This document shows, one piece after another, positions 1 to 64,000 of a DNA stretch of 64,000 bases; within the stretch, counting starts at the first letter, position 1, and the number at the start of each line of letters is the position of its first letter. The position numbers and the translations under genes were made by a program. The stretch is from the sequence record PX436236.1; one strand, 5' to 3'. The notes beneath the pieces are model-generated. The model was not told where the DNA came from and ran no database searches. It worked only from the letters and a program-made list of their open reading frames with translations. The stretch comes from a phage.

Positions 1-384
1 ATAGGCTTCTAAGAACGAACGAAGGTGACGTTGAGCTTCAGCAACACCAGCACGGTCGAATTCGTCGATAACAATTACCTTACGTTTACCTTCGATAGAT
101 TTGGAAGATGCAAAACGAGTAAGTTCATTACGAACGAAATCAATACGGCAGTCGGAACCGTTAACAAAAAGCATATCTGAATTTGTATCAGCACACAATG
201 CTTTAGCTACGGTAGTTTTACCTGTGCCTGGTGAAGCAGAGACTAGGATAATGTTAGGGATTAGACCCTTATTAACAATGGCTTGGAGGGTTTCTTTATC
301 ATGCGCCGGCAGAATACACTCAGATAAAGTACCTGGACGATATTTCTGTTCCCACATGAATTCGTTATTGTTTACTGTAAGCAT
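1..384 (-). CDS. 44: Clamp loader subunit gp44 (AAA+ ATPase), N-terminal part only; gene runs past the window start
   Basis: Minus-strand ORF from ATG at 384-382 (MLTVNNNEFMWEQKYRP...) with Walker A SPGTGKTT; no stop before position 1; matches T4 gp44 N-terminus from memory. Confidence 0.85.
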   Translation of the reverse strand, partial: MLTVNNNEFMWEQKYRPGTLSECILPAHDKETLQAIVNKGLIPNIILVSASPGTGKTTVAKALCADTNSDMLFVNGSDCRIDFVRNELTRFASSKSIEGKRKVIVIDEFDRAGVAEAQRHLRSFLEAY

Positions 385-421
385 ATTAATTTCCTCAGGT
401 TTGTTTTTACATTATACTCCA

Positions 422-440
422 AGGGAGGAATCTCCTCCCT
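422..440 (-). promoter_or_regulatory. Intercistronic stem-loop between gp45 stop and gp44 start
   Basis: Inverted repeat AGGGAGG-n5-CCTCCCT directly after the gp45 stop; no U-run, so more likely an RNA structure or translational element than a terminator. Confidence 0.3.
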
Positions 441-445
441 ATGCT

Positions 446-1144
446 TTAGAACGAGTGGCTTGAGCCTGCTTCCATAGCCAATACATAAGAAGCTTGTGAA
501 CCTTCAAACTTGGCTGCGAAACGAGCGTCCTGACCTTCACCACGAGCCCATAACAATACATGGTAATCGGCAGGCATCATTTTCATATTAGTTTTGTTGA
601 TAATGAATTTGAATTCAGGGCCATCATGGTCTGCAACCACTAAGGAATACAATGGACGGGCCAGGTCCTTATCATCAACTTGTTTGTAGCCATTGATTAC
701 AATTTTACCATTGTCTACAGTAATAGCAAATGTATCAATACTCAGTCCAGAGGACACACGCATCAACTGTTGGTAATCTTCGGCTTTAAGGTCAAAAATA
801 ACTTCAGCCACCGGGAACGGAATAGCTTTGCTTGGGAATGCAATTGTACTTGGGTCGGCAATAGGCCACTTAATAGTTGAACGTTGGTCTTTAATAATTA
901 GAGTGGTTTGGTCTTCACTTACCGAAACTTCAGCACTTTCAGATACCAATGACAGAATACTTAAGAAGCCGTTCAGGTCGTAGATTGCGGCTTCGATATC
1001 AAAGGTATCACTTACAGTAGCTTCACCATAACTTGCACCCGTTACTGAACGAGTTAGAATAGTGTTACCAGGCTTAAGCATGATACCTGGGTTAATACTG
1101 GAGAAGTTTTTCAGAATGTTCAGAGTTTCTTTAGAGAATTTCAT
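446..1144 (-). CDS. 45: Sliding clamp gp45
   Basis: 232-aa ORF MKFSKETLNILKNF...; T4 gp45-like sequence and length; sits upstream of gp44 as in T4. Confidence 0.9.
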   Translation of the reverse strand: MKFSKETLNILKNFSSINPGIMLKPGNTILTRSVTGASYGEATVSDTFDIEAAIYDLNGFLSILSLVSESAEVSVSEDQTTLIIKDQRSTIKWPIADPSTIAFPSKAIPFPVAEVIFDLKAEDYQQLMRVSSGLSIDTFAITVDNGKIVINGYKQVDDKDLARPLYSLVVADHDGPEFKFIINKTNMKMMPADYHVLLWARGEGQDARFAAKFEGSQASYVLAMEAGSSHSF

Positions 1145-1168
1145 AATGTTTCCTTATCAAGTCAAAAA

Positions 1169-1582
1169 TTAAGCAATAACGATCATTTGTTTACGAATGG
1201 ATTCAGGCAGAGATTCAATATACTCTGGAATCTGGGAAGCAACAATAGCACCGGCTTCAAGCAGTTGTTCGTCAAAATCTACGCAATAATCATCTTCAAG
1301 ACGTTCAGAACCATCACGGTCGATAACCAGTTTAGCACCTGCGGCCAATGAATCATTATAATGGCGACGCATAATTTCTACCCACTTATCAGATACGTCG
1401 TTATCAATGATACCGTAGAGCATGAACTTAGTTTCTTGTGGAAGAGACTGGAGACGACGTGCAGAGTCGGTATCAATATTCAGTACCCATGATTTACGGA
1501 TACGGTTTTGATTGTGTGGGTTGGAGTCAGTACGAATGGTTTTAACTTGGATATCTTTAACAGTAATAGCGTTAGCAAACAT
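1169..1582 (-). CDS. rpbA: RpbA-like small protein (assigned by position upstream of gene 45)
   Basis: ORF 1169-1624; likely start at 1582 (MFANAITVKD) preceded by GAGAGAAA; position matches T4 rpbA. Confidence 0.4.
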   Translation of the reverse strand: MFANAITVKDIQVKTIRTDSNPHNQNRIRKSWVLNIDTDSARRLQSLPQETKFMLYGIIDNDVSDKWVEIMRRHYNDSLAAGAKLVIDRDGSERLEDDYCVDFDEQLLEAGAIVASQIPEYIESLPESIRKQMIVIA

Positions 1583-1644
1583 AATATTTTCTCTCATTTG
1601 GTTGGTAGATGTATTATAAATCAATATTTTAAAGCACTTAACGT

Positions 1645-1836
1645 TTAATCAAAGTATTCATAAACGAACCAGGCAGGGTTCCTGTTCGACATGATTCTAT
1701 CATACTCTGACTTAAAAGCATTTCGGAGATAATCTTCAGTAACAAGATGTTCGTCTCCAGAGAAGTTATTAACTAAAACATACCGCTTTAGTTCAGGAAC
1801 GGCCAACAAATGCTGGCCTGTTATAAAATCACTCAT
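1645..1836 (-). CDS. Hypothetical small protein (45.2 position)
   Basis: 63-aa ORF abutting the gp46 stop. Confidence 0.4.
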   Translation of the reverse strand: MSDFITGQHLLAVPELKRYVLVNNFSGDEHLVTEDYLRNAFKSEYDRIMSNRNPAWFVYEYFD

Positions 1837-3515
1837 TCCATCACCGTGAATCGTCCAACTTTCTTCATTTGAAGATGTTGGCCATATGCTTGTGGGTCAT
1901 GGTCTCGGTGAGAGATAATGAACACGTTCGTATCTTCAAGGCTATTCAAGATGGTTGCAATGCTCTTAACACCCTCGGCGTCAGTAGCACTGTCAAAAAC
2001 TTCATCAAGAATTAATGTGCTGATATTAACACCGGATACCTTTGAAGCAATATCACGCCAGGTAAAAAGTAGTGCGATATCAATACGTGCTTTCTCACCC
2101 TGTGAAAATGAAGCATAACTAAAGTCTTCACGTCCACGTGATTTAATCGTCTCATTGAATTCTTCGTCTAGGGTAAAGACGTAGTCGGCTTCCATAATCT
2201 TCAAATAAGAATTTATCTGCTTATTAAAGATAGGAATGTATTTCTTAATAATGGAACCTTTAATACCGGTATCCTTCAACATTTCTGTCAGAATTCCACG
2301 ATGATATTTTTCCATTACTAAGGACGATTTGGTAGAGACGATTTTATCAAGCTCTGCTTGAAGCGCGGCAATCTCTTCGGCATTACTTACGAACTCAGCA
2401 GCTGCTTGGTCGATTAATACTTTAACTTTTTTAGCTTTCTCTACGGCAGTAATGGCTTGTTGCTTATGAGTAGCTATCTGAGATTTAATAGCCAGCGCTT
2501 TATTACGTTGTTCGGTTACTTGGTCCTTAATGAGCTTGAGTTCTTGGTACTGCTCATTAATCTTATCCAAAGATTTTTGAAGCTCAAAGTTCTTATCCTT
2601 AATTTTAGTAAGGATGTTTCCATGCTCTTCCAATCCTTGCATACACGTAGGACAGCTGCCGCCTGTTTCGTATAATTTCACGACCTTAGTAAAGGTTGCC
2701 ATATCATTCTTGATTGCAAATCCTTTATTGCTCAGGTCACTCATAGAGTTGCTAGGGTCATCATCGACGATGACATTGAGTAATTCATCAGTTAGTTTTT
2801 CTATATTGCCCTTCGCAGTCCTGGCTTCTTTAACTAGCTCGTCATACATTACTTGTAGACGTGCTGCGTTCTCGCCGGATAATTTACGCTGACGTTCTTC
2901 GTTGTCATTATAAATTTTAATCTGTTGGGTAATAGAATCCTGCTTAACGTCGATTACTTGGATTTGGCTATTAGTCTCGCGAATCAAAGATTTGTTCAAC
3001 TTATCCATATCCGCTAATACAGAAACCTCTAAGAGGTCTTCCACAAGCTTTCGGCGCGCAGGGGTCGACAAACCCATGAAAGGGGTATACCCTGCCGTGC
3101 CAAGAACGACAATCTGTTTGAAGCTTGCATAGGACATTCCGATAAGCTGTTCAAATTCTGCTTGGAAGTCTTTACTGCTGGCAGATTCATCAAGACGTTC
3201 ACCGCCACAAGAGATTTCAAAAATATTGGGTTTTTGCCCGCGCTTGATATAGTATTCTTTGCCATCATATTCCATCCACAGTTCGACCAAAAGGTCTTTC
3301 TTATTACTTGAGTTAATCAACTGCCCTTTCTTAACATCACGAAAAGGCTTACCGAACAGAGCAAATGTAACGGCTTCAAGGAACGTAGATTTCCCAGCAC
3401 CATTTTTACCGGTGACTAAGGTCTTTTGGACCTTGTCAAGTTGGATTGTAATAGGTTGCTGGCCTACCGACATAATATTTTTATACGTTACTTTCTTTAA
3501 CTTAAACGTTTTCAT
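1833..3515 (-). CDS. 46: Recombination nuclease subunit gp46 (Rad50/SbcC-like ATPase)
   Basis: 560-aa ORF, N-terminal Walker A GKNGAGKST, long coiled-coil middle, CxxC hook (CPTC), C-terminal signature region; same length as T4 gp46. Confidence 0.9.
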   Translation of the reverse strand: MKTFKLKKVTYKNIMSVGQQPITIQLDKVQKTLVTGKNGAGKSTFLEAVTFALFGKPFRDVKKGQLINSSNKKDLLVELWMEYDGKEYYIKRGQKPNIFEISCGGERLDESASSKDFQAEFEQLIGMSYASFKQIVVLGTAGYTPFMGLSTPARRKLVEDLLEVSVLADMDKLNKSLIRETNSQIQVIDVKQDSITQQIKIYNDNEERQRKLSGENAARLQVMYDELVKEARTAKGNIEKLTDELLNVIVDDDPSNSMSDLSNKGFAIKNDMATFTKVVKLYETGGSCPTCMQGLEEHGNILTKIKDKNFELQKSLDKINEQYQELKLIKDQVTEQRNKALAIKSQIATHKQQAITAVEKAKKVKVLIDQAAAEFVSNAEEIAALQAELDKIVSTKSSLVMEKYHRGILTEMLKDTGIKGSIIKKYIPIFNKQINSYLKIMEADYVFTLDEEFNETIKSRGREDFSYASFSQGEKARIDIALLFTWRDIASKVSGVNISTLILDEVFDSATDAEGVKSIATILNSLEDTNVFIISHRDHDPQAYGQHLQMKKVGRFTVME

Positions 3516-3736
3516 GTATTGTTCTCACGAATTGTTTGTTCAGCATATTCTAGCATTTCTTCGGAAGAAGCAAACACGTCGTCAAGTTCCATGGCCCATG
3601 AAACACCTTCAGAATATCCAGAAGTGACATACATAGTTCCGGTATACCAAGAACCATCCACGTCCCATTCTACATTACCGAACCAGCCATCGCCAATATG
3701 AAAATCATGTTTATACATTTTCGTCATTATAAGCAT
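3512..3736 (-). CDS. Hypothetical small protein (46.1 position)
   Basis: 74-aa ORF tightly packed between gp47 and gp46. Confidence 0.4.
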   Translation of the reverse strand: MLIMTKMYKHDFHIGDGWFGNVEWDVDGSWYTGTMYVTSGYSEGVSWAMELDDVFASSEEMLEYAEQTIRENNT

Positions 3737-3974
3737 CCTTGATGCATGATTCAGCCATATGAATTAATGTTTCTGGAGTATCATCTACCATTACATTAAA
3801 GCTAAATTCCACAGCCCAATCAGTAGCAACATAAACTTTAATAAGCTCGTTGGTATCGCGAGTGCTCACGGCTTCAAACCAGAACTTAATGATATTCGTT
3901 TGGTTATCGTCATCAATAACTGTGCAGTCATGCTCCAGTTCAAGTCCTGATTTTTTGAATTCATCTAAAGTCAT
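3711..3974 (-). CDS. Hypothetical small protein (46.2 position)
   Basis: 87-aa ORF overlapping neighbours by a few nt. Confidence 0.4.
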   Translation of the reverse strand: MTLDEFKKSGLELEHDCTVIDDDNQTNIIKFWFEAVSTRDTNELIKVYVATDWAVEFSFNVMVDDTPETLIHMAESCIKDAYNDENV

Positions 3975-4993
3975 CGTGTAACCTCATTATAAAGTTGTGC
4001 GGCCATAGTCTTAAGGGCTTTAACATCGTCTTCAGTGTGGCCATCAGGGAGGGCATCGATATAATCATACATCATATCCAAGAGGGACTTAACTTCATCT
4101 TCCTCTTCAGAATCATCGATATCAACACTGTTATCTACCTTAGACACAATACGCAAAGAGTGGACAACCTTTTCAAGCTCTGATTCGAACTTGGTAAGGC
4201 CGTCATCGATTTTATCGACTATAACACGAACTGCGATATTTGTAAAATCTTTGTAATCGATAGTCGCGTTTGGATAATGAATCTTACGGTGCCAACAGGT
4301 TTCATTGATGATGAAATCCATTTTATGGGTTTCTGTATCGAAAATCCAGAAGCCACGAGGGTCGTTCTCATCACCTGCAGTCAGGGTCCATGGCGTACCA
4401 ATATACTTGACGTTTGCTGCATCAGAAATGGTGTGGAAGTGACCAGACCATACTTGCTTATACTTCTTAAGGAAATCAGGTTCTAAACCATGTGATTTCA
4501 TTCCTTTATAGAAATAGAAACCATTTAATTCCCAGTGGCCAATACAGAAATCGGCAGTAGTATTTTTGATATGGTCCATGATATCGGTCGTGTTTTCTTC
4601 ACACATCCATGGAATCAAATCAATTTCTGTACCATCAAAATTAACCGTAGTAGGTTTCTCAATAACCTTGATATGGTCGTATTTACCCAGAACTTCAGAA
4701 GCAGCGTTCGGAGTCAATGTGTTTTTGTAGTGCATATCATGGTTACCAACGACCGTATACATGGTAATGCCGTTGGCTTTAAGCAAATCGGAGATTTCGC
4801 GAGCGAATTCCATACACTTATGGGTAATTGCTTTACGAACGTCAAAGATATCACCGTATTGAATCCATACAGTAATGCCATTTGCTTTAGAATAATTAAT
4901 AGCGTCTTGGATACCTTGACGTTGGATATTTTGTACCCACACATCATCGGCCTTCACTCCAAGGTGCCAGTCACCTGTGTTTAATATTTTCAT
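3971..4993 (-). CDS. 47: Recombination nuclease subunit gp47 (Mre11/SbcD-like phosphoesterase)
   Basis: Start MKILNTGDWHLG (metallophosphatase motif I), GDIFD and GNHD motifs; 340 aa from the internal Met at 4993, versus 349 aa for the longest ORF. Confidence 0.9.
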   Translation of the reverse strand: MKILNTGDWHLGVKADDVWVQNIQRQGIQDAINYSKANGITVWIQYGDIFDVRKAITHKCMEFAREISDLLKANGITMYTVVGNHDMHYKNTLTPNAASEVLGKYDHIKVIEKPTTVNFDGTEIDLIPWMCEENTTDIMDHIKNTTADFCIGHWELNGFYFYKGMKSHGLEPDFLKKYKQVWSGHFHTISDAANVKYIGTPWTLTAGDENDPRGFWIFDTETHKMDFIINETCWHRKIHYPNATIDYKDFTNIAVRVIVDKIDDGLTKFESELEKVVHSLRIVSKVDNSVDIDDSEEEDEVKSLLDMMYDYIDALPDGHTEDDVKALKTMAAQLYNEVTR

Positions 4994-5133
4994 AAGCCAA
5001 GCGCCGTTATTGCAATGCAAAATAAAATTATTGAAATGAACCCGTCAGGAGTGGAAAAGAATCCTATCCAACAAGCTCGTGTGAATGTGTAGAATGCCAT
5101 GAATAACACGACATATCCTAAAAGTAGTTCCAT
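4990..5133 (-). CDS. Small hydrophobic protein (47 aa), translationally coupled to gp47
   Basis: MELLLGYVVLFMAFYTFTRACWIGFFSTPDGFISIILFCIAITALGL; GAGGAG RBS; its TGA overlaps the gp47 ATG (ATGA); below the ORF-track size cutoff. Confidence 0.3.
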   Translation of the reverse strand: MELLLGYVVLFMAFYTFTRACWIGFFSTPDGFISIILFCIAITALGL

Positions 5134-5176
5134 ATGTTCTCCTCAGTTGGTTCATTTTATCATCCAAATATAAAGC

Positions 5177-5196
5177 AAAAAAGGAGCCTAAGCTCC
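5177..5196 (-). terminator. Hairpin terminator (GGAGC-ctaa-GCTCC plus U-run on the minus-strand transcript)
   Basis: Inverted repeat followed by a T-run on the minus strand. Confidence 0.45.
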
Positions 5197-5361
5197 TTTA
5201 CCAACTAATACACCGTACAGAGGTTCGTGATTAGACCTGAACTTGATAGGCTTATAGGTAATAGTACCTTCATTTTCTGCTTTAATACGAGCGGCTTCAA
5301 ATTTAAGTATCATCTCATTTTTGTCAGATTTAATCTTATCAAAATCCATCGAATTCGTCAT
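5188..5361 (-). CDS. Small hypothetical protein (57 aa)
   Basis: MTNSMDFDKIKSDKNEMILKF...; AAGAGG RBS 8 nt upstream; stop lies inside the terminator hairpin; below the ORF-track cutoff. Confidence 0.2.
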   Translation of the reverse strand: MTNSMDFDKIKSDKNEMILKFEAARIKAENEGTITYKPIKFRSNHEPLYGVLVGKGA

Positions 5362-5419
5362 TCATACAACCTCTTAAACTTTTTCGTATTCGTCTTTCAT
5401 TAGCCGCCTGTCCACGTTA

Positions 5420-5620
5420 TCATCGTTGCCACCATTTCTTAAGTTGATGAGAATCTACCCAAACCTTGGCTACGGGCTCAATCCGAAAAATTCCATCGGA
5501 ATACTGGCCGACCATTTTATATTCGGTTTCGGACTGCTTAATACAGATATTACCGTATGAGCGAAGTCTAAAGGCGGCTCCAATAAGAAGCCGTTTAAAG
5601 GGTTTATTTACTAGGGCCAT
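5420..5620 (-). CDS. Hypothetical basic small protein
   Basis: 66-aa ORF in the gap between annotated neighbours. Confidence 0.25.
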   Translation of the reverse strand: MALVNKPFKRLLIGAAFRLRSYGNICIKQSETEYKMVGQYSDGIFRIEPVAKVWVDSHQLKKWWQR

Positions 5621-5915
5621 TGACGATTTCCCAAATTTGTTTGCGGGTAGATTCCCACATCAATTGAACAAGTTCATCAGTAACAGGTTGACGGTAAATA
5701 CCACGTAATTTAATTAAAGCGTACTTATATGCTTCAAAGTTGTTTTCAAGTACAGCGCCTTGGGCATGGAGATTTAAACGACGGATTTCACGAGCATTCT
5801 TCTTAAGAATCTTAGCCGCTTGAGAATTAGCTTCTTTAATATTGTGCTCTTCTAAACGTTGCTGGGCTTCTTCAATTTGCTCATCAGTCAATTGAGAAAT
5901 GTCATGGCTTTGCAT
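5604..5915 (-). CDS. Hypothetical protein
   Basis: 103-aa ORF downstream of gp55. Confidence 0.4.
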   Translation of the reverse strand: MQSHDISQLTDEQIEEAQQRLEEHNIKEANSQAAKILKKNAREIRRLNLHAQGAVLENNFEAYKYALIKLRGIYRQPVTDELVQLMWESTRKQIWEIVNGPSK

Positions 5916-5916
5916 A

Positions 5917-6147
5917 TTAATCCTTTGGAGTCAATTCAATAGTGAAGTAGAAATTAGCGTTCTCAACATGATAACGGTAATCTACGTTATTGTCAGGAGA
6001 AGTGAATTCAATATTCCTGACGTTAAGTGGGTCAATATCAATAGGAAGACCTTTAACATCCCGTAATATCAATTTAATAAAATAAGGGAGTGCTTCGAAG
6101 TCTTCCATTCCATCTAAAAGTGGAGTGATATTAATCTGATGTTCCAT
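5917..6147 (-). CDS. Hypothetical protein
   Basis: ORF 5917-6183; the internal Met at 6147 is the likelier start because 6183 would overlap gp55 by 53 nt. Confidence 0.3.
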
Positions 6148-6688
6148 ATAAAAAATCCAGTTCACCAACTTTAGGTTGGGCACTCTTATCAGACCCTGGT
6201 GCTTTAGTTAAAGAGGTTTCATACTGAGTCATTTTGTCGTAGATATCTTGGATAAAGGTTTCATCTGCAATACCTACCATGTCGTCATCATTACTGTCAT
6301 AGACATTATGGACGAAGTAGCTATATTTCTTTGCCATTTCTTTACGTTCTTTTTTGATACGCTGAACGAAGGCATTAAAACAAGCCATAGTGATATATGC
6401 ATGTGGGTTGTCGTATTTTGTTTCGTCGAAGTTGTGAAGACCTTTAATCGAAGCTTCGATTCCATCAGCAATCATTTCTTGCTTCCAAGATTGGGTATAT
6501 CCTGAGAAGTTGAAACGTTTACTTAGTCCTTCAGCAATGAGCATAATAGCCAAGCCGATAACGTCGTTCTGGCGAACTATTTTATTAGGATCGGTATTTT
6601 CTCTGAGTTCTGTTTTCCATTGGGTGATAGCTTTCAGAAGCTCCTTATTATTTACATAGTTATTTTTAGTCAGTTTAATTTCGGTCAT
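6131..6688 (-). CDS. 55: Late-transcription sigma factor gp55
   Basis: 185-aa ORF with ...NYVNNKELL...[52 protein letters not shown]...; T4 gp55-like. Confidence 0.9.
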
Positions 6689-6754
6689 TGTTACCTCAGA
6701 TAACTCAAATCATAGGTCTATTATATCATAGTATTTGAAGACCCTTTTAAAGCA

Positions 6755-7018
6755 TCAACGGAGTAAGCAATAAGCCTGAAATACGGTTTCAAGGATTTGT
6801 GTGAACTCGGAATAAGAAATTGTATCAGTACATCCATGTTCAGACATATATCCACAAAATTCTTTAAAAAGACCTGGATATTCGCGATGGTTGTATTTGG
6901 AAATATGAGACTTCCATACTAAAGAAGTCTCACCACAAACAAACTCAACATCCATACAGTTATCTATTAAGAAAAATCCGAGACCTTCGTAGGCGAGGGT
7001 GGTGGATATGGGTTTCAT
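6755..7018 (-). CDS. Hypothetical protein
   Basis: 87-aa ORF. Confidence 0.35.
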   Translation of the reverse strand: MKPISTTLAYEGLGFFLIDNCMDVEFVCGETSLVWKSHISKYNHREYPGLFKEFCGYMSEHGCTDTISYSEFTQILETVFQAYCLLR

Positions 7019-7281
7019 TGTAGGAATCGAGCTCCTTCCAATGCGTCATCTAGGTTATCGAACTCGTCGACGTAATCAACACCGCCAACCTCATCTTTTG
7101 CATACAGCCAATACTGTTTAAATTCGTATTCGATGATAAAGTGGTCACCCTCAATCTGGAGAGTCCCATCACCATTAAATTGAACTGCATAACCTGTAAA
7201 GCGGACATCATTCAAGAGTTCTTCTTTCATAGCAATCATTTCCAAGTTTTTATCGTAATTAGAGAGTTTTATTTTAATCAT
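7015..7281 (-). CDS. Hypothetical acidic protein
   Basis: 88-aa ORF, 4-nt overlap with neighbour. Confidence 0.35.
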   Translation of the reverse strand: MIKIKLSNYDKNLEMIAMKEELLNDVRFTGYAVQFNGDGTLQIEGDHFIIEYEFKQYWLYAKDEVGGVDYVDEFDNLDDALEGARFLQ

Positions 7282-7522
7282 TCAAATAATCCTCAAATTC
7301 ATTTAATGTCATGCCTTCATCCCAAGCTATTTTTGGGTCAGGCATTTTCATATAAGTGGTTTTAGAGCTTATAGGAAATATCCTGAAATCACGATGACTT
7401 CCACTTAGCATCTTAGCCGCTTTTATAATAGTTTCAATATTATTCATCATGGGTGTACGTTGGAACCCGGCTAAAGCTTTAAGGACTATTATAACCGATA
7501 CACCCTCAGGCAAATTATTCAT
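7274..7522 (-). CDS. Hypothetical protein
   Basis: 82-aa ORF. Confidence 0.35.
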   Translation of the reverse strand: MNNLPEGVSVIIVLKALAGFQRTPMMNNIETIIKAAKMLSGSHRDFRIFPISSKTTYMKMPDPKIAWDEGMTLNEFEDYLND

Positions 7523-7848
7523 TTAGCTGCCTTAACAATTTTCAGGTCGACGAATTTTTTCTTACGTTGGTTTTTCATACGACGGATAGTTTTATCCGTG
7601 ATTTCACCAGGGCACCAAGCTTTAGATTCTACACCAAAGGCAGCGACATCGAATTCATCGAGGATATATTGAACCAGGATTTCACGAATACCGTTCTTAC
7701 CAATTTTCTGGTCTTTAGAGTGCATGATAGGTAACAGTTCAGCAACCCATTGGTCAAGAACCTGAGGAGTTACAAAACCTGTTTTCATCAGTTCGTTTAC
7801 TTTATCGAAAGCGAAAGAGTTCAGTACGTTTTTAATAGCTTGTGACAT
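7519..7848 (-). CDS. Hypothetical protein (starts MSQAIKNV)
   Basis: Start at 7848 preceded by GAGGAAATTATT; the longer ORF to 8010 would run through an early promoter at about 7860-7900. Confidence 0.4.
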   Translation of the reverse strand: MSQAIKNVLNSFAFDKVNELMKTGFVTPQVLDQWVAELLPIMHSKDQKIGKNGIREILVQYILDEFDVAAFGVESKAWCPGEITDKTIRRMKNQRKKKFVDLKIVKAAK

Positions 7849-7916
7849 AATAATTTCCTCAGTTTTAAAGTTATAATCCGTAGGACCATTATACTCTGGT
7901 CCCAAGAGTTTGTAAA

Positions 7917-8165
7917 CTATTTTTGACTCATTGCACCTTTCCAGCCTTCGTACATAGATGCAGCTGAAATTAATAAAGCGCCTGAACAACTTGAATATTT
8001 GTGGTTCCAAAACCAGTTCAGAAAAACTTCGTCATCAATACCTTGGGCTATCATATTTTCAAAGAACTGACGACGAGCTTCAGCAATTCGCTGTGATAAT
8101 TTAGATTCAGGATTCATTTTAAATTTTCCAGTTTCCGTGTTTATCAATGAATTTAATCCAGTCAT
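7917..8165 (-). CDS. Hypothetical protein
   Basis: 82-aa ORF; true start may be the internal Met at 8117. Confidence 0.3.
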   Translation of the reverse strand: MTGLNSLINTETGKFKMNPESKLSQRIAEARRQFFENMIAQGIDDEVFLNWFWNHKYSSCSGALLISAASMYEGWKGAMSQK

Positions 8166-8257
8166 TTACTGACCACGTGGTTGTATCGCCCTTTGGACTA
8201 ACATTTAAAGTGTATAGTCCTTGCTTAAAAAGCATTCGTTTGATATTCATATTTTCC

Positions 8258-8551
8258 TCAGCTATAACGATAACATTCGTTTGATTTACGTTTTGCAACT
8301 CGATGAGAAGTATTGTAATCAGGTTCATCGTCATTGTAAACATCTTTTTTCAGCTTTCTCACTTCTTTACGAAGCTGGCGGTTCATTTCGTTCTTAACTT
8401 CAGAATCAACACCGCGCATACGTTTCCACTTGTCAGAACGGAAGATATTTTCTTCAACCAGTTCCTGACTTACGCCGTCCGGTGCTTTACGACGTCCGGA
8501 ATAATAAAAATCTTTTACAGACAATTCTTTACGACGAATAGTTTTACCCAT
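8258..8551 (-). CDS. Hypothetical basic protein
   Basis: 97-aa ORF rich in K/R. Confidence 0.35.
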   Translation of the reverse strand: MGKTIRRKELSVKDFYYSGRRKAPDGVSQELVEENIFRSDKWKRMRGVDSEVKNEMNRQLRKEVRKLKKDVYNDDEPDYNTSHRVAKRKSNECYRYS

Positions 8552-8553
8552 AG

Positions 8554-8808
8554 TTACCTCAGCAGTTTGTATCCAATAAGATTTTTAATGTATTGGACAT
8601 CTTTGACATCCAAATCTAACTTAATATCTTTCAGGCGTTCGGTCAGAGTAAGAAATGATACACGTTTCCAATTCTTAACAGGACAGCAATAAGTTTTCGG
8701 GCCGTTGGCGATTTCAATATTCTTATCAGTGACGGTGAGAAAAATCAGGCGCTCATCATCCAGATTAAGGGTGACGACATTTTTCATTGAATGTAATTTC
8801 AGGCTCAT
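8554..8808 (-). CDS. Hypothetical protein
   Basis: 84-aa ORF. Confidence 0.35.
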   Translation of the reverse strand: MSLKLHSMKNVVTLNLDDERLIFLTVTDKNIEIANGPKTYCCPVKNWKRVSFLTLTERLKDIKLDLDVKDVQYIKNLIGYKLLR

Positions 8809-8987
8809 GATTTAATTTCCTTAGCTACTGAACAAAATAAAGAACGGTCACACACCATCAATGGAGCATCAGGGTGAGTCAAAGGTTGATACCATACATC
8901 GAGATTTGTTACCTTTGTTACTTGAACAGGGTAGCCATTTACTGAATAATACTGGTCGGCTTTAATTTCTTTATCTTGGATAGTCAT
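8805..8987 (-). CDS. Hypothetical protein
   Basis: 60-aa ORF with GAGGAG RBS; degenerate PeSL-like promoter just upstream (about 9005-9045). Confidence 0.35.
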   Translation of the reverse strand: MTIQDKEIKADQYYSVNGYPVQVTKVTNLDVWYQPLTHPDAPLMVCDRSLFCSVAKEIKS

Positions 8988-9046
8988 AATGTTCTCCTCA
9001 TGTGTTGATAGGATAGACTATAACACGTGAGGAGAGGAAGTAAATA

Positions 9047-9364
9047 CTAATCTTCAATTAAATCTTGGTCATAACCAAGTTCAATCAAAAGCGATTTGAA
9101 GGCAGGAATATTTTCTATTTTCTTATTATCGACAAATATGACAGGATAGCGTATCGCTAAGCTCTTGAAGCCTGCACGTTTGGCCAATGATACTATAAGA
9201 GGCTTGTCGTATACTGCGCCTGACGGCGTCTGGTTAATCACAGGATAGAAAGTATGTGGGATAGAAAGGGAATTTAGGAGCGATAGAACAGCAATGCACC
9301 CTGGACAGCGCATGACTGTCTCAGGGATACCGTAAATCTCAATTTTAGTTAACTTTTGGTCCAC
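9047..9364 (-). CDS. Thioredoxin/glutaredoxin-fold redox protein (CxxC), NrdH-like by position
   Basis: 105-aa ORF with a CPGC motif near the N-terminus. Confidence 0.45.
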   Translation of the reverse strand: MDQKLTKIEIYGIPETVMRCPGCIAVLSLLNSLSIPHTFYPVINQTPSGAVYDKPLIVSLAKRAGFKSLAIRYPVIFVDNKKIENIPAFKSLLIELGYDQDLIED

Positions 9365-9641
9365 AGGAAATAACTCCTTGGTAGTCCCAGGTTTTTAGAA
9401 CTTCGTCATCAACAGTTTCATAAGGAACATAAATCTGTACAAGGAACCCGGTATCATCAAAAGAGAAATAGACAGTAGGTTTAATACCATGAATCTCTGA
9501 TAAAGCGTAGATGTCCTTGAGGTCTTCTTCCTTACCTTTAAAGAATTCCGGGTTCAGGTCACAGTCATGGAAGTACCAATCATCACCAAACTTGTCCCAA
9601 GCGGTCCAATTCAAAGCTACATATTCTTCAAAACGTTTCAT
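9345..9641 (-). CDS. Hypothetical protein
   Basis: 98-aa ORF. Confidence 0.35.
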   Translation of the reverse strand: MKRFEEYVALNWTAWDKFGDDWYFHDCDLNPEFFKGKEEDLKDIYALSEIHGIKPTVYFSFDDTGFLVQIYVPYETVDDEVLKTWDYQGVISCGPKVN

Positions 9642-9865
9642 TCTTTCACCTTCATCATTTTTGCAATAACACTATGAACAGCCTGGATTCGTTTTTCGAA
9701 CTCAGACCCTTCAAGACCTTTTTCAGTACTCAGGGCACCAATAATCATAAACAGCAATCCAAATGGGACGACCAGGATTAAAAGGCACACGATAAACAAG
9801 ACAAATGTAATATTGGCCAGGATATCAGAAACAGCATTACGAAATTTGTTCATACGATAGTCCAT
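9638..9865 (-). CDS. Small membrane protein
   Basis: 75-aa ORF with a central hydrophobic stretch (ITFVLFIVCLLILVVPFGLLFMIIGAL). Confidence 0.4.
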   Translation of the reverse strand: MDYRMNKFRNAVSDILANITFVLFIVCLLILVVPFGLLFMIIGALSTEKGLEGSEFEKRIQAVHSVIAKMMKVKE

Positions 9866-9994
9866 GTATTAGTTACAACAAATAACCATTGAGCAGGATA
9901 CTCAACACCCATGCGCCGGATAATATCATTCATAGATTCGGTTAAGGCATAAAATGCGTAGCCATAAAAATTAATCATTTAAGCGATTTCCTCA

Positions 9995-11068
9995 TTAAGA
10001 TTTCAAATAAGTTATATAACTTTCCAACCATTCAATCATTTCTGATTTTTCGGCAGTAGTCATAGGATTAACTATATCTTTAAAACTGTTAAGCATTACT
10101 TGAGACGTAACTTTTGTCTTTTCGGTTTTTACCAATTCGATAGAGCCAAGTTTTTTAATATGGTCTTCTTTGCTTTCGACTACTAATTTAACAGCTCTTC
10201 CATCTTTAATAGCTTTGTTAGCCTGACCGCGAGTCATACCGTAAAATTCTTCTAACTCGGAATTGGATAAAAATTTTGTTCCTGAAGAAACGTCCTGAAA
10301 TTTATAACGCTGACGAGCAATATCTGGTGGAAGGCCCCATCGGTCTTTAATTAGGTCGAGGGTTCCTTGAAGAAGCCTTGTTAAATGGTTGCTACTTAAA
10401 TCATTATTACGAGCGAATTCGTTTTGATTTATTACTTCCACCGGCTTGTTTTCTTCATAGTCCCATATAGTAAATTTAGAGCAATTATAGGTAACAGAAT
10501 GTTTTTCCATTTTAGAACGACCAAATTGCCATCCAGATTTAATATACTCACTAACTTCATCAGGTTTAACGTACTTGGTTTTCTGGCCAATTTTATACAT
10601 CATAGGCCAAGAAACATGCTCATTCCCTTTATCAAATTCCATCCATCTTGCAATATCATCCTCTGTTAAATCGTCAAAGCAGTTAGGGTTGAAATGCCCG
10701 CCAATTTGTTTATTGAGCCACATAGGGTCTCGTAAAACATCATTGGCTAATTGCATTTCCATTTCTGCCATAAGAGTTTTACCCCAAGTAGGGTACCATC
10801 CTACAATAAGATATTCTTTTGGACTTATACCCTTTTCTATCATTGCGTTCAATTCATTGGATGATGAGGTATAGGTTTTCCAATCAGATTCCTCAAACCC
10901 TTTTTTAGGACCACGTTTAAATGTGCAAGGTGCAGCTTTGATTCGTTTCCAAATCTTTTTAGCACCGACATATTTTTTGCCATCTTCAAAAGTGATTACA
11001 TACACAAATCCAATATAATTTTTAATATCAACTTCTTCAAATACCGCCCAATGCCCGAAATCTTGCAT
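9995..11068 (-). CDS. GIY-YIG homing endonuclease (Seg-like, free-standing)
   Basis: N-terminal GFVYVITFEDGKKYVGAKK resembles the GIY-(x10)-YIG motif of I-TevI/Seg enzymes; 357 aa. Confidence 0.6.
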   Translation of the reverse strand: MQDFGHWAVFEEVDIKNYIGFVYVITFEDGKKYVGAKKIWKRIKAAPCTFKRGPKKGFEESDWKTYTSSSNELNAMIEKGISPKEYLIVGWYPTWGKTLMAEMEMQLANDVLRDPMWLNKQIGGHFNPNCFDDLTEDDIARWMEFDKGNEHVSWPMMYKIGQKTKYVKPDEVSEYIKSGWQFGRSKMEKHSVTYNCSKFTIWDYEENKPVEVINQNEFARNNDLSSNHLTRLLQGTLDLIKDRWGLPPDIARQRYKFQDVSSGTKFLSNSELEEFYGMTRGQANKAIKDGRAVKLVVESKEDHIKKLGSIELVKTEKTKVTSQVMLNSFKDIVNPMTTAEKSEMIEWLESYITYLKS

Positions 11069-11105
11069 GACCTATACCCTTACCATTATTAGATAAGGGT
11101 ATTTA

Positions 11106-11315
11106 TTATTTTTCAAATGTACTATAAAACGAGCGATGCAACCGTTTAAATTGACGAATCATCTTTTTAGTAGGACGGGTGTATAACCCTACACAAGTGG
11201 CCATAAACTGATCAGTAGGACTTCCTTTAATAAGAAGTTTCCAGACTTTACCGCCATTTAACTTTTCAGTATAAATCAGTTCAGTTTTCATAGTAAAACC
11301 CATATTCCATATCAA
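11106..11315 (-). CDS. Hypothetical protein
   Basis: 69-aa ORF. Confidence 0.3.
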   Translation of the reverse strand: MIWNMGFTMKTELIYTEKLNGGKVWKLLIKGSPTDQFMATCVGLYTRPTKKMIRQFKRLHRSFYSTFEK

Positions 11316-11422
11316 TTAAATCATTGTTTGAAGGTTCATTATACTCTATTTCGGAATCGTTGTAAACGGGTTCCTCTGGCTCGGTAGGTTCTATCGTATC
11401 CCACCGAGCGACATACCATGGC

Positions 11423-11800
11423 TTAACGGTCACACCACCAACTACTTACTTCAAAATCAGGTTCACCGTGTTCCCAGTACCAAGGACCGACTGGATGCCA
11501 ATCACCGTGTTCATCTTCTTCAAATTCTTCAGATTCAAGGCCAACGTATTGCCATTGGACTTCATAAGCAGTGCCACCGATTACAACGGTGTTCTCGCCA
11601 TATGGATGAGCTACAGCAAAGTCTACACCTTCTGCTTTAGCCAGCCAAACCATATATTCGTATAGTTTATATTCCAGGTCATCTTCGGTACCATCACCTA
11701 GAAAAATGGTTTGTTCGTTTAATTCAATCATTTGAAGTTCCAGAATGAAGCACCAACCAGAAATAAAGGCCAACAAATCATAGACGTCAGCCATGAACAA
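11423..11800 (-). CDS. Hypothetical acidic protein (C-terminus ...EVSSWWCDR)
   Basis: 125-aa ORF; start probably an internal Met. Confidence 0.3.
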   Translation of the reverse strand: MFMADVYDLLAFISGWCFILELQMIELNEQTIFLGDGTEDDLEYKLYEYMVWLAKAEGVDFAVAHPYGENTVVIGGTAYEVQWQYVGLESEEFEEDEHGDWHPVGPWYWEHGEPDFEVSSWWCDR

Positions 11801-11885
11801 AAGTCACCTGAATCATCTAATTTAGCTAGGGTCTTAGCATAACCAATACCGATGATAAGATACAAAACAACCAACATTAATTCAA

Positions 11886-12149
11886 TCATTTGAAATACGC
11901 TCGCAGTTGGTCAAAGCCACCAATATGACTTCCATCAGGAGCAAATACCTGAGGCATAGTCAAACCTACCTGAGATTCACGTCCAAGAGCAGTCAAGAGT
12001 TCAGCAATCTTCTCATCATCAAATACGCCTTTTTCCGGCATCACGTTAATGAATTCGTAAGGTTGTTTCTTAACATCAAGCAGACGTTTGGCATTATCAC
12101 AGAAAACACAACGGTGAATATTTGAATCATAACCATAAACTTTAAACAT
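11886..12149 (-). CDS. nrdC: Glutaredoxin/thioredoxin NrdC
   Basis: 87-aa MFKVYGYDSNIHRCVFCDNAKRLL... with CxxC; T4 NrdC-like. Confidence 0.85.
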   Translation of the reverse strand: MFKVYGYDSNIHRCVFCDNAKRLLDVKKQPYEFINVMPEKGVFDDEKIAELLTALGRESQVGLTMPQVFAPDGSHIGGFDQLRAYFK

Positions 12150-12150
12150 T

Positions 12151-12387
12151 TTAAATTCCTAATATTTGTTTGAATGCTTCAGAACGGTCAAGTTCTGTTC
12201 CATATTTTTCCATGTGCTCATATTTTAAATTATACACATCAGATAGTATATTATTATACGAGCGAGTTAAAGCAGATTTCAATACTGAATAACTGTCCGG
12301 AAATTTACCATGCTCTTTATAATAAGCTAAAGTAAGTTCGCGGACTGCCTTATCGGCAGCCTCTACATATTCTTTACGCTTTGCCAT
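12151..12387 (-). CDS. Hypothetical protein
   Basis: ORF 12151-12501; likely start [12 protein letters not shown] at 12387. Confidence 0.3.
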
Positions 12388-12685
12388 TTTCTTCTCGCTC
12401 AAATTTATGTTTACAATGGCGGCATTTGTAACGAAGATTACTAGTCTGCCAATGGACCAATTGAACCTGTTCTGTGCCGCACTTAGGACAGTTAGGAACA
12501 TTCTTAGAAGCTTGTTCTCGTCGTGCGACCATAGCCATTACAGCATCCCAATTAACGGCATCATCATAATCATCACAACCATGAATTTTACCAACCAATT
12601 CAACTTCAACATCCGCGGCTTTAATAAATTTCAATAAACCAGTATTAGATGCTGAAGCAATATCTTCAGCTAAACGTTGTTTCAT
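12374..12685 (-). CDS. Zinc-ribbon protein
   Basis: 103-aa ORF with CPKCG...CRHCKH (C4). Confidence 0.4.
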
Positions 12686-13692
12686 TTCAGCAGCTCCAGA
12701 GCCTGTTCAAGACGGTCTAAACGATTGGTAGACTCTTCCCAAAGTTTCTTGGCGGCGGTATATTGGCCAGTCAGTTTTTTGTTGATAGCAAGGGCGTCTT
12801 TATACGCTTTTTCCAAGGCAACGACTTCCGGTAACTTGGATTTAGTAATTGGTGTAGGGGCCATGATAGGGCTGTTCAAGTCGTTAATCAAGTCTTCTAA
12901 TGTAGCAGGCTCTTTATCAGTGTTCACAATTTCCTCACATTTTTCTTTGTAAATTTCAGCATCAGTTTTTGGAACGGTACATTTGATTTCACGGACTGTT
13001 ACTAAGACTTCATATCCTTTCCAGCCTATGTGGTGTTTAACTTCTTGGGTCTCATATTTCTCTACGGTATCCATCAGAGCTAAAGCCTGTTCGATAGTAT
13101 TCAAGGTATCGTAAGCAATATCTTGATACTTTACAACTTCCACATCATCTTTAGGTTTCCTATTAGGTGACCAAATAACAGAAATAATAGCTTTTCCTTT
13201 ATAACTATTTGTTTTAATCATGCAATTAGCCATCGGGTGAATAGTACGACAATCACCGGAAACTATAGTTTTAGAGGCCGCTTTGAGAATTAATGCAGAG
13301 TTAGCCTTGAATTCGCTAACCCAACGTTGCGGAAATAAACTATTAGGGTCCATACCTTTAATTTTGATATAACCTTTTATGGTATCACCAAACCATTTGT
13401 AGCTAACAACACGGCTAGAACCTGGATGTTTCTCTTTGCCAAACTCTGAAAGGATGTCCTTATTGACCAGTCGAGAAAGCAGTCGAGAACCTTTAAATGT
13501 ATCTACGATATCAGAAATAAACAAACGGCCTGCAATCTTTTCGATTTCGGCTTTGAAACAGCGCGATAATGCATCATCAATTTGGTCGACCCATTTATTG
13601 ATATTAGAAACTATTACCTCGTATGGGGTTAACGGAGGGGTGTTGGTAGTGATATACGTAGTAAAGGCATTGATGTATTCAGTACGAGTCAT
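12682..13692 (-). CDS. Hypothetical protein (336 aa) with C-terminal coiled coil
   Basis: Start MTRTEYINAF at 13692 with GAGGAG RBS; early promoter TTTACA-N17-TATAAT at about 13714-13749. Confidence 0.45.
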   Translation of the reverse strand: MTRTEYINAFTTYITTNTPPLTPYEVIVSNINKWVDQIDDALSRCFKAEIEKIAGRLFISDIVDTFKGSRLLSRLVNKDILSEFGKEKHPGSSRVVSYKWFGDTIKGYIKIKGMDPNSLFPQRWVSEFKANSALILKAASKTIVSGDCRTIHPMANCMIKTNSYKGKAIISVIWSPNRKPKDDVEVVKYQDIAYDTLNTIEQALALMDTVEKYETQEVKHHIGWKGYEVLVTVREIKCTVPKTDAEIYKEKCEEIVNTDKEPATLEDLINDLNSPIMAPTPITKSKLPEVVALEKAYKDALAINKKLTGQYTAAKKLWEESTNRLDRLEQALELLK

Positions 13693-13750
13693 GATATTCT
13701 CCTCAGTAGATTTAAAAAGATTATACTCCATCCGTCCTTGGATGTAAACA

Positions 13751-14644
13751 TTATTTTAGAGCTAATACTGCCGCGCTAAGCTTGTCACGCTGGATTTCCA
13801 TGTTCTTGATGCGAATCAATACGTCTTGAATACTCTTTTTCTCATCTTCGATCTGACCATTTAAACGGTGGATTGATTCCTGGAGGCGGTCCTCATGATA
13901 CTTCTCGATAGGTTTCATCGTAGGGTTAGTAACAACCAAAGAATTATCAGGTTTAATTTTCCAATGATAAGGTTCGGAATTGAATGGACTCGGTACAGCC
14001 GTGGTTTTGAATCTGTCATAGGCTGCATACTGGCCTACGCTGTCACATGATACTGCAGAGATACGACGTTCCATTTGTGGGTCCTTTTGTTGGGATTGAT
14101 AAGGGGCATAAGACAAAAGATATTCACGAGTTAGTTTAACATTAAAATACACTGCATCAGGCCGTCCGGAACAATCAGCATATTCATCGGTTGTAACTTT
14201 ATATGATTCTACTGCCTTAATACGAGTCATTGCTTCCCTGAATAAGGTTTCGAATGCTTCACGAAGGGCCTTATTACCTTTTGAGGTAGGACGGAAACGA
14301 ACTTGAATACCGTCAGGCAGAATATTAATGACTAGGTTACGAGCCGTAAAATTAATATTCTTGATATTGACAGGAACCGTAGAAATACGTCCTGCAGTAG
14401 CCAAGAGGTCTTTGATATTAGCTCGCAGTGTTGCACCAAATAAATGAGCAGGGCAACGGCAATAATCGTTCAAAGAACTAATATAAGTCCCTTTACGACC
14501 TACACCATAAGTATAATTACCATTACAAATATGACCGAAGTCGGCCAGCCGATCGATAGCGATACGACGAGTCGTGTCATGGTCATAGATGGAATATTCT
14601 TTACGTGTTTTAATGTTCATATCAGAGTCCAAATAATTTTTCAT
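13751..14644 (-). CDS. Hypothetical protein (297 aa)
   Basis: Long ORF, no motif recognised. Confidence 0.45.
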   Translation of the reverse strand: MKNYLDSDMNIKTRKEYSIYDHDTTRRIAIDRLADFGHICNGNYTYGVGRKGTYISSLNDYCRCPAHLFGATLRANIKDLLATAGRISTVPVNIKNINFTARNLVINILPDGIQVRFRPTSKGNKALREAFETLFREAMTRIKAVESYKVTTDEYADCSGRPDAVYFNVKLTREYLLSYAPYQSQQKDPQMERRISAVSCDSVGQYAAYDRFKTTAVPSPFNSEPYHWKIKPDNSLVVTNPTMKPIEKYHEDRLQESIHRLNGQIEDEKKSIQDVLIRIKNMEIQRDKLSAAVLALK

Positions 14645-14837
14645 AGAGTTTAGCGATAGGCCACAGAATTAGCATACATAACCAGGCAAAGCAAAATACT
14701 GGCCATACAAATGTAATGAATACCGCATCATAGCTTGATTCAATTTTAACCGGGTTCCACGCGCCTGTTTTATGCGCAATCAAAGCAGTAATAAATCCTA
14801 TCACAAGATAAGCAAGAATAAAACCAATAATTTCCAT
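14622..14837 (-). CDS. Small two-helix membrane protein
   Basis: 71-aa ORF with two hydrophobic segments. Confidence 0.4.
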   Translation of the reverse strand: MEIIGFILAYLVIGFITALIAHKTGAWNPVKIESSYDAVFITFVWPVFCFAWLCMLILWPIAKLYEKLFGL

Positions 14838-14839
14838 AA

Positions 14840-15682
14840 TTAATCCTTAAGAAGATTTAGGATATCGATATATTTTTGACGTTCAGCCTTGGCTTTAGCA
14901 TTCAGACCAGAGAGTCGGAAAATCTCATCATCTTGTTGTTGAATTGTAACATTAAGACAAGTAAGCAAATTGCTAAAATACTCGATTTGAGCTTGGTGCT
15001 TCTCATTGCTGCGCACTGGCACAGGTTCCGGTTTAGGAGCTTGTTCTGAATGCTCTTCAGCCAGGTCTTTAATTTTATAAAGTTTAATACGCTGACCCAC
15101 CCCAGTTTCGGCATCACCAAAACTAAGAACACCGTGCTGTTCTAATTCGGACAAGGCTAATCGGAGATGGAACTTCCAGTTGTCATATTGACAACCACTA
15201 AAAGTTGAAATGGTATACTCATTTTCATTTCTGGGGTGGTTAACAATACTAAAGATAATCCAATCACCTGAACCATTAGTCTTAAAGGTCATTTGTTTAT
15301 CTTGACCTTTTGCAAGGCGAGCACCTAGTGCTAGTAGACGTCGTTGGTTGGCATGAAGGTCTTGAACCACTTCGTCAAATGACATCGCCGGGATTAAACG
15401 ACCATAGAGGTCGTAGCCTTTGTTATAATTTTTAAGAATAATTTTGGCATTAGCACGAGACAACATACCTGTTTTACGAAGAGTTTTCATGACCCGGTCT
15501 TCTAAGGTAAACGACCTGGTCTTGTCAAAGATTTTAGTGAAGTCATCTTTAACAGTACAAACGTTGAACTTGTCCCACATCATATATAGAACCTTTTCAA
15601 CCACTTCTTTAGAACTCGGAATACGACCAAATTTAATAACTTTTTTAACTTCAGAACGAATTTGATTAATTGCCTGTGACAT
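14840..15682 (-). CDS. Hypothetical protein (280 aa; starts MSQAINQI)
   Basis: GAGGAAATTATT-ATG initiation region identical to that of the gene starting at 7848; MotA-box-like CGCTTTA-N12-TATAAT upstream (about 15716-15745). Confidence 0.45.
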   Translation of the reverse strand: MSQAINQIRSEVKKVIKFGRIPSSKEVVEKVLYMMWDKFNVCTVKDDFTKIFDKTRSFTLEDRVMKTLRKTGMLSRANAKIILKNYNKGYDLYGRLIPAMSFDEVVQDLHANQRRLLALGARLAKGQDKQMTFKTNGSGDWIIFSIVNHPRNENEYTISTFSGCQYDNWKFHLRLALSELEQHGVLSFGDAETGVGQRIKLYKIKDLAEEHSEQAPKPEPVPVRSNEKHQAQIEYFSNLLTCLNVTIQQQDDEIFRLSGLNAKAKAERQKYIDILNLLKD

Positions 15683-15745
15683 AATAATTTCCTCAGTAAG
15701 TAATTAAGAACCTAGAACCATTATACCATCCTTGGTATAAAGCGT

Positions 15746-16270
15746 TTATGCGAGAACCGTCTTTAAACGCTCTTCAAATTTATGAAGCAGAGCTTGGCGT
15801 TCAGCTCGTTGTGATTTGTACTGCTCGATACGACCTGAAGTGAGGGCGTACTGTTCGTTTACTGATTCCCGCATAAATTCAGGAATCTCTTTACAAGCTT
15901 TTATTTCGTCAAACTTATCAATAACCGCTTGTTGTTCAGCAATCAGATTATCGAAATAAGCGATATCAGATTTAACGTTTGCCAGGTCTGATTCGGTAGG
16001 CATTAAACGTTTGTTACGTTCAGCTTGATAAGCTTGGTTAGTTTCACGACTCCAGTGAAGAGTACGTTTTTTGTTAGTGTTTTTATAGAGCTCTACAATA
16101 CCGACTGAATCGATGATAACAATCCAGTTCCAACGGCTTTTGTAAATCTCTCCTCCAGCAACGGTAATCTCATTACCACAAGCAACATCGTTAAAGAACT
16201 TGCTTTGTTTTTCAGATTTGAAATTACCATTATTAAAATTAATCAGTGAAAAAATATCTTTAGCGTTCAT
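15746..16270 (-). CDS. Hypothetical protein (174 aa)
   Basis: ORF directly downstream of a PeSL-type promoter; GGAGG RBS. Confidence 0.45.
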   Translation of the reverse strand: MNAKDIFSLINFNNGNFKSEKQSKFFNDVACGNEITVAGGEIYKSRWNWIVIIDSVGIVELYKNTNKKRTLHWSRETNQAYQAERNKRLMPTESDLANVKSDIAYFDNLIAEQQAVIDKFDEIKACKEIPEFMRESVNEQYALTSGRIEQYKSQRAERQALLHKFEERLKTVLA

Positions 16271-16285
16271 GATAACCTCCAGTAG

Positions 16286-16325
16286 TTGATAGGTCTATAG
16301 TATCATTTCTACCGGAGATGTAAAC
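16286..16325 (-). promoter_or_regulatory. PeSL-type early promoter/stem-loop repeat
   Basis: Minus-strand GTTTACA-N16-TACTAT with conserved core TGATACTATAGACCTATCAA; inverted repeat TCTCCGGTAG/CTACTGGAGG pairs the promoter spacer with the SD. Confidence 0.5.
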
Positions 16326-16327
16326 AA

Positions 16328-16669
16328 CTAATAGAAACTTTTTTCACCGGCTTGACCACTAAACCATGCGGATTGAGTGTTCTCTTTCCGTTGGTGTTCA
16401 ATACGAATGCGATATTCATTCCTGATGGCGCAGAGTTCATCTCGGAAGTCGCCTGCCAACTTTACCTGCTTGCGGTCTAGATTTATTAAGGCCTGGGTGT
16501 TAACGGCCAAGCGCAGTCTCCTGAAGTCTCCTCCACTACACGGATTTTTATAGAATTTCTCAGAAAACTTAGTACTACATTCATTAATATAGTCTTCAAC
16601 AGACTGTTTCATAGCTTTGGAAAAAGTCTGACCTGCTTTATAAAGATTGTAAATAAATTGTTCAAACAT
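16328..16669 (-). CDS. Hypothetical protein
   Basis: 113-aa ORF. Confidence 0.4.
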   Translation of the reverse strand: MFEQFIYNLYKAGQTFSKAMKQSVEDYINECSTKFSEKFYKNPCSGGDFRRLRLAVNTQALINLDRKQVKLAGDFRDELCAIRNEYRIRIEHQRKENTQSAWFSGQAGEKSFY

Positions 16670-16678
16670 AATTCACCC

Positions 16679-17659
16679 TTATTTCAGAAGTGTAACTTCA
16701 GCGATTTCGCTCCAGTCATTTTTATCGGTGGCAATGAAGTCCGCCAGATAAAGAGCTGTACGTAATGATACGTTACGAAGACGAGATACATTAGCCTTCA
16801 TCCAGGACAGTGCTTGATAAGTCTCGGCATCAGTCAGACCACGGTTTTGCATCATATCAGTGGACAGGATAACGTCTTCAACACGGACCATAATCTCTTC
16901 GTTAGAGTGAACTCCGAGGTCTAAGTAAACTGAACGAGATACTAAAGCCTGGAGGTGTGGAGCAAGTTTAGTTCCACGCTCTAATTCACGGTCAATATCA
17001 ACGTTGGTGATGAACACGATGGTGCCTTCATACTCAAATTCTTTATCGATATTTTTATCATCAAGATAAGAACTTGAAGTGCTCCAGCACACCTTACGTT
17101 TTTCACCAGTATCCAATGCTGCTTTTAACAGGTTCAGGATATCCATATCAGAGAATACATCAACATCATCAATAAGAAGAACACTATTAGGGCCGCGGTT
17201 ATTCCAAAGCTGCTCGTAAAGACCGATTCCACTAATCTTTCCGTTGATTGATTTATATTCGATAGTTTCATTTTCGTGGGCATTCTGTAATGCTTTATCT
17301 AAAGAATACGTTTTACCAATACCTGCGGCACCAGAGATGATAAGGGAACGAATTTTACCATCGATGATTCCGTTAGTCATCATGTTCATTACTTTAAAAC
17401 GTTTGTTGATGCGGTGTTTCATTTCTTCAGAAGATTCGGTAACCACTACAGGAGCTTCAGCACCTTCGGTTTCGATATCAGATTTGAATACCCATACACC
17501 ACGTTCAACACCATCAATCTGTACGAATACCTTACCATCACCGAGGTGAGCTTCAGATTCATGAATTTTATTAGGGAACCAGGTTTTACCTGAACTCATG
17601 AACGTACCAGAGATTTCATTACCGCGATAGACACCTTTGTTGATTTTGATAGTTAACAT
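16679..17659 (-). CDS. P-loop ATPase (AAA-like)
   Basis: Walker A GAAGIGKTY and Walker B VLLIDDVD; start MLTIKINKG at 17659 (GGAG 7 nt upstream) or MENIML at 17671. Confidence 0.55.
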   Translation of the reverse strand: MLTIKINKGVYRGNEISGTFMSSGKTWFPNKIHESEAHLGDGKVFVQIDGVERGVWVFKSDIETEGAEAPVVVTESSEEMKHRINKRFKVMNMMTNGIIDGKIRSLIISGAAGIGKTYSLDKALQNAHENETIEYKSINGKISGIGLYEQLWNNRGPNSVLLIDDVDVFSDMDILNLLKAALDTGEKRKVCWSTSSSYLDDKNIDKEFEYEGTIVFITNVDIDRELERGTKLAPHLQALVSRSVYLDLGVHSNEEIMVRVEDVILSTDMMQNRGLTDAETYQALSWMKANVSRLRNVSLRTALYLADFIATDKNDWSEIAEVTLLK

Positions 17660-17685
17660 TATATTCTCCATTTCACTCAGTAGAT

Positions 17686-17725
17686 TTGATAGGTCCATAA
17701 TAACATGCTCTACGAGAGTGTAAAC
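17686..17725 (-). promoter_or_regulatory. PeSL-type early promoter (variant core)
   Basis: Minus-strand GTTTACA-N16-TATTAT followed by GGACCTATCAA. Confidence 0.45.
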
Positions 17726-17744
17726 TCTTTTTTGCACTAAACCC

Positions 17745-17766
17745 AAAAAAGGCCCGAAGGCCTTTT
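17745..17766 (-). terminator. Hairpin terminator GGCC-ttcg-GGCC plus U-run
   Basis: Directly after the stop codon at 17768-17770; T-run on the minus strand. Confidence 0.5.
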
Positions 17767-17767
17767 A

Positions 17768-18778
17768 TCATTTATAATACGAGTTATGGTTTTCTAGGTA
17801 CACCTCTTCAACGAACTTGTCCCAGAATTTCATGTCTACCTTATCAGGCATACCATTCTTAGCGGCCCAGATAGCATTAGTTTCGACTTCATCTACAATA
17901 GCTTCAAGTTCAGCCTGCACATCTTTAAAAGCATGTAGCCCTTGTTTGATTTCAAGGATAAACGGTGCTGTACGTAAAGGATATTTGAGATCGCCGGTCA
18001 TATAGATTTCCTTCAACTGATAACCGGCACGATAAGCATGGCTCAGAGCTTTCCAATCGATACCTTCATTAGCTTCAGCCTTACGAGCACGTTCGCCATA
18101 TTCAGCATCAAGCTTATTCAGAGATTGCTTGAGCTCGATTAAAGACAAAGTAGTTTGGTACTTACGTCCTAGAACAGTATAGAACGTTTGAGGGCCTGTT
18201 TTCTCATGGTTATGGAATACCCATTCACAGAACTCATTTTCAGGGAGTCTGTGTTTGATATCTTCTACCTTAGTACGACGAAGTCTATCAGGGATTCCTT
18301 CTTGATAGTCAACCCACTGTTCAGGAATCTGGTTAACAATAGCCAGTACACCACGCAGTGCAGCTAGTCGAGAACCCTTAACACCATATTTAGAAGCTTG
18401 CTTACGGACGTACCCTAAATAGGCTTTCATGTTGGTTGTATAGAACCGTGAACGATTGTCTTGGATAAATTTCCATACACCAGGTAAATCAGATTTAACC
18501 ACCATTTCAGGTGGAGTGTGGAGCATATCCAGAGCAACGGTTTCGCCTTCAGCCGCTAGTTTAAAGAAATATTTCAGGCTGTAAAGCTCGTGGTCAACAT
18601 CATCTTTAGTGTTTTTGGAAGCAGTGTTATTCGTGTTCAGGTTGGTATGGTTCATAGCCGTACCTAACAGAATATCACGCGGATGTGGAACAAAGATTTC
18701 TTTAAAATCGACATCAGATTCTGGAGTACTTGTTCCATAAAGGTGGGAGCCAAAATATCCCTTCATAACTGTTCTCAT
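17768..18778 (-). CDS. Nucleotidyltransferase-fold protein (Pol-beta superfamily motif)
   Basis: N-terminal GSHLYGTSTPESDVD fits the GS-x(9-13)-DxD NTase signature; 336 aa. Confidence 0.5.
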   Translation of the reverse strand: MRTVMKGYFGSHLYGTSTPESDVDFKEIFVPHPRDILLGTAMNHTNLNTNNTASKNTKDDVDHELYSLKYFFKLAAEGETVALDMLHTPPEMVVKSDLPGVWKFIQDNRSRFYTTNMKAYLGYVRKQASKYGVKGSRLAALRGVLAIVNQIPEQWVDYQEGIPDRLRRTKVEDIKHRLPENEFCEWVFHNHEKTGPQTFYTVLGRKYQTTLSLIELKQSLNKLDAEYGERARKAEANEGIDWKALSHAYRAGYQLKEIYMTGDLKYPLRTAPFILEIKQGLHAFKDVQAELEAIVDEVETNAIWAAKNGMPDKVDMKFWDKFVEEVYLENHNSYYK

Positions 18779-19542
18779 TATTCACCTCTTTCATAGTCTT
18801 CAATAAATTGCATAATTAAACGTTGGTAGTTAGATTTGGGATATCCTAATTTACTAATATAAGTACCAAAAGCCCCACGCTTAGGCCTATTTAATTTAAC
18901 CCATAAAGAATAAAGCAAATCATAATCTTGCCAATGTTTTCCTATTCTTTGCTTTGCTTTAGAAGCATCAGATTGCCTCTTTTTAGTTTCCGGATTATTT
19001 AGAGATTTCTTAACAGCATTAGAATGCCTTTCTCTAACATCAGGGCGTTTAAATGCTTCTTTAATAGCTTTAGAAATTTTCTCTTTAACTTCAGGACGGT
19101 TTTGAGCTTCTATTTGAGCGGCAGACATTTTATCTTTTATTTCCGGTAGACTCATAGTTATAGAACGTTTATTTCTATACTCTTCAGTCTTCCATATTTC
19201 TTTCATCGCATTTGAATGAATTTCTGAAAATTTTTCTCTAACTAATTGGTATCCTCTAGAAGTTAGTTTAAGATTTCTTCCTAGAGAATCCTCACCGAAG
19301 CTATAAAACGACCACCAAGCATAAATTAGTCCAGAAGAATCAGAATGAATTCTAGCTAGAAGCCAGTGTGCTATAAAATGTTCTCTGGCTGTCAACAGAA
19401 CTAAATTATTAGGTTCATCACTCCCACCAATACATGATGGGAGTATATGATGGGACTCTGTATAAAAATTTAATTTGGATTTGTCTAATCCTCTAAGTTT
19501 ACCTCTTTGGATTAGACTATCATAAAGCTTGGTATAATTCAT
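18778..19542 (-). CDS. HNH homing endonuclease (Mob-like)
   Basis: ESHHILPSCIGGSDEPNNLVLLTAREHFIAHW HNH core followed by repeated basic DNA-binding modules. Confidence 0.65.
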   Translation of the reverse strand: MNYTKLYDSLIQRGKLRGLDKSKLNFYTESHHILPSCIGGSDEPNNLVLLTAREHFIAHWLLARIHSDSSGLIYAWWSFYSFGEDSLGRNLKLTSRGYQLVREKFSEIHSNAMKEIWKTEEYRNKRSITMSLPEIKDKMSAAQIEAQNRPEVKEKISKAIKEAFKRPDVRERHSNAVKKSLNNPETKKRQSDASKAKQRIGKHWQDYDLLYSLWVKLNRPKRGAFGTYISKLGYPKSNYQRLIMQFIEDYERGE

Positions 19543-20006
19543 TATGGGTTTGTTTTGTTCTCGAAGTGGATTACCGGACAGACCTTAGATTTACGAGCTT
19601 TAATGTATTGAATAACGATGTTTTCTTTAGTTTCTCGGCCTTCACGCTCAGCTTGAATACGTTGCCATTCCTTTTCTTCTCTACGGGCATCATACCATGC
19701 GTGTAAATTCATCACACCGAATGCCAAACCAATGGATAGCGCAATAATAAGAGCTATTGAAACCAATCCTAAAACAAACCCTAGACTCAACAGAACAGGG
19801 GTACTTAATACAAAGAAATGCTCTAATACACCAACACCTGCAACAGTTAATCCAAAAAGCGTACTACCTGCAACAACAGCACAAGCAAAACAAGCCCAAA
19901 CCATTTTCCAGAAGTAAGCACATAAAGAGTGCGGTCGAGAATGACTGTCATAAAAACGGTCATGAAGTTTAGCGTGCCAAGAGTTTGCATTGATAATCAT
20001 AATCAT
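19542..20006 (-). CDS. Multi-pass membrane protein
   Basis: 154-aa ORF with several hydrophobic helices. Confidence 0.4.
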   Translation of the reverse strand: MIMIINANSWHAKLHDRFYDSHSRPHSLCAYFWKMVWACFACAVVAGSTLFGLTVAGVGVLEHFFVLSTPVLLSLGFVLGLVSIALIIALSIGLAFGVMNLHAWYDARREEKEWQRIQAEREGRETKENIVIQYIKARKSKVCPVIHFENKTNP

Positions 20007-20016
20007 AATATTTTCC

Positions 20017-20577
20017 TTAAGAGTTCATAGTTGGGATAACAGAGTTCAGATAAGAGACTAAAACTTTTAGTTCGTCTTTAGTAAATACCACTTCACTTTC
20101 ACCATCGTGTCTTTGGGTCAAGGATAACAAATCACGGCCCTGATGTTGATACACGGTTAATTCAGTATCATAATTCAGTTCTTCTTCATCACCTTCAAAG
20201 GTTTCACTAGAACGAATCACGGCATCTTGGCCAGGGACTTTCCATTCAACTTCCGGCTTGCATTCTTCCTGGAACAGTTTGAAAATACAATCAAAGAATT
20301 TATCAGAATCGCTGATGCTCAGACATTCAATACCATTTTCCAGATTAAACCCGGTTTCATTTTTATAGATATAGGCAAACATATCATCATTGATATCGAT
20401 AGGAGCACTAGCCCGACCGTTAAGATAATCGTGTCTATCTAAAACCATTAAATCATAAAGCGGTTTAATATCAGCGATAGTCAGTACGATTTTATCGTCT
20501 TCTTGTGAAAGCTCAATTGCGTTATTAACTACTTCAGCGGACAGTTCGCCAAACAATTCAGTTGTTTCAATAATCAT
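20017..20577 (-). CDS. Hypothetical acidic protein
   Basis: 186-aa ORF rich in D/E. Confidence 0.4.
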   Translation of the reverse strand: MIIETTELFGELSAEVVNNAIELSQEDDKIVLTIADIKPLYDLMVLDRHDYLNGRASAPIDINDDMFAYIYKNETGFNLENGIECLSISDSDKFFDCIFKLFQEECKPEVEWKVPGQDAVIRSSETFEGDEEELNYDTELTVYQHQGRDLLSLTQRHDGESEVVFTKDELKVLVSYLNSVIPTMNS

Positions 20578-20587
20578 TTTCTATTCC

Positions 20588-20785
20588 TCAACGGTTATGT
20601 TTTAAAATACTATAAAGCTCTTCGACTTGGTCTGCATTCAGACAAATCATATCATTTTCTTGTTGGAGCGTGATTCCACCTTTTTCTTCCCAATCTTTAA
20701 CAAAGACGTCATCGTCAGATTCTTCAACATCTGCTAAAAGGGCAATCACACCATCTTCAGAACAACCATTTGGATCGTATAACAT
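20588..20785 (-). CDS. Hypothetical acidic small protein
   Basis: 65-aa ORF. Confidence 0.3.
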   Translation of the reverse strand: MLYDPNGCSEDGVIALLADVEESDDDVFVKDWEEKGGITLQQENDMICLNADQVEELYSILKHNR

Positions 20786-20906
20786 TTACAATTTCCTCAC
20801 TAACCATGAAAAGAATAAACCGATTAAAATAGGGCCTATAATCATTGTTGACCAAGCCCAAGGTTCAAGATAGTAAATCATCTTCAGGCTCCTGTGCCAT
20901 CAGCCA

Positions 20907-21089
20907 TTATGCTTTCAACTCATTAAGATACTCAACCAAGGCCGCTTTAGAATTAGCCAAATCTCGTTTACACTGCTCTATTCCGGAATATGAATAGCCT
21001 TCGCAATGTTCTACTGCACTATCATAAGAATCACGTTCAATAGCAGTAGCTAGTTTAAGGATTTGTTCAATCTGTTCAGTAGTTAACAT
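20907..21089 (-). CDS. Hypothetical small protein
   Basis: 60-aa ORF. Confidence 0.3.
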   Translation of the reverse strand: MLTTEQIEQILKLATAIERDSYDSAVEHCEGYSYSGIEQCKRDLANSKAALVEYLNELKA

Positions 21090-21093
21090 AATA

Positions 21094-21330
21094 TCACCAG
21101 TATTTGTTGATAGTAGAAATTAATTCTTGGGCTTGGGTAGTCTTCAGTTTACATCCACAACCCTTTAATGTGTCTTTAAGGAGCCACGGTTCCTTGAGCT
21201 CGTCCTTTTCTAGACGAATTCTGTATCCTCGATAATCAGCGAAGATACTTCGGTCGTCGAATATCTTAATCTCAAGGATACGACCGTTGATTTCATATTC
21301 TAATGAAACCGTAGTACTTGTAAGTTTCAT
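21094..21330 (-). CDS. Hypothetical small protein
   Basis: 78-aa ORF downstream of a PeSL promoter. Confidence 0.35.
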   Translation of the reverse strand: MKLTSTTVSLEYEINGRILEIKIFDDRSIFADYRGYRIRLEKDELKEPWLLKDTLKGCGCKLKTTQAQELISTINKYW

Positions 21331-21347
21331 ACTGTTCTCCTCATTAG

Positions 21348-21387
21348 TTGATAGGTCTATAGTATCATGTTCCTAGAGGATGTAAAC
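21348..21387 (-). promoter_or_regulatory. PeSL-type early promoter/stem-loop repeat
   Basis: GTTTACA-N16-TACTAT plus conserved core and GAGGAG SD. Confidence 0.5.
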
Positions 21388-21396
21388 ACCTAAACG

Positions 21397-21422
21397 AAAA
21401 AAGGTCCCACCGAAGTGAGACC
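21397..21422 (-). terminator. Hairpin terminator
   Basis: GGTCCCAC-cgaa-GTGAGACC followed by a T-run on the minus strand, just after the stop at 21428. Confidence 0.5.
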
Positions 21423-21427
21423 TTTGA

Positions 21428-21811
21428 TTATTCTAACGTCAGCAAATACTTAGTCTGGTAAAAGACGCCAGTGATATCGTCCAAAGTCGACTGGATGGCC
21501 TTAGGAAGTGTATCATAGATTTTATCAGATGCTTTAAGAAGCTCGTCAAGGAAATCTACAGGGTCCTTAGGCAAGTCTGAAGCAGACGGTAATGATGCTT
21601 TATATTCTTTGCCACTGAATCCAAGATATTGCTCACTAAATTGGTCCAGCGGTCCTTGAACTTCTACATAATAGAAGTCATACGCTTTGTGTCTTGCATA
21701 GCTTTTGGTTTCTAAATGGGCTGACTTAAAATAGGCTAAAGAAACCAGTAGCCAACCAATATAAGAATCCACTTCAGACCCTCGACTGGGTACGAAATCA
21801 TTGAACTTCAT
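21428..21811 (-). CDS. Hypothetical protein
   Basis: 127-aa ORF. Confidence 0.4.
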   Translation of the reverse strand: MKFNDFVPSRGSEVDSYIGWLLVSLAYFKSAHLETKSYARHKAYDFYYVEVQGPLDQFSEQYLGFSGKEYKASLPSASDLPKDPVDFLDELLKASDKIYDTLPKAIQSTLDDITGVFYQTKYLLTLE

Positions 21812-22091
21812 CTTCCACCTTCATTAGTTTTACATAACGCTCTCCGATGGCCCGACCTTCAATTGAGCACGCTTCTATAGTCCGACAACTTGAAATCTTC
21901 CAGGAAGCCGTAACATAGGCCCAATAGTCTTCGGAGGCCTTTACGCTGGGTCTACTCATTTGCGCATAAACAGGCATCGCACTACTAGCAAATGCATCCA
22001 TCAATTTATCATTGGCACCATTTGCTAGTGAAACTGTAGGGCTTAAACATCCCGCCATAAGGATACAAGCCGCTGTACGGAAAATATCCAT
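21798..22091 (-). CDS. rI: RI-like periplasmic lysis-inhibition protein (signal anchor or lipoprotein)
   Basis: N-terminal AACILMAGCLSPTVSLA and C-terminal CRTIEACSIEGRAIGERYVKLM resemble T4 RI; lies just downstream of tk as in T4. Confidence 0.4.
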   Translation of the reverse strand: MDIFRTAACILMAGCLSPTVSLANGANDKLMDAFASSAMPVYAQMSRPSVKASEDYWAYVTASWKISSCRTIEACSIEGRAIGERYVKLMKVEDEVQ

Positions 22092-22183
22092 ACAAAAGTC
22101 CTTTGTTGTTTTATACTATTTGCCTTTCGGCCTTAACCGATAGCGATTACCAAAAGCTAAAGCTCTACGGTTAGTATTATTAT

Positions 22184-22462
22184 TTATAGCTTTTTAAGCT
22201 TACGACAATAAGAATAGAACACGTCGTTAAAATTATATTCAACCCAATTCCTCTGTATAGGCGAGGTAATGGAAAGCATATAATGCGCTTTAATTAAATC
22301 CATCCCGTTTTTATTAGGACACTCTTTATTATTAGCATTATACGTCGCTGCTACAACCTCTATCTCTCTTTTGTAAGCCACATCATCCATGATAGGCGAA
22401 AGAACAATATAAGAAATAGCCACAGCGAACGCTAGAATTAAAATCTTTGAATTTAGGTCCAT
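22184..22462 (-). CDS. Small signal-anchored protein
   Basis: 92-aa ORF with N-terminal hydrophobic segment. Confidence 0.35.
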   Translation of the reverse strand: MDLNSKILILAFAVAISYIVLSPIMDDVAYKREIEVVAATYNANNKECPNKNGMDLIKAHYMLSITSPIQRNWVEYNFNDVFYSYCRKLKKL

Positions 22463-22469
22463 AATACCC

Positions 22470-23042
22470 TCAACTCGTTATTTCTATCCAGTGCTTCCTG
22501 CACAATGACACGTAAGAATCGTTGCCACCTATAGAAACTTGGGCGCCGTCCTTAATTGCGATACCATCCTGGACCCTAGCAGTCATAGTAGCTTTACGGC
22601 CACAATGGCACACACCTTTGTACTCAACGAGTTTATCTGCCGTAGCGAGTAATTCAGCAGAGCCAGGAAACAGTTTACCCTGAAAATCAGTTCTTAGCCC
22701 ATAGCACATAACCGGAACATTATAATTGTCTACTATCTTTGCCAGTTGTTTTATCTGTGCAGGTTCTAAGAACTGTGCTTCATCCACAAATACGCAGTGG
22801 ATATCTTTTTGAGATTCAGCCCAACGATAGAACTCGTATAGGTCCATATCCGGAGTCACGGCATTAGCCTCTTGACTAATCCCTATACGAGACGAAATGC
22901 TATGGCTTGATTCTCTATTGTCTATCGCAGGCTTTAAAAGGAGTACGCCCATACCACGTTCTTTGTAGTTATGAGCTGCCGTTAGCAATGAAGCGGTTTT
23001 CCCGGAATTCATCGCCGCATAATGAAAATAAAGTTGAGCCAT
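22470..23042 (-). CDS. tk: Thymidine kinase
   Basis: P-loop AAMNSGKTASLL and C-terminal zinc ligands CHCGRKAT...C; 190 aa. Confidence 0.9.
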   Translation of the reverse strand: MAQLYFHYAAMNSGKTASLLTAAHNYKERGMGVLLLKPAIDNRESSHSISSRIGISQEANAVTPDMDLYEFYRWAESQKDIHCVFVDEAQFLEPAQIKQLAKIVDNYNVPVMCYGLRTDFQGKLFPGSAELLATADKLVEYKGVCHCGRKATMTARVQDGIAIKDGAQVSIGGNDSYVSLCRKHWIEITS

Positions 23043-23051
23043 ATTACCTTC

Positions 23052-23246
23052 TTAAAGACTATTTACATAAGCAATTAATTCATTTTCCTTTTTAGAAAAC
23101 TCATCCTCTTCACCACCTCTCCAATCCCAATCCAGAGAGTTATCAAATTCACATTCTATGTTGAGTTCCATAAGCTCATGGATAAGCTCAAACAATTTAT
23201 CTTTCTGTTCTTTACTCAGACTCATAACCATTGCACCTTTAAGCAA
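23052..23246 (-). CDS. Hypothetical acidic small protein
   Basis: 64-aa ORF. Confidence 0.3.
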   Translation of the reverse strand: MLKGAMVMSLSKEQKDKLFELIHELMELNIECEFDNSLDWDWRGGEEDEFSKKENELIAYVNSL

Positions 23247-23434
23247 TATTCTTCTACATGCTGTTTACGTTTATTTTTATCTATAAAAATATATTCAACG
23301 TATTCACCGATATACCATTTATCAGTGTTGTGTTGACTTTTTATAGGGCATTTAGTTACTCGTGTTTCGGTCCAGCGTCGAATAATTTCCGCTTTGTTTT
23401 TAGGGTCAAACGGATGCGGGTAATGGGCTTTCAT
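23222..23434 (-). CDS. Hypothetical small protein
   Basis: 70-aa ORF. Confidence 0.3.
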   Translation of the reverse strand: MKAHYPHPFDPKNKAEIIRRWTETRVTKCPIKSQHNTDKWYIGEYVEYIFIDKNKRKQHVEEYCLKVQWL

Positions 23435-23873
23435 AATCTACCACCACTAAATTAATATCAGGAGTAAACAAATTAATCAATTGATAAACCTTGTCCCAAT
23501 CACCACCAGCAATACCACAACCAATGCGAGGGATATAAATTCTTGGTTTAAACAAAAGACCTTTTGCTTGTTGATTTAATTCTATCATACAGTTTACTAA
23601 AGCACCATAATCAAGATTAGGGCCTGGTTCGTATTGGGTATATAAATTATAGCAAATTTGGCCATTATTACCTGTAGCTTGAGTAAACGTGCCAAGTTTT
23701 GCCAAATTGCCTAAATAAGTAGTTTTATCGATAGCGAGAATAGGCGGATAAGCCTTAGCTAATTGTCCAGCTACACCTGAACCCATTGTGTGGAAACAGT
23801 TGCACCCGTGTGCAACATTATTACCTTGAAGAAATAGGGCGACAATATCGCCCTTAATATAATCAATAATCAT
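23406..23873 (-). CDS. Macro-domain-like protein (putative ADP-ribose binding or processing)
   Basis: IDYIKGDIVALF...VAHGCNCFHTMGSGVAGQLAKAYP and later IPRIGCGIAGGDW resemble macrodomain motifs. Confidence 0.5.
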   Translation of the reverse strand: MIIDYIKGDIVALFLQGNNVAHGCNCFHTMGSGVAGQLAKAYPPILAIDKTTYLGNLAKLGTFTQATGNNGQICYNLYTQYEPGPNLDYGALVNCMIELNQQAKGLLFKPRIYIPRIGCGIAGGDWDKVYQLINLFTPDINLVVVDYESPLPASV

Positions 23874-24226
23874 TTAGAGTTTAATCCTCGGTTGTAAGAG
23901 TCAACGAGTCTGTCTACCATAGACGCGCACATTTCTTTGTACTTTTTATCAGATGGAATACATTCAGTAACGTTTAGACGTTGCTCGTATCTTTTAGAAA
24001 GAGTTTTCTCTTTCATTCGACGATGCTCTACGTCGTTCTGCCCATCTTTAAAAGCAGCTGTGATTTTTGAACTGAATTCGATAATGCATTCAGTATTACT
24101 CGGATGACAATAATCTTTTGCTGTACGGGTAGCATACTCGACAATTGAATTATTACTATCACCAACTTGTGACGCTAATACTCCCGGAGCAATCAACATA
24201 AGCGCTATAGTCATCTGCTTAATCAT
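23870..24226 (-). CDS. Secreted Cys-containing small protein
   Basis: Signal peptide MIKQMTIALMLIAPGVLASQ; 118 aa. Confidence 0.4.
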   Translation of the reverse strand: MIKQMTIALMLIAPGVLASQVGDSNNSIVEYATRTAKDYCHPSNTECIIEFSSKITAAFKDGQNDVEHRRMKEKTLSKRYEQRLNVTECIPSDKKYKEMCASMVDRLVDSYNRGLNSK

Positions 24227-24766
24227 TTAATACACCGCCTCAAACATCTTTTTAGATTTTAGGTAATTGGCCTTTTCTAGAACTTCAGAAGCATATTTAC
24301 TGCCTGCTTTGGCGTTCCAGCCCGCATTATAAGAAGCAATCGCTTTTCTCAGGTCACCTTTGTGAACATCAATCCAATAAGACAGTTCAATGTAGGCCCA
24401 AGAGGCACTGTTCTGTCGTTTTTGGACCATACGAATTATTTCTTTGTCAGACATCTTCCAACCTACCTGTTGAACACGACTTCTTAACGTAGGCAAGTAA
24501 TTTTGGAACATGCCATAAGCATGGTGCTTATCTTTATTTAAACCCTGATTAATTCCGGCAGATGATTCCTGCCATAGTAATCCGGCCATAATATATCCTA
24601 ATCCTTTTTGATTAGGGTTTTCTTTGAACTTTCCCGACTTTTGGTATTGTTCACCGAAAGCATACGCATAATGTAAATTATCGAGTTGTTCATTACTGAA
24701 AGTAGGCTCTACGCTATGGGCAGACATACTAACTGTCAATAGTAAAGTGGCTAATACTTTTTTCAT
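24227..24766 (-). CDS. Secreted lytic transglycosylase-like protein (SLT domain; Vs.1 position)
   Basis: Signal peptide; LLWQESSAGIN (catalytic Glu context), AYGMFQ and ASYNAG motifs. Confidence 0.6.
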   Translation of the reverse strand: MKKVLATLLLTVSMSAHSVEPTFSNEQLDNLHYAYAFGEQYQKSGKFKENPNQKGLGYIMAGLLWQESSAGINQGLNKDKHHAYGMFQNYLPTLRSRVQQVGWKMSDKEIIRMVQKRQNSASWAYIELSYWIDVHKGDLRKAIASYNAGWNAKAGSKYASEVLEKANYLKSKKMFEAVY

Positions 24767-24778
24767 GAGACCTCATTA

Positions 24779-25237
24779 TTAAAGATAGATTACTTTCGTG
24801 CTGGTTTTACCTTCTAAACGTTTAGAGTTAACAAATGCCATACGACATTTAAGGGAATATCCTTTATCAGGATGTTTACGGTCTACAGTCATACCTAGCC
24901 ATAAGGTTTTATCGGTAATTTCGAGACGCAATGGGCGATACACTTTACCAGGGACAATTTCGGATTCTACATCAGGTAGAGGTTCCTGGATTAAAAATTC
25001 ATGAATTTCTTTAACATGGTTATGGAGTTGCTTGAATAAAGCAAAAACGTATTTTTCGTCGATTTCACGTTGGATAGCACGGTCCAACAAGTGATTAGAG
25101 TACTTAATAAAGAAGGCTGGGACTCCGCTCTTGATGGCGGCTTTTTTGATGGACGTATTCAGTTCACGGAATTCGGTTTCGAACTGACGACGTAATTTAT
25201 TGCGGCGGATGAATACTTCTGAATTAATTTCTGACAT
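24779..25237 (-). CDS. regB: RegB endoribonuclease
   Basis: 152-aa ORF ...EVFIRRNKLRRQFETEFRELN...HLLDRAIQREIDEKYVF...LEITDKTLWLG; T4 RegB-like. Confidence 0.85.
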   Translation of the reverse strand: MSEINSEVFIRRNKLRRQFETEFRELNTSIKKAAIKSGVPAFFIKYSNHLLDRAIQREIDEKYVFALFKQLHNHVKEIHEFLIQEPLPDVESEIVPGKVYRPLRLEITDKTLWLGMTVDRKHPDKGYSLKCRMAFVNSKRLEGKTSTKVIYL

Positions 25238-25254
25238 TTTGTAATCTCCTGTAG

Positions 25255-25294
25255 TTGATAGGTCTATAGTACCACGTCTACAGGAGATGTAAAC
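25255..25294 (-). promoter_or_regulatory. PeSL-type early promoter/stem-loop upstream of regB
   Basis: GTTTACA-N16-TACTAT; inverted repeat TCTCCTGTAG/CTACAGGAGA pairs the spacer with the regB SD. Confidence 0.5.
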
Positions 25295-25298
25295 TGCT

Positions 25299-25508
25299 TT
25301 ATTCTTGGAATGGGGTAAGTTTTCCAGCAGCTGAACAAATTTCTACCAGTACAGGGTAAAACTCTTTCACTTGTTCAAGGCGTTGGGCTGCATACTGTAC
25401 TTCACCTTCTTCGAGACAAGCCATTTGGTCGTCAAGCAAGTATTTGTGGTAGCCAGTACAGGCTTCACCGATGATACGCTGGAAATCTTGTAAACTTTCA
25501 ATTTTCAT
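25299..25508 (-). CDS. Hypothetical small protein
   Basis: Start MKIESLQDFQ at 25508 with GAGGAAAAA RBS. Confidence 0.35.
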   Translation of the reverse strand: MKIESLQDFQRIIGEACTGYHKYLLDDQMACLEEGEVQYAAQRLEQVKEFYPVLVEICSAAGKLTPFQE

Positions 25509-25786
25509 CAGTATTTTTCCTCGGGTTGGAAAACGGAACGACACGCCCACATACTAGCTTCTTTAAGACGGTCAATTGCATTACGAATCTGGGTAATGCG
25601 TTCATGAGCCTGGTCTAGTTCTTGTTCAGAAACCTCTTCGGTATCTAAGTTCATATAATAGGTAACATGTTCTTCTTCTAGAGCTTTAAACATCAGCCCT
25701 AACCGAATTTCGGCATCTTTGATAGCGTTTACTTTACCGATTTTATCGTCGGTATGCGGCTTATAACCCTTGATATCTTCAATCAT
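25508..25786 (-). CDS. Small helical protein at the vs.4 position (possible Acb2-like anti-CBASS sponge)
   Basis: 92-aa ORF MIEDIKGYKPHTDDKIGKVNAIKD...; assignment rests on position between regB and denV and on size only. Confidence 0.35.
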   Translation of the reverse strand: MIEDIKGYKPHTDDKIGKVNAIKDAEIRLGLMFKALEEEHVTYYMNLDTEEVSEQELDQAHERITQIRNAIDRLKEASMWACRSVFQPEEKY

Positions 25787-26001
25787 TTCACTTCCTCGCC
25801 AGTTGCGATATCATATTCTACCAAACGAAGGCCTTCAGTCCAACCTTGCACGGAGATATAGGTAGTCGGGTAAATCATTTCTTTACCATTCCACCGACCG
25901 CCATCCCAGACTTCCAGAAAGTCTTGTTCACCTGGTCCATTAAGCCATTCAACAAATCTTTTCAGAGCTTCTTCAGAACCTTCAATTGTCAATTTAGACA
26001 T
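25783..26001 (-). CDS. Hypothetical small protein
   Basis: 72-aa ORF. Confidence 0.35.
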   Translation of the reverse strand: MSKLTIEGSEEALKRFVEWLNGPGEQDFLEVWDGGRWNGKEMIYPTTYISVQGWTEGLRLVEYDIATGEEVK

Positions 26002-26338
26002 ATTTTTTCCAATCAGAAATCATATGAATCTCTTGGTCATAAGTCAAGAGACTACGAGCAATAATACCCTTACAAGGCCCTGAGATGAACTCGAGAGTGA
26101 AGTAAGGAACCTGTTTCATTAATCGGATACTAGGAGCATGACATCTAAAACGAGAGCCCTTAAAGGGCCCTGTCATGAATACATATTCCAATGGGTAGAA
26201 ATAAGCATATTCGAAATTTGCAGTAAGGTCCTCTCTTCGAACCTTACGTGAGAAATAACAGAACTCAAAAAGTTCTTCATCAGTCATCATTGCATTCCTA
26301 TCACAAAGAACAGAGGCAAAGGCTTGTCGCCTTGGCAC
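25994..26338 (-). CDS. Hypothetical protein
   Basis: 114-aa ORF. Confidence 0.35.
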   Translation of the reverse strand: MPRRQAFASVLCDRNAMMTDEELFEFCYFSRKVRREDLTANFEYAYFYPLEYVFMTGPFKGSRFRCHAPSIRLMKQVPYFTLEFISGPCKGIIARSLLTYDQEIHMISDWKKYV

Positions 26339-26814
26339 ATAAATTTATTAATCATTACCTGGTAAGCTTCATAGAACTTATCCATCGCTGGAAGGCGCAT
26401 TGGCTCTTCGATAATAATCAATAATCGAGTAACGGATAGTCCACGATACTTATGGAAATTGTCTTCATCAAGGAAACTGCGCACAGTATCATAGACAACA
26501 AAACCAGGACCTTCGACTTGGAGATGTGGGTGTGCCTTAGAAACCTGTTTTATTACATTACAAATTTCTCGCGAGCGATGCGAAGAACTCGACATAACAA
26601 TCACATCATTACCCTTGGAAACCCAATCAGCGGCGAACTGAGCAAGGGCACTTGTTTTACCTGTTTGGCGTCCGCCATCAAGTCGAAGAGTACCAAACTC
26701 TTGCATTCTTGAAGCGGGTTCATACCATGTGTATTGGTCTGAGTCTAAACGTTCAATGGCGCGTTCAGCGAAGGCGTGCATTAAGGTTAGATAAATGGGA
26801 GTTAAAAATTTCAT
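26287..26814 (-). CDS. Small P-loop NTPase-like protein
   Basis: GGRQTGKTS Walker-A-like and LLIIIEEP Walker-B-like segments; 175 aa. Confidence 0.4.
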   Translation of the reverse strand: MKFLTPIYLTLMHAFAERAIERLDSDQYTWYEPASRMQEFGTLRLDGGRQTGKTSALAQFAADWVSKGNDVIVMSSSSHRSREICNVIKQVSKAHPHLQVEGPGFVVYDTVRSFLDEDNFHKYRGLSVTRLLIIIEEPMRLPAMDKFYEAYQVMINKFMCQGDKPLPLFFVIGMQ

Positions 26815-26974
26815 AGTAGTCTCTTAGTGGTGGGGCCATTCCTTGGCACATAATTCGTCCATGTATCCGTATGTAAACCCTTTACCGCACTTGGGCTCGA
26901 CCTTATTACAGGTAGGGAAAGGTCCATCACTCAGAGGACGCGACGTTCATGAGGAGAGGGCCGGCTTGCCTTTA

Positions 26975-27274
26975 TTAGAAAGAACCAGAACCTCTAATTG
27001 TGTTCTGGCGACCTTTATTTTCTAATTCGGAGTGGTCGATTTCATATGCTTGTGCTACGCCAAAGGCCTTTTTAACTTTAGCTAAAGAACCTTTAGATGT
27101 AACAATATTAAAAGTATTACCTTTGGTAAAATCAACAAAATCGACTTGTACGCCCTGTTTACCGAGGCTTGCTACAATAGCATCAACATATTCTTGGTCT
27201 AAATTGCCTTGAACTCCAATTTGAAATGCTTTAGGAGCTTTGGCTTCTGTGATAAATTCTTGATAAGTTTTCAT
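26975..27274 (-). CDS. Internal-protein-type virion cargo protein (CTS MKTYQEFITEA)
   Basis: N-terminal capsid-targeting sequence shared with T4 IPI/II/III; 99 aa. Confidence 0.55.
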   Translation of the reverse strand: MKTYQEFITEAKAPKAFQIGVQGNLDQEYVDAIVASLGKQGVQVDFVDFTKGNTFNIVTSKGSLAKVKKAFGVAQAYEIDHSELENKGRQNTIRGSGSF

Positions 27275-27317
27275 TGTTATTCCTTAAGTTGATAGAAGTA
27301 TTCTATCACGGATTTAA

Positions 27318-27734
27318 TTAAGCGTAAATAGCCTTGCCATAATGTTTGTACCAGGTAGGACGCTGTGCAATTTTTTCATCCAAACGGGTCTGAGATATAG
27401 CAATAGAAGCTTCGTGTGGAGTATAGTCACCACGGAATTCCTGAGGAATGTCACTAATGTCCTGGACAGTAGTATCCTTGATATTAAAACCACGTTTTAA
27501 ACATTCGGCTATAAGCTCAATTTGTCGCTTACGTAAAAATTCAAGCTTATCGTAAAAGAATGTAACATGGCCTGTGCCAAGGATAAAAGTAGGACTGATT
27601 TTGAAATCACGGACATGTTTACCATTAGCAACATGCTTACGAACTGCACCGAAAACACGTGGTAATTCACGATATTCAGCCATTAAGTGTTGGTCAGCCA
27701 ATTCAGATACTAAGGTAAGGTTGATACGAGTCAT
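27318..27734 (-). CDS. denV: Endonuclease V (pyrimidine-dimer DNA glycosylase) DenV
   Basis: Start [35 protein letters not shown] at 27734 (GGAG RBS); 138 aa; T4 DenV-like. Confidence 0.9.
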
Positions 27735-27794
27735 TTTAGTGTTCTCCATGTTTGTATGAGAACACTATATCACAACTATCGTAAAAATAAACCG

Positions 27795-28097
27795 TTATTT
27801 ACCTTTAATTGCTTTAGCTGCTTCGGTAGCCGCTTGCTGAAGGTCATCCATAGACATACCGAACTTAGAAGCAAAGTTATCAATTTTCTTTTCGACAGAA
27901 TTCAAAGGCTTGGCCTGTTTACCTTCATTAGCGCCTGGGAGAGCGAGAATACGCTCTTTGTCAATATAAAGGCTTACAAGTTTCTTACGGTCTTTATCGG
28001 GCAAATCATGAAATGAATGGGCCTTTTTATTTACGGCGGCTTCTAATTTACCCGCACTTACTCGCGCTTCGGTGATAAATTCTTGATAGGTTTTCAT
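27795..28097 (-). CDS. ipII: Internal protein II-like (CTS-bearing)
   Basis: MKTYQEFITEARVSAGKLEAAV...; 100 aa; lies beside denV as T4 ipII does. Confidence 0.6.
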   Translation of the reverse strand: MKTYQEFITEARVSAGKLEAAVNKKAHSFHDLPDKDRKKLVSLYIDKERILALPGANEGKQAKPLNSVEKKIDNFASKFGMSMDDLQQAATEAAKAIKGK

Positions 28098-28138
28098 ATG
28101 TTTCCTTTAAATGTAAATAGGTCCGAGTATTCGCTTTA

Positions 28139-28735
28139 TTAATTACCACGGGCTGCATTAGCAACGGCGTAAGCGTACTGAATATTAGCGTCTTTAAACG
28201 TACCTTTAGAGGTATCTAGTTCTGCCTTAAAGCCGCCTTTAACCATAACATCAGCAAATTCTTTACGGAAAGTCATTGCATCAAGACCTTTCCATGCGGA
28301 TTTATGCTTGGCAAATTCAAGACCGGCGAAGTTAACTGCTTTAGCCAATTTATTATCAATAGTCCATTTACCTGCTTTAGGTACAAACACCGGGCCTTTC
28401 TGTTTAGAGAACAGTTTTAAATTCCAGCGACGAAGGTCACCGTCAGCTTTAACAAAAGCTGCGTCCAAGTTACTAGCAACAACATCTTGGATATGGGCAA
28501 ATTTAAGTCCATCAGCTTCAATATTTAGGTCGTTACGCCAGCGAAGTCCTTCCCAGGCGAAAGCTTTAAAGTCGGAAGCTTTTGTAGCCAAGTACCGTTC
28601 AATAGGAGCTGTTTTAGCGTCAAAACCGTTTCCTGGGTTGTCAACGCCGTTTCCTTTGTAAGTCCACTCATCTTTATTAATGCCTTGGACCTTTCCTACA
28701 GAAGCTTCGGCGATAAATTCTTTATACGTTTTCAT
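28139..28735 (-). CDS. ipIII: Internal protein III-like (CTS-bearing)
   Basis: MKTYKEFIAEASVGK...; 198 aa; between the ipII-like gene and e. Confidence 0.6.
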   Translation of the reverse strand: MKTYKEFIAEASVGKVQGINKDEWTYKGNGVDNPGNGFDAKTAPIERYLATKASDFKAFAWEGLRWRNDLNIEADGLKFAHIQDVVASNLDAAFVKADGDLRRWNLKLFSKQKGPVFVPKAGKWTIDNKLAKAVNFAGLEFAKHKSAWKGLDAMTFRKEFADVMVKGGFKAELDTSKGTFKDANIQYAYAVANAARGN

Positions 28736-28782
28736 ACGGGTTCCTTAAAGGAAAATATTTTAATTGGTCTGTTCAAGTAACT

Positions 28783-28816
28783 GTAGATATACTATCACAA
28801 TTCTAGGAGATGTAAA
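28783..28816 (-). promoter_or_regulatory. Early promoter GTTTACA-N16-TAGTAT (PeSL variant)
   Basis: Minus-strand promoter upstream of the ipIII-like gene. Confidence 0.4.
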
Positions 28817-28817
28817 C

Positions 28818-29216
28818 TTATTTATAGGTCTTCATCCAATTCTTGAACAAAGCCGCGACGTCTTTCTCTTTAACGTTCAGTTTAATGTCCAACATTTTAC
28901 CACCCGCTGCTCTGGTTTGGCGAATCTTAGCAGTACCGGTTTCGCCATTCCACTCAACATAATACTGTCCAGTGTTCATTGCAATACCATCACCGTAGTC
29001 TTCATTTTTAGAAGTGGTGAATGCTAGCTTCATAGTCTTAGATACATGAGCCTGCATGCCTGTCTGAAGGGCATTACGAACGCGAATAACCTGAGGAGTG
29101 GCCTGGGTCAAGTTCTCATTCAGTTCTTCAGTGAACTCTTCAGATTCAAACATCGCCAAAAGTTCTTTAGATGCAGGAATTACATTCTCTGCGATAAATT
29201 CATTATAAGTTTTCAT
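28818..29216 (-). CDS. Internal-protein-type virion cargo protein ([14 protein letters not shown]), no T4 counterpart recognised
   Basis: N-terminal CTS; 132 aa; start overlaps the 3' end of e. Confidence 0.55.
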
Positions 29217-29697
29217 ATGCTTTCCAAGTACCTGTTTTAAATGTTGAAATCACGCGCTTAGCACGATTAGGAGTTTGTTTATACCAACGGGATTGAGCCA
29301 GGTTAACTGCCGCATCGTTCCAACGTTTCTGTTGGAGCATACGTAAAGAGTTAGTGAACCCTGCTACGCCTGCTTCACCCATTTGGAAGACCATGTTAAT
29401 TAAAGCACAACGACGAACTTCGTCCAGTACATCATAAACAGGTTTCAATTTAGGATTACGCAGAATAGCTCTACGAGCATTTTCAACCGATCGGTTAAAG
29501 AGTTGTTCAGCTTCAGCCATAGTAATACGACCATTACAAACTCGACCTATAAGCTTATCAAGTTCAGCACGAGCAACATCTTTAGAAGGGTTCTTAGTAA
29601 TCAATTGGCCGATACCAATAGTCCAATAACCTTCAGTGTCTTTATAAAGATTTAAATCAAGACCTTCGTCTTGACGTAACATATCAAAAATATCCAT
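29203..29697 (-). CDS. e: Endolysin (T4 lysozyme e)
   Basis: 164-aa [30 protein letters not shown]...; catalytic Glu11/Asp20 context conserved. Confidence 0.92.
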
Positions 29698-29700
29698 AAT

Positions 29701-29727
29701 ACCTCCTGAGTATAGGAGGTATTTATA
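29701..29727 (-). promoter_or_regulatory. SD-sequestering hairpin plus late promoter TATAAATA upstream of e
   Basis: Minus-strand TATAAATA (29720-29727) followed by ACCTCCT-atactc-AGGAGGT enclosing the SD of e. Confidence 0.5.
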
Positions 29728-30177
29728 TCAAAAGAGCGAATCTAAAACCTTAAACATCGACGGGCCCATGACATATTCCCATTGCGGACGTTTAATCAAG
29801 GCAAAAGCATCAAATTCAGGAATAGTACGACCGTCAGGGAACGTATGGTAAGCCGTACATTTGCAATCCTTGAACTGCTCGTGTTCCACAGGCACCGTAT
29901 ATAAGAACAGATGTAGATTCTTATTGCTTGAATATTTGAACTCACCCAGGTCTTTCAGGAACGCAGGATCGTATGCTGTGAATCCAATCTCTTCTTCGGT
30001 TTCGCGCATTGCCGCTTGAATGGGCTCTTCGCCTGGTTCGACATGACCCTTAGGAATGTCCCATTTATGACGCATATTCTCTGGATTACGAGAGCCTGTT
30101 ACACGGCCCATGACCAGTTCTTTATCAACGGTCATGAATAAAATACCGGCAGATAGTTCTTTCACTTTCTTACTCAT
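29728..30177 (-). CDS. nudE: Nudix hydrolase NudE
   Basis: Nudix box GHVEPGEEPIQAAMRETEEEIGF; start MSKKVKEL at 30177. Confidence 0.8.
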   Translation of the reverse strand: MSKKVKELSAGILFMTVDKELVMGRVTGSRNPENMRHKWDIPKGHVEPGEEPIQAAMRETEEEIGFTAYDPAFLKDLGEFKYSSNKNLHLFLYTVPVEHEQFKDCKCTAYHTFPDGRTIPEFDAFALIKRPQWEYVMGPSMFKVLDSLF

Positions 30178-30406
30178 CGTCTCGTTCCCATGATTGTTTA
30201 AAAATATCTTGCATAATAATTTGAAGTCTATTTTCTGATGATGGACTTTCACTATCAGACACTTGAAGCATATAGTCACCAATAGGACAGAACATATCCA
30301 TATCGCTTTCTAAGTCTTCTTTAATTTTCTCTTCTGATGTTCCGGTATCATAGGAATACAGGTAAGAATCACATGACTCAGATTTAATATAAATTGCAAT
30401 ACTCAT
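30170..30406 (-). CDS. Hypothetical acidic small protein
   Basis: 78-aa ORF rich in D/E/S. Confidence 0.35.
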   Translation of the reverse strand: MSIAIYIKSESCDSYLYSYDTGTSEEKIKEDLESDMDMFCPIGDYMLQVSDSESPSSENRLQIIMQDIFKQSWERDDE

Positions 30407-30996
30407 TTACGGCATTCCTCAATAAACTCATTTAAATTCTGTTTGATTTTACCTTCGTCGTAAAGACGTTGTTGACGACGTAAACGCCATGGCATTTCAA
30501 TAGCCAAGCACCAAATACTTAAAGCAGCGCCAGCGGCGGCAAGGTTCATTAATCCAGCGCCAATAATAGTTCGTTCTAGCGCATCATTCCAGTTGGCATC
30601 GATTAAAAATGAACTCAGCACTAACATTGGAAGTAAAGTAATAAAATACGCTACAACATATCGTCCGAACGTAAGCCATTCAGTATCAATGAGCCTGGCC
30701 TTTCCATCTTGGAGACAAATATACTTATCGTCAGTGCGAGTGATTTTCTTTACTGGTTGCCAGCCGTTTACAATATAGCCCATTTTATATTCCTCAATTA
30801 AAAGCTGTTTCATTTCGGCAGTACAACCTGACCAATCTATTGTACTGGCTGAAATTCCTTCATCACCGTCATCGATATTTCGCCAGGACTTTTTAATAAT
30901 CATATGTTCACCACTTGGGATAATAATTCCGGCATTTTCCGACCTACGGATGAAGTTTGTATCAATACCCATACATCCAGGTTCATAAAGGGCCAT
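30403..30996 (-). CDS. Membrane protein with C-terminal NLNEFIEECRK tail
   Basis: 197-aa ORF; two or three hydrophobic helices; C-terminal motif shared with two other ORFs. Confidence 0.45.
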   Translation of the reverse strand: MALYEPGCMGIDTNFIRRSENAGIIIPSGEHMIIKKSWRNIDDGDEGISASTIDWSGCTAEMKQLLIEEYKMGYIVNGWQPVKKITRTDDKYICLQDGKARLIDTEWLTFGRYVVAYFITLLPMLVLSSFLIDANWNDALERTIIGAGLMNLAAAGAALSIWCLAIEMPWRLRRQQRLYDEGKIKQNLNEFIEECRK

Positions 30997-31685
30997 TACC
31001 AGCCCTCCATAGGAAATTCCAGATATACTTGAGCATTAACACGGATTTCATTAGTAATCTTTTTAACACGGTCTGTATTACGAGACACACGACCAAACCA
31101 GCGCCACCCATTACTTACTGCACGAGAACCTGTATGCCACGTCTGCCAATCAAACTGGAGCAACGTGCGGTCAGGAGCATCCCACTTAGTTAATTCATTA
31201 GACTCAATTTTTTCCAGAACTTCTTTATGCCACTGGCGATAGATAAGTTCGCCTTCAGGAATCTGACTGAACTGTGCAGTTCCGGTTGCAAAATGAGTAG
31301 GACACACATCAGCGTTAACAAGACCAAGAATATGTTCAGAATGGTATCGAGGATTGTCATAATCAGGTTGCCCTGCGGTAATAAAGTGTTGACCCACCGG
31401 AATATCCGGGCGTGGTACATCATCATGGTGATAACCTGGGATAGCAGGATACCAACCAGGCATCAGCATGTGAACACGAGAATCAAATACAATATCAGGG
31501 CCACATTGCCAATCTTCAGGCAGGTTTTCAATAAAGCTACGAGTAATAGGACCGCCGTGTTTATGAGCAAAATAAGCATCGCAATTAAAGAACATAGGCT
31601 CATTTTTAATCATATCATTACTGATATCTTGAGCAAAACCACCGACTGCACGAGCTTGAGAATTAAAAGTTTTCGGACCGTTCAT
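30996..31685 (-). CDS. Hypothetical protein (229 aa; His/Asp-rich, possible metalloenzyme)
   Basis: Long ORF; PGWYPAIPGYHHDD segment; no confident family call. Confidence 0.45.
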   Translation of the reverse strand: MNGPKTFNSQARAVGGFAQDISNDMIKNEPMFFNCDAYFAHKHGGPITRSFIENLPEDWQCGPDIVFDSRVHMLMPGWYPAIPGYHHDDVPRPDIPVGQHFITAGQPDYDNPRYHSEHILGLVNADVCPTHFATGTAQFSQIPEGELIYRQWHKEVLEKIESNELTKWDAPDRTLLQFDWQTWHTGSRAVSNGWRWFGRVSRNTDRVKKITNEIRVNAQVYLEFPMEGW

Positions 31686-31699
31686 AATATTTTCCTCAC

Positions 31700-31912
31700 T
31701 TACTTTTTGTTGAAAAAGTACATTTTACCTTTAGGGGATAAGGATACACGAAGTGCGTTACCAATACCAACTGAACATTTAACCAGGTCAGCAGATTTCA
31801 ATTCACCAAATGCTTGACGAAGGTCACCATCACGAGTGTTAACCATCAGGCATTTAGCACCAGCTGCACGAACTTCGTTTAACATGTTGATTGCTTGGTT
31901 AGAAAGTTTCAT
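31700..31912 (-). CDS. Hypothetical small protein
   Basis: Start MKLSNQAINML at 31912 with GGAGAA SD; PeSL promoter upstream. Confidence 0.4.
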   Translation of the reverse strand: MKLSNQAINMLNEVRAAGAKCLMVNTRDGDLRQAFGELKSADLVKCSVGIGNALRVSLSPKGKMYFFNKK

Positions 31913-31938
31913 TTTATTCTCCATTTCACTCTGTTGTT

Positions 31939-31978
31939 TTGATAGGTCTATAGTATCACACCTATAGACCTTGTACAC
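31939..31978 (-). promoter_or_regulatory. PeSL-type early promoter/stem-loop repeat
   Basis: GTGTACA-N16-TACTAT with conserved core; GGTCTATAG...CTATAGACC inverted repeat. Confidence 0.5.
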
Positions 31979-31990
31979 TGTTTTGTGCAA

Positions 31991-32950
31991 TTATTTTTCG
32001 AAAGGACGAATTAAATGATGGTTATCTTGGAAACGCTTGATGTAGTCGTTTTCACCTAAAGTCTTATACATATTCACTACAGCTTGGTAGTTTTCCCAGG
32101 CGTACTCGCGGAACCAACCTGAAGTGATTGAGGTACACACTTTCTCAAGAGCCATATAAAAACTTAATGATGGTGAAATATTGAAGTCATTAGGAACCTG
32201 TGAACGTTCTAGTGCCAGGACACAAGTTTCTTCATATACACCAGCCAGTTTAATAGCTTCAGGCAAAGCCTCGAACTTCTCACGAGAGGTCATGACTTCA
32301 GAACCTTCCTTCATATAAAAGGTATATGCAGGGCGTCCAGCCAATGCTACTGCTTCATGAATAGAGTCATGGTCCAGCGTATAAATGGTATCATTAAAGA
32401 ACGATGATTTGTTTACGTCCAATTTAGGGTGAGAATAGCTCAACGTTTCTTTTTGACGTTGCAGCATAATTTCCTGGAGTTCTTCGTTAAGGGTGATACC
32501 TTTATTACGAAGGTATTTGATGTGTGACATAGTTTTCAAGAAGAACGGATTATTCTTAAGGAAACGATGAGAGGTTTTGATAGCCAGACAGATATCAGGG
32601 GTGGCCCAATAGAAACCAGTAAGACGGTCCTTTTTAATATGATTTTCAGCATATTTCAGGAGACGATAGCTTGAAGTGAAATCTTCGTCTTGAAGCTCAC
32701 CGGTAATTTCTCGTACGTTAGTCAGAGCACGAACGATATAAGCTTCAAAATAGGTTTCTTTACCATTATGCATACATTTGAAAGCCTGGACATCAGGATT
32801 GTCAACGTGTACATGGGCGCCGAACATACGTGCTTTAAAGTGATTCCATGAGCCTTGGTCGGCAATGAAATCCCAATCAGAATTTTCGATATGCTTACTT
32901 TCAATCAGACCAGCGTGGTGCAGTGCACGAGAACCAATAACTAACATCAT
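31991..32950 (-). CDS. Hypothetical protein (319 aa), possible nucleotidyltransferase fold
   Basis: Start MMLVIGSRALHH at 32950 (GAGGAAAAT RBS); GS...SDWD arrangement loosely fits an NTase motif. Confidence 0.4.
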   Translation of the reverse strand: MMLVIGSRALHHAGLIESKHIENSDWDFIADQGSWNHFKARMFGAHVHVDNPDVQAFKCMHNGKETYFEAYIVRALTNVREITGELQDEDFTSSYRLLKYAENHIKKDRLTGFYWATPDICLAIKTSHRFLKNNPFFLKTMSHIKYLRNKGITLNEELQEIMLQRQKETLSYSHPKLDVNKSSFFNDTIYTLDHDSIHEAVALAGRPAYTFYMKEGSEVMTSREKFEALPEAIKLAGVYEETCVLALERSQVPNDFNISPSLSFYMALEKVCTSITSGWFREYAWENYQAVVNMYKTLGENDYIKRFQDNHHLIRPFEK

Positions 32951-32969
32951 AATATTTTCCTCAGTAAAC

Positions 32970-33209
32970 TTAAATTTCAGCGACGTAATCGTTATGCAAT
33001 TCCCACATATCATCAGAATTATTCTTAATGATAGGAATTATCTCATTAGAGATTTCTTCAGCATAAGGGTCATTGATACAGTGGGCATCTTCAAAACGAA
33101 CACCGTAATCAGACTTCTTATAAGAGAAGCCATAAATCTTTTTAAACTTGGCGCGAGTAATGCGTACCGGTTCATTAGACTTATCGGACATCGGAGCGTA
33201 ATACCACAT
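32970..33209 (-). CDS. Hypothetical small protein
   Basis: 79-aa ORF with GAGGAG RBS; promoter ATGTACA-N17-TACTAT upstream. Confidence 0.4.
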   Translation of the reverse strand: MWYYAPMSDKSNEPVRITRAKFKKIYGFSYKKSDYGVRFEDAHCINDPYAEEISNEIIPIIKNNSDDMWELHNDYVAEI

Positions 33210-33252
33210 ATGTTCTCCTCATGTTTGTGTAGGGTAATAGTAACATGATTTT

Positions 33253-33603
33253 CTAGAGTTGTACATCACTTCTGCAATATTCTAAAAATAATTTATCATT
33301 GTCTACTGTATCCCAACGACGCCAAGACGGGTTCCAGACCAAAGCGTTGTCACCACAATCATTGAGCTTAAAATGGTCGTAGTACATAGCTATGTGTCTA
33401 GTCTCGTCACCAGAGAACCCCAGTATAGGCTCACCGCGGGTGTGATACATATGATGGTGCATTGAGAGGTCGCATTTGTAAAACATCTCACGTTTACCAC
33501 GAACGAACAAGAAGGCCTGTCCATTCATATAGAATTCTTTATTTGTTTTCAAAAGATATTTGAATACTGAATCTTTATGCATAAGTCCTCCTACCACATC
33601 CAT
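33253..33603 (-). CDS. Hypothetical protein
   Basis: 116-aa ORF. Confidence 0.35.
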   Translation of the reverse strand: MDVVGGLMHKDSVFKYLLKTNKEFYMNGQAFLFVRGKREMFYKCDLSMHHHMYHTRGEPILGFSGDETRHIAMYYDHFKLNDCGDNALVWNPSWRRWDTVDNDKLFLEYCRSDVQL

Positions 33604-33612
33604 GTGGTTAAA

Positions 33613-33840
33613 TTATTTTCCTAACGAAATACGAGTAGGTTTTTTACCGAAATAGTCTTCATAAGAACCATCTAAACGACCTGCTTTAGACCGACAATAT
33701 GAATCGTACTTTTTGTAATAAGTCATCTCAGTATTATAACGCGGGTGTCTATCAGCCATAATAATACTTAACGGCCAACCTTTGGCATAATCGCGAAGAC
33801 CATTTATTTTACGAATGTATCTTTTCTTTAATTTTAGCAT
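33613..33840 (-). CDS. Hypothetical basic small protein
   Basis: 75-aa ORF; its ATG overlaps the stop of paralog 1 (ATGCTAA). Confidence 0.4.
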   Translation of the reverse strand: MLKLKKRYIRKINGLRDYAKGWPLSIIMADRHPRYNTEMTYYKKYDSYCRSKAGRLDGSYEDYFGKKPTRISLGK

Positions 33841-34058
33841 GAGCTCGGATACCAGATTTTACCATCGGCCTGAGCAACGAAGGTGCGACCAGCTTCTTCG
33901 CCATAACACGAGCTATTCAGCCAATCTTCGAGACGAACTTCACCGTCATAATCGTCGAGCTCAACACCAAAACTTTGAGCAGAAGCCATATCTTTTACTT
34001 TCTTATACAGTGCAGCCAGTTCAAGTGCAGCTTTTTCTAATTCATTAATATCAGACAT
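33834..34058 (-). CDS. Paralog 1 of the W-x-SS-x-C-terminal small acidic protein family
   Basis: 74 aa, ends ...GKIWYPSSC; GTTTACA at 34088-34094 upstream. Confidence 0.5.
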   Translation of the reverse strand: MSDINELEKAALELAALYKKVKDMASAQSFGVELDDYDGEVRLEDWLNSSCYGEEAGRTFVAQADGKIWYPSSC

Positions 34059-34069
34059 TTTTTATCACC

Positions 34070-34282
34070 TTAGCAAGACATAGAGGATGTAAACCAGAAA
34101 CCTTCACCTTCCGGAATACCGTAGTCATCACGGACCCATTCGTAATCATCATATTCCGGGTTCTTTGGAGAAATGTATTCTCCACGACCAGAAACACGGA
34201 ACTCTTCACCCGTTTCGTCAGCCACAGACTGGCCTTTACGTACTAATTCACGGATTTGGTTTTCAATTTCATCAATAGTCAT
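34070..34282 (-). CDS. Paralog 2 of the W-x-SS-x-C-terminal small acidic protein family
   Basis: 70 aa, ends ...GFWFTSSMSC. Confidence 0.5.
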   Translation of the reverse strand: MTIDEIENQIRELVRKGQSVADETGEEFRVSGRGEYISPKNPEYDDYEWVRDDYGIPEGEGFWFTSSMSC

Positions 34283-34291
34283 TTTATTTCC

Positions 34292-34573
34292 TTAACATTC
34301 AGAAGAAGAGGACACCCAACCACCATTTTCTAGGCTGGTAGTGTAATCATGTTGGTTTACAATAGCGTACTGAGCTTCACCGTATTCTTCCCAGTGGGCA
34401 AGGTCGGCTTTCAAGGCGCCAGGAGAATAATAGTCACCGCCCATACCGCGAGCAGGGTATATATTAAAATGAGTCTCATATTTGTTTGCAATTTCCTCGG
34501 CACGACGAATAGCTTTATGGATATCATTTACTGCTTCAGCCAATTCTTTATTTTTATGGTAATCATTCATCAT
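34292..34573 (-). CDS. Paralog 3 of the W-x-SS-x-C-terminal small acidic protein family
   Basis: 93 aa, ends ...GGWVSSSSEC. Confidence 0.5.
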   Translation of the reverse strand: MMNDYHKNKELAEAVNDIHKAIRRAEEIANKYETHFNIYPARGMGGDYYSPGALKADLAHWEEYGEAQYAIVNQHDYTTSLENGGWVSSSSEC

Positions 34574-34582
34574 AAAATTTCC

Positions 34583-34873
34583 TTAGCACATTGCCGAAGA
34601 GGAGATCCAAGCACCAACTGTAACGACGCCATTTTCAACTTCACCACCGTTGTTTTCAATTTCATCTTTAAACCACTGGGAGCATTCATAACCGACAGGA
34701 TAATATGTACGGCCTGAACCATAATCACCAGTACCGAATTGGATACCATACTTATCGGCAATAGCTTCACATTCATGTTCGATGGTATTCACTTTATTCA
34801 GAAGAGCATAGATAGCCTTTTCTGCAGATTTCTCATCATTGTGTTCCGGGATTTCAATTTCAATTTTATTCAT
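34583..34873 (-). CDS. Paralog 4 of the W-x-SS-x-C-terminal small acidic protein family
   Basis: 96 aa, ends ...GAWISSSAMC. Confidence 0.5.
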   Translation of the reverse strand: MNKIEIEIPEHNDEKSAEKAIYALLNKVNTIEHECEAIADKYGIQFGTGDYGSGRTYYPVGYECSQWFKDEIENNGGEVENGVVTVGAWISSSAMC

Positions 34874-35223
34874 GATTTACATTCCTTAATAAAGGTTTCA
34901 AGGTCATTACGTTTAGTTTGTTTTACATACTCATTATAATTAGCCATAGCTAAAGCATATCTCTTTTTACGTGGCTTGTTTATTTTATTAGTTTGGGCAA
35001 TATCAAAGACCCATGGGATAAAAAATCCTATTAAAGCCGGAACCCAAATCCATGCAAGGCTCATATCTTCAAACGGATGGCGAGGCATACCATTAATAAT
35101 CCCACCGACAAGAAATCCAATTATCCCTGCAGTCATACTAGTAGCAATGCCGAGGAATAAGGAAATAGCTATATCATAATCTGCTAATGCGTAACCAGGG
35201 TCGGTTTTACTAGGCTTATGCAT
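34870..35223 (-). CDS. Membrane protein with C-terminal DLETFIKECKS tail
   Basis: Start MHKPSKTD at 35223 (AGAGG RBS); hydrophobic helices; shared C-terminal motif. Confidence 0.4.
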   Translation of the reverse strand: MHKPSKTDPGYALADYDIAISLFLGIATSMTAGIIGFLVGGIINGMPRHPFEDMSLAWIWVPALIGFFIPWVFDIAQTNKINKPRKKRYALAMANYNEYVKQTKRNDLETFIKECKS

Positions 35224-35752
35224 TTTGAACCTCTTTAGCGTATTCGCGACATTCAGCAATAAAACGATTAAGCTTACGTTGTTGTTTACGACTTTCTAAT
35301 GTGTACTCATTAGCCAAAATAATAAGCTCATCTTTATCGTAATTTTTAATATCAGAGTAAGATGGGCGACGGTCAACCATTCCAAATACATCACCATTTT
35401 CTAAAGCTACATAACATACTAAATGGTAATCATCGTCTGCCATATTAAGAAGCACACAATCAGCGCTCTCGTTTAAAGAATATACCGAATAACGTAGTCC
35501 AGCGAATTCCACTCGTTGAATAGCCAGATTTACGTCAATAATTTCCAAAGCATCTTCAAAAGAAAGGTCTTCAGCTAAAGCAAAAATAAAAGGTAATTTG
35601 GTAGTATCGCCACGGCTAGATGTTCTGCTTAAGAAATCGTTTGAATAGCCTAGGTCTTGGCGAATTCTATAAAGAACTGAATTAGTTTCATGTGAAAGAC
35701 CACTATGCTTAAACCAATCAATATTTGATATCAGGTCGTCATATAAACTCAT
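35216..35752 (-). CDS. Hypothetical protein with C-terminal KLNRFIAECRE motif
   Basis: 178-aa ORF; stop overlaps the next gene's start. Confidence 0.4.
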   Translation of the reverse strand: MSLYDDLISNIDWFKHSGLSHETNSVLYRIRQDLGYSNDFLSRTSSRGDTTKLPFIFALAEDLSFEDALEIIDVNLAIQRVEFAGLRYSVYSLNESADCVLLNMADDDYHLVCYVALENGDVFGMVDRRPSYSDIKNYDKDELIILANEYTLESRKQQRKLNRFIAECREYAKEVQNA

Positions 35753-35800
35753 AATATTCTCCTCTCCTCCAAATAGGGAGACCGAAGTCTCCCAGTAACA

Positions 35801-36394
35801 TTACTTAAGTGAATTAATGTAGTCTTCGATATCAGCAGAAGTCGTATCCATTCCAACTTGTGGGCCTTTAAACGTTTCTACACGAAGCAGGGTGTCTTCA
35901 ATATCAATCTTAGTCAATGCAGCGATTTCAACAACATCATCGGCAGTAGCAATACCCAGGGCAGCCATATTACGAGTTTCACGAATGTACTCAAGCTTAA
36001 CCGCTAGTTCCTGGCGAGAGTCATCAAGTTCCTTAACCTTCAGTTTAATTTCATTACGCATTTCGATATAATCATCGGCTTTCTTACGAAGCTGGGTAGC
36101 TGTACGACGATAAAGGAGGCCAAGTTTAGCATGTACCTGGACATCAGCGCCTCCGGCAATCAGTTTACGAATTTCACGTTCTTTAGAAGCAGCGAGCTGG
36201 TCTTTTTCATTAGCCAATGCACGAATACGTTTTTCTTCATTCACAGACTTAACATGAGCAGTCTGGAGTTCAGTGATTTTATCAATCAGAGTAGAAGCAG
36301 CTTTTGTGTATTGGTCTTCGATTGACAGGTTCTGAGCCATTGCGGTGCCCAGTTTAGAACGAATGAATTCAACGATTTTCTTTAAAGTGTTCAT
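35801..36394 (-). CDS. Coiled-coil protein (197 aa)
   Basis: Long heptad-like helical sequence; promoter TTTACA-N17-TATAAT at 36438-36467 with a hairpin enclosing the -10. Confidence 0.4.
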
Positions 36395-36470
36395 AGTATT
36401 TCCTTCAGTTGGTTAACGTTTTGTAATCCATGAGGACATTATACCCTGTCCTCTGAGGTTTGTAAACATT

Positions 36471-36869
36471 TTATTTCATTTTTGCGAGGCAAATTTCATT
36501 GGCTTCCCATTGAGCTTGCTTAATAATAGCTTTGGATACAGGAGCCCTTTGGCCATAAGTTTTTGACGTTGAGAGAACAATATGTTTGTTTGCTTCATTA
36601 TGCCAGCCCCATGATTTTTCGCCATGAGTACCTTTAACTACAGCTGACACCTCAACAGAGCAACCACCATCAGAAATCTTGGTTTCGACAACCCATTCAT
36701 TTCTCTCAGCAGCTTCAATTTCTAATCTAGTTTTTTCTTCATACATCGCGGCCCAATCAGTTTTTGCCAAGTTGAAAGTAAGAGCTTTCTCTAGTTCTTT
36801 GGCATATTTTTGTTGTTCAGGTGTTAATGAATTATACAACTCTTGCATTTCTTTATCTTCGATATTCAT
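36471..36869 (-). CDS. Hypothetical protein
   Basis: 132-aa ORF; promoter TTTACA-N17-TATTAT with a GGGCTCAT/ATGAGCCC hairpin upstream. Confidence 0.4.
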   Translation of the reverse strand: MNIEDKEMQELYNSLTPEQQKYAKELEKALTFNLAKTDWAAMYEEKTRLEIEAAERNEWVVETKISDGGCSVEVSAVVKGTHGEKSWGWHNEANKHIVLSTSKTYGQRAPVSKAIIKQAQWEANEICLAKMK

Positions 36870-36927
36870 TATGTTCTCCTCAAATTATGGGCTCATAATA
36901 TCTTAATCATGAGCCCATGTAAACGTT

Positions 36928-37191
36928 TTATTTCATATTATTGAAATAATTTTCTGCATCAAAATCATTACCATGGTAAACTTTGGTAGACGATTTGGCG
37001 TAACCTTCAGCTGAGAACATATTAATCACAACTTTAATTGTATACCACTGTCCATCTTCATTACCCATTACTGCATAGGTTTCATACACCGGGTGTTCAG
37101 GACCGATAACCTTAATATCGTTAACTGTGGCACCAAATTCTTCCGGAACACATTTCATAAAGAAATTAAACACTTCACCATAATTATCCAT
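36928..37191 (-). CDS. Hypothetical small protein
   Basis: Start MDNYGEV at 37191 with AAGGAGAG SD. Confidence 0.4.
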   Translation of the reverse strand: MDNYGEVFNFFMKCVPEEFGATVNDIKVIGPEHPVYETYAVMGNEDGQWYTIKVVINMFSAEGYAKSSTKVYHGNDFDAENYFNNMK

Positions 37192-37215
37192 TTTACTCTC
37201 CTTCACTCTGTTGTT

Positions 37216-37255
37216 TTGATAGGTCTATAGTATCATGTTCTACGAAAGAGTAAAC
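37216..37255 (-). promoter_or_regulatory. PeSL-type early promoter/stem-loop repeat
   Basis: GTTTAC-N17-TACTAT with the conserved core. Confidence 0.5.
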
Positions 37256-37279
37256 ATCTTTTTTAAACCTTTTAGAAAC

Positions 37280-37307
37280 AAAAAAGGCCCAACCTTTCGG
37301 AAGGGCC
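37280..37307 (-). terminator. Hairpin terminator (GGCCC...GGGCC plus U-run)
   Basis: Same hairpin sequence as at 38418-38438; just after the stop at 37313. Confidence 0.5.
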
Positions 37308-37312
37308 TAGAA

Positions 37313-37867
37313 TCAGTTCTTGTAGAACCGGAATGGGTTTATGTGGAAGGCTAACATAGCCTTAGGGATTTTACGAGACAAAAGACTCTTAAGTTTCCAA
37401 CCACAGTATACACGAAGGTAAAAGGTAATCCCACCTACTTTAAGATACGGAACTGAAGCAAAGACTCCCCATGCTTCGTCATTCCACATCCATAACCATC
37501 CATGATGAGCTTTATCAGGAGAACCGGATTCAACGTCAGGATTACCACGATAATGGAATTCTGAGCTACAATCGCGTCCAAGTTTATGGTAAGCAAAGTT
37601 ATAAGCTTTATTTCGCCATAGCCAAGCTACCCTCTGGAGATAAACACCGCCCGGCATTTTCCTGATTTTAGCCCAACGTTTAATATGACCTTTGTCACCG
37701 TCAATTGGATTATCGTATGTCATCATCCAATCAAAGCCGTACGGTAATTTACCTGTCTTTTTATTGTGGAAAGGAACCACAAATGGGGCAAGGATAACAG
37801 CCAGAACCATAGAGATAAAATCTAGTGGGACCAACAGAACCCAACTCAAATATTTTAAAAGTTTCAT
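37313..37867 (-). CDS. Signal-anchored or membrane protein (184 aa)
   Basis: Start MKLLKYLSWVLLV at 37867; the longer ORF to 37972 would run through a terminator hairpin. Confidence 0.4.
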   Translation of the reverse strand: MKLLKYLSWVLLVPLDFISMVLAVILAPFVVPFHNKKTGKLPYGFDWMMTYDNPIDGDKGHIKRWAKIRKMPGGVYLQRVAWLWRNKAYNFAYHKLGRDCSSEFHYRGNPDVESGSPDKAHHGWLWMWNDEAWGVFASVPYLKVGGITFYLRVYCGWKLKSLLSRKIPKAMLAFHINPFRFYKN

Positions 37868-37885
37868 ATATTTCTCTAAGTTAAC

Positions 37886-37906
37886 CAAAAAGCCCCAGAT
37901 GGGGCT
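37886..37906 (-). terminator. Hairpin terminator AGCCCCA-tct-GGGGCT plus U-run
   Basis: Immediately after the internal-protein gene stop at 37911. Confidence 0.5.
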
Positions 37907-37910
37907 TTCG

Positions 37911-38375
37911 TTATTTGATTTGTTTAGCAGACCAGATACGGTCTTTGATGATTTTCTGAATATCTTCAACATACTCTAAGTCGTGAGCATGTGGATTATC
38001 TTTGAAGCTATGTGCTCGTGCCAGTTTCTGGCCTTCTGTTTTGATTACTAAAAGCTCTTTAAGAATTGCTTCATACTTAGAAATAATTCCTTTGGCGATA
38101 TTTTTTTCTTGAGCGGCTTTAGGGTCCGCTTTTGACGCAGGTGCTTTACCTGTAGCTTTCTGGAACAATTCACCTGATGCAGCTAGGCTTTTAAAAACTC
38201 GGCTAACAGTATTAGCATTAGTAAAACCTTCGGCTTTAAAATCTTTAATAAAACGGAAACGTTCTTCATCAGAGGCGTCTTTGTAAGAATATTTACCTGC
38301 TTGAATTGCTGCAATCGCAGCGGCTTTTACATCTGAACTAGATTGTTCAGTCAAAAATTCATTGTAAGTTTTCAT
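37911..38375 (-). CDS. Internal-protein-type virion cargo protein (CTS MKTYNEFLTEQ), no T4 counterpart recognised
   Basis: N-terminal CTS; 154 aa; own late promoter and flanking terminators. Confidence 0.55.
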   Translation of the reverse strand: MKTYNEFLTEQSSSDVKAAAIAAIQAGKYSYKDASDEERFRFIKDFKAEGFTNANTVSRVFKSLAASGELFQKATGKAPASKADPKAAQEKNIAKGIISKYEAILKELLVIKTEGQKLARAHSFKDNPHAHDLEYVEDIQKIIKDRIWSAKQIK

Positions 38376-38402
38376 ATTATTTCCTAAGTTAGTTTACTAC
38401 AT

Positions 38403-38410
38403 ATTTATAC
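38403..38410 (-). promoter_or_regulatory. T4-type late promoter TATAAATA
   Basis: Minus-strand TATAAATA about 25 nt upstream of the internal-protein gene start. Confidence 0.5.
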
Positions 38411-38438
38411 AAAAAAAGCCCAACCTTTCGGAAGGGCC
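38411..38438 (-). terminator. Hairpin terminator downstream of the tRNA cluster
   Basis: GCCC..GGGC hairpin with GNRA-type loop and a 7-nt U-run on the minus-strand transcript. Confidence 0.5.
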
Positions 38439-38489
38439 TTTAACCTAGGGTAACCTTGTCGGGGTTCCACCTGCTAGGCAAGTGTTTGT

Positions 38490-38562
38490 ACGAAACGCCG
38501 GGATTCGAACCCGGTTATTAAGTAGTTGACGCCACTCAATATTTTTAAAAGGCCATATCTCG
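38490..38562 (-). ncRNA. tRNA-like element (possible degenerate tRNA or stable RNA)
   Basis: Perfect T-arm CCGGG-TTCGAAT-CCCGG, 6/7 acceptor pairing and canonical 73-nt spacing, but D and anticodon stems pair poorly. Confidence 0.25.
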
Positions 38563-38820
38563 ACCATATCCGAACGTTCCGTCAAAAACGCTACTCGGCT
38601 TACGGCAAAGATATTTCCTCGAATCGATAATTCGGTGCGCCGTTTCTGCTGTGATGTAAGGGGACGTTAACAGATCGTAAAGATTTGTTAATGCCAGTCC
38701 TTACTCAGGGAACATCAGTCCGACGACTTACCGGTAGCGACCCGGTTTCTTGTTTGTTGCGCCGGTGAATGCTGGTAATCAGTCTTCATACGACGGCTTG
38801 ACTATATAATAGTCTTCATT

Positions 38821-38895
38821 TGGTATCCCGCCCTGGGATCGAACCAGGACCGCAAACTTAGAAGGATCGTATGCTATCCATTACACCAGCGGGAC
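38821..38895 (-). tRNA. tRNA, probable Arg (anticodon UCU)
   Basis: Cloverleaf on minus strand: acceptor GTCCCGC/GCGGGAT, T-arm CCTGG-TTCGATC-CCAGG, anticodon loop CTTCTAA, encoded CCA. Confidence 0.7.
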
Positions 38896-38900
38896 GTAGT

Positions 38901-38977
38901 TGGTGACCCAGACCAGATTTGAACTGGTAACCTTTCCCTTATGAGGGGACTGCTGCTAACCATTGAGCTACAGGGCC
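38901..38977 (-). tRNA. tRNA with anticodon CAU (Met or Ile2)
   Basis: Acceptor GGCCCTG, D-arm TAGCTCAATGGTTAGC, anticodon loop CTCATAA, T-loop TTCAAAT, encoded CCA. Confidence 0.7.
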
Positions 38978-38982
38978 TTAAA

Positions 38983-39255
38983 TCAAACTACAAATCCAGC
39001 AGGAGCATTATCATCTTTAGCCATGTGCTGAATTGTATGATAAGTCATTTCTTCAGGAGCAACCAGATAAGCCGCAGCGTTAACTAGTGGAATTATTTTT
39101 GGTTTAGCGAATGTGCTATCGGCAATTGCCATAAAGGGCTCGCCGTCGGTCTCAACTTCACCAAATTGACATTCATACGAAATAGAACAACGTTTGGTAG
39201 TTGTTGTCTTGGTTTCTGGGTCGTAAAAAGCTAATTTTAATACTAACATAAACAC
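38983..39255 (-). CDS. Hypothetical protein
   Basis: 90-aa ORF ending 6 nt upstream of the tRNA cluster. Confidence 0.35.
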   Translation of the reverse strand: MFMLVLKLAFYDPETKTTTTKRCSISYECQFGEVETDGEPFMAIADSTFAKPKIIPLVNAAAYLVAPEEMTYHTIQHMAKDDNAPAGFVV

Positions 39256-39428
39256 CTCAAATAAAATTAAGTAAAGTAAGTTTGATTAATAGACCTTGTC
39301 TATTATGAAAGGCTCTTTGAGGGAAGAACCTTTGGTAATAGAGGGTTACTTAATAATGTTAGAGTAATAATAACACATTACTCTTAAAGCATATTACTAT
39401 TTTTAGGAATAGTCTGGTCAAATTTGAT

Positions 39429-39719
39429 TCATTGTGGCCACATATTAATGTAATCAAGTTTAATAGAAGCAATCTTCAAAGGATTTTTAAAGATGTCGTA
39501 TTCGATCAATCCGTTTTCAGTTGCGGTGTAGAAAGTAAAGTTAACAGAATTATAACGGCGACCATTAACTTTTAGTTTAACGTCGCTTGAACTACGACCA
39601 ATATTAACCTGTTGGACATCAAGCACAGCACCTTTGCCAAAGTTGCGAATCAGTAGCTCTGCTGCAACCTGGTCTGAATTATAGCCATTCTCTGGATTAG
39701 TAACCTTAACGTATAGCAT
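39429..39719 (-). CDS. Hypothetical protein
   Basis: 96-aa ORF. Confidence 0.35.
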   Translation of the reverse strand: MLYVKVTNPENGYNSDQVAAELLIRNFGKGAVLDVQQVNIGRSSSDVKLKVNGRRYNSVNFTFYTATENGLIEYDIFKNPLKIASIKLDYINMWPQ

Positions 39720-40100
39720 TTAACCCTCGTCTACAATAGTATGGGTATTAGCATTAACAATCTGCCACCAGTCAAAACGATTGGAACCGTAAAGAGGGTT
39801 ATTCTCATTTTCTTTAATGATATCGCGCAGTTCATCTTCAGTAGCGGCCTTTGCGATTAAGTCGGCATAACCGCCACGAGGGTAATAGTTATCACCCGCA
39901 AAGAGCAAAAAGTTTGTTTTGATATTCTTGAATTCTTCAAGTGTAATAACGGACCCATTGGGTTGAACAATATCCACATAACTATACCCTAATTCCTGGG
40001 CTTTATCTACCGCCTCAAGCAGGGTGTCGTGTGCCCACCCAATTTGACAATCTGGTTTTTCAGATGGATTTGCCTGATAATCTGCATACACTTTATACAT
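39720..40100 (-). CDS. Hypothetical protein (126 aa)
   Basis: Start MYKVYADYQ at 40100 with AAGGTGAG SD. Confidence 0.4.
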   Translation of the reverse strand: MYKVYADYQANPSEKPDCQIGWAHDTLLEAVDKAQELGYSYVDIVQPNGSVITLEEFKNIKTNFLLFAGDNYYPRGGYADLIAKAATEDELRDIIKENENNPLYGSNRFDWWQIVNANTHTIVDEG

Positions 40101-40101
40101 T

Positions 40102-40287
40102 TTACTCACCTTTAGAGATTTTATCCATAACAAAAGAAATTGAACCAATTAAAAATGCCACTACTAAAGAGATTATATTCTCGGAAGTTGAAAGCATATC
40201 GAGCATGAATCCTGCAAACATACTAAAGCCAAAAGCGGTAACAGCGGCCAGTGCAGTAACATTTCTAATTAATTCACAACGTTTCAT
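40102..40287 (-). CDS. Small membrane protein (61 aa)
   Basis: MKRCELIRNVTALAAVTAFGFSMFAGFML...; GGAGAA SD; PeSL promoter upstream. Confidence 0.4.
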   Translation of the reverse strand: MKRCELIRNVTALAAVTAFGFSMFAGFMLDMLSTSENIISLVVAFLIGSISFVMDKISKGE

Positions 40288-40312
40288 TTTATTCTCCAAT
40301 CACTCATTTGTT

Positions 40313-40352
40313 TTGATAGGTCTATAGTATCACACCTATAGACCTTGTAAAC
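40313..40352 (-). promoter_or_regulatory. PeSL-type early promoter/stem-loop repeat
   Basis: GTTTACA-aggtctataggtgtga-TACTAT; spacer identical to the copy at 31939-31978. Confidence 0.5.
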
Positions 40353-40354
40353 AA

Positions 40355-40627
40355 TTATTTTAGATAAATTGCATACTTTTTATAACCAGCTGTTTCGTGA
40401 CGCAACCCTTTTTCATTAGCAAAACGTTCAATATTGTTAATTTGATTCTGGTCGAGTTCTGAAGTATCAAAAACAAAAAAGTTTCGCTTATTGCCTAAAG
40501 TTACGTGATTAGTCAAATCGATGTTATAGAGATGATTTATATCATCAATCATAGTCTTAACAGATTTGTTAATTTTTACTTCCTCATTAAGAATAGATTC
40601 AGCGATAAATTCTTGATAAGTTTTCAT
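40355..40627 (-). CDS. ipI: Internal protein I-like (CTS MKTYQEFIAES)
   Basis: N-terminal CTS; 90 aa; lies beside 57B as T4 ipI does. Confidence 0.55.
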   Translation of the reverse strand: MKTYQEFIAESILNEEVKINKSVKTMIDDINHLYNIDLTNHVTLGNKRNFFVFDTSELDQNQINNIERFANEKGLRHETAGYKKYAIYLK

Positions 40628-40650
40628 TTTGATTTCCGTGCGGTTAGTTT

Positions 40651-40692
40651 GTTTACAAGGTCTATAGTATCATGCCTATAGACCTTGTAAAC
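40651..40692 (-). promoter_or_regulatory. Palindromic PeSL promoter
   Basis: GTTTACAAGGTCTATAG-gcatgatac-CTATAGACCTTGTAAAC near-perfect palindrome carrying GTTTAC on both strands. Confidence 0.45.
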
Positions 40693-40703
40693 ACCTTTTT
40701 AAA

Positions 40704-41396
<693 letters not shown>

Positions 41397-41404
<8 letters not shown>

Positions 41405-42158
41405 TTTTATTTCCTAATAATTTATCAATAGTGGTGTATAGTTCAGAAAGAGTGCCGTTATTTTCAATAACAACGTCACCGGGTAAAATTGGTAGACCCG
41501 CTTCAGTGATGTGCGAGTCTTGTACTTGACCGGTTTCAGCGCGAACTACATGAATAATCGTAGCACCCATCGCTCTGAGCGAATCAATTTCGTGTGTTTG
41601 ACGAACATCAGGTACGACATAGTATTTCGCATCAGAGTATATTTTATCAAAATAGTCTAAAGCGAACAACTTAACCCAATACATCTTATCAAATTGGTTA
41701 ACAATAATATCAGTCCCAAGGGTCTGCATGAGACGACGTACTGACCAATTGTTATTTTTATTTATTACTTCAAACAGTTGGTCTTTTGTTTCTTCAGACA
41801 GATACTGGACTGGGGTAAGACCATAATGATATGCGGTACGAACGTCCATTCCTGGAATAGGAAGGATATTATTCAGTTTGACAATAGCATTTTCAAAGAT
41901 ATCAATCACATCATATGGTTTTAAAGGAATGATTTCTTCACGGTCGTAACCGATACCTTCAAAACAGTTAAAATCTAGTTTAGGCATGTAACTACGGTCG
42001 AATACAGGGTCATCAGAGATGTATTCATAGGCTTCAGCCAGATACTTTTTAATAGGACCTGCGAGCTGAAATTTTACCGAATCCATATTTTCGATTACAT
42101 AGTTAGCAACGGTATCCTTACCGCTACGTTTGATTCCTACAATTGATATTAGTTTCAT
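41397..42158 (-). CDS. 1: Deoxynucleoside monophosphate kinase gp1
   Basis: P-loop GIKRSGKDT; ...WSVRRLMQTLGTDIIVN...YWVKLFALDY...; T4 gp1-like. Confidence 0.85.
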
Positions 42159-42748
42159 TATTTTCTCATAGATGGATGCATAGACATACGAGCCACTCGT
42201 TGTTCGGCATACGAATCAATTTGTGGACGACCTGTAACTATTGTACCATCTATTTCTACAGCAAACGATTTGAAGTTGAATGTTGCTGTGGCGATAATCG
42301 CCGGGTCAGAATCCTCTTTATAAGAGTACTGGATTTCCGAGAGGTCGGATGGCCAACCACCGTAGTAATGAATGCTCATTACGATTTTCTGTTTGTTGTT
42401 ATCAAGGATGTGGAGGGTGATAGCTTCCGGTTGACCTTTAGGATGCCAGGCTTCTGAATCATGGGTTACATAGTTGTTTAATGACAACATCCACTTATAA
42501 ACGTCAAGCCACGATTTCAATTCACGGTCCACAAGAAAGTTCACAATCAATGGGTCGAATTCTACAGTAGAACCTGGCAGCTTAGCACGATGTATGCCCT
42601 GGGTCGATCCTGGGACGTCTGAGACCGGAATATGGATACCCGGTAGTGTTACATCTTGTACGTTCAATTTGAATGCCTGCGTCATTCCTGCGTCACTAAC
42701 CTCTAAGATAAAGTTAGTAGTGTTAGTTTGGTTAAATAAACCGTTCAT
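42158..42748 (-). CDS. 3: Tail completion / sheath stabiliser gp3
   Basis: Start MNGLFNQTNTTNFILEV at 42748; ...VIMSIHYYGGWPS...; the longer ORF to 42883 would overlap gp2. Confidence 0.75.
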   Translation of the reverse strand: MNGLFNQTNTTNFILEVSDAGMTQAFKLNVQDVTLPGIHIPVSDVPGSTQGIHRAKLPGSTVEFDPLIVNFLVDRELKSWLDVYKWMLSLNNYVTHDSEAWHPKGQPEAITLHILDNNKQKIVMSIHYYGGWPSDLSEIQYSYKEDSDPAIIATATFNFKSFAVEIDGTIVTGRPQIDSYAEQRVARMSMHPSMRK

Positions 42749-42830
42749 AGGGTTCCTATATTGCTTAAGTCCCAGACAGTGTATAATGGTCCTAGGTCTG
42801 TTCCATTCAATAACTGGCTGGGATAATAGA

Positions 42831-43667
42831 TTATGAATTCTTCCATACTTTCTGAGCTGAATAACGCTTACCTTTCGATACAAATTGCTGGAGTGGTAAT
42901 CCTATTACATTAGCCCAATCAGACGGTTTTATCTCTACTAAAGGTCCCTTAATATTTCCAGGGATATAAGCCTTAATCATCACGTCGGCGCCAGCGAATC
43001 CTTTTACCTTACTCCAATCGATTTTTAATTTAGTCGAGTTCGTAATGGTAGGCGTACTCGCGTATTGCTTCAGCAATTCTTCCAGAAATTGCTGACGTGC
43101 TTTAGGTGGAATATAGTGTAAGTTCAGTCCGTACATTAAATTATGCTTACCTAACCCAAGATAAATTATTAAAGGATATTTGTCCCAGTATGGTAGGGTA
43201 TCCTTATGTTTGGCATCATAGATATAAGCATAAAGCTTACCAGGAGACGGTTTAGATACCTGGTGCCCACGAATTCCTTTCTTTAATGTTTCTGTAAACC
43301 ATTTAGCCGATTTATTGTTTACAGCGGCGCCCTCGTTAGCAATCTTATCACGAATACTCTTTCTAAAACTATTCACCAAAATTAATTGACGTTCGGCTTT
43401 GGTTAATTTATTGCCAGGTTTCTTCTGAAGTTTTTCAACCTGTACAGCAGTTTTAATTCGACTCGAGTATCGAGACATCGCAGATGTAAAGCTAGAATAC
43501 TTGATGCCTTTATCTTCAGCGAATTTCTTAGCCGAAACACCTTTAGCCTTAGCGTTGGCATATTCAACGCCTAAAGCTATCCATTGTTGTTCTGAACGAG
43601 TAGGCTTGGAACCTTTTGTAGTTTCAGTAGCCTCGTTGATGTAAGAAAATATACTCATCCTTTCCAT
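42831..43667 (-). CDS. 2: DNA end-protector protein gp2
   Basis: ...[23 protein letters not shown]...[28 protein letters not shown]...; T4 gp2-like. Confidence 0.8.
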
Positions 43668-44104
43668 CCTAATTTTTTCAGTGAGTTTTCGGTAATCAAT
43701 CTGAAATTAATTCCCATTTTATCTGCTGTAGCTTTAGCAGCTTTCCATTTATCTTTATTTACACTCCATGTATAATGTTCGTTGATATATCTCTTTTTAG
43801 CAGCTGTAGTCATTTTAGCAGGCGCCGCTGGAGGATGGGTCTCTTTAAAAGGTTTGACTTCGAAAAAGAATTGTTGACCATTGTCGAACTTCACCCAGAA
43901 GTCCATAAAATACCGACGTTTCTTTCCATCAGCGTTACTAAAATATGGAATCACAACCTCTTCCGAGTTCCACTGGACGACATTAGGATGGTTGTCAAGC
44001 CAACGCATAAGCCATGCTTCCCAAGAGGAACGATATTGGATTTTCTTCCAATCACCTTTATATTTTTGTAAGTTTGTAGGTTTAAATTTCCCTGAGTAGG
44101 CCAT
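43655..44104 (-). CDS. 4: Head completion protein gp4
   Basis: [37 protein letters not shown]...; T4 gp4-like; RBS GGAGG. Confidence 0.85.
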
Positions 44105-44114
44105 AGTGCCTCCT

Positions 44115-44137
44115 TATAAATATTAATATTATTTATA
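44115..44137. promoter_or_regulatory. Divergent late promoters: TATAAATA on plus (44115-44122, for gp53) and on minus (44130-44137, for gp4)
   Basis: Two TATAAATA boxes in opposite orientation inside a 45-bp spacer flanked by mirror-image GGAGGCACT-ATG initiation regions. Confidence 0.55.
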
Positions 44138-44149
44138 CTCGGAGGCACT

Positions 44150-44752
44150 ATGCTCTTCTCATTTTTCGATCCTATAAATTACGAATCAAAAACAGTCAAG
44201 CCAGATTCCGGCTCATTAACTGATGCCGATGTACTGAGCGTACCGATGACTGATATATTTAGAAACTATAAAGAATATTTTGATAAAGTGGCTAAAAATT
44301 ATACACTTAAAACATATTATATCAGTGGGGCCCCTCGTCCAGAAGAATTAGCCCATCAACTTTATGGTAACGTGCAATTATATTGGGTTTTATTGATGTG
44401 TAATAACGTATACGACCCTTATTACGGCTGGATTACAGGCCAAGAATCTGCGTATCAAGCAGCTATTCAACGTTATGCTACTGCAGGCGGAAACCAAGTC
44501 CTTTATCATGTCAATGAAAAGGGTGAGAAATTCTGGAATCTAGTAAATACTCCGGAAAATCCTTATACTTGGTACGATAAAGGTGATACAGAAAAACGTT
44601 ATCCTCAATATGAAGGTCCTTTGGCTGCAGTAGATATTTACGAGGACGCCATTCGTAAAAATGAATATAAGCGCGAAATAAAGATTATAGACCCTAATGA
44701 CATCGAGTCCTTTGTTTCCGCTTTAATTAGAGAAATGGAAAAAGCGCTATGA
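44150..44752 (+). CDS. 53: Baseplate wedge protein gp53
   Basis: MLFSFFDPINY...MTDIFRNYKEYF...LYWVLLMCNNVYDPYYGWIT; T4 gp53-like. Confidence 0.85.
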   Translation: MLFSFFDPINYESKTVKPDSGSLTDADVLSVPMTDIFRNYKEYFDKVAKNYTLKTYYISGAPRPEELAHQLYGNVQLYWVLLMCNNVYDPYYGWITGQESAYQAAIQRYATAGGNQVLYHVNEKGEKFWNLVNTPENPYTWYDKGDTEKRYPQYEGPLAAVDIYEDAIRKNEYKREIKIIDPNDIESFVSALIREMEKAL

Positions 44753-46536
44753 TTAACATGTCTGATAATGTAAGTTGGTTCGTCGGTGTAGTTGAAGACC
44801 GAATGGACCCACTCCAACAAGGCCGAGTACGCGTGCGCGTATGGGGTATGCATCCCTATGAAAAGGTGCAAGGTCCTGTAAAAGGCCTTCGTACAGAAGA
44901 TTTACCATGGATGTCGGTATTAATGCCTACATCTTCAGCCTCCGTTTCTGGTATCCAAACAGCCATGACTGGTATGGTTCCAGGTACACAGGTTTACGGG
45001 CACTTTCTTGATAAGTGGAAATTAAACGGACTTGTCCTTGGTACATACGGTTCCGCTTCAAGACAAAAGGCTAATCCTAATGAAGGTTTTAGTGACCCGA
45101 CAGGTCAATATCCACTTTATTTAGGTAACGATGCCGCTGCACTAAACCGAGGTGGTGAAGTTGGATATGATGCCACTTCCAACGTAATACAAGATGCAAA
45201 CACCGATGTAGGTATTAATCCTGACGGGTTGGATTTAAGTCAAGTCAAACCAGACGATAATCCTAATTTCACAATAGAAAACATGCTTCATCGTGATGAA
45301 GGGCTTAGACTGAAGGTATATTGGGATACCGAAGGTTATCCTACTATAGGTATAGGCCACCTTATCACACCACAACCTATTAGAGATATGAATCGAATAA
45401 ACAAAATATTATCTAATCAGGTAGGACGAGAAGTTAAAGGTAACCCTGGTGCAATATCAATGGATGAGGCTTCTAAATTATTCCAAGAAGACCTTAAAAA
45501 AGTCCAAAACGATATAGGTCGGCATAGTGTTGTAGGTCCTGTTTACAATAAAGAAAACCGTTCAAGACAAATGGCTCTTGAAAACATGGCTTTCCAAATG
45601 GGATTAGGTGGATTGGCTAAATTCCGTGGAATGCTTAGTGCAATGCTAATAGGCGATTATAAAAAGGCATTTGAGGAAGCTCGTAATTCAGTATGGTTTA
45701 ACCAAACTAAAGGTCGCGCATCAAGGGTGTCAATGATTATCCTCACAGGTAACATGGAATCATATGGTATTATGGCCCCTAAAGAAAGGTCATTTAATGG
45801 CCGTTCGTATAGAATGATTCAAACCTTTGTGGCCCCTACAAATTCAGACCCTGCCGACCCGTGGACTCCAGAAGACACAAGGATTCTTTTTAAAGAACCT
45901 GATTCTAGTTATAAAGGCGAATATCCATATGTCCAAACCATGCAAACTGAAGGCGGGCATATCCAAGAATTCGATAATACCCCAGGGCAAGAACGATACC
46001 GTTTAATCCATCCTACCGGTAGTTATGAAGAAGTTGCTCCTGATGGACGTAAAACTTCTAAGACGGTAGCCGATGGTTATTATATGACCCAAGGCGATTC
46101 AAATACTTATGTTGGCGGTAATAATAAAGTCAACGTTGGCGGCGATGAAACCTATTATAATATGGCAAACGTGCGCCGTCAAACTGATGGGTCTGAAAGC
46201 ATTCATATTCGAGGGAATGAAACCAAAACTGTAGAAGGTAATGGAACTCTGCTTGTTAAAGGAAATGTTAAAATAGTTATTATGGGTACTGCTGATATAA
46301 CTGTTGAACAAGAAGCATATATTACGGTTGAAAAAGATACAACAGTTAATGTCAACCAGAATGCAGATATAAGCGTTAAACAAAAGGCCACAATCAATGC
46401 TCAAAATATGGATGTAAATGTCGAACAAGATTTAAATTTTGCAGCGACGAACATTAATTTAAACGCATCAAATACTGTGCATATGGATGGCGGTTCATTA
46501 GCTAAAGTATCTGGTGGCAACGTACAGGTCGGTTAA
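44749..46536 (+). CDS. 5: Baseplate hub/spike protein gp5 with lysozyme domain and C-terminal beta-helix
   Basis: Internal lysozyme domain (EGLRLKVYWDTEGYPTIGIGHL...) and C-terminal repetitive V-x-G-x beta-helix. Confidence 0.9.
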   Translation: MINMSDNVSWFVGVVEDRMDPLQQGRVRVRVWGMHPYEKVQGPVKGLRTEDLPWMSVLMPTSSASVSGIQTAMTGMVPGTQVYGHFLDKWKLNGLVLGTYGSASRQKANPNEGFSDPTGQYPLYLGNDAAALNRGGEVGYDATSNVIQDANTDVGINPDGLDLSQVKPDDNPNFTIENMLHRDEGLRLKVYWDTEGYPTIGIGHLITPQPIRDMNRINKILSNQVGREVKGNPGAISMDEASKLFQEDLKKVQNDIGRHSVVGPVYNKENRSRQMALENMAFQMGLGGLAKFRGMLSAMLIGDYKKAFEEARNSVWFNQTKGRASRVSMIILTGNMESYGIMAPKERSFNGRSYRMIQTFVAPTNSDPADPWTPEDTRILFKEPDSSYKGEYPYVQTMQTEGGHIQEFDNTPGQERYRLIHPTGSYEEVAPDGRKTSKTVADGYYMTQGDSNTYVGGNNKVNVGGDETYYNMANVRRQTDGSESIHIRGNETKTVEGNGTLLVKGNVKIVIMGTADITVEQEAYITVEKDTTVNVNQNADISVKQKATINAQNMDVNVEQDLNFAATNINLNASNTVHMDGGSLAKVSGGNVQVG

Positions 46537-46537
46537 T

Positions 46538-48601
46538 ATGAATTACTACGATAAAGTTGATGAAGTGGTAGGGACTGTAACAAGTCCCTGTGATGACGCA
46601 GTAGGACCCGGTGAATATCGCCGGGTTAAATGGGAATTATATAACCCAACAGGTGCTTTTATTCAACCTGGGAATGGCGTTGAATGGGATACCGAGATTA
46701 TTCCACTAGCTACACATTTATACACACAAAATCCATTTGGTAATAAGTCCGAAACTTTTCCCGCACCTCCCCCACCGGAAGATGGAACAAGTCAAGGTAT
46801 CTGGTGTGCTAAACTCGGAATATTCTTTATTACGCAATTGGATTTAGAAAATTATGTAGAATCGATTGGTGCAACTCTTTTGCCCGGTAATGATTGGTAC
46901 GGCGCTGATTTATCAAAATCTGTATTGTATAAAACATCTATTGAATATGATATGTATCGCATCGAAAACTGTGGCGGTGTATGGACATCACAAGGCCCCA
47001 GAATGGACCCCAGGACGATGATTGCAGTTACGGCTGATTATCATATGTATGTCAACTTTAACGGCCTTGGTGACTCCCGCAGGGCTTATTTGAAGTACTA
47101 TGAGACAAAACCTTGTACTTATGTTGGACTGGTATTAAATCTAGATGTTGATATGAGTATCCCAGGAACTCCGATTCCGGGACCGGTATCCATCGGGTCT
47201 TTACCGCCAGAAATAACCGGGCGAGCCAGGGCAATAAGCTGTGTTCCTTTTACAGCGGAATTCCCTTACAACGGATTGACCAATGCGATTATGGCTTCAT
47301 GGAATACATCTAGGAATTCATTCAAATTATATTGGGATATGCTCCCTGGATGGCCATCATCTGGTGGAACCGATTGGGAAAAATTCTTCGATTCTGGTTA
47401 TAGTAAGCTATCGGTCGCAATGGAAGAGCTAGGCAACTCGGCTGTTGCTATGTGTCAATATGTTCAGCAAATGGCTTTTCTTGCATTTAAAGATGCCATA
47501 TCACAGGTCTTGAATATTGTTGGCGGTGGGTGGGACTTACTTAAAAGCTTTTTACCCTCGATTACTATTATGGGCATGACTATTGACCTAGAAGACCTCT
47601 GCACTTCAGGTGATGGTGTACAGAAATTAAAAGAAGCATGGAAAAACTTTAATTTAGAAGAAACCATCCAATCGATTTATTCTGCCATTGGGTCTGCATA
47701 CGATTATTCGGTTGAACGCGTCAAGATGTATTCGCGTGACCTTATTGATGCAATTACAGACTTGTATGACTGGGCCTGGTCTCAATTGCTTATGGCTGGT
47801 GTTGCATTATCAAAACTGTGTGTAGACCTCGCTCAAATATGGAGTATGCCTCCTATAGTTCCGAACCCAGTTTGGAGCGTTATTACTGCGGTCAAGGAAA
47901 TGATGAAGCAAGTTAAACCACTGGACATGATAATGAGCGGTAACTTTCCAGGATTCACAGCATCAGATGTTTATCAAATGGTTATGGAAAAGGTAGACCA
48001 GAAAATAGACGAAGCTTATGCAATGATTGAGGCTCTTAAAACCCAGGCACTCAATCTGTGGAATGAGATTAAGCTCAAAAAGCAAGAAGTACAAAAACAA
48101 GCTATTGAATTTAAACAATATCTTTCAGGAATGTACGAAAAAGTTACAGACGAGCTAACTGCTCAGAAGGAAGCCGCATTAGCACAAGCTGAAGCTGCAC
48201 TCGAACTTTTAAAGAATAAATATAATCAGATTAAGAACTCTATTACCGAAAGTCAAACCTCCGTTTCTGATGTATTAGATATGGCTTTAGAAGAATTCAA
48301 AAAACTTCCTATTGTGGCTCAAATGGAAGAACTTCTCGGTATGCTCGGAGCTACTGTAGATGATATCATGGTTATATACGAGAACTCAGTAACTAAAGCA
48401 AAATCTTTATATCACGAATTTACTGATGGTTCCAGGTCAATGAAAGACTTGTGCAAATCAATGTATAACCAAATATCAACATTATCCTTAAGTAAGGTGG
48501 TACAATGGATTAATAAGATGCTGGGAATATTCGGTTTAACGATTGCATTTCCATCCCTTTCCATTTGCATACCTTGTTTAGAATCTCCTACTAGGAATTA
48601 A
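46538..48601 (+). CDS. Large hypothetical protein (687 aa) between gp5 and gp6; beta-rich N-half, helical/coiled-coil C-half, hydrophobic C-terminus
   Basis: Start MNYYDKVDEV 2 nt after the gp5 stop; occupies the slot where T4 has small 5.x genes. Confidence 0.6.
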   Translation: MNYYDKVDEVVGTVTSPCDDAVGPGEYRRVKWELYNPTGAFIQPGNGVEWDTEIIPLATHLYTQNPFGNKSETFPAPPPPEDGTSQGIWCAKLGIFFITQLDLENYVESIGATLLPGNDWYGADLSKSVLYKTSIEYDMYRIENCGGVWTSQGPRMDPRTMIAVTADYHMYVNFNGLGDSRRAYLKYYETKPCTYVGLVLNLDVDMSIPGTPIPGPVSIGSLPPEITGRARAISCVPFTAEFPYNGLTNAIMASWNTSRNSFKLYWDMLPGWPSSGGTDWEKFFDSGYSKLSVAMEELGNSAVAMCQYVQQMAFLAFKDAISQVLNIVGGGWDLLKSFLPSITIMGMTIDLEDLCTSGDGVQKLKEAWKNFNLEETIQSIYSAIGSAYDYSVERVKMYSRDLIDAITDLYDWAWSQLLMAGVALSKLCVDLAQIWSMPPIVPNPVWSVITAVKEMMKQVKPLDMIMSGNFPGFTASDVYQMVMEKVDQKIDEAYAMIEALKTQALNLWNEIKLKKQEVQKQAIEFKQYLSGMYEKVTDELTAQKEAALAQAEAALELLKNKYNQIKNSITESQTSVSDVLDMALEEFKKLPIVAQMEELLGMLGATVDDIMVIYENSVTKAKSLYHEFTDGSRSMKDLCKSMYNQISTLSLSKVVQWINKMLGIFGLTIAFPSLSICIPCLESPTRN

Positions 48602-48602
48602 A

Positions 48603-50561
48603 ATGGCTACTCCTACGAATTACCAATTAACAAGAACCGTTAACGCTATCCCAAAAGTATTTGTGGGAGCTACGTTTGAAGAGATTAAAAAGAATATTAT
48701 CGATTGGCTTTCTAGCCAGGACGAATTTAAGGATTACGATTTCGTTGGTTCGCGAATGAATATCCTGATTGACATGTTAGCTTACAACACCCTGTATATG
48801 CAGCAGTTTGCTAATACCGCGGTATATGAATCTTTCATCGGTACTGCTAACTTGCGTTCCTCCGTCGTCCAGGCTGCACAGGATAACGGCTATTTGCCAA
48901 GTTCTAAATCAGCAGCCAAAACAAGTATCATGTTGACCTGTACCCAAGCCCTGAATGAAAAGAATATTCGTATCCCACGTGGTACTAAATTCTTGGCCTA
49001 TGCCCGTGATACTTCAGCAGACCCGTATGCTTTTGTTACCACGGAAAACGTTATTGCCGTACGTGATGTTAATAACCAATATCTTCCTATCGTATCTTTA
49101 GCACAAGGTCGTATTATCCGTACTGAACTTAAGTATGACCCTAAAACTCCTATTCTTATTCGTGACCCGGATATTGATAGACAGGAAGTTAAACTTTATG
49201 TCGATGGCGCAGAATGGACTAACTGGACTAATAAATCCATGGTTCATGCTGGTAGTACATCAACAATTTACTATATGCGTGAAACCGTAGATGGTAATAC
49301 TGAATTCTTCTTTGGTGAAGGTGTTGCTGAAAAATCAGTTGCAGGTGGGGTATTAGAAGCTAATTATATTGGTGGTTTAAAACCTGTTAAAGATGCTACC
49401 ATTGTTATAGAATACCTTCGTACAGATGGTGAAGTTGCTAACGGGGCAGTGGACTTTAGTTATGCGGATTCTTTGGCATATATTACGGTTGAAAAAATTA
49501 CAGAAAACTACGATGAAAACCCGGATTATGTAGGTGCTGACGGTGGTGGTGACCCTGAAGATATTGAACGTATTCGTGAACTTGCTGTAGTTAAACGTGA
49601 AGCCCAGATGCGTGCTGTAACCGGTACAGATTATGATACATTCGTTTCGGAGCGATTTGGTTCTATTGTACAAGCAGTACAAACCTTTACAGACCCAAAT
49701 AAACCAGGTTATGCCTTTGTTACCATTAAACCTAAATCAGGATTGTATTTGACGGCAGTACAACGCGAAGATATCCAAAATTATCTTTCAGAATTTAACT
49801 TGGCACCTATTACCCCTTCGGTTATTTCTCCTGACTACTTGTTCTTGAAGCATAAAATTAAGGTTTCATATGCACTGAACAAATTACAGGAATCCGAACA
49901 ATGGTTAACGGCTCAAATCCTTTCCCAAATAGACCGTTATTATATTAACGAAGTTGAAATATTCAACCACGGATTTGCCAAGTCTAAAATGCTGACTTAT
50001 ATTGATAATGCAGACCACAGTATCCTTGGCTCTTCGGCTACGGTAACAATGGTTCGCGAGGTATTAAACTTCTTCAAAACACCTGAAGCAGGTATTAAAT
50101 ACTATAATCAATACACCAACCGTTCTGTAACTTCTAGTGAATTTGAGTTCGTCCCAACAAACGTATCTGATGTTGTTAAATCTTACAACGTACGTATTGT
50201 TGCCACAGATAAAGACGAACGAGGCGATGGTAAAATGGTTATAGGTCCTTTCCGACCTGGCGATGTAATTGAAAACCAATACATCCAACCTTACACCGGA
50301 GATGACTTCGATAAAATGGCAGCGCCTGCAGACCAATCGGTCTACTATGTTATTGGCGAAATTGATTATTACTCGGACTTTATTTTCTGGGATATCGCCG
50401 CAATAGGCCTTACTTCCGACCGTTTTGAAGTCCAGTCTATTGAACTTTATGCAGGGCCAGACCAAGACAACATCTTTACCAAAGACGGTTCTTTAATCGT
50501 ATTTGAAGATGACCTTCGTCCTCAGTACACAACTATAGAGTTGGAACCAATTACAATATAA
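48603..50561 (+). CDS. 6: Baseplate wedge protein gp6
   Basis: 652 aa; position and length as T4 gp6. Confidence 0.8.
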   Translation: MATPTNYQLTRTVNAIPKVFVGATFEEIKKNIIDWLSSQDEFKDYDFVGSRMNILIDMLAYNTLYMQQFANTAVYESFIGTANLRSSVVQAAQDNGYLPSSKSAAKTSIMLTCTQALNEKNIRIPRGTKFLAYARDTSADPYAFVTTENVIAVRDVNNQYLPIVSLAQGRIIRTELKYDPKTPILIRDPDIDRQEVKLYVDGAEWTNWTNKSMVHAGSTSTIYYMRETVDGNTEFFFGEGVAEKSVAGGVLEANYIGGLKPVKDATIVIEYLRTDGEVANGAVDFSYADSLAYITVEKITENYDENPDYVGADGGGDPEDIERIRELAVVKREAQMRAVTGTDYDTFVSERFGSIVQAVQTFTDPNKPGYAFVTIKPKSGLYLTAVQREDIQNYLSEFNLAPITPSVISPDYLFLKHKIKVSYALNKLQESEQWLTAQILSQIDRYYINEVEIFNHGFAKSKMLTYIDNADHSILGSSATVTMVREVLNFFKTPEAGIKYYNQYTNRSVTSSEFEFVPTNVSDVVKSYNVRIVATDKDERGDGKMVIGPFRPGDVIENQYIQPYTGDDFDKMAAPADQSVYYVIGEIDYYSDFIFWDIAAIGLTSDRFEVQSIELYAGPDQDNIFTKDGSLIVFEDDLRPQYTTIELEPITI

Positions 50562-50575
50562 ACCTCTTCGGAGGT
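50562..50575 (+). promoter_or_regulatory. Stem-loop ACCTC-ttcg-GAGGT immediately upstream of the gp7 RBS
   Basis: Perfect 5-bp stem with UUCG loop in the gp6-gp7 spacer. Confidence 0.3.
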
Positions 50576-50588
50576 TTAAGGAGATTTA

Positions 50589-53500
50589 ATGTCTGTACAA
50601 GCGCCTTATGTTACTAGTCTGAGAATTGATAAACTCTCGGCTAACCATGTGAGCATTCTTTGGGATGACGTAGGCGCCAACTTCTATTATTTCGTAGAAC
50701 TGGCCCAAACGAAGGATGCGGGTGTAGAAATTCCCGACGATAGATTATTTTGGAGAAATTTAGGTTACACCCCTAATAACGAATGGTTTGAAGAGGCATT
50801 CATTTCTCCTAATTCATTTTATAAAATGCGAGTTGCGGTGGCCGCCCAGGGGTTTGAGCAGTCCGAATGGGTTTACACTGAAGAATTTGAAACTTTCTCT
50901 ACCAACGCATATACATTTGAGCATATGCGCGAATTCACTTTGTCTAATAAATTTATTGAAGAAAAATTCACAAAAAATAATCAGAATTATGTGAACTTTA
51001 ATACCGATGCCATTATGGCTTCCTTAATGACGGAAGATTTTAACTTTACGCCAGCGTATTCGCATTTGTCATCTATATCAAATTATGTTTTAAAAGCCGA
51101 CCGTTTCCATGAAATCCAAGGAAGCATCCAAGCGGTTTGTAAAGACCCTAAACGTTCTATTTTAATGGAACTTGGTGGTGTACTTTACCTTTTAGAAAGA
51201 TTCCAAAGTACTGCTAAGGTTTCTAATGATAAAGGGCAGAACTGGCATTATATCCGTTTGTTTAATGACCGAGTAGGTAACCCTGTTTCGCGTACAGCAC
51301 ATTACCAAACTGAAACTACTACGTATGTTCTAGGTTATGACCAAATATTTTACGGACGTAAATCAAGTGATATTCGTTGGTCTGCTGATGATGTCCGTTT
51401 TAGCTCCCAAGATATAACATTTGCTAAAATAGGTAGTGATATCGACCTTCCATTTGAAATCGAGATATTTGGGTCATATGCAAAACTTCCTTTGCCTATT
51501 TCCACTATTGCTGAAGCTATATGCGCTTCTGATGATTTCATTTATGTTGCAGGTAGAGACAGAGTTTATAAAGCAAAAACATCTGAGGCACCTATAGACA
51601 CCGACCCTAGTTCTCCGACTTATGGAGAGAAGATATTTGAAAGCGGATATTCGACTATCACAGGGAACCCTAAAGCAGTTTGTTATAAATTAGATTCTAT
51701 CCAAGGCCATACATTTGCTTTAATTACAGGTGAAGTTAAAGAAGAAAAAATGGACCCTACGGTCGAATCCAATGTGGTTGATTCTGAATCCAAAGGTGTT
51801 TATTGGTTAGACACTTCAACTGATACATGGACCCGTGTATTTGGAAACACTGAAGAAGAACGTCGTCGTATAGAGCATGGATATACCAGCATGTCTACTG
51901 ATGGAGAGGAATTATTTTTCAGTTCAAGCAACTTTAGATATGAAGTAGAGGTTGATTCTGAGCTTCCTTTGGAATACCCTGAAATTGTCACCTCCGCCGT
52001 TAAATATGTTAAAGATGAACAATGGATTCACGATAAACATTATTTGATGATGAGTTTTAGGTCTAACTCTAAATCCGATTTCAAAGAATTTAAACCTGGG
52101 CGTATGGCTTATTATGCCGAACCATTCTTTAGTTGGTCTCGACGCGATGGAACCCGTTCATGGATTACCACCGGTGACCATGCGATGGTTGTTTATAACG
52201 ATGCTTTATACCAGAAAATTATCGACCTGAACAGTGGTTCTTCACCTGAACGTATTGTTCATGAGATTTGGAGTAAAGGTTTTTGTAAAGTCACATCTCC
52301 TAATATAGAGTTCAACGGCTTTAAGAAATATTCTTCTGGAATGATGATTCACAAATCTACAGGTGAATTGGTTGGATATTTTGAATTTGACTATCGCGTG
52401 CGTGATGAAGTCCGTGTTATTTGGAAGCCTAAAGAAATTATGTTTACGGCAGAATTGCAAAACCAAGAACATGAAATCCCGTGGAAACCTAAAGAGGAAG
52501 TTGGTGAGCAGGACCCAGACCTCCAGCCTTTACTGGTTAAAATGATTCCAGATAGTTATTTGCTTCAAGATAGCAACTTTGAAAAATTCTGTGAATACTA
52601 TCTCCAATTTATTAGTGATGGCTCAGGTACACACTATAATAATTTGTTGAATCTTATTCGTAACCAATACCCACGTGAAGAAGATTCATGGGAATATTTG
52701 TGGTCGGAAATCTATAAGCGTAATATCTATTTGTCGAAAGAAAAACGCGACGAAGTAGTTCGTTTTTTCCAGGCGCGCCAAACCGATTTTTGGTCTACAA
52801 AAGGTACCGAAGCTTCATATAAATTCCTGTTTAAATTGCTTTACAATGAAGATGTAGAAATTGATATCGAGTCCAAGAACTCTATCGAATATGATATCAT
52901 CGTAGAATCTGATAATATCAGTGAAGATATCGTAGGCCAAACGATTTATACTCCTACAGGTCGTAGTAATGTTACTTATATAGAACGAAATTACAAAGAT
53001 GGTAAACTGCAATGGCGTTTAACCATTCATAATCTTTTAGGTCGTTTTATAGTCGGACAGGAAATTAAATCTGAACGTACTTCGTTCAAGGGTATGATTG
53101 TTCAGGGCGTACGTGGTAAAGAGCTTTTGAGTAACAATATCGACTATATCAACCGTAACCGTTCTTATTATGTGATGACCATTAAGTCTAATCTCCCTAC
53201 TTCTCGTTATCGCAACGATGTTTTGAGATTTGTTCATCCAGTAGGTTTCGGCTTTGTAGGTATAACTTTGCTTTCTATGTTCGTTAACGTAGGTTTAACG
53301 CTAAAACATACAGAAACTATTATTAATATCCTTAAGAACTACAAATGGGACTCAGGTTTGCCATCTGAATGGTATGATAGAGTTGCTGTAATAGGTTTTG
53401 ATGGTAATATAGAACGAGACCCTAGAACAGGACTTCCGGTTTATAACGTTGGACCTAAAGCAGGAGAACCGTTTGATATCCCTGCAGATTATGATGCGGA

Positions 53501-53684
53501 AAATGATTTCTCTGTATTCCAAGGTCAATTACCACACGAACGTATTAAAAAGCATAGTCCATTGTTTGACCAAAGTGCTGTGACCTTTGCCAATTGGCGT
53601 GCACTGGTTGATAAGCGTCTTAAAGACGATATTGGAAATCCTAGAGACCCTAAAGTTCCAACTCAGGTAAAAATTAATGATTAA
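50589..53684 (+). CDS. 7: Baseplate wedge protein gp7
   Basis: 1031 aa; order and size as T4 gp7. Confidence 0.8.
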   Translation: MSVQAPYVTSLRIDKLSANHVSILWDDVGANFYYFVELAQTKDAGVEIPDDRLFWRNLGYTPNNEWFEEAFISPNSFYKMRVAVAAQGFEQSEWVYTEEFETFSTNAYTFEHMREFTLSNKFIEEKFTKNNQNYVNFNTDAIMASLMTEDFNFTPAYSHLSSISNYVLKADRFHEIQGSIQAVCKDPKRSILMELGGVLYLLERFQSTAKVSNDKGQNWHYIRLFNDRVGNPVSRTAHYQTETTTYVLGYDQIFYGRKSSDIRWSADDVRFSSQDITFAKIGSDIDLPFEIEIFGSYAKLPLPISTIAEAICASDDFIYVAGRDRVYKAKTSEAPIDTDPSSPTYGEKIFESGYSTITGNPKAVCYKLDSIQGHTFALITGEVKEEKMDPTVESNVVDSESKGVYWLDTSTDTWTRVFGNTEEERRRIEHGYTSMSTDGEELFFSSSNFRYEVEVDSELPLEYPEIVTSAVKYVKDEQWIHDKHYLMMSFRSNSKSDFKEFKPGRMAYYAEPFFSWSRRDGTRSWITTGDHAMVVYNDALYQKIIDLNSGSSPERIVHEIWSKGFCKVTSPNIEFNGFKKYSSGMMIHKSTGELVGYFEFDYRVRDEVRVIWKPKEIMFTAELQNQEHEIPWKPKEEVGEQDPDLQPLLVKMIPDSYLLQDSNFEKFCEYYLQFISDGSGTHYNNLLNLIRNQYPREEDSWEYLWSEIYKRNIYLSKEKRDEVVRFFQARQTDFWSTKGTEASYKFLFKLLYNEDVEIDIESKNSIEYDIIVESDNISEDIVGQTIYTPTGRSNVTYIERNYKDGKLQWRLTIHNLLGRFIVGQEIKSERTSFKGMIVQGVRGKELLSNNIDYINRNRSYYVMTIKSNLPTSRYRNDVLRFVHPVGFGFVGITLLSMFVNVGLTLKHTETIINILKNYKWDSGLPSEWYDRVAVIGFDGNIERDPRTGLPVYNVGPKAGEPFDIPADYDAENDFSVFQGQLPHERIKKHSPLFDQSAVTFANWRALVDKRLKDDIGNPRDPKVPTQVKIND

Positions 53685-54681
53685 TTCTACAGTAGTTTAT
53701 CGTTCTATTGTTACTTCAAAATTTAGAACGGAAAAAATGTACAACTTTTACAGAACAATAGGTGATGGCGAAGACCAGAACACTATGTATGTATCTTTCG
53801 GAAGGGCCCGACCATGGGCCGATAACGAAAATGACCCAGGTTTTGCCCCGCCATATCCTGTAGATGATTCTGAAGGCGTAGAAGACGTCTGGACAAACAT
53901 GATGGGATGCGTTAAGGTTTATAAGAGCATGTTGGATTGTGTTGTCCCGCGCAAAGACTGGGGCGATACCTCTTATCCTAACCCATTTACTTTCCAGATT
54001 GGTGAAATTGTAGTGGCGAACAGCCAGCCGCAAAACCGTACTGATGTCGGTGCCGGGTGGATGGTTTATCGTTGTGTAGATATTCCAGAATCAGGTACAT
54101 GTTCTATTTTGTCCCTTGATAATAAAACCGAGTGTATTAAACTTGGTGGTAAATGGACTTCAAATGTACAGTCGGTTAAAGCCCCTGCAGGACAAGGCGA
54201 TACGGAAGGTATGGTTGATACGGGTGATGGGTATCTCTGGGAATATTTGTATGAGATTCCACCTGATGTAAGTATTAACCGTTGCACTAATGAATATATC
54301 GTGGTTCCATGGCCAGAAGAAATTGCCGAAGACCCGGAACGTTGGGGATACGAGAATAATCTTACTTGGCAGCAAGACGATTATGGATTGATTTATCGTA
54401 TTAAAGGCAATACCATTCGTTTTAAAGCATTCTTAGATTCAGTTTACTTCCCTGAATTTAGTCTTCCTGGTAACAAAGGATTTAGACAGCTTTCGATAAT
54501 CTCTAATCCATTAGAAGCTAAAGCTCACCCATCCGATCCGATCATTAAAGCCGAAAAAGAGTACTATGATGTTATAGACCTCTCCCGCCATTCAGGTGAA
54601 ATGATTTATATGGAAAACCGTCCTCCGGTTATTCGTTCCATGGACCAAACAGAAGAAATTAACATTATCTTCGAATTCTAA
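53677..54681 (+). CDS. 8: Baseplate wedge protein gp8
   Basis: 334 aa; ...VYRSIVTSKFRTEKMYNFY...RCTNEYIVVPWPEE...GEMIYMENRPP; T4 gp8-like throughout. Confidence 0.9.
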   Translation: MINSTVVYRSIVTSKFRTEKMYNFYRTIGDGEDQNTMYVSFGRARPWADNENDPGFAPPYPVDDSEGVEDVWTNMMGCVKVYKSMLDCVVPRKDWGDTSYPNPFTFQIGEIVVANSQPQNRTDVGAGWMVYRCVDIPESGTCSILSLDNKTECIKLGGKWTSNVQSVKAPAGQGDTEGMVDTGDGYLWEYLYEIPPDVSINRCTNEYIVVPWPEEIAEDPERWGYENNLTWQQDDYGLIYRIKGNTIRFKAFLDSVYFPEFSLPGNKGFRQLSIISNPLEAKAHPSDPIIKAEKEYYDVIDLSRHSGEMIYMENRPPVIRSMDQTEEINIIFEF

Positions 54682-54684
54682 TAA

Positions 54685-54705
54685 GGGCCGCAAGGCCCTT
54701 TCGGG
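54685..54705 (+). terminator. Hairpin GGGCC-gcaa-GGCCC followed by T-rich tract
   Basis: Directly after the gp8 stop. Confidence 0.4.
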
Positions 54706-54742
54706 TTTAATAAATACAGTATATCAATAATGAGGCATACCT

Positions 54743-55603
54743 ATGATTAAGCAAACTGGTAAAGAACTAATTGACGTCGGTGAAATTGGTAATGCCAGCA
54801 CCGGCGACATTCTTTATGATGGCGGTGTTAAACTGAACACTGACTTAAACAACATATATAATACTTTCGGCGACCAACGCAAAACTGCTTTAACTGGTGA
54901 ATTAACCGGTCAGAAATTACACGCTACAGGTTATTATCAAAAATTTGGTGATATGGACCAAGCAAGCTCAGTAGATTTAGGCTCTTTGGTGGATATCGAT
55001 GCTTCTACCGGTTCTATCGTATTAACCACTGTAAAAGGTGCAGTCGGTGAAGGAATCGAGATTATCAACTCTAACGGGAGTATTTCTTCCACTAATTATC
55101 TTGAAATCCGTATATTGGATACTTTTGCAAGCCATTCAACTTCGACTTTGCGTATCGTAACACCCTATACACGGGTTCTTTTATGGTGTGTATCGGATAC
55201 AAACGGCGTTGCAGTATGGGATTATTCAATTGAAAGTATGTTTGGTGATAAACGAGTTCCATTAAATAAGACATATAATATATCTTCTGTCGCTCGTGAT
55301 ATTCCGGTGGTTTATTCCGGCCAGTATTCATTGGTCAAACTTTTAGTTACGGCAGTGAATGCCAACGAAACCATTTACAAAGCTTCAGAATATCTTGTGT
55401 TTATCGACAACCAAGCTAAAAAGATTTATTCCACCGAATACGCTGTTATTAAACGTGGGCAAACTTCAGATGATGACGAAATTTATTCCCTAGATTTTAA
55501 ATTCGATACATCAAACTATATTATCGCGACCGCTTCTTCTGTCAATCCTATGAGGCTTGCAATTAAGGTCGTAGAAACCCAAACTATTGGAGTTCCAGTA
55601 TAA
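54743..55603 (+). CDS. 9: Baseplate wedge / long-tail-fibre attachment protein gp9
   Basis: ...GEIGNASTGDILYDGG...HATGYYQK...; T4 gp9-like. Confidence 0.85.
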   Translation: MIKQTGKELIDVGEIGNASTGDILYDGGVKLNTDLNNIYNTFGDQRKTALTGELTGQKLHATGYYQKFGDMDQASSVDLGSLVDIDASTGSIVLTTVKGAVGEGIEIINSNGSISSTNYLEIRILDTFASHSTSTLRIVTPYTRVLLWCVSDTNGVAVWDYSIESMFGDKRVPLNKTYNISSVARDIPVVYSGQYSLVKLLVTAVNANETIYKASEYLVFIDNQAKKIYSTEYAVIKRGQTSDDDEIYSLDFKFDTSNYIIATASSVNPMRLAIKVVETQTIGVPV

Positions 55604-57414
55604 TGAAACAAGACTTAAAAGTAGGTTCCGCTGTTGATGACGGGTCCGGTGATTACCTGCGTGCAGGTGGTCTTAAAATTAATAACAACTTCAATGAGCT
55701 TTATTACCAATTAGGTGATGGCAACAACCCTCATGCAGCAGGCGCTTGGAAACAGCATTCTACTGCAGATGGTGCTTTGTTGAACGCTGTAATGGGTCAT
55801 AGCTATACCCTTAATACTCAAGGCGGGCGTATTAACGTTCAGCTTCCTAAAGGCTCTCCTGAAGAATATAACTTTGTTATCCGTGTACGTGATGTGTATT
55901 CCTCATGGCAAGCTAACCCTGTAACCCTAATCCCTGCCACGGGTGATACCATTAAGGGTTCAGCTACTCAAGTAGAAATTGCTCGCAACTTCTCGGACCT
56001 TGAATTAGTTTATTGTGCCCCAGGACGATGGGAATACGTTGAAAATAAGCAAGTAAACCGTATTCCAAATAACGACCTCGCTACTGTAGCAACTAAGCAG
56101 TTTATTGCCACTGAAGGCCAAACAGATTTTCTAGACATTTTCCCAGGGCTTTCTTATAACGTAGCAAGTTTAAGCGTTTCGCAACGTGGTAACAATTTGT
56201 TCTACGGTGTTGATGATATTTTTGATGCGGCTACTGCAGAGTTCGGTTCTCCGGGTGCTCAACCAGGTGAATTGGTTGCCTTGAATGGTAAAGACATCCG
56301 TTTAAAATATCCTTGTGAAGCAGGTGATACTGTTATTATCAAATCATATAATGACGGGCTTGCTCAATGGCGCAGTTCTTATAACCGCCGTGATATAACA
56401 ATCCAAAGTTCAGAATTGACTAAAAACGTTTCTGTTCCTGGTTCTTCTTTCGTGGCTGATTTGAATACTTCGCATGTTATATCGGCCGCAGATTTGAATA
56501 TTTCTGTTAATAGTCCTATCAACCCAAATGCTTGCCAAGTTATGCTGAATAGCACATTACTTCATCAAGCTGGTACGGCAGGACTTCCTTCGTTTTATTG
56601 TGAAGGTGCTGATGGTCGTACTGCTACCGAGTGTTTTAATGCTGGTGGTCAATGGACCCAATCTAAATCAGACTATATTTTTAATTTGACTCCTGAAGAC
56701 AAGATTGAATCCATCGAATTTGGACGTAACTTTGAACATGGCGATATTCTTACAGTAATTTGGTACAATAATGATATCGGTACTACCATGGAAATTGATG
56801 AGATTTTGGATTATACCAACAACATCTATATTTCTAAAGGTCCATCGATTGATATAACAGGGCAGGTTCGTATTACTGATGTAGATAATCCTTTTGCACC
56901 TAACGTTGAACCGGTCGCCGCGTCCAATATTACAATAGATACAGCAGCAACGTTTTTTGATTTGGTCTATCCAATAGGAACCATCTATGAGAATACGGTG
57001 AACCCTAATAACCCTAAAACTTATATGGGCTTTGGTTCATGGAAGCGTTTATCTGATGTGTTCTTGGTAGGTTGGTCTCCAGACGCAGCTTCTTTGTTTA
57101 ATGCAAATAATAACGATCTGGATTCTGCTGGTATTCCACAGTCAACTGCCGGTGGTACTGGTGGTGCTCATGTGGCTAATTTGAAATATGAGAATATCCC
57201 TGAACTTAATACCGATGATAAAGTCCTTATTGCTGATAACGATGGCCCTATTTTTGTAGGTGGATGTTTAGTTGACCCTGATTCACAAGGACCGGCTTAT
57301 ACAAAATATCGTGAAGATAAAGCCAGTATTAATAAGGCTCAAGGAACCACTCCTATCCCGGTTAATACTCTACCACCATACTTAACTGTTCATCGCTGGA
57401 TGAGGATTGCATAA
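55603..57414 (+). CDS. 10: Baseplate wedge protein gp10
   Basis: 603 aa; position and size as T4 gp10. Confidence 0.8.
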   Translation: MKQDLKVGSAVDDGSGDYLRAGGLKINNNFNELYYQLGDGNNPHAAGAWKQHSTADGALLNAVMGHSYTLNTQGGRINVQLPKGSPEEYNFVIRVRDVYSSWQANPVTLIPATGDTIKGSATQVEIARNFSDLELVYCAPGRWEYVENKQVNRIPNNDLATVATKQFIATEGQTDFLDIFPGLSYNVASLSVSQRGNNLFYGVDDIFDAATAEFGSPGAQPGELVALNGKDIRLKYPCEAGDTVIIKSYNDGLAQWRSSYNRRDITIQSSELTKNVSVPGSSFVADLNTSHVISAADLNISVNSPINPNACQVMLNSTLLHQAGTAGLPSFYCEGADGRTATECFNAGGQWTQSKSDYIFNLTPEDKIESIEFGRNFEHGDILTVIWYNNDIGTTMEIDEILDYTNNIYISKGPSIDITGQVRITDVDNPFAPNVEPVAASNITIDTAATFFDLVYPIGTIYENTVNPNNPKTYMGFGSWKRLSDVFLVGWSPDAASLFNANNNDLDSAGIPQSTAGGTGGAHVANLKYENIPELNTDDKVLIADNDGPIFVGGCLVDPDSQGPAYTKYREDKASINKAQGTTPIPVNTLPPYLTVHRWMRIA

Positions 57415-58079
57415 TGACTTTAACTGAAATGAAAAGCGGGTTAAAATCCCGCTTAGCCGATTATTTGGAATTATCTTACACTAGTGACAAGCCTACTGCT
57501 GTCGCTGACCAACGTCCTATCGGTGGGCCTTCTGCAAACCAAACCCAGAAGGGTGTTTATTTTCCTACAGTCCAAAGTGCAATAGATGATATTGCATTTA
57601 GAACAGAGCTTCCTGTGAACTCTGTTATTATTACCACAGAAAACAGAGCACCTGGATTTATCCAGCAATCTGATAAAATTACATTTACCGGTTCTATTTC
57701 TTCAGGCGGTGAACTTGGCGACCCGGTTATTATTAAAGTGTTCGGACTTCCTGTAGAGGTCTTAGTTGGCGATTCATCTGTATTGGTTGCATCTAAAGTA
57801 AATGATGTGTTTTTAGACGCTATTGCTAATAGCTATATTTTAGCCGAAACTGCTATTGATGCCTTAGACCAATCTACCTTGAATATTAAATACAATGACT
57901 ATCAGAATCATATTTTTTCACCATATAAACAATCGGGTTGTACAATTTCCCATACTATAGTCCAACAGCCAAGGGCTGGATACGGTAAGTGGGAATACTT
58001 AGGTAACTCTACCCAATCGTTAGCAGGTGGTACAGTTAACGGCACGATTCCTTTATATTACTATAAGAGATTATATTAA
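57414..58079 (+). CDS. 11: Baseplate wedge / short-tail-fibre attachment protein gp11
   Basis: 221 aa; position and size as T4 gp11. Confidence 0.8.
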   Translation: MTLTEMKSGLKSRLADYLELSYTSDKPTAVADQRPIGGPSANQTQKGVYFPTVQSAIDDIAFRTELPVNSVIITTENRAPGFIQQSDKITFTGSISSGGELGDPVIIKVFGLPVEVLVGDSSVLVASKVNDVFLDAIANSYILAETAIDALDQSTLNIKYNDYQNHIFSPYKQSGCTISHTIVQQPRAGYGKWEYLGNSTQSLAGGTVNGTIPLYYYKRLY

Positions 58080-59605
58080 TGTCAACAAACACACTAAAAC
58101 ACATTAGTGATAAATCGGAATTCAAATCATTCGACCCTACTGGGTCGAATTTCCCGCCTGATATTACTAATGTTCAAGAAGCATTGGCAACTATTTCATT
58201 AATCGGCGTCACAGGTAATGTTCCTTCAGCTACAGAAACATCCCAAGGTATTATTCGTCTTGCAACCACACAAGAAGTAATGGATGGATTGGATGCTTAT
58301 AGTGCGGTGACTCCAGCAACTTTAAAAGCCCGTTTAGATATTCCTACTCAGGCAACAGAAACTTATGTAGGTATCACCCGTTATGCTACTAACGCTGAAG
58401 CTATAGCAGGCACAGAGCCCCAGGCTGCAATCGTAGCAACCTCTTTGAAAGCGGTAATGGATTATACATTTGAGAACCGTTTATCAACAGAGAACGCTAC
58501 AGGCGTTATCAAGATTTCAACTACACCTGCCGCATTAGCTGGTACCGATGATACCACAGCAATGACCCCACTTAAAGTATCTCAGGCAATTGGTGCAGCG
58601 ACGGCCGCGTTACCGGTTTATTCTACAGCAACGACTACAAATGAAGGTTTAGTTCGTTTAGCGACCAATGCAGAGGTTGGTAATGGAAGTCTTTCGGTAG
58701 GTATCGCTATTTCTCCGGCAGGATTAGCCACATTAACTTCCACCGAAGAACGAAGCGGTATTATTAAACTCGCAGGTTGGGATATGGTATCTAATGGTAC
58801 CGACCATACCGCCGCAGTTACACCGGCTTCTTTGTTAGCTCGCACGGGTAATACTGGACGTATTGGGTTGGTTCGTTTATCTACTACTGTAGGCCAAGGC
58901 GATGGTAATACGGCGCTGGCTTATAATGCTAACGTTATTTCTACTTCAGGCGGCGAAATATGGGGTACTTTAAACGTTAATGGAGCATTACGTCGTAATG
59001 GTGTTGATGTTGTTACCCATGACCAATTATCAGATAGCGTTCCGGTGGGTACTATTTGCATGTGGGGTGGCAATGAAGGTAATATACCTGGTAAATGGCG
59101 TGCTTGTGTAGGTGGGACTTACACTGGTGGTGCATATTTAAATGCTGTTGGTGGGCGTTGGGGATGGTGGGGTGCTATTCCAGATTTCCGTGGATTATAT
59201 CCTCGTGGCGCTAACATGGTCGGTGGATATTCTGAAGGCGAAGTTAACCCGCATATTGCCGGTAACCGAGGAGAAGACGGTAAAGGTAAAGCCCGTTTAG
59301 GTAATGGTGTTGGTTCTTTCCCGCAATCTTCCGTTCAAGCCCAAGCATTACGTTATCATAAACATGCTGGTGGTTTTGGTGAACATGATAACTATGGCGC
59401 TTTTGGTAACACCGCTAACTCCGGATATGTTGGTACTCGTAAAGGCCTTGACTGGGATAACCGTAGTTATTATACCAACGAAGGTTTTGAGACCACCGAT
59501 CCTTGGAACCGTGATGGACATACCACATTGAATAGTGAAGGTCTTATTGCCAACGAAACACGTCCATGGACAATGTCCGTTCTTTTTATTATTAAAGTAG
59601 AATAA
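58079..59605 (+). CDS. 12: Short tail fibre gp12
   Basis: ...FDPTGSNFPPDITNVQEA...TPLKVSQA...SYHKHAGGFGEHDNYGAFGNT...LIANETRPW...; T4 gp12-like. Confidence 0.85.
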   Translation: MSTNTLKHISDKSEFKSFDPTGSNFPPDITNVQEALATISLIGVTGNVPSATETSQGIIRLATTQEVMDGLDAYSAVTPATLKARLDIPTQATETYVGITRYATNAEAIAGTEPQAAIVATSLKAVMDYTFENRLSTENATGVIKISTTPAALAGTDDTTAMTPLKVSQAIGAATAALPVYSTATTTNEGLVRLATNAEVGNGSLSVGIAISPAGLATLTSTEERSGIIKLAGWDMVSNGTDHTAAVTPASLLARTGNTGRIGLVRLSTTVGQGDGNTALAYNANVISTSGGEIWGTLNVNGALRRNGVDVVTHDQLSDSVPVGTICMWGGNEGNIPGKWRACVGGTYTGGAYLNAVGGRWGWWGAIPDFRGLYPRGANMVGGYSEGEVNPHIAGNRGEDGKGKARLGNGVGSFPQSSVQAQALRYHKHAGGFGEHDNYGAFGNTANSGYVGTRKGLDWDNRSYYTNEGFETTDPWNRDGHTTLNSEGLIANETRPWTMSVLFIIKVE

Positions 59606-59614
59606 GGGTAAAAA

Positions 59615-61204
59615 ATGATTAACAAATTGGAACTTAGTGAGTTACCATTTGTTGACGGCGTACCTGATGCTCCTCAAAAGCGTATCCAATGGATACGCGA
59701 GGGTGATTGTATGTCTGCAGCAAAAACAAAATATGGCAATGAAGGTAATTTGAACGCTGCTGCTTTAGGAGTTCAGAAAAACGTTGAAGCTCTTGATGCG
59801 AATGATTTGAAAACCGCAGATAAAGTTAACGAACTGGTAGAAAACGTTAATAATATCAATGATGCCTTAGAAATGGCTACGGATATTTCCGTCATCCAAC
59901 AAATTGAGAAAAACCGTGTTGATATCGTAGAGCTTAAGAGAGTAGAAGGCGAAACCACTACTGGGCTAAACAATTTAACCATAAATTTAGACCACCTAAA
60001 AGAAGACGTTGGTTACCATGACCCTTTACAAGATGGCCCATATTTAACTGTACGTGAAAATATTGTTCTTCTTAAAACCGAAATAGGTCATTATGAAAAC
60101 CAGGATATAAATGGTAATCCGTTGCCTCCTGGTGAAACCAGCGAAGCCACCGGTATGAAACGTCGCATCATTGATAATACCACCCAATTGGTCGACCATC
60201 GTCTTCGCATTGATACCCTTGAAAGGAATTATGAAGATTCTGACGTCGGGCAACTAGGTATTAAATTAAATGAAATTCGTGCTGAACTTGGGCCCCATTC
60301 CGATACGGTAGGTAAACAACAGGCTTATACCCGAATTTCTGTATTAGAAACGGCTGCAATTAATTTCAATACATCTATCGACGAAATTAAGACTAATATT
60401 GATTTCTCCGGTATGCCTATAAAGGACCGAGTAACTACTTTAGAAAGCAAAACTCTTACCCTAGAAAATTCAGTCAACGTTGATTTAAAACCTCGTGTAA
60501 CATCAATTGAAACCCAAATAGGTTCTGAATCAACTCCTACTTCTATTAATGGACGTTTAAGCGGCCTTCGTACTGATGTAAATGACCTTAAAACCATAGT
60601 GGGTGTTAGTTCAAGTGATGGCTTACGTTTCCAAGTTACTGATATCAACCGCCGTTTAGGTAGTGAAGTATCTCCGGCAGCTGGGACCATTAATAAGCGT
60701 TTAAATGACGTTATTATCCAAGCAAACCAATCTACTTCATCTATCCAGGATATTCAAGTAGAAATTGGAAATAACCAATCCGGTATTAAGGGTACTTTAC
60801 TTAAACTCACCAATAAGGTTGACGGGACAAACCCTAACGGTACTACTGTAGAAGAACGTGGTCTTATTAACGCGGTTACTTCTTTAGAAACCCAGATGTT
60901 AGGTAAGTTGAATGATGCCCCTTCCGATGGTAAGCTTTATGCTCGTCGTAATGCTACGTGGACCGAAGTTCCTAACGTTTCTACTGAAATAGGGACCGTT
61001 AAAGCTGATTTAGTTGTTACCGATGGTAATGTGGCAGCTTTAACTTCTAGAGTTACTACAGCAGAAGATAAAATCACTGCATTAGAAACTGAACTTGCTA
61101 AACGTCCACCAGTGGCTCCAGTTGCTGATGGACTTCCATATGTTCTTGTTGATAATGCGTGGGTGCTATTGTCAGATTTTGTGACTTTAAACCCAGCACC
61201 ATAA
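59615..61204 (+). CDS. wac: Fibritin (whisker protein wac)
   Basis: Long coiled-coil with repeated segments and foldon-like C-terminus ...DGLPYVLVDNAWVLLSDFV. Confidence 0.8.
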   Translation: MINKLELSELPFVDGVPDAPQKRIQWIREGDCMSAAKTKYGNEGNLNAAALGVQKNVEALDANDLKTADKVNELVENVNNINDALEMATDISVIQQIEKNRVDIVELKRVEGETTTGLNNLTINLDHLKEDVGYHDPLQDGPYLTVRENIVLLKTEIGHYENQDINGNPLPPGETSEATGMKRRIIDNTTQLVDHRLRIDTLERNYEDSDVGQLGIKLNEIRAELGPHSDTVGKQQAYTRISVLETAAINFNTSIDEIKTNIDFSGMPIKDRVTTLESKTLTLENSVNVDLKPRVTSIETQIGSESTPTSINGRLSGLRTDVNDLKTIVGVSSSDGLRFQVTDINRRLGSEVSPAAGTINKRLNDVIIQANQSTSSIQDIQVEIGNNQSGIKGTLLKLTNKVDGTNPNGTTVEERGLINAVTSLETQMLGKLNDAPSDGKLYARRNATWTEVPNVSTEIGTVKADLVVTDGNVAALTSRVTTAEDKITALETELAKRPPVAPVADGLPYVLVDNAWVLLSDFVTLNPAP

Positions 61205-61209
61205 TAAAA

Positions 61210-61227
61210 GGGCTTCGGCCCTTTTTT
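61210..61227 (+). terminator. Hairpin terminator GGGC-ttcg-GCCC plus TTTTTT
   Basis: Directly after the wac stop. Confidence 0.55.
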
Positions 61228-61229
61228 GC

Positions 61230-61237
61230 TATAAATA
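61230..61237 (+). promoter_or_regulatory. T4-type late promoter TATAAATA upstream of gp13
   Basis: Exact TATAAATA 22 nt before the gp13 ATG. Confidence 0.55.
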
Positions 61238-61258
61238 CGGTTATTAGAGGAATAAACC

Positions 61259-62194
61259 ATGGCAAGTGAATCATATAACCCTAAGCAACTCAAGGACGCA
61301 ATCCTGCGCCGCCTGGGTGCACCGATTACGAATATTGAAGTAACTACAGACCAAGTATACGATTGCATCCAGCGCGCCCTGGAGCTCTACGGTGAGTATC
61401 ATTATAACGGCTATAACAAAGGTTATCAGGCTTTTTATATAGGCCATGATGACGAAGAAAAATTCCGTAACGGCGTATTTGACCTTAAAGGCCGTAATAT
61501 ATTTGCAGTAACACAAATTTTAAGAACTAATGTAGGTTCTTTAACATCTATGGATGGCCAAGCGACTTATCCATGGTTTACTGATTTTGTATTAGGCCTA
61601 GCTGGTATTAACGGCGGTCTTGGAACTTCTTGTAACAGCTTTGGGCCTAATGCCTTTGGTGCTGACCTCGGGTATTTTACACAATTAATGCAATATCGTT
61701 CTATGATGCAGGACCTTTTGGTTCCATTGCCTGATTATTGGTATAACGATGCCACTGAACAGTTGAAGGTAATGGGTAACTTTGTTAAAGGCGATTTTAT
61801 TGTAATTGAAGTTTATACTCGCTCTTTTAATGGGGTCGATTCTATGGTAGGAAATACCGCAGGATATGGATATGCCTCTGGTGGGTGCGACGAAAATGAA
61901 TGGAGCCCCGGAGCTATTTGGGATAACCCGGCTCGTCGTATTTCAGGTATGAGGGCAGGTGAAGACCTTGGTTTGCAAGATGGTTCATATAATAACCGTT
62001 GGGTCAAAGATTATGCGACGGCATTGGTTAAAGAAGTCAATGGTAATATTTTGGCCAAACACCAAGGCATGCAACTTGCGGGTGGAACCACTGTAGATGG
62101 TATTCGATTGATTGAAGAAGCTCGTTTAGAAAAAGAACGCCTTCGCGAAGAATTAGATTTACTCGACCCACCAACACCTATTTTAATTGGATAA
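61259..62194 (+). CDS. 13: Neck protein gp13
   Basis: ...[18 protein letters not shown]...[13 protein letters not shown]...; T4 gp13-like. Confidence 0.9.
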
Positions 62195-62196
62195 TT

Positions 62197-62970
62197 ATGG
62201 CTACTTTCGATTCGAGTTTATTTGCCAAGCTGGAAAATAATACTGGCTATGCTAACACGAACGAAACTGAAATAATGAATCCGTTCGTCAACTTCTACAA
62301 GCATGAGAATACCCAAACATTGGCTGATGCTTTAGTTGCTGAGTCTATTCAAATGCGTGGTATTGAGCTTTATTATATACCACGTGAATACGTTAATCCA
62401 GACCAGCTATTTGGCGAAGACCTTCAGAACAAATTTACTAAAGCCTGGAAATTTGCAGGTTATTTGGATTCCTTTGAAGGTTATTCCGGTGACAATACTT
62501 ATTTCAGTAAGTTCGGTATGATGGTTAATGACGAAGTAACAATCACAATTAACCCTAACCTTTTTAAACATCAATGCAATGGCACTGAACCTGTTTCAGG
62601 TGATTTGATTTATTTCCCAATGGACAACAGCCTATTCGAAATTAACTGGGTACAACCTTACGACCCATTCTATCAAGTAGGAGCTAACGTCCAGCGGCGC
62701 ATCACCGCTACCAAGTTCATTTACAATGGTGAAGAACTTCGCCCTGAATTACAGAGAAATGAAGGTATTAATATCCCTGAGTTTAGTGAGCTTGATTTAA
62801 TGCCTGTTAAGAATATCGACGGATTGGCTGATATCTCCGACATTCAATATGAAGAGGTCAATGAGATTAATGCTGAAGCGGCGGAATTCGTACATCCTTA
62901 TGTTGTAATTAATGGACGAGGAGAGGATGCTCCTCCTACAGCATTTGATGATGCTTTTTTAGATGATTAA
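62197..62970 (+). CDS. 14: Neck protein gp14
   Basis: 257 aa; position and size as T4 gp14. Confidence 0.8.
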
Positions 62971-62977
62971 ATAATAC

Positions 62978-62996
62978 ATGGCGCATGGTGCGCCAT
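62978..62996 (+). promoter_or_regulatory. Stem-loop ATGGCGCA-tgg-TGCGCCAT between gp14 and gp15
   Basis: Perfect 8-bp inverted repeat; followed by TTTTA and the gp15 RBS. Confidence 0.3.
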
Positions 62997-63006
62997 TTTA
63001 GGAGGT

Positions 63007-63876
63007 TTGATGTTTGGACATTGGTATAATAGTTCGCTACGTCGCTATATTGTTTTGATGGGTGATTTATTTTCCCATGTTCAAGTAGCACGTCAAAGAG
63101 AAGATACAGGACTTAAATTTATTAAGGTTCCTATTACGTATGCTTCTAAAGAAAGATTTATGGCAAATTTGGGTAAATGGACGGCAGTACAGAATATTCC
63201 AAATCCTAATATGACAGCTAAAGAACGGGCCGAACAAAAAGCTAAAGTGGAAACAGTTCTTCCGCGTATGAACCTCCAAATGGTTGATATGCTTTACAAC
63301 TCACAATATAAAACAGCCCTTCAAAACAGAACACAAATTCAATTTGAGAATGGCGACCCACGTAAGCGTGTCAGCCAATATTCTCCTACTCCGGTTAAAA
63401 TGATTTTCGAACTGGGTATTTACACTAGAACCCAAGATGATATGTTCCAAATTGTAGAACAGATTATGCCTTATTTCCAACCCCACTTCAATACAACTAT
63501 CACTGAACTCTATACAAACGAAATTAAATTTGACCGTGATATCCGTATTGTGTTCCAATCTATAGCAATGGATGAACAATTAGAAGGTGATACCACTTCT
63601 AGACGTCGCTTAGAGTGGTCTATGATGTTTGAGGTTAATGGTTGGTTATATCCTCCTGTGAAGGAAATGGAAGGCGAAATTAAAACCATTTATCTTGATT
63701 TCTTTGCCAACTCAAAGGAACTCGCTCCTGAAGGTAATTTCGAATCGGTTGATAGCGAAGTGGTTCCTAGAGGTGTAGAAGAAAAAGAATGGGACGGTAA
63801 GTCCATTCAAACATATTCACAAGATATTCCAGTGCCTGTCGAGCCAGCGCCTCCAGCACCAAGGAGAAACCCATGA
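63007..63876 (+). CDS. 15: Tail sheath stabiliser / tail completion protein gp15
   Basis: ...[17 protein letters not shown]...VPITYASKE...[19 protein letters not shown]...; T4 gp15-like. Confidence 0.85.
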
Positions 63877-64000
63877 GCGATTTAGATATCAGTAAATTAA
63901 TGGATATTACCGACCTCCCTGGCTTGACTGGGGACGAGGTAGTTCCTTATGAACCATTAGTATTAAAAGAAGTGGAAAGTAATCCTCAGAACCGTACTCC
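63874..64000 (+). CDS. 16: Small terminase subunit gp16, N-terminal part only
   Basis: [42 protein letters not shown] matches the T4 gp16 N-terminus; ORF continues past the window end. Confidence 0.8.

Follow-up and report, generated by a model that had tools for sequence, protein, structure and literature searches.

The unit repeated on the minus strand of the window (the whole 64,000-nt stretch of DNA analysed) is probably a T-even-type early promoter cassette, used by host sigma-70 RNA polymerase, of the promoter-early stem-loop (PeSL) kind (probability about 0.7). We infer the start sites, the early timing and the read-through. The cassettes are real and well organised and represent no new kind of system, since both PeSLs and ordinary T4-type early promoters are already known. 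The window belongs to a Dhakavirus, a JS98-like coliphage, and matches phage E33 at 98%.

Probable early-promoter cassettes in the window

The 20-mer TGATACTATAGACCTATCAA shows eight matches with three mismatches or fewer (expected, 0), all on the minus strand, at positions 16286, 17686, 21348, 25255, 31939, 37216, 40313 and 40653, and none was found in 100 dinucleotide-preserving shuffles. The first-pass annotation, which had reported a unit recurring at least eight times on this strand and had given 40-nt ranges for it, was correct on both points. Five of the eight copies contain the exact 20-mer. All eight show a -35 of the GTTTAC type 20 nt before the 20-mer (GTGTAC in 31978) and an SD and ATG after it, the ATG at a distance of 15-31 nt. 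The layout is GTTTAC, 14 nt and TG-A-TACTAT-AGACCT-ATCAA, with a -35/-10 spacer of 17 nt and a TGn extended -10; the arrangement GTTTAC-N17-TACTAT with a TG extended -10 is found in 8/8 copies, and a generic sigma-70 scan also detects the cassettes with their TG extended -10s. The 20-mer thus comprises the -10 with its extension, the discriminator and the start site, and the TA(C/T)TAT hexamer is its positions 4-9, not, as had been annotated, a separate TA(C/T/G)TAT element in front of it. By inspection, the 10-12 nt immediately 5' of the -35 are A-rich (aaaataatt, ttaaaaaggt, aaaaaagat, caaaaaaga, aataaagca).

The motif is tied to gene starts: all eight copies are co-oriented with ORFs and directly upstream of their starts. 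The genes downstream include regB, nrdC.8, nrdC.10, trna.4 and one internal-protein (IP) gene, and the same promoter and leader cassette precedes unrelated genes. The region between 11 and 44 kb contains eight cassettes and about six other GTTTAC promoters for 69 minus-strand ORFs, and the earlier statement that cassettes flank most novel ORFs is therefore exaggerated. The further degenerate copies that it mentioned were found at 9045, 27329 and 28817. For annotation, the cassettes serve as signposts of putative early transcription units and of boundaries between modules in the therapeutically used JS98-like phages, and reveal which small ORFs of no known function own a promoter.

The putative cassettes and associated elements are listed below and named by their higher coordinate; in class 1 hairpins the promoter spacer pairs with the -10/discriminator, and in class 2 hairpins with the SD.

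8985..9045, minus strand: degenerate copy beyond the range annotated in the first pass, ATTTAC...TATAGTCTATCCTATCAAC; spacer TCTCCTCACGTGT complementary to the SD-containing ACACATGAGGAGA, read directly from the sequence
16268..16325, minus strand: cassette of the nrdC.8 orthologue (ORF 15746-16270); class 2 hairpin, -17.6 kcal/mol, z = -3.50, spacer TCTCCGGTAG with the SD-containing CTACTGGAGG, two G-U pairs
17657..17725, minus strand: cassette of the nrdC.10 orthologue; variant 20-mer TGTTATTATGGACCTATCAA; embedded hairpin not significant, z = -0.43
17747..17766, minus strand: intrinsic terminator directly 5' of the 17725 cassette, AAAAGGCCTTCGGGCCTTTT then a T-run
21328..21387, minus strand: cassette of the 78-aa ORF 21094-21330; weak predicted 5-bp pairing CCUC.../GAGG, z = -0.11
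21400..21425, minus strand: intrinsic terminator directly 5' of the 21387 cassette, 11-bp stem then TTTCGTTT
25235..25294, minus strand: cassette of regB (ORF 24779-25237); class 2 hairpin, -18.3 kcal/mol, z = -3.84, ATCTCCTGTAG with CTACAGGAGAT, perfect 11 bp covering the GGAG SD
27732..27792, minus strand: promoter-like cassette of denV; SD sequestered by AGTGTTCTC/GAGAACACT, z = -2.59
28733..28817, minus strand: degenerate cassette of an internal-protein gene (MKTYKEFI), GTTTAC...TGATAGTAT
31910..31978, minus strand: cassette of the 70-aa ORF 31700-31912; -35 GTGTAC; class 1 hairpin, -15.4 kcal/mol, z = -2.78, arms AGGTCTATAG/CTATAGACCT enclosing the -10
36867..36924, minus strand: related GTTTAC promoter without the 20-mer; 13-bp hairpin ATGGGCTCATGAT/ATTATGAGCCCAT enclosing the -10, -20.1 kcal/mol, z = -5.49
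37189..37255, minus strand: cassette of the e.8-like ORF 36928-37191; embedded hairpin not significant, z = -0.07
37280..37308, minus strand: intrinsic terminator 5' of the 37255 cassette, GGCCCTTCCGAAAGGTTGGGCC then TTTTTT
40285..40352, minus strand: cassette of the trna.4 orthologue (ORF 40102-40287); class 1 hairpin, -16.5 kcal/mol, z = -3.45
40625..40692, minus strand: cassette of the internal-protein gene MKTYQEFI... (ORF 40355-40627); class 1 hairpin, -27.4 kcal/mol, z = -9.34; the three 'mismatches' of its 20-mer lengthen the palindrome through the -35 to a 17-bp stem

Embedded hairpins

Five of the eight window copies fold far better than shuffles (z -2.8 or lower). In a set of 87 distinct cassettes, covariation links the spacer to either of two partners, and the pair counts are bimodal: 29 cassettes belong to class 1, including 31978, 40352 and 40692, 14 belong to class 2, including 25294 (regB) and 16325, and none shows both helices. 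Both helices exceed every one of 500 shuffles and every slid control in percentage of paired cells and in covariation, although the 87 cassettes are related, so that independent events are fewer than the covariation counts suggest. Compensatory changes are found, such as AGGTC/GACCT to GGGC/GCCC to AGGC/GCCT. The covariation is clean evidence that the hairpins embedded in early promoters of T-even phages are under selection, work on the sense strand and are traded off against terminators.

The first-pass annotation described the spacer of several copies as an inverted repeat of the SD region. This description fits 25294 and 16325 (z = -3.8 and -3.5), but 17725, 21387 and 37255 are no better than shuffles and show no significant embedded hairpin; the commoner class 1 and the upstream terminators of three copies were missed. 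Its proposal that the SD is sequestered in read-through RNA receives support from covariation in the class 2 subset of 14/87 cassettes. The identical spacer that it noticed at 31939 and 40313, AAGGTCTATAGGTG, is confirmed, and it forms the 5' arm of the hairpin AGGTCTATAG/CTATAGACCT that encloses the -10, not an SD pairing.

In 25294, 16325, 27792 and 9045 the SD would be paired in the long transcript, and the 5' arm lies outside the transcript of the proximal promoter as delimited by its predicted +1. The computed probability that the SD is unpaired rises from read-through to own transcript from 0.31 to 0.56 in 16325, from 0.26 to 0.67 in 21387 and from 0.20 to 0.70 in 27792; among class 1 members it is unchanged in 40692 and 40352 and rises from 0.14 to 0.65 in 31978.

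Plain early promoters, with a long block conserved for its contacts with RNA polymerase and with incidental inverted repeats, are a distinctly unlikely explanation. Conservation of T4-type early promoters does reach well past the hexamers and takes in C residues at -3 to -1 (Nolan 2006, PMC1524935), and structure is not significant in three of the eight window copies; but both arms co-vary with pairing kept, the bimodal pair counts involve two mutually exclusive partners, and hairpins are missing exactly where a terminator is present. A second alternative, that the palindromes at the -10 are operators of a dimeric phage protein that shuts off early promoters, is very improbable. The symmetry centre of class 1 is the -10 region, and T4 early-promoter shut-off is described as incompletely understood (PMC3014915); however, the palindrome is absent from more than half of the cassettes, and the half-site varies (AGGTC, GGGC, AGGC, TAGGGTA, GAGCT), each with a matching partner, which is the signature of base pairing and not of protein recognition.

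The inverted repeats could also work at the DNA level: cruciforms, or hairpins in single strands, would promote breaks, slippage or endonuclease VII cutting, and the repeats would be recombination hot spots, not RNA structures. The crossover mapped in the loop of a PeSL stem-loop in RB49 (Arbiol 2010, PMC2839356), the several breakpoints within cassettes, for example 17705 and 40339, and the perfect palindromes that make up most class 1 stems agree with this possibility. We consider it unlikely: stems contain G-U pairs, whose counterparts on the opposite strand would be C-A mismatches; the 24 nt that separate class 2 arms are unfavourable for extruding a cruciform; the trade-off against transcription terminators suggests a role at the RNA level; and the sense strand of T4 promoters folds 3.4 kcal/mol better than the antisense, against 1.0 in control windows (p = 0.0016). 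Within the window alone this asymmetry is not significant (p = 0.16).

Upstream terminators and proposed mechanism

Cassettes 17725, 21387 and 37255 show an intrinsic terminator upstream instead of a significant hairpin. In a set of 194 promoters, strong embedded hairpins and upstream terminators exclude each other (odds ratio 0.06, p = 5e-12; p = 4e-5 when counted by 95 orthologue groups). Neither the class spanning the SD nor this strict exclusivity is spelled out in the PeSL papers (PMC2839356, PMC4122927).

Under the reading as PeSL-type early promoters, the unit would consist of an A-rich UP region, the -35 GTTTAC, the 17-nt spacer, the extended -10 TGn-TACTAT, AGACCT-ATCAA as a conserved discriminator and start block, a short leader, a GGAG-type SD and the ATG. 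Host RNA polymerase would start about 7 nt past the -10, at a position predicted from the layout, giving a leader of 20-31 nt. Each cassette would carry one device against incoming read-through transcripts: (i) an intrinsic terminator a short way before it (17725, 21387, 37255); (ii) a hairpin with the spacer as 5' arm and the end of the -10 and the discriminator as 3' arm (31978, 40352, 40692); or (iii) a hairpin with the spacer as 5' arm and the leader and SD as 3' arm (25294/regB, 16325). Since the 5' arm lies upstream of the predicted start site, the hairpins would form solely in read-through RNA. Type (iii) would bury the SD there and leave it accessible in the transcript made from the cassette's own promoter. 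For type (ii), our guess is that the hairpin acts as an attenuator or shields the 3' end of the preceding message; these class 1 hairpins are not canonical terminators, because no U-tract follows them.

The upstream intrinsic terminator, the -10-enclosing hairpin and the SD-sequestering hairpin may be three interchangeable insulation devices, and we suggest tentatively, at somewhat under even odds, that every early promoter of the Tevenvirinae carries exactly one of them. If true, each accessory gene would be expressed only from the transcript of its own promoter, and the one-device rule would be what permits free movement of promoter-plus-gene modules. The wider point is modest: covariation, sense-strand action and the terminator trade-off sharpen the PeSL concept.

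Comparison with known systems

The match to PeSLs made in the first pass stands, as all the sequence-level defining features are there (an early promoter of sigma-70-like type, A-rich sequence 5' of it, a stem-loop, embedded in five copies and belonging to the upstream terminator in the other three, and a 3' SD and ATG) and the same cassette precedes unrelated genes. PeSLs of RB49/phi1 (PMC2839356), and of PST/T4 and nt-1/KVP40 (Comeau et al. 2014, PMC4122927), share with the window cassettes the intergenic composite of A-rich stretch, early promoter, stem-loop, SD and ATG, the single stem-loop whose place varies (5' of the promoter, inside it or overlapping it) and the repetition before unrelated small ORFs; individual window cassettes, like PeSLs, also lie at indel or replacement junctions of close relatives. 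They differ in the promoter, which is of the T4 type GTTTAC...TACTAT in the window and a near-perfect TTGACA/TATAAT in the RB49 PeSL, and in the stems, AT-rich in the window and not polyG/polyC. The window hairpin class that reaches across the start site to pair with the SD is outside the five stem-loop (SLS) positions of Arbiol 2010 (PMC2839356), which mentions JS98-group elements only in passing.

T4 early promoters (GTTTAC at -36 to -31, A-rich UP, TGn and TAnnnT) show hexamers, spacing and extended -10 identical to those of the window, where GTTTAC, TGn and T-12/A-11/T-7 are co-oriented with and 5' of early-gene orthologues. T4 contains 42 GTTTAC-N17/18-TAnnAT sites on one strand only; its denV promoter shows the exact window 20-mer and the same SD hairpin, and other T4 promoters carry TGGTACTATACAACTATCAA. 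The denV cassette of the window (27792) is unlike the 20-mer cassette found at denV of relatives and T4. Judged by sequence, the window promoter and the T4 early promoter do not differ in any essential way, and the motif amounts to the early-promoter consensus of T-even phages.

In T4 e, soc, 49 and I-TevI, the read-through transcript buries the SD and AUG in a helix, and an own promoter within or after the 5' arm gives a translatable transcript (PMC3014915). Class 2 follows the same logic, with the SD hidden in the long transcript only. However, the internal promoter of those T4 genes is late (gp55, TATAAATA), so that the hairpin delays expression, whereas the proximal promoter of the window is an early sigma-70 one and its 5' arm is the -35/-10 spacer itself; class 2 is therefore an analogue, not a member, of the T4 hairpins that sequester the translation initiation region (TIR).

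Conserved promoter and leader flanks are described for T-even IP loci (Repoila et al. 1994, as cited in Arbiol 2010, PMC2839356). Cassettes 40692, 28817 and 27329 precede genes starting with MKTY(Q/K)EFI, the conserved IP N-terminus, but this type of cassette also serves the non-IP regB, nrdC.8, nrdC.10 and trna.4.

Distribution and gene shuffling

The cassette was matched in 763 phage records, within Tequatrovirus, Mosigvirus, Kanagawavirus and Jiaodavirus, and is not lineage-specific. The AGACCT version of the discriminator predominates in the Dhakavirus group, with 8-12 exact copies per genome; T4 shows mostly ACAACT. A unit of about 90 nt common to unrelated genes would provide portable homology for gene swaps between related phages.

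The comparison of cassette junctions with four relatives, proposed in the first pass, gives 13 of 32 indel events that end in a cassette and 19 at cassette-free junctions; among all gene junctions, the share with a cassette is 20%. The enrichment varies with the null chosen (p = 0.007 assuming one junction per event, and gone under a two-ended null), and statistically the association of cassettes with indel junctions is only suggestive. Gain or loss may simply be easier for genes that bring a promoter of their own, with the cassette not driving recombination. Single cases are clear in JS10 and E33. At the 17.7-kb site, JS10 and E33 each contain an additional ORF, distinct in the two phages and equipped with a cassette of its own, and tandem cassettes bracket extra ORFs in relatives. 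ORF 36928-37191 is absent from JS10, with the junction within the SD regions of two cassettes. The IP loci of the window (40692, 28817 and 27329) are breakpoints against all relatives, the 28817 cassette being a homology breakpoint against all four. In E33, the gene between cassettes 40352 and 40692 is swapped, and this phage has a chimeric cassette.

Genomic context

By megablast, the region 30-42 kb of the window is 98% identical to Escherichia phage vB_EcoM-E33 and 91-97% identical to QL01, WG01, IME281 and JS10, all of them Dhakavirus (JS98-like Tevenvirinae). According to the JS10 annotation, the genes are distributed as follows:

up to ~44 kb, minus strand: nrdC..tk..vs..regB..denV..ipIII..e..tRNA..57B,1,3,2,4
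beyond ~44 kb, plus strand: late baseplate genes

At Rfam gathering thresholds the window contains two tRNAs and no other family; these tRNA genes (Arg-TCT and Met-CAT) are located at 38821-38977 on the minus strand, and JS10 has three annotated (Arg, Asn and Met). QL01 and E33 show a 639-bp insertion between genes 3 and 2 (at window 42824-42834), annotated as a homing or intron-like endonuclease, which is absent from the window. A 254-aa ORF (18778-19542, minus strand) is present in E33, whose depositors name part of its counterpart a homing endonuclease, and is missing from JS10, QL01 and IME281, relative to which it forms a clean 771-bp insertion at 18782/19554; it shows no Pfam match and no associated cassette.

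Repeated early-promoter cassettes

The 20-mer TGATACTATAGACCTATCAA has eight matches in the window at up to three mismatches, five of them exact and all on the minus strand, and none in 100 shuffles of the window. This confirms the repeated minus-strand unit of at least eight copies described in the first-pass annotation, whose coordinates were correct. The cassettes, named by their upper coordinate, are 16325, 17725, 21387, 25294 (regB), 31978, 37255, 40352 and 40692. All eight contain GTTTAC 14 nt 5' of the 20-mer (variant GTGTAC at 31978) and a Shine-Dalgarno sequence (SD; GGAG, GAGG or GGAA) with an ATG 15-31 nt 3' of it. The previous parsing needs a small correction: TA(C/T)TAT is not a separate element and lies inside the 20-mer. 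The -35 GTTTAC and the -10 TACTAT are separated by a 17-nt spacer whose end is TGn; the discriminator AGACCT comes next, and then ATCAA at the putative start.

A relaxed pattern, GTTTAC-N17/18-TAnnAT, gives additional same-strand sites without the full 20-mer at 36924, 36467, 28817, 27792, 27329, 13749, 11367, 9045, 8341 and 7917, and no site with a perfect GTTTAC -35 in the late genes of the window. The SDs of 31978, 40352, 17725, 25294 and 37255 consist of GGAG followed by an A-rich stretch (e.g. AUGGAGAAUAAAAUG), the kind of site that the RegB endoribonuclease cuts in T4 early mRNAs, and regB itself is driven by one of these cassettes. An ORF beginning MKTYNEF, with an internal-protein-like N-terminus (37911-38400, minus strand), has a late-promoter motif, TATAAATA, and no early cassette upstream; it is missing from JS10 and IME281.

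An exact-match scan of IMG/VR found 8-12 copies of the 20-mer in each Dhakavirus genome, always on one strand, which suggested a Dhakavirus-specific motif. This is ruled out by T4 itself and by the 763 phage records matched with one 69-nt cassette as blastn query. Upstream of T4 denV, GTTTACATCTCCTGTAGGTATGATACTATAGACCTATCAACTACAGGAGAACACTAAAATG contains the identical 20-mer and the same spacer/SD inverted repeat; all 42 GTTTAC-N17/18-TAnnAT sites of T4 are on the same strand, the commonest version being TGGTACTATACAACTATCAA (six times), and variants of the cassette are found in Mosigvirus, Kanagawavirus and Jiaodavirus. In published descriptions, T-even early promoters combine GTTTAC (positions -36 to -31) with an A-rich UP region and with C at positions -3 to -1 (PMC1524935). 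Judged by these sequence matches, the repeated unit is the T-even early-promoter consensus, and the earlier reading as promoter-early stem-loop (PeSL) elements is correct: these are PeSL-type T-even early-promoter cassettes in a Dhakavirus, with predicted start sites and timing. By eye, GATACTATAGA looks like the SP6/T7 core ACTATAG of a single-subunit RNA polymerase promoter, but this likeness was treated as coincidence because it needs a 2-nt gap and the sigma-70 promoter fit is exact. The identity with the T4 denV promoter goes beyond the first-pass annotation, as do two mutually exclusive, covarying hairpin classes and the exclusivity between hairpin and terminator.

Two classes of embedded hairpin

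Folding from the -35 to the ATG shows class 1 hairpins at 40692 (-27.4 kcal/mol, z = -9.3), 40352 (z = -3.45) and 31978 (z = -2.78). Their two arms are the spacer AGGTCTATAG and, spanning the last part of the -10 and the discriminator, CTATAGACCT. In 40692, the three "mismatches" to the 20-mer carry the palindrome across the -35, so that it reaches 17 bp. Class 2 hairpins, in which the spacer pairs with leader and SD, are found at 25294/regB (z = -3.84) and 16325 (z = -3.50). No significant structure was obtained for 37255, 21387 and 17725 over this stretch (z ~0). Canonical intrinsic terminators are ruled out for class 1, since the stem is followed by AUCAAAACAA, without a U-tract; the role of these hairpins is putative. 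Read on the plus strand, 40650-40693 contains the 17-18-bp palindrome of 40692 followed by CCTTTTTAAA (complement of the UP element), and is therefore scored as an intrinsic terminator acting on antisense transcripts.

From the window, four ~49-kb relatives and IMG/VR fragments, 109 distinct cassettes were gathered, and the 87 with a recognisable -35 were aligned. By percentage of paired cells, cells changed on both sides and covariation score, both helices beat 500 of 500 column shuffles and every slid register, the aligned cassettes being mutually related, so that covariation counts exceed the number of independent events. Pair counts are bimodal: 29/87 cassettes reach 8 or more of the 10 class 1 pairs, 14/87 reach 10 or more of the 11 class 2 pairs, and no cassette does both. 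Examples of class 1 arms are AGGTCTATAG/CTATAGACCT, GGGCT.TAG/CTATAGCCC and AGGCTATGG/CTATAGCCT; of the 14 cases with C at the variable position of the discriminator, 11 have a spacer G. Examples of class 2 arms are TCTCCTGTAG/CTACAGGAGA, TCTCCATTAG/CTAATGGAGA, TCTCCAGTAG/CTACTGGAGG and TCTCCTCATG/CATGAGGAGA; T4 contains many more arm sequences of both classes. Despite the kinship of the cassettes, such variety is difficult to account for unless pairing is under selection. A protein operator is ruled out, as the half-sites vary in sequence yet stay complementary.

The stems hold G-U pairs, which are C-A mismatches on the opposite strand. The folding advantage of the sense over the antisense strand is 3.4 kcal/mol for 37 T4 promoters and 1.0 kcal/mol for random same-strand windows (p = 0.0016). 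For the present window taken by itself, the strand difference is non-significant.

Many relatives' cassettes (alignment rows with CTTTAAACA) have a spacer of a third common family, (A/T)TCTGCTTTAAACA. It forms no stable hairpin, shows GTTTA...TAAAC symmetry with the -35, and is usually located 3' of ttttttgggtttagtgcaaaaaagt, a terminator and UP block.

Hairpins and upstream terminators

The three hairpin-less cassettes of the window are exactly those with an intrinsic terminator upstream:

17747-17766, minus strand: upstream of 17725
21400-21425, minus strand: upstream of 21387
37287-37308 with its T-run, minus strand: upstream of 37255

In a set of 194 distinct promoters with GTTTAC, drawn from Dhakavirus loci, T4 and others, a strong embedded fold is present in 5 of the 52 that have a terminator upstream versus 90 of the 142 that have none (odds ratio 0.06, p = 5e-12), and the exclusivity persists after collapse to 95 orthologue groups (p = 4e-5). 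This agrees with the description of PeSLs as containing one stem-loop per element, in variable position (PMC2839356). The trade-off argues that the stem-loop deals with read-through transcription.

SD accessibility

The first-pass annotation had proposed that the SD is sequestered in read-through transcripts entering from upstream and free in those started at the cassette's own promoter. Accessibility was computed as the unpaired probability of the SD-to-AUG stretch, with the putative start set 7 nt after the -10.

Computed SD accessibility (read-through; own transcript)
16325: 0.31; 0.56
25294: 0.49; 0.64
21387: 0.26; 0.67
27792 (denV): 0.20; 0.70
13749: 0.37; 0.71
40692 (class 1): 0.78; 0.79
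40352 (class 1): 0.63; 0.62

From these values the SD-hiding mechanism is plausible for class 2 only, class 1 cassettes 40692 and 40352 being unchanged. Class 2 cassettes parallel the known comparable hairpins of T4 e, soc, 49 and I-TevI, whose internal promoter is late (PMC3014915).

In the class 1 cassette 31978, the SD unpaired probability rises from 0.14 in read-through RNA to 0.65 in its own transcript. In the read-through RNA (31905-32018, minus strand) a helix is predicted between the last stretch of the upstream gene, TCATTTAATTCGTCCTTTC, and GAAATGGAGAATAAAATGA (which contains SD and AUG), with the class 1 hairpin nested within it. The pairing may be due to chance, since the upstream sequence of phage 005 differs at that site.

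Gene shuffling and cassettes

Comparison with JS10, QL01, E33 and IME281 (blastn) shows 32 distinct colinearity breaks in 11-44 kb. Thirteen have at least one end inside a cassette, with clusters at 17.7, 25.3, 27.7-28.8, 36.9-37.3 and 40.3-40.7 kb, and the remaining 19 lie at plain stop/SD/ATG junctions. Cassettes cover 4.6% of the sequence and lie at 14 of the 69 gene junctions; their enrichment in breaks has p = 0.007 with one junction per event and is not significant if either end may hit. An association of breaks with cassettes, as the previously proposed PeSL-mediated shuffling would produce, is therefore genuine at individual loci but no more than suggestive in statistical terms; the enrichment depends on the null used, and 19/32 breaks are at cassette-free junctions. 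A Pfam scan of five variable ORFs adjoining cassettes gave no matches.

The extra ORF found at 17.7 kb differs between JS10 and E33 (MYAIKNY..., MNIKAPF...); in both it has a cassette of its own, arranged in tandem with that of nrdC.10. JS10 lacks the ORF at 36928-37191, the junction lying within the SD regions of 36924 and 37255. In E33 the gene between 40352 and 40692 is replaced, and the junction at 40339, inside the spacer, produces a chimeric cassette in which pairing is lost. The denV cassette of the window (27732-27792) is unlike the 20-mer cassette found at denV of JS10, QL01, E33, IME281 and T4; homology to all four relatives ends exactly at the denV ATG (27737), and the replacement cassette likewise hides the SD in a hairpin.

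Follow-up and report, generated by a model that had tools for sequence, protein, structure and literature searches.

A Dhakavirus orthologue of T4 tk.4 (adfM) encodes a stand-alone macrodomain with a predicted glutamine-type active site

We analyzed a 64,000-nucleotide stretch of sequence record PX436236.1 (the window) from a QL01-like T-even phage of the genus Dhakavirus, in which a 155-aa open reading frame occupies positions 23406..23873 on the (-) strand and constitutes an orthologue of T4 tk.4, also called adfM. A sequence-only reading of this DNA had described a 155-aa macrodomain-like ORF between tk and regB, and both the ORF and the motifs quoted for it were confirmed, with the exact strings present in the translation of 23406..23873: GDIVALF at residues 8-14, AHGCNCFHTMGSGVA at residues 21-35 and PRIGCGIAGGDW at residues 115-126. 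Its placement between tk and regB also holds and can be narrowed to the interval directly between tk.3 and vs. Specifically, the block runs, with all genes on the (-) strand, through tk (22470..23042; Pfam TK, E=5e-57), a tk.2-like gene (23052..23246), tk.3 (23222..23434; DUF7202), the ORF for the single-domain macrodomain protein, vs (23870..24226; PHROG 'valyl tRNA synthetase modifier'), vs.1 (24227..24766) and regB (24779..25237; Pfam REGB_T4, E=6e-69).

The ATG of the macrodomain ORF overlaps the vs stop codon as ATGA (23870..23873) and is preceded, 11 nt upstream, by a putative Shine-Dalgarno element that can be read from the sequence as GAGGA (23885..23889, (-) strand). The start of T4 tk.4 is arranged alike, with CGAGGATT...ATG containing a Shine-Dalgarno element and the same ATGA overlap with vs. 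At the other end, 29 nt of the ORF (23406..23434) are shared with the start of tk.3, as compared with a 4 nt overlap between T4 tk.4 and tk.3, and disorder is predicted for the C-terminal protein tail encoded by these 29 nt (pLDDT about 46). A promoter and terminator scan of 22300..25500 returned 8 promoter-like sites where 9.7 were expected, and the scan is thus uninformative on expression. Regarding the neighboring genes, the vs and vs.1 proteins both have hydrophobic, signal-peptide-like N-termini (MIKQMTIALMLIAPGVLAS... and MKKVLATLLLTVSMSAHS..., respectively), vs.1 has a match to the SLT lytic-transglycosylase family that is below threshold (E=0.0077, 16.2 bits vs 21.3), and the HIDEN-SEQ preprint describes T4 vs as conditionally important in minimal medium. 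Elsewhere in the window, tRNA-Arg(TCT) and tRNA-Met(CAT) genes lie side by side at 38821..38977 (-), as expected of a T-even tRNA cluster.

The protein encoded by the ORF aligns end to end with T4 Tk.4 (NP_049723, 155 aa), with 82 of 155 residues identical (53%), 4 gaps and E=8e-63, and it matches PHROG 335 at E=6e-67. Comparison of the T4 and QL01 annotations with the window ORFs shows that T4 tk.4 has the identical slot between tk.3 and vs, and the HGCN, YTQ and IG.GI..G.W motifs are common to both proteins. However, there are several differences. T4 belongs to Tequatrovirus rather than Dhakavirus, 47% of the residues differ, the second loop that reads GCGIAGGDW here is GAGIGKGNW in T4, and the anti-DarTG2 phenotype discussed below was tested for the T4 allele only. 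Escherichia phage QL01 (Straboviridae, Tevenvirinae, Dhakavirus) encodes the same protein, with 100% identity, as QL01_104 under the annotation 'hypothetical protein', and Tk.4-type matches are present in 2734 of 50,697 phage records (2372 of these cover at least 80% of the protein), with a range that takes in Straboviridae and many other large myoviruses. The window gene is already known as a widely conserved and recently characterised T-even gene. The sequence-only reading was right in calling a macrodomain and missed that the gene is tk.4, which has long been annotated in T4 as an 'A1pp motif' gene. Note that family names vary by record: PHROG 335 uses 'phosphatase' and the T4 RefSeq entry for Tk.4 reads 'phosphatase; contains A1pp phosphatase motif', while others are 'Poa1p-like family protein', 'O-acetyl-ADP-ribose deacetylase (regulator of RNase III)', 'macro domain protein' and 'hypothetical protein'.

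The T4 gene has been linked to defense evasion in a November 2025 preprint (bioRxiv 10.1101/2025.11.20.689424), where a T4 transposon library on a DarTG2-expressing host gave tk.4 as the single significant hit and where a clean tk.4 knockout was sensitised to DarTG2, evidence that is purely genetic. Because its deletion sensitises T4 to DarTG2, tk.4 was renamed adfM (anti-DarT factor Macrodomain) in that study, which proposes removal of ADP-ribose from DNA and compares Tk.4 with DarG of M. tuberculosis. The hit fits the earlier observation that T4 withstands DarTG2 even without adfA and adfN, the latter being gene 30.3 for a NADAR enzyme with specificity for guanine-ADPr (PMC11825919). The name AdfM was also given independently to gp104 of PhiKZ, a macrodomain of a nucleus-forming phage that removes DarT2-made ADP-ribose from a TNTC oligonucleotide in vitro (Cell Rep 2026, PMC13309987). 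Biochemistry or an enzymatic assay of any Tk.4-type protein was not found in the literature searched, where the name 'AdfM' is swamped by a journal abbreviation. The suggestion of the sequence-only reading that the macrodomain could reverse DarTG action is therefore supported by T4 genetics on an orthologous gene. With this assignment, a function can be given to a gene that QL01 lists as a 'hypothetical protein' and that many phage records call a 'phosphatase', and the AdfA, AdfN and AdfM layers of anti-DarTG equipment in T-even phages gain a Dhakavirus example.

Several lines of analysis bear on the macrodomain fold. Pfam Macro (PF01661) matches the Dhakavirus protein above its gathering score (33.4 bits vs 22; E=4.9e-8), with residues 22-132 aligned to profile positions 2-117 of 118. 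An AlphaFold2 model built from an alignment of 66 phage homologues has a mean pLDDT of 94.7 and a pTM of 0.89, with disorder limited to the last few residues, and is predicted to form a three-layer alpha/beta/alpha macro fold rather than some other architecture. A Foldseek search of the PDB with this model returned TARG1 as the best match (E=8e-10, TM 0.76-0.85), followed by Poa1p, BT1257 and DarG macrodomains. This order, together with the PF01661 match, indicates that the protein falls in the ALC1-like class that includes TARG1, DarG, Poa1p and SCO6735. The two Gly-rich loops that are expected of an ADP-ribose-binding macrodomain are both present, both align with the loops of DarG, TARG1, BT1257 and SCO6735, and both are conserved in the 66 homologues. 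The first, phosphate-binding loop (M30-G31-S32-G33; 23775..23786, (-)) aligns with VMGKG of DarG and MGAG of TARG1 and has an invariant G33, with M30 and G31 conserved in at least 90% of the homologues. The second loop (P115-R-I-G118-C-G120-I-A-G-G-D-W126; 23496..23531, (-)), predicted to bind the diphosphate and distal ribose, is near-identical to PRIGCGLAGG.W of SCO6735 and BT1257; P115, G118, G120 and W126 are invariant, with G123 and G124 conserved in at least 90% of the homologues. We regard it as practically certain that the protein is a macrodomain and the tk.4 orthologue, and the points on which the sequence-only reading had staked its macrodomain call, namely a macro fold and intact Gly-rich loops, both came out in its favor.

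When solved structures were searched with the Tk.4 family profile, the best match was BT1257 (E=5e-20), followed by TARG1 (E=6.5e-18), SCO6735 (E=4.5e-17), Poa1p (E=1e-14), M. tuberculosis DarG (E=7e-11) and T. aquaticus DarG (E=1e-9). The labels carried by many family members raise the alternative that the protein is an ADP-ribose-1''-phosphate phosphatase of the Poa1p kind or an O-acetyl-ADP-ribose deacetylase that acts on small metabolites. Yeast Poa1p (PDB 6LFQ) is a eukaryotic metabolic enzyme with a second loop that is divergent from that of the phage protein. In the alignment, the residues mutated in Poa1p structures correspond to H22 (Poa1p His23; invariant), T29 (Ser30; variable, with T in 41 of 66 family members followed by V, L and Q) and A122 (Phe152), so that His22 alone of the three probed residues is conserved. 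The phosphatase and deacetylase labels are inherited from a generic domain name and not from any assay found in the literature searched, and such activities would leave the DarTG2-specific phenotype of T4 tk.4 unexplained. Appr-1''-p arises from Tpt1-type tRNA splicing, and we know of no such route in T4 infection. Small-metabolite hydrolysis as the main role is consequently quite improbable, and the database label 'phosphatase' for this family is probably outdated. Still more remote is the degradation of ADP-ribose-derived immune signals such as the gcADPR of Thoeris; the match to the ThsA Macro domain is much weaker than that to the TARG1/DarG/SCO6735 group, and a genetic or biochemical link to Thoeris was not found in the literature searched. 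None of the alternatives to DarTG reversal that had been offered when the ORF was first read, whether hydrolysis of O-acetyl-ADP-ribose, degradation of Thoeris signals or reversal of modifications made by the phage's own Alt/Mod, gained specific support.

We next consider the residues of the predicted active site, for which all equivalences given here are sequence and profile alignments and not structural superpositions. The H22-G23-C24-N25 motif (23799..23810, (-)) has invariant H22, G23 and N25 and a near-invariant C24 among the 66 homologues. Asn25 corresponds to Asn22 of DarG and Asn23 of PhiKZ AdfM by hhalign and to Asn27 of SCO6735 by HMMER, while Gly23 takes the position of SCO6735 Val25, a residue that acts through its backbone; mutagenesis of the HGCN-equivalent residues has been described (PMC9411070, PMC13309987). 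A further segment is N76-L-Y78-T79-Q80 (23634..23648, (-)). A Lys that follows the conserved Thr is the key catalytic residue in DarG (Lys80), TARG1 (Lys84) and PhiKZ AdfM (Lys78), and it is Gln80 that occupies this position here, in alignment also with the essential Gln85 of SCO6735. Placement of Gln80 against the DarG-type Lys comes from profile-profile hhalign of the Tk.4 family (probability 98.7%, E=3.9e-16), against TARG1 K84 and the BT1257 Gln from a HMMER alignment of the Tk.4 family profile, and against SCO6735 Gln85 from a HMMER alignment. In single-sequence phmmer searches of the PDB, SCO6735 aligned in two fragments and the BT1257 Gln region was misaligned, which was resolved by the family profile and by a chimeric query (SCO6735 flanks plus the middle of the phage protein) that served solely to display the SCO6735 residues across the middle. 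A Gln is present at position 80 in 66 of 66 phage homologues. In addition, G118 and G120 correspond to Gly126 and Gly128 of SCO6735, which like Asn27 have been probed by mutagenesis, and the second catalytic residue of TARG1, Asp125, aligns with Ala122 in the family profile.

The SCO6735 comparison matters since this Streptomyces coelicolor enzyme (PDB 5E3B) cleaves thymidine-linked ADP-ribose from DarT-modified DNA (PMC9411070). In SCO6735 the Q85A change abolishes activity and N27S nearly does so, Gly126 and Gly128 line the site, and a water positioned by the Val25 backbone is the proposed catalytic agent (PMC9411070). The Gln hallmark is shared with Bacteroides BT1257 (PDB 2AFC/2FG1), and the predicted Gln80 active site places the phage protein with this SCO6735/BT1257 Gln-type subgroup of ALC1-like macrodomains. 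Both of these relatives are bacterial chromosomal genes, in contrast to the phage gene, and SCO6735 is linked to antibiotic production and the DNA-damage response rather than to counter-defense. There are also differences at the site itself, where SCO6735 has Val25 in place of Gly23 and a mobile loop after the Gln that is 5 residues longer, in which Lys89 and another lysine contribute to DNA activity (PMC9411070); the loop after Q80 reads QYEPGPNLDY as compared with QHGMKTGSKGAPVRY of SCO6735 and has no Lys. DarG and TARG1 have the shorter loop length too, and the long loop is treated as a peculiarity of SCO6735 (PMC9411070), so not necessarily as a feature that defines the subgroup. Human TARG1/OARD1 (PDB 4J5S) resembles the phage protein as a single-domain enzyme that also reverses thymidine-ADPr on DNA, but its Lys84/Asp125 catalytic dyad is Gln80/Ala122 here. 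Conservation of N25, Q80, G118 and G120 together favors SCO6735-type catalysis, rather than the lysine type of DarG and TARG1, as the most likely one for the phage protein. A practical implication of the Gln80 site is that the catalytically dead controls are Q80A or N25A and not a Lys mutant, and the site bears on the prediction of substrate range as well. Beyond the literature found, the single point added here is that the T-even AdfM active site appears to be the Gln of SCO6735 and not the lysine of DarG.

Taken with the T4 genetics, these features lead us to propose, with a probability of roughly 0.7, that the protein is a stand-alone ADP-ribosyl glycohydrolase of the ALC1-like class that uses Gln80-type catalysis to reverse DarT2 thymidine-ADP-ribosylation of phage DNA. 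By analogy with characterized relatives, we infer that both this protein and T4 Tk.4 would be active on thymidine-ADP-ribosylated DNA. In the proposed sequence of events, host DarT2 would act upon infection to ADP-ribosylate thymidine N3 in single-stranded phage DNA at TNTC-type motifs and so block replication, for which background is given in PMC11825919. The two Gly-rich loops of the phage macrodomain would then hold the ADP-ribose, Gln80, fixed by Asn25, would position the distal ribose, and a backbone-held water would start the reaction. Cleavage of the ribose-thymine N-glycosidic bond would release ADP-ribose and restore the base, such that the macrodomain may serve as the phage's own 'orphan antitoxin'. 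We counted against this catalytic reading the identity of only 53% to T4 Tk.4 from another genus, and a loop after Gln80 that is 5 residues shorter than in SCO6735 and has no counterpart of its Lys89, a residue of importance for the DNA activity of that enzyme.

Protection need not be purely catalytic since SCO6735 also inhibits DarT by direct interaction (PMC9411070). A mainly non-catalytic mode, in which DarT2 is bound and blocked or the ADP-ribosylated DNA is shielded, draws on the in vitro inhibition of DarT by catalytically dead SCO6735 (Q85A), DarG (K80A) and TARG1 (K84A), which was strongest for SCO6735 (PMC9411070), and on the fact that the T4 tk.4 data that support a DarTG2 role are genetics only. 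Against such a mode, the SCO6735 catalytic residues are invariant in the 66 phage homologues and Gln80 is present in 79 of 80 bacterial relatives (the best 80 of at least 480). These invariant residues argue for catalysis, as a pure binder would not need them. The phage protein is also without the C-terminal DarT-binding domain of DarG. We therefore regard a mainly non-catalytic mode as improbable and retain glycohydrolase activity as the preferred reading.

A second question is whether thymidine-ADPr DNA is the main substrate, as opposed to Glu/Asp-linked protein ADPr, uracil-ADPr or other RNA ADPr, or the products of the phage's own Alt, ModA and ModB. Related enzymes do have broad ranges, with SCO6735 and TARG1 also de-modifying PARP1 E988Q (PMC9411070) and with TARG1, DarG and SCO6735 all reversing uracil-ADPr on RNA (PMC13036486); T-even phages are, moreover, rich in ADP-ribosylation biology (PMC9503650). 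However, tk.4 depletion in the T4 screen was specific to the DarTG2 host, where it was the only hit. Alt and Mod modify arginine, and to our knowledge no cleavage of arginine-ADPr by TARG1-class macrodomains has been described. As for RNA, the literature describes the adenine-ADPr that CmdT places on mRNA as irreversible, and CmdTAC provides a robust defense against T-even phages despite their tk.4. A different main substrate is consequently unlikely, if somewhat less so than the purely binding mode considered above, while it is plausible, by analogy with these enzymes, that other ADP-ribose activities exist as side activities alongside the proposed action on DarT2-modified DNA.

The resemblance to DarG raises the possibility that the protein is itself a DarG, a candidate assignment that we rejected. 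The score against the NCBIfam DarG model (NF048014) is 20.6 bits vs a cut-off of 250 and covers model positions 3-138 of 338 only, and the PADLOC DarG match likewise covers model positions 3-142 of 329. Gln80 replaces the catalytic Lys80, unlike the Lys80-type DarG macrodomain structures that were compared (T. aquaticus 5M31/5M3E and M. tuberculosis 5M3I), the C-terminal DarT-binding domain is lacking, and the neighbors are tk.3 and vs. A tblastn search of the 64-kb window for darT with P. aeruginosa DarT2 also gave nothing significant (best E=0.73). Thus, the protein would, by analogy, act like the macrodomain of DarG without being DarG.

Orthology with PhiKZ AdfM was rejected as well. PhiKZ gp104 is likewise a phage-encoded stand-alone macrodomain that counters DarTG2, but it is imported into the phage nucleus, has only 20% identity to the Dhakavirus protein (pairwise E=0.001) and has other PDB neighbors. 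Specifically, gp104, which is Lys-type (K78), matches DarG at E=9e-25 and has no BT1257, SCO6735 or TARG1 match at E<=1. The low identity and the different match pattern indicate that the two 'AdfM' proteins are different lineages of one fold class, and the name now covers two non-orthologous phage macrodomains, the Gln-type T4 Tk.4 and the Lys-type PhiKZ gp104. The Gln-for-Lys site and the lack of orthology to PhiKZ AdfM count as useful refinements, not discoveries, and leave the general picture unchanged.

Bacterial relatives with the HGCNC / YTQ / GCGIAGGDW signature are numerous, with at least 480 confirmed stretches in many phyla. The best 80 of these have 32-43% identity and come from Rhodobacteraceae, Desulfobacterota, Verrucomicrobiota, Planctomycetota, Bacteroidota and others. 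Note that these 80 loci were chosen by patterns that contain H22, N25, G118 and G120 but not Q80, so that counts of the former four residues are biased and the Q80 count given above is alone independent. Within 3 kb of the same best 80 of at least 480 relatives, tblastn with one P. aeruginosa DarT2 query found no DarT2 homologue better than E=1.7, a result of limited sensitivity because a single query was used and DarT is divergent. As no DarT2 homologue was detected near these relatives, the result suggests that the ancestors of Tk.4-type proteins may have been stand-alone macrodomains and not part of a toxin-antitoxin pair. A broader scenario, to which we give about even odds, is that T-even phages recruited a stand-alone Gln-type (SCO6735/BT1257-like) macrodomain with a lysine-independent, water-mediated mechanism and not a copy of DarG, that chimalliviruses (PhiKZ) recruited a Lys-type DarG-like one, and that the T-even branch may share the broader substrates of SCO6735. 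If separate recruitment is true, then the anti-DarT2 'AdfM' function would have arisen at least twice from different ALC1-like branches; if the SCO6735-like substrate range is true (uracil-ADPr RNA, Glu-ADPr protein), then protection would extend beyond DarTG2.

Finally, we observed a strong, terminator-like hairpin, AGGGCGAT-ATT-GTCGCCCT (about -13 kcal/mol; 23836..23854, (-)), in codons 7-13 of the macrodomain ORF. The 20-nt AAGGGCGATATTGTCGCCCT is identical in T4 and in Escherichia phage PE37 (NC_054929.1) despite an overall protein identity of only 53%, and in Krischvirus GEC-3S the loop differs while the 8-bp stem is still perfect; the hairpin is absent in Karam-, Jiaoda-, Marfa-, Slopek-, Tulane- and Tegunavirus. 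Either conservation of an RNA or DNA element or simple codon coincidence for KGDIVAL could account for it. PE37 is a Tequatrovirus, but it carries a tk.4 that departs from the T4 type and shares 76.7% identity with the Dhakavirus allele. When 281..366 of the PE37 stretch is compared with 23808..23893 of the window, the PE37 DNA resembles T4 upstream of the hairpin and the window immediately after it. This switch suggests that recombination took place at the conserved 20-mer and that adfM alleles undergo mosaic exchange between genera. In the PE37 record the tk.4 CDS is annotated short, at 130 aa, from a downstream start.

Follow-up and report, generated by a model that had tools for sequence, protein, structure and literature searches.

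Six minus-strand genes in the phage DNA analyzed here (record PX436236.1; the window refers to the whole stretch of 64,000 nucleotides) very probably form the internal protein (Ip) set of a Dhakavirus, which comprises an Ip7-like protein, IPII, IPIII, two unnamed proteins of 132 and 154 aa, and Ip9. The window belongs to a Dhakavirus, a T-even phage of the JS98/JS10/QL01 type, and shares 98% and 91% DNA identity across the locus with QL01 and JS10, respectively. The core of an earlier sequence-only reading, in which these are T4-type internal-protein genes that encode candidate injected effectors, is supported by the features described below.

The six open reading frames (ORFs) begin with the near-identical decapeptide MKTY(Q/N/K)EF(I/L)(A/T)E. 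Stop codons included, they are located at 26975–27274, 27795–28097, 28139–28735, 28818–29216, 37911–38375 and 40355–40627 and encode 99, 100, 198, 132, 154 and 90 aa, respectively, exactly as previously listed. A six-frame scan of the window with MKT[YF].EF returns these six ORFs and no others, and 100 shuffled sequences contain no match (mean 0, maximum 0). A looser, position-scored scan yields no seventh candidate; the runners-up match at 7/10 and 6/10 positions and lack the key residues. The mean pairwise amino acid identity of the six proteins is 0.83 at residues 1–10 versus 0.06 at residues 11–50. BLASTP detects no similarity among the six once the first 10 residues are removed (best E ~0.2); the tag is all that they share.

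In the T4 capsid-targeting sequence (CTS), positions 4 (Y/F) and 7 (F) are described as serving targeting, and positions 8 and 10 as serving processing (Mullaney and Black, 1996, as summarized in PMC9026906). The 10-residue CTS alone is enough to load a foreign protein, GFP included, onto the T4 prohead scaffolding core (PMC9026906). In the window, M1, K2, T3 and E6 are invariant, Y4 and F7 occur in all six proteins, and the residues that experiments on T4 IPIII have mapped are unchanged throughout except for I/L at position 8. Alignment of the cleavage sites, which had been proposed as a check, gives the prohead-protease site (L/I)-x-E at residues 8–10 in six of six proteins, as I-T-E, I-A-E or L-T-E. 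By these residues the decapeptide is identified as the T4 CTS.

Two of the genes are identified by homology as ipII and ipIII. The ipII orthologue (27795–28097, minus strand; 100 aa, mature pI 9.7; phrog_7857) occupies the same place as in T4, with denV and ipIII as neighbours, and its product shares 94% identity with T4 IPII over 100 aa; the mature body shares 94% over 90 aa and 96% over the 76-aa BLASTP match. The ipIII orthologue (28139–28735, minus strand; 198 aa, mature pI 9.5; phrog_5341) encodes a protein 87% identical to T4 IPIII (E 5e-129), and the mature body retains 87% over 188 aa (E 3e-119). The denV-ipII-ipIII block shares 86–91% DNA identity with T4, compared with ~69% in its flanks. 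The ipIII gene is preceded by a promoter-like site of the sigma-70 (T4 early) type (28789–28816, minus strand; TTTACA-16-TAGTAT with a TG extension), and an identical sequence lies upstream of ipIII in T4 and JS10.

The ipI slot, which adjoins 57B, holds an Ip9 orthologue (40355–40627, minus strand; 90 aa, mature 80 aa, pI 6.8; phrog_7673) with the N-terminus MKTYQEFIAE. The protein shares 79% identity with RB15 Ip9 (Q38376) in a large database search and 79% with RB32 Ip9 (E 2e-47), and its family is annotated 'Ip9' in QL01 and RB32. We rejected this gene as an IPI counterpart because the match to T4 IPI is confined to the tag (E 0.15) and the body gives none. Of the three genes at the ipI, ipII and ipIII positions, only the latter two are thus counterparts of the T4 genes, so that four genes, rather than the three counted before, have no T4 homologue. 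Upstream of Ip9, a promoter-plus-hairpin element (40606–40700, minus strand) contains a sigma-70-like promoter (40664–40691) inside a hairpin with an 18-bp stem (40650–40693), which resembles the promoter-early stem-loop cassettes (PMC2839356). A second copy (40266–40360, minus strand; 95-nt repeat, 72% identical) lies directly downstream, and the gene is therefore flanked by direct repeats; the RB32 annotation describes Ip7/Ip9 as 'flanked by 43 bp direct repeat'.

By homology, two of these four genes encode already-named Ips, Ip9 and a member of the Ip7 family. The Ip7-family gene (26975–27274, minus strand; 99 aa, mature 89 aa, pI 9.0; CTS MKTYQEFITE) lies downstream of denV, with a sigma-70 promoter-like site upstream (27300–27328, minus strand; TTTACG-17-TAGAAT with TG). 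Its product matches phrog_2667 'internal head protein' (E 7e-43) and shares 50% identity with T2/RB32 'ip7' (tblastn), and its mature body shares 48% with RB32 Ip7 (E 2e-22). The 99-aa protein was rejected as a new body and named for its homology to RB32/T2 Ip7; of the three bodies that had been taken as new, this leaves those of 132 and 154 aa without a name.

These two are the only unnamed proteins among the six and represent two unlabelled Ip family members. The 132-aa gene (28818–29216, minus strand; mature 122 aa, pI 8.1; phrog_15461 'unknown function') lies between e, whose stop it overlaps with its start, and ipIII. Its family was found in 50 phage records, with no Tequatrovirus record in the search; the 40 matches listed are 'hypothetical protein' throughout. 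Homologues of 47–53% identity have an invariant CTS, and their residues 11–30 are variable or deleted. The 154-aa gene (37911–38375, minus strand; mature 144 aa, pI 9.5; CTS MKTYNEFLTE; phrog_2280 'unknown function') forms a third Ip locus, with e.8 on one side and the tRNA genes on the other, and is the exception to the placement of the other five within known Ip hot spots (the denV-e and trna.4-57B regions); CTS genes also occur at the e.8-tRNA site in Bas37 and a Tegunavirus. Its family numbers 512 phage records, and no Ip name appears among the 40 matches listed, including RB32ORF133c; the RB32 annotators named Ip4/5/7/9 and left this family 'hypothetical'. Homologues in Tequatrovirus, Tegunavirus and a Klebsiella phage keep CTS-like N-termini (MKSYAQFLNE, MLEYSEFLKE and MITFNDILAE). 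A 31-nt direct repeat that forms a terminator-like hairpin (upstream copy 38409–38439, downstream copy 37278–37308, 97% identical) brackets the 154-aa gene and a downstream membrane ORF, and RB32ORF133c is annotated 'flanked by 34 bp imperfect direct repeat'. No clue to function emerged from structure prediction, and neither the 132-aa nor the 154-aa body can be assigned a function.

Six Ips are normal for the genus. QL01, the closest relative, likewise carries six, and the count at the JS10 locus is five CTS genes; Ip gene order and content differ among JS10, QL01, T4 and RB32. Variable CTS-defined Ip sets have been known since 1994, with 'at least 10 reported' (Repoila et al., as summarized in PMC9026906 and PMC12373910), which argues against presenting the repertoire as unusually expanded. 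The observation is real and ordinary in kind; it includes two unlabelled family members and a third Ip locus beside the tRNA genes. The set shares with T4 IPI–III the CTS, the (I/L)-x-E site, the denV-e and trna.4-57B loci and orthologous IPII and IPIII, but differs in the absence of an IPI homologue, whose slot holds Ip9, in three more unrelated bodies and in the 154-aa gene at a third locus. As far as Ip4–Ip10 of T2, T6, K3, RB15, RB70 and RB32 are described in the accounts cited (Repoila et al., 1994; RB32 annotation), they likewise have a conserved CTS on unrelated bodies and hyperplastic loci with short flanking direct repeats, and the Ip7 and Ip9 families have members in the window. However, the Ip7-like gene here is downstream of denV instead of at the ipI locus.

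Exact copies of the T4 late-promoter motif TATAAATA are positioned upstream of three units only, all on the minus strand: e/132-aa (29720–29727, upstream of e), ipIII/ipII (28819–28826, where the motif overlaps the 132-aa stop codon) and the 154-aa gene (38402–38409, -34 to -27 from the ATG and following the terminator-like hairpin). The motif occurs 7 times in the window versus 7.5 expected, which is not above chance and leaves position as the sole argument for late promoters. The 132-aa gene, which starts inside the 3´ end of e, would be co-transcribed with e. For the Ip7-like and Ip9 genes, the sites directly upstream are sigma-70-like promoters, and we found no late-promoter motif there, so their late expression would need read-through or unrecognised motifs. 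The late sigma factor gp55 is encoded within the window (6131–6688). The gp21 and gp22 genes are not in the window; Dhakavirus JS10 encodes gp67, gp68, the gp21 protease, the gp22 scaffold and gp23, and gp21 and gp22 are presumed present in this phage from such relatives. We found no published virion proteomics or N-terminal sequencing that covers Dhakavirus Ips or the two unnamed families, so that packaging and cleavage are predictions from sequence alone.

In the mechanism that we propose, each protein would be made with its 10-residue CTS and loaded onto the prohead core, as shown in T4. gp21 would cut after Glu10, at the site seen in the alignment, to free the mature body in the head. At infection, the mature proteins would exit together with the DNA and, ahead of phage gene expression, act in the cytoplasm, where each unrelated body would neutralise one specific first-line host defence. 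T4 Ip1, Ip2 and Ip3 are inhibitors of GmrSD type IV restriction enzymes; each acts on a different one, without cross-protection, and the targets of Ip2 and Ip3 are the GmrSD enzymes of ECOR21 and ECOR17 (PMC12373910, 2025). The earlier reading named only IPI as a blocker of host restriction, whereas Ip2 and Ip3 are specific GmrSD inhibitors as well. IPIII is required on ECOR17 and is active in the host without its CTS (PMC9391042). From their close orthology to T4 Ip2 and Ip3, IPII and IPIII of the window would inhibit GmrSD; for the Ip7-like, Ip9, 132-aa and 154-aa proteins, the most likely target class would be a further nuclease of the modification-dependent (type IV) kind or some similar first-response system. 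The genes would be cassettes exchanged between phages by recombination at the ribosome-binding site/CTS segment and at the flanking promoter-hairpin and terminator repeats, to which the six copies of a 40-nt repeat, the repeats around Ip9 and the 154-aa gene, and the mosaic loci point. Cassette swapping would explain why the Ip set differs even between very close relatives.

A serious possibility, which we place somewhat short of probable, is that the four proteins without T4 homologues are injected effectors with targets other than GmrSD, such as McrBC-like or other modification-dependent nucleases matched to the DNA modification of the genus, other immediate defences or host physiology. Ip4–Ip10, with Ip7 and Ip9 among them, gave no reproducible inhibition of eight active GmrSD variants (PMC12373910), so that a GmrSD target is conjectural for Ip7 and Ip9, and even more conjectural for the two unnamed proteins; however, GmrSD diversity far exceeds the 15 groups sampled (PMC12373910), and all three T4 Ips of known function act on this one enzyme family. 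Bas37_0260 of phage KarlGJung, an ipI-locus protein with the CTS MKTYQEFIAE and, by the same logic, an injected inhibitor of type IV restriction, inhibits McrBC instead (preprint 10.1101/2025.11.20.689424), but no similarity was detected between its body and any of the six. There is no alpha-glucosyltransferase-sized ORF between genes 47 and 55, so DNA modification, and with it the relevant nucleases, may differ from those of T4; an RB69-like cluster for cytosine arabinosylation has been reported in Dhakaviruses (PMC13326640). Ip9-like bodies, in addition, occur in a siphovirus and a Kuttervirus.

It is improbable that the proteins are packaged to serve the virion itself, as basic proteins that neutralise DNA charge, organise the genome or aid ejection and whose diversity reflects weak constraint. 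In T4 heads, ~1000 molecules of internal protein lie embedded in the DNA (PMC3012670), and four of the six mature forms have a pI of 9.0–9.7, but the pI is 6.8, close to neutral, for Ip9 and 8.1 for the 132-aa protein. The nuclease specificity of T4 Ip1–3 and the activity of host-expressed, CTS-less IPIII also argue against a virion role. Each family is 79–99% identical across genera, which argues against weak constraint, and presence/absence variation among near-identical phages fits accessory host-range functions.

Still more improbable, to the point that we give it little credence, is a shared 5´ segment that works mainly at the DNA level, as a translation-initiation region and recombination hook for mobile small accessory genes, with some carriers, the 132-aa and 154-aa proteins above all, cytoplasmic and their tag a hitch-hiking remnant that causes little head loading. 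The ribosome-binding site and CTS codons do form a 40-nt direct repeat in six copies (75–85% identical), the repeat extends beyond the coding part to span 40–54 nt, other repeats flank cassettes in the window and in the RB32 notes, the loci are mosaic, and CTS-less relatives of the Ip9 body are free-standing genes in the siphovirus. However, synonymous changes make up half of the codon differences in the CTS (25 versus 25 nonsynonymous), the amino acid changes, by inspection of the codon table, are limited to positions 5, 8 (I/L) and 9 (A/T), and K2, T3, Y4, E6, F7, I/L8 and E10 are constant, which argues that selection acts on the peptide. The peptide is also kept where body identity has fallen to 47–53% and, as variants, in other genera. 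Since the T4 CTS alone packages foreign proteins (PMC9026906), any late-expressed carrier should be loaded, and a late-promoter motif of its own precedes the 154-aa gene.

The loading and delivery proposed for the Dhakavirus Ip set resemble those of the P1 Dar proteins, anti-restriction proteins that enter the head as it is assembled and reach the host along with the DNA. The large Dar proteins follow a different loading hierarchy, act against type I restriction and have no sequence relation to the Ips; work on phage P1 reportedly discusses capsid-targeting sequences and internal proteins.

Six open reading frames on the minus strand of the window, at 26975-27274, 27795-28097, 28139-28735, 28818-29216, 37911-38375 and 40355-40627, begin with the capsid-targeting sequence (CTS), the N-terminal decapeptide of the T4 internal proteins (Ips). 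Both the ORF listing and a separate six-frame scan place all six at precisely the coordinates claimed by the sequence-only reading, whose general interpretation of them as CTS-tagged internal-protein genes is right. The pattern MKT[YF].EF has six matches in the window and none in 100 shuffles, with MKTYQEFIAE as the N-terminus of the gene at 40355-40627. Scoring each potential start codon in the window position by position, under looser criteria, revealed no seventh member. The likeness between the six proteins is limited to the tag: the mean pairwise amino acid identity is 0.83 at residues 1-10 and 0.06 at residues 11-50, and the bodies without their first ten residues give no BLASTP matches among the six. 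At the DNA level, the ribosome-binding site and the CTS codons recur together as a direct repeat of 40 nt, whose six copies are 75-85% identical. Because 25 of the 50 pairwise codon differences in codons 2-10 are synonymous and the amino acid changes, read by inspection of the codon table, are restricted to positions 5, 8 (I/L) and 9 (A/T), selection acts on the peptide and not on the DNA alone. Experiments on the CTS of T4 IPIII assigned positions 4 and 7 to targeting and positions 8 and 10 to cleavage, and the ten residues by themselves suffice for the loading of foreign proteins into the T4 head (PMC9026906). A candidate for a decayed seventh tag, LKTNKEFYMN inside the ORF at 33253-33603, lacks Y4, I/L8 and E10 and was taken as chance or a remnant; its coding DNA (33533-33551, 19 nt) is 89% identical to CTS DNA.

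The 13.8-kb region shares 97.9% identity over 91% with phage QL01 and 91-98% with WG01, MX01, JS10 and JS98, by which comparison it is of the Dhakavirus type, among the T-even phages of Tevenvirinae. The gene order is T4-like: vs.8, denV, ipII, ipIII, e, nudE, e.6, e.8, the tRNA genes, trna.2-4, the ipI slot, 57B, 57A and gene 1. Occupation of the ipI, ipII and ipIII positions, as claimed by the earlier reading, holds for the slots but not for the identity of the first gene. IPII (27795-28097; mature pI 9.7, mature denoting the body after Glu10) and IPIII (28139-28735; mature pI 9.5) are 94% and 87% identical to T4, respectively, and their function would follow from this close orthology. The body of the ipI-slot protein (40355-40627; mature pI 6.8) shows no similarity to T4 IPI, and we rejected the assignment as IPI; its identity to the Ip9 proteins of RB15 and RB32 is 79%, and it bears the name Ip9 in the QL01 annotation. 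Four genes, rather than the three proposed, are therefore without a T4 counterpart, and two of these four are named Ips. Besides Ip9, the 99-aa protein (26975-27274; mature pI 9.0), which had been regarded as new, belongs to PHROG 2667, 'internal head protein'; its mature body is 48% identical to RB32 Ip7, and 50% to T2/RB32 Ip7 by tblastn. The other two proteins regarded as new, of 132 and 154 aa, indeed carry no Ip name among the matches listed. An expanded repertoire is not unusual in itself, being a textbook property of T-even phages.

The 132-aa protein (28818-29216; mature pI 8.1) belongs to phrog_15461, whose function is not annotated. Homologues occur in 50 phage records, from Dhakavirus, Klebsiella Marfa-like, Serratia and Erwinia phages, and are termed 'hypothetical protein' throughout among the matches listed. 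Residues M1, K2, T3, Y4, E6, F7, I8 and E10 are invariant in the family even at 47-53% identity, and residues 11-30 are variable or deleted. The gene is tightly fitted to its neighbors. Its start (29203-29216) falls within the final codons of e, a late gene, where TATGAAAACTTATAA translates as Y E N L stop in the frame of e and as M K T Y in the frame of the 132-aa gene; its end (28818-28842) encodes W M K T Y K stop, within which TATAAATAA supplies the late-promoter motif of ipIII. At the 3´ end, the 132-aa gene resembles e, which hints that the gene may have been inserted by recombination at short homologies.

The 154-aa protein (37911-38375; mature pI 9.5) belongs to phrog_2280, also without an annotated function. 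Its homologues, chiefly from Tequatrovirus, number 512 records and bear no Ip name among the matches listed; in RB32, whose annotation names Ip4, Ip5, Ip7 and Ip9, the homologue RB32ORF133c is left as 'hypothetical'. The tag varies within the family, to MKSYAQFLNE in Tequatrovirus, MLEYSEFLKE and MLQYNEFLKE in Tegunavirus and MITFNDILAE in a Klebsiella phage; in all these variants, position 4 remains aromatic, position 7 remains hydrophobic (F or I) and positions 8-10 still read L-x-E. The family is modular, as relatives in Klebsiella and Yersinia phages match the N-terminal domain only. The predicted model, of moderate confidence (pLDDT 74.5), is all-helical with two domains: three helices at the N-terminus make up the first, and a linker rich in Lys, Pro and Ala leads to a long helical hairpin. 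The model has no significant match in the PDB (best E 0.85), and its BFVD matches are uncharacterised phage proteins only, the best at 60-67% sequence identity.

The location of the 154-aa family by the tRNA cluster is conserved in at least four Tevenvirinae lineages, often with tandem paralogues. At the e.8-tRNA site, phage KarlGJung (Bas37) and a Tegunavirus each have two tandem CTS-bearing genes, all annotated as 'hypothetical'. Both Bas37 genes (1029-1592 and 1718-2191 of record L008) match phrog_2280, and the Tegunavirus copies (Yersinia phage fHe-Yen9-01, L011:1922-3037) carry the variant tag MLEYSEFLKE or MLQYNEFLKE. In the window, a 31-nt direct repeat that is 97% identical between its copies (37278-37308 and 38409-38439) and forms a terminator-like hairpin encloses both the 154-aa gene and a 184-aa membrane ORF downstream of it (37313-37867; phrog_2143, function not annotated). 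JS10 has the membrane ORF and lacks the 154-aa gene. An exact late-promoter motif, TATAAATA, is located 27-34 nt upstream of the 154-aa ATG, directly after a terminator-like hairpin; gene e has its own TATAAATA at 29720-29727, and a third late-promoter motif lies upstream of ipIII and ipII at 28819-28826. Since the window contains seven such motifs against 7.5 expected, i.e. no over-representation, only their positions carry weight. Sigma-70-like early promoters are also predicted at the Ip7-like gene, the Ip9 gene and ipIII.

The content and order of Ip genes vary among close relatives. In the direction of transcription, the window order is e, 132, ipIII, ipII, denV, Ip7-like; QL01 lacks ipII and has Ip8 adjoining Ip9 in an otherwise identical order. 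In JS10, the 132-aa gene occupies the ipII slot, and the ipI locus contains two different CTS ORFs (L001:14524-14817, 97 aa, MKTYQEFIKE; and 14898-15107, 69 aa, GTG start, KSYKEFLTE), which are unannotated and sit in a gap of the RefSeq annotation between trna.4 and 57B. T4 has three Ips, and RB32 has Ip4, Ip5, Ip7, Ip9 and, as homologue of the 154-aa gene, ORF133c. A 95-nt promoter-plus-hairpin element (GTTTACAAGGTCTATAG...CTATAGACCTTGTAAAC, 18-bp stem) flanks Ip9 in two copies (40266-40360 and 40606-40700); further copies are found at 31892-31986 and 37191-37235, and several small ORFs are preceded by the element. It is similar to the promoter-early stem-loop cassettes of RB49/phi1, and cassettes of this kind have been suggested as drivers of modular shuffling among T4-type phages (PMC2839356). 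The denV-ipII-ipIII block (27318-28835) is 86-91% identical to T4 DNA, whereas the neighboring e and nudE are ~69% identical (75% and 59%, respectively, as proteins), which looks like a fairly recent exchange between Tequatrovirus and Dhakavirus. The break points of the block adjoin the Ip7-like and 132-aa genes.

The Ip9-type body circulates beyond the T-even phages. An exhaustive HMMER search with the Ip9 body retrieved nine relatives only, which comprise small proteins with and without a CTS, one large protein of the Kuttervirus type and, judged by eye, one apparent Ip7-Ip9 chimera. The siphovirus JSSK01 (Kagunavirus) encodes a 72-aa protein without a CTS (L005:3007-3225) that is 53% identical to Ip9 residues 19-90 (E 3e-29); its gene is the first in a small-ORF (early) operon that diverges from an HTH gene. 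A Kuttervirus protein of 964 aa (allotria gp082; L006:364-3258) has a C-terminal Ip9-like domain (36%, E 8e-12; phrog_7673 at 3e-8), and its gene adjoins genes annotated as structural. As the relatives are CTS-tagged, CTS-less in an early operon or the C-terminal domain of a large protein, the Ip9 effector module may have three delivery modes, which fits the idea that free-standing modules acquire the CTS as a tag for delivery. The apparent chimera, a 77-aa metagenomic protein, seems to join an Ip7-like N-terminal half to an Ip9 C-terminal half, which would suggest recombination between adjacent Ip cassettes.

Database searches yielded only sub-threshold noise in Pfam, nothing meaningful in NCBIfam and PADLOC, and no relatives of any of the six proteins in PDB sequence searches; the large protein databases returned narrow families only, confined to phages. 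We found no literature on the virion proteomics of these families or on RB32ORF133c. GmrSD of strain CT596 is blocked by IPI*. On ECOR17, IPIII is required and is active without its CTS (PMC9391042). Ip2 inhibits the GmrSD of ECOR21 and Ip3 that of ECOR17, with no cross-protection, and Ip4-Ip10 gave no reproducible inhibition of other active GmrSD variants (PMC12373910). Bas37_0260, which also has the CTS and is encoded at the ipI locus, inhibits McrBC (preprint 10.1101/2025.11.20.689424); despite the shared tag and locus, a sequence comparison with Bas37 (MZ501089) revealed no homology to it for any of the six window proteins. By analogy with these systems, Ip7-like, Ip9, the 132-aa and the 154-aa proteins are putative anti-defence proteins.

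The concept is already covered by the published record, and the established picture is unchanged: the later papers PMC12373910, PMC9026906 and PMC3012670 indicate that Ip sets with only the CTS in common were described in 1994 (Repoila et al.) and that 'at least 10' are reported. Our modest additions are two CTS-bearing families without an internal-protein label among the matches listed, a candidate third Ip locus by the tRNA genes and a wider distribution of the Ip9 body. We consider it possible, if somewhat short of probable, that phrog_15461 and phrog_2280 are unrecognised families of injected effectors, the latter at a third Ip hot spot by the tRNA cluster, and that, when the Ip9 relatives that lack a CTS or are fused are also considered, the CTS is a portable delivery tag on free-standing anti-defence modules, whose targets could include defences other than GmrSD. 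If true, the CTS would provide a sequence-only route for mining new inhibitors. Targets are known for four Ip families only (Ip1, Ip2, Ip3 and Bas37_0260), and the CTS is a cheap handle for listing further candidates, to which the window adds two families and a third locus that are specific and testable. Because injected Ips act ahead of all phage gene expression, they help decide which wild strains can be infected, which matters for the choice and engineering of therapeutic phages.

Genes 45, 46, 47 and 55 (late sigma factor) are located at the left end of the window. The prohead genes are outside it; in the relative JS10, genes for gp67, gp68, gp21 (protease), gp22 (scaffold) and gp23 are present. 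The interval from gene 47 to gene 55 (5020-6131), where T4 has a-gt, contains no ORF of alpha-glucosyltransferase size but only small ORFs, which fits a DNA modification unlike that of T4. An RB69-like cytosine arabinosylation cluster is reported for Dhakaviruses (PMC13326640), and, in view of this cluster and the missing a-gt-sized ORF, the nucleases relevant to this phage may not be the ones studied with T4. A 357-aa ORF (9995-11068) in the gene 55-nrd region matches a homing-endonuclease PHROG (phrog_7363, E 1e-179).

Follow-up and report, generated by a model that had tools for sequence, protein, structure and literature searches.

Small membrane proteins recruit PspA homologs onto the membrane of Bacillus subtilis, where LiaI anchors LiaH and YdjG/H/I anchor PspA; no C-terminal peptide is known to be shared by these anchors. 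Anchors of this kind for PspA-like proteins, LiaI and YdjG/H/I among them, are cited in PMC7619361. Within Vipp1 and ESCRT-III polymers, binding of helix α5 to the hairpin tip is essential (PMC8281802). Two kinds of short C-terminal amphipathic helix dock on another subunit by their hydrophobic face, namely helix α5 (Interface 1) in polymers of ESCRT-III, Vipp1 and PspA, and the MIM helices at the C-terminus of ESCRT-III (PMC8281802).

A gene cluster of a Dhakavirus, a T4-type phage, invites comparison with these systems. It lies in a 64 kb stretch of DNA, analysed as a whole and called the window below, and encodes three proteins with a common C-terminal tail (ORF1–3) downstream of a gene annotated e.6 in Bp7. 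The cluster is co-directional and translationally coupled, and starts with e.6:

36438..36466, minus strand: best sigma-70/early-type promoter-like site, TTTACA-17-TATAAT (11/12), about 45 nt upstream of e.6; a consensus match only
35801..36394, minus strand: e.6 homolog, 197 aa, a predicted distant relative of PspA/Vipp1/IM30 (ESCRT-III superfamily), proposed as the cluster's hub
35216..35752, minus strand: ORF3, soluble, 178 aa, in the e.5 position directly after e.6; tail ...KLNRFIAECREYAKEVQNA
35246..35272, minus strand: ORF3 motif codons L-N-R-F-I-A-E-C-R, which do not overlap the next gene's Shine-Dalgarno
34870..35223, minus strand: ORF2, 117 aa, a two-TM hairpin protein in the T4 e.3/e.4 family; tail ...DLETFIKECKS
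34876..34902, minus strand: ORF2 motif codons L-E-T-F-I-K-E-C-K, in which the K-E codons AAGGAA double as the next gene's Shine-Dalgarno
30403..30996, minus strand: ORF1, a T4 e.2 homolog of 197 aa with an N-terminal soluble domain and a two-TM hairpin; tail ...NLNEFIEECRK
30409..30435, minus strand: ORF1 motif codons L-N-E-F-I-E-E-C-R, in which the E-E codons GAGGAA double as the next gene's Shine-Dalgarno, with an ATGA overlap

The ATG downstream of ORF2 likewise overlaps the ORF2 stop (ATGA), and the Shine-Dalgarno following ORF3 (AAAGAGG) lies downstream of its motif codons. Sigma-70-type sites in the region do not exceed shuffle expectation in total. ORF2 matches T4 e.3 over its full length (BLASTP, E=9e-11) and e.4 at E=1e-3; ORF3 groups with T4 e.5 by single-linkage clustering with the tails removed, and direct pairwise comparison of the two gives an alignment limited to the tail. 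Searches of Pfam, NCBIfam and PDB returned no match for ORF1–3. PHROG places e.2 in the category 'moron, auxiliary metabolic gene and host takeover', and two stops interrupt e.2 in the T4 laboratory strain, so at least this gene is dispensable.

A preliminary description had taken two of the three proteins for membrane proteins and the third for a soluble one, each with a basic stretch before its tail, and hydropathy bears this out: firstly, ORF1 and ORF2 each have two TM segments (residues 108–126 and 143–161, and 22–40 and 55–73, respectively); secondly, ORF3 has none; thirdly, basic stretches precede all three tails (WRLRRQQR in ORF1, KPRKKR..KQTKR in ORF2 and SRKQQRK in ORF3). In an AF2 model of ORF1, the second TM segment and the tail form a single helix (residues 138–196, pLDDT about 70–80). 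By prediction, then, the tails are helical and cytoplasmic, and ORF1 and ORF2 have the form expected of a PspC-type adaptor, a membrane hairpin with a cytoplasmic C-terminal helical domain: in each, a basic stretch comes after the two TM segments, in keeping with the positive-inside rule, and the tail is helical. ORF3 is soluble.

These proteins resemble the PspB/PspC–PspA system as small inner-membrane hairpins with cytoplasmic termini and a C-terminal helical segment, encoded beside a PspA-family gene and with a proposed role in tying a PspA-like protein to the membrane. They differ in that they have no sequence relation to PspB or PspC, that a soluble protein bears the tail too, with as many as five carriers in one genome, and that the system is phage-encoded and its binding putative. 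LiaI and YdjG/H/I are likewise small membrane proteins whose genes lie next to that of a PspA homolog, but no homology to the phage proteins was detected. As for α5-type helices, the C-terminus of e.6 itself (..ADVQEYINSLK) has the pattern hydrophobic-x-x-aromatic-I-x-x-L-K, a likeness to the tail at the level of pattern only. Unlike α5 and the MIM helices, the phage tails sit on non-ESCRT-III proteins, so that docking would be in trans, and no MIT or AAA partner was seen.

On balance, we lean towards an explanation in which the tail acts as a docking helix in the cytoplasm and links one soluble and several membrane proteins of the cluster with a shared partner, e.6 being the likeliest candidate. 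On this view the tail is a portable module, carried as it is by bodies of no detectable mutual homology (one soluble e.5-position protein, several two-TM hairpins of the e.3/e.4 type, and e.2 with its additional N-terminal domain), and its binding would anchor or regulate an assembly of e.6 on the inner membrane, on the side facing the cytoplasm, in the course of infection. The physiological role of such a system is conjectural.

The tail has the consensus [L/I/F/V]-[E/N/D]-x-F-[I/V]-x-x-C-[R/K], or more generally hydrophobic-x-x-[F/W/Y]-[I/V]-x-x-C-[R/K], and makes a short amphipathic α-helix whose four conserved side chains at i, i+3, i+4 and i+7 form one face. Six-frame translation of the window yields exactly three matches to FI.EC, all of them the tails of ORF1–3, and five to the relaxed F[IV]..C[RK], compared with 2.45 ± 1.6 in shuffles, the two further matches falling in non-coding frames; among genes of the window, the general motif is confined to ORF1, ORF2 and ORF3. 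The sharing of a tail by three proteins, as first noticed, can be read directly from the sequence, and it extends further: three of the four motif matches in a six-frame translation of the whole T4 genome are the tails of e.5, e.3 and e.2, and T4 and T6 carry the tail on these three proteins, with a variant on e.4. The proteins were rightly called otherwise unrelated, since profile–profile comparison of the three families without tails (hhalign) gives a probability of at most 1.3%; motif-bearing proteins overall split into 24 BLAST clusters, soluble and membrane alike. Two details of the original account need amendment. ORF1 and ORF2 do end with the motif, whereas that of ORF3 stands 15 residues short of the C-terminus; and of the form L-x-x-F-I-x-E-C-(R/K), the Glu before Cys is variable in the wider family (Glu in 15 and Asp in two of 32 tails from 12 phages; Glu in 26/91 unique tails), whereas a hydrophobic residue is conserved three places ahead of Phe.

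Codon usage in these tails demonstrates selection at the level of the peptide. Cys is encoded by TGT 15 times and by TGC 14 times among the tails tabulated from 12 phages, Phe by TTT or TTC, and Arg by all six codons, with Ile/Val codons varying too; this free variation places selection on the peptide and not on a ribosome-binding site. Similarity imposed by nucleotides, with a downstream Shine-Dalgarno or overlapping start, or recent gene conversion, fixing the last codons, would account for the next gene's Shine-Dalgarno lying inside the tail codons of ORF1, ORF2 and numerous homologs (x-E encoded as GAGGAA or AAGGAA, for example, and R-K as AGGAAA) and for the T4 e.3 ATG within the R-C codons of e.4. 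Such initiation signals, which the preliminary description had named as a possible cause of the motif, coincide only with its variable positions, however; the F, I/V and C codons are not purine-rich and vary synonymously, the ORF3 motif is separate from and upstream of the Shine-Dalgarno, and spacing is not fixed, with 0–25 residues between C-[RK] and the stop in unique tails. In T4 e.2, moreover, the peptide is retained although its Arg codons differ and the Shine-Dalgarno has shifted, and the tails of the present genome differ at synonymous sites, which speaks against recent conversion. We give a nucleotide-level origin almost no credence, and are nearly certain that the tail is a real functional peptide module.

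The motif is also present in homologs from related phages, where the preliminary description had proposed to look for it. The tail is kept in 72/72 database homologs, with e.2 body identity down to 39–41%, and among e.5-position proteins from 11 genera, at about 15% identity, the only invariant columns are the motif F and C. Across 46 related viral loci from IMG/VR, the motif occurs in 123/636 ORFs downstream of e.6 as compared to 1/959 elsewhere (0/545 upstream and 1/414 on the other strand; Fisher p = 2.5e-51, a value inflated by the phylogenetic kinship of the loci). Tail genes follow e.6 in 43 of the 46 loci, the gene directly after e.6 bears the motif in 41, and in all Straboviridae sampled the motif is confined to the cluster downstream of e.6. 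Even e.6 homologs at only 23–30% identity precede tails, among them SFIDECK, EYIHECR, KYLDRCK, EFIDYCK and EYIMQCR. The pairing of e.6 with an e.5-position gene is the one invariant feature, persisting even in an nrdD/nrdG neighbourhood. By contrast, the tail genes of T4, T6 and Jiaodavirus are contiguous in the absence of the four-paralog array that they bracket here, so a functional link to the array, as once suggested, is unsupported and its position appears incidental.

In one distant lineage (loci L069, L071, L073 and L074), the majority of the tails identified follow the pattern hydrophobic-x-x-I-[IVL]-x-x-A-[RK], two copies being imperfect, and the changes from F to I and from C to A occur in concert within genomes. 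As far as sequences can tell, such a switch is as expected if the tails co-adapt to one partner, and it could equally be explained by tails binding each other or by a host factor. Together with peptide-level selection and confinement downstream of e.6, it lends comparative support to the early suggestion of a common module of one membrane-associated system.

The presence of Ala in most tails of this e.6-bearing lineage points to the Cys as a packing residue and not a chemical one. That the Cys is instead the point of the motif, as an inter-subunit metal or Fe-S ligand, a redox switch or a covalently modified residue, would fit its invariance throughout the sampled Tevenvirinae in the families of e.2, e.3 and e.5, always with R or K directly after it. 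Yet the e.4 family has Ser, Ile or Val at this position and other paralogs have Met or Ile, the residue lies on the hydrophobic face (i+7), and each tail has a single Cys with no second ligand nearby; we consider a chemical role, including the modification that had been proposed, highly improbable.

The same switch bears on whether the tails bind each other, as helices of a hetero-oligomeric bundle linking the soluble e.5-type protein with the membrane hairpins, with F, I/V and the small C/A in its core and e.6 a mere neighbour. Genomes encode one to five tail-bearing proteins, a change to I..A is explained equally well by mutual packing and by a shared partner, and a hydrophobic face with a small residue (C or A) lends itself to tight helix–helix packing. 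Against this, the Biquartavirus and Pseudotevenvirus loci have a single motif protein, at the e.5 position beside e.6, so that a hetero-bundle is not always possible (a homo-oligomer is still feasible), and it is the e.6/e.5-position pair that stays invariant. We regard mutual binding as unlikely.

Short C-terminal linear motifs commonly serve as degradation, sorting or host-protein-binding signals, and the tail might accordingly be such a signal or bind a protein of the host, such as its PspA/PspF, a protease adaptor, or a factor of the cell envelope or of the stress response. The cluster is surrounded by early-type genes that are non-essential and of the sort usual in host takeover, with which the PHROG class of e.2 agrees, and this setting is compatible with a host target. 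The motif is kept, however, across phages of Escherichia, Klebsiella, Serratia, Citrobacter and Aeromonas as well as metagenomic lineages, a lineage-wide switch would require a matching change in the host target, and the tail matches no known degron or family. These observations make a host-directed signal quite improbable.

The basic residues before the C-terminal amphipathic helix also recall lipid-binding targeting sequences such as those of MinD or FtsA, and a helix of this kind would give the soluble carrier membrane association. It would be superfluous on integral membrane proteins, though, and its hydrophobic face comprises four residues only, with many charged ones around it. Lipid-binding helices tolerate hydrophobic substitutions, and a MinD/FtsA-type helix would be expected to conserve amphipathicity alone, whereas here the identities of F and C are conserved in the e.5-position proteins and change together; we consider this candidate very improbable. 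A docking helix for a common partner we consider fairly probable.

Several lines of evidence bear on e.6 as that partner. The e.6 family profile matches Vipp1 (E=1e-4) and PspA (7e-3) in the PDB, colinearly over residues 1–140; Pfam PspA_IM30 (PF04012) matches four of 26 family members (best E 8.9e-10) and is precomputed on the e.6 relatives P0105 and P0098. The window e.6 alone has no Pfam match at or below 0.01 and does not reach the PspA_IM30 threshold, and its own link to PspA/Vipp1 is transitive and structural. Its AF2 model (pLDDT 84.6; helices 2–22, 25–80 and 86–145) predicts an N-terminal amphipathic helix α0 followed by a long α1/α2-3 hairpin, as in PspA/Vipp1, and the top 10 Foldseek hits of the model are all Vipp1/PspA at probability 1.0, with archaeal CdvB2 also listed. 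Profile, Pfam and predicted-fold evidence together indicate that e.6 is a distant PspA/Vipp1 homolog of the ESCRT-III superfamily. Gene adjacency alone is no proof of interaction, and the e.6 columns that separate Cys-type from Ala-type lineages are few and scattered, with no special conservation at the hairpin tip, and so lend no covariation support to e.6 as the partner. We therefore put e.6 forward as the common partner only tentatively. More doubtful is a broader proposal, that T4-type phages encode an ESCRT-III/PspA-like machine of their own, e.6, recruited or regulated by modular adaptors (e.5-type, e.2, e.3 and e.4) whose shared C-terminal helix mimics the α5-type or C-terminal helix of the polymer.

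T4 e.2 to e.6 are without known function in one of the best-studied viruses, and we found no description in the open-access literature of the tail motif or of e.6 as PspA-like. A nine-residue tail now links these genes into one putative system led by a PspA/Vipp1 homolog. If the docking explanation is correct, a superfamily of membrane-remodelling proteins present throughout cellular life gains a phage-encoded member with a new adaptor logic; if the broader proposal holds, a viral, adaptor-driven ESCRT-III-like system in bacteria has been overlooked for decades in T4 itself. The motif is in addition a practical annotation marker for dozens of 'hypothetical' Straboviridae proteins.

T4 internal head proteins carry the capsid targeting sequence MKTYQEFIAE, and the gp21 protease cleaves at L/I-x-E; locally, ..Y-Q-E-F-I-A-E resembles the tail ..L-N-E-F-I-E-E. 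We rejected a reading of the tail as such a sequence or cleavage site: the capsid sequence is N-terminal and the tail C-terminal, nothing in it corresponds to the Cys-Arg part of the tail, the tail's Glu varies between genera, and carriers that are integral membrane proteins cannot be packaged into the capsid. Six ORFs with MKTYxEF[IL]xE do occur in the window, near the tail genes.

The tails of the three window proteins, ORF1 to ORF3, read NLNEFIEECRK, DLETFIKECKS and KLNRFIAECREYAKEVQNA, each running directly into the stop codon. A search for further copies by six-frame translation of the 64 kb finds FI.EC only at these three tails, and the relaxed pattern F[IV]..C[RK] adds just two matches in the window, both in non-coding frames. 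The region is 94-97% identical to the Dhakavirus phages QL01, MX01, Bp7 and JS98, and the genes of interest all lie on the minus strand, in the following order of transcription:

35801-36394, minus strand: e.6, first
35216-35752, minus strand: ORF3 (e.5 position), second, after e.6
34870-35223, minus strand: ORF2 (e.3/e.4 family), third, after ORF3
33834-34873, minus strand: four small paralogs, after ORF2
between the paralogs and ORF1, minus strand: several more genes, one of them with DUF7275/DUF7277
30403-30996, minus strand: ORF1, annotated e.2 in Bp7
3' of ORF1, minus strand: a 78-aa ORF, then nudE, then the lysozyme gene e

Stop and start codons of neighbouring genes overlap, with 8 nt shared at ORF3/ORF2 and 4 nt between ORF2 or ORF1 and the next gene. 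The best match to an early-type promoter sits a short distance upstream of e.6. On the minus strand, none of the gene boundaries has a terminator-like site, the sole one (34196-34213) being within a paralog ORF.

The shared tail is real, far from chance, and extends to T4 itself. In T4 and T6 it is found on four consecutive genes: e.5 (..LEKFVKECREYVK..), e.4 (..IMKFVKESRCKSQS, a variant), e.3 (..MKEFVIDCRKIK) and e.2 (..LNNFITECRKLK). Three of the four six-frame matches to F[IV]..C[RK] in the complete T4 genome are the tails of e.5, e.3 and e.2. In laboratory T4, e.2 (comparison locus L002 9001-9480, AF158101.6; also OZ035787.1) carries two in-frame stops, and its annotation gives 102 aa; the gene is intact at 162 aa in T6 and others, and the remnant downstream of the T4 stops still codes for ..FITECRKLK. 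The interrupted gene acts as a naturally occurring knock-out for a single tail-bearing protein.

The preliminary description held the three proteins to be otherwise unrelated, two of them membrane proteins and one soluble, and both points are borne out. By hydropathy, ORF1 and ORF2 each have two TM segments and a following basic stretch, and ORF3 has none; hhalign among the e.5, e.3 and e.2 bodies gives probabilities of at most 1.3%, and carriers without their tails fall into 24 BLAST clusters of several soluble and several membrane kinds. ORF2 shows homology to T4 e.3 over the full length (E=9e-11) and weaker homology to e.4; the pairwise alignment of ORF3 with T4 e.5 is confined to the tail, their link running via intermediates. 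Family searches with ORF1-3 gave zero matches in Pfam, NCBIfam and PADLOC and, in PHROGs, matches solely to families of unknown function; PDB profile searches with alignments of the e.5-position proteins (A2) and the e.2 family (A4) also returned zero matches. In an AF2 model of e.2, whose low mean pLDDT (57.7) makes it informative just for the TM2-tail segment, TM2 and the tail form one continuous helix. Dhakavirus e.2 (window 30403-30996; A4) is itself a mosaic: its N-terminal domain and tail are near-identical in all alleles, and its central TM region has two very different forms, which suggests intragenic recombination.

Conservation of the tail is exerted on the peptide. It is kept in 72 of 72 homolog clusters from a 5.8-billion-protein database, and is present in related phages as well as in T4 and T6; e.2 bodies fall to 39-41% identity with FI[EK]ECRK invariant throughout. 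A logo of 91 unique tails reads [L36 I20 F18 V10]-[E/N/D]-x-F-[I74 V17]-x-x-C-[R81 K10], and the conserved positions (i, i+3, i+4, i+7) share a single helix face. An alternative is that overlapping initiation sequences constrain the codons rather than the peptide: the next gene's Shine-Dalgarno sequence often lies within tail codons, at K-E (AAGGAA), E-E (GAGGAA) or R-K (AGGAAA), although in ORF3 the two are separate. In T4 e.4/e.3 (L002 8268-8660 / 8642-9004), the K-E codons of the e.4 tail supply AAGGAA as the Shine-Dalgarno sequence of e.3, whose ATG falls inside the R-C codons (cgATGc) of that tail, an overlap that may have caused the shifted e.4 variant FVKESRCKS. This explanation of the motif fails because codons are free to vary (among 32 tails from 12 phages, Cys is TGT in 15 and TGC in 14, Arg uses six codons, Phe both TTT and TTC, and Ile and Val every codon available to them) and because the spacing from motif to stop ranges from 0 to 25 residues. 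Dual coding probably acts on the variable positions, contributing to the K-E and R-K preferences; the F, I/V and C are beyond what it can explain.

The gene just upstream of the tail genes, e.6, is conserved, and more than 1100 phage records contain it. An 11-sequence e.6 profile gave Vipp1 as its first match in the PDB (E=0.02, colinear from residue 1). A broader profile, built from 26 diverse members of the family collected with a single e.6 protein as query from 1.84 billion representatives, matched Vipp1 (E=1e-4) and PspA (7e-3), and every alignment spanned 1-140 to 1-141. Pfam PspA_IM30 matches 4 of the 26 (best E 8.9e-10), and two distant members have a precomputed match to it as well. 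In the AF2 model of e.6 (pLDDT 84.6), a long hairpin comes after helix alpha0. Each of the model's ten best Foldseek matches in the PDB is to Vipp1 or PspA; E. coli PspA and the archaeal ESCRT-III protein CdvB2 rank lower in the list. Judged from profiles, Pfam (transitively) and predicted fold, e.6 is a distant homolog of PspA/Vipp1/IM30 in the ESCRT-III superfamily. Open-access literature on T4 e.2-e.6 and phage-encoded PspA, and a PSP phylogenomics paper, contained nothing relevant and yielded no paper on e.6 as PspA-like.

The tails follow e.6 across the Straboviridae sampled. We also compared the e.6 loci of 10 more phages, which represent nine genera (Mosigvirus, Jiaodavirus, Winklervirus, Kagamiyamavirus, Moonvirus, Biquartavirus, Ceceduovirus, Pseudotevenvirus, and T6 for Tequatrovirus). 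In every one, a soluble e.5-position protein with the motif comes directly after e.6, and in most of the loci between one and four additional carriers, chiefly two-TM hairpins, are present. The e.5-position proteins are about 15% identical, the sole invariant columns being the F and C of the motif. Across 46 IMG/VR loci retrieved with an e.6 profile, a strict motif near the C-terminus was scored in 123/636 ORFs downstream of e.6, 0/545 upstream and 1/414 on the opposite strand (Fisher p = 2.5e-51 for downstream enrichment, a value inflated by kinship among the loci); the gene right after e.6 carries it in 41 of the 46. In Pseudotevenvirus and some metagenomic relatives (L010, L011, L066, L067), the e.6/e.5-position pair lies between nrdD and nrdG (anaerobic ribonucleotide reductase), away from nudE and e; the pair moves as one unit.

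On contigs with e.6 homologs at 23-30% identity, downstream tails include ..SFIDECK.., ..EYIHECR.., ..KYLDRCK.., ..EFIDYCK.., ..EYIMQCR.. and ..AYIEKCK... In one lineage (L069, L071, L073, L074), most identified tails, which in one genome extend over as many as five genes in a row, are hydrophobic-x-x-I-[IVL]-x-x-A-[RK] (ESILARAR, DSIIKHAR, ESILANAR, KAIVHRAR, KTIIARAK, EHIIEQAR, DEIVTKAR, GMIINNAR), with two imperfect copies (ERIVFITR, DKIVLGAI). In some Tevenvirinae paralogs, among them the e.4 family, 'LSWIKEMK' and 'LDFIRGIRS', the Cys is replaced by Ser, Ile, Val or Met. Because of this Ala-type lineage and these paralogs, we read the Cys as a small hydrophobic packing residue, not a chemical group, and the tails of one genome as evolving together, as expected for a fit to one partner or to each other. 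The same substitutions disfavour a role for Cys chemistry, including the earlier suggestion of a modification module.

The best-supported reading is that the tail would be a cytoplasmic docking helix, common to one soluble and several inner-membrane proteins of a system centred on e.6. A precedent exists in e.6's own superfamily: docking of a subunit's helix alpha5 on the tip of a neighbour's hairpin is essential for Vipp1/ESCRT-III polymers (PMC8281802). The e.6 C-terminus (..ADVQEYINSLK) and N-terminal alpha0 helix have hydrophobic-x-x-aromatic-I as in the tails, a suggestive likeness in pattern only. Neither covariation between e.6 columns and tail type nor special conservation at the e.6 hairpin tip gave anything convincing. 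Binding by the tail, the identity of its partner and its physiological role are all matters that we infer; membrane integrity, proton-motive force or membrane remodelling during infection are possible roles. A shared docking helix for adaptors of a PspA-type protein is a known kind of mechanism, and the present instance appears new: a conserved peptide module on unrelated proteins, adjoining a previously unrecognised phage PspA/Vipp1-like gene.

Two lookalikes were judged unrelated. Six window ORFs (minus strand; ATG at 27274, 28097, 28735, 29216, 38375 and about 40627) start MKTY(N/Q/K)EF(I/L)xE, the sequence that targets internal head proteins of T4 to the capsid; such starts resemble the tail locally (..NEFIxE.., 'EFI' in MKTYQEFIAE). 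Capsid targeting or mimicry of a gp21 site by the tail was rejected, as its Glu is not conserved, the terminus is wrong and some carriers are membrane proteins. A stretch of denV (endonuclease V; about 27515, minus strand) resembling ..RKQQRKLNRFIAECRE.. of ORF3 was taken as chance because it is internal to a well-known fold.

The tail genes had also been described as bracketing the four-paralog array, with a possible common function. The array and the DUF7275/DUF7277 gene form one block, inside the tail cluster in Dhakavirus and Winklervirus. Because T4, T6 and Jiaodavirus lack this block and have their tail genes side by side, a functional link is not supported, and the bracketing reflects insertion into, or loss from, an older e.5-e.4-e.3-e.2 run. 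The DUF7277 + DUF7275 (Pfam) ORF (31991-33013, minus strand; 340 aa, about 319 aa from the likely start) has a Winklervirus homolog at the same position (L006 10461-11393). The tandem paralogs (33834-34873, minus strand; 74, 70, 93 and 96 aa) lack the tail motif and have a Ser-rich stretch and terminal Cys (..PSSC, ..SSMSC, ..SSSSEC, ..SSSAMC); relatives occur inside the same cluster in Winklervirus (L006 9829-10394) and upstream of e.6 in an Aeromonas phage (L007 5293-5517).
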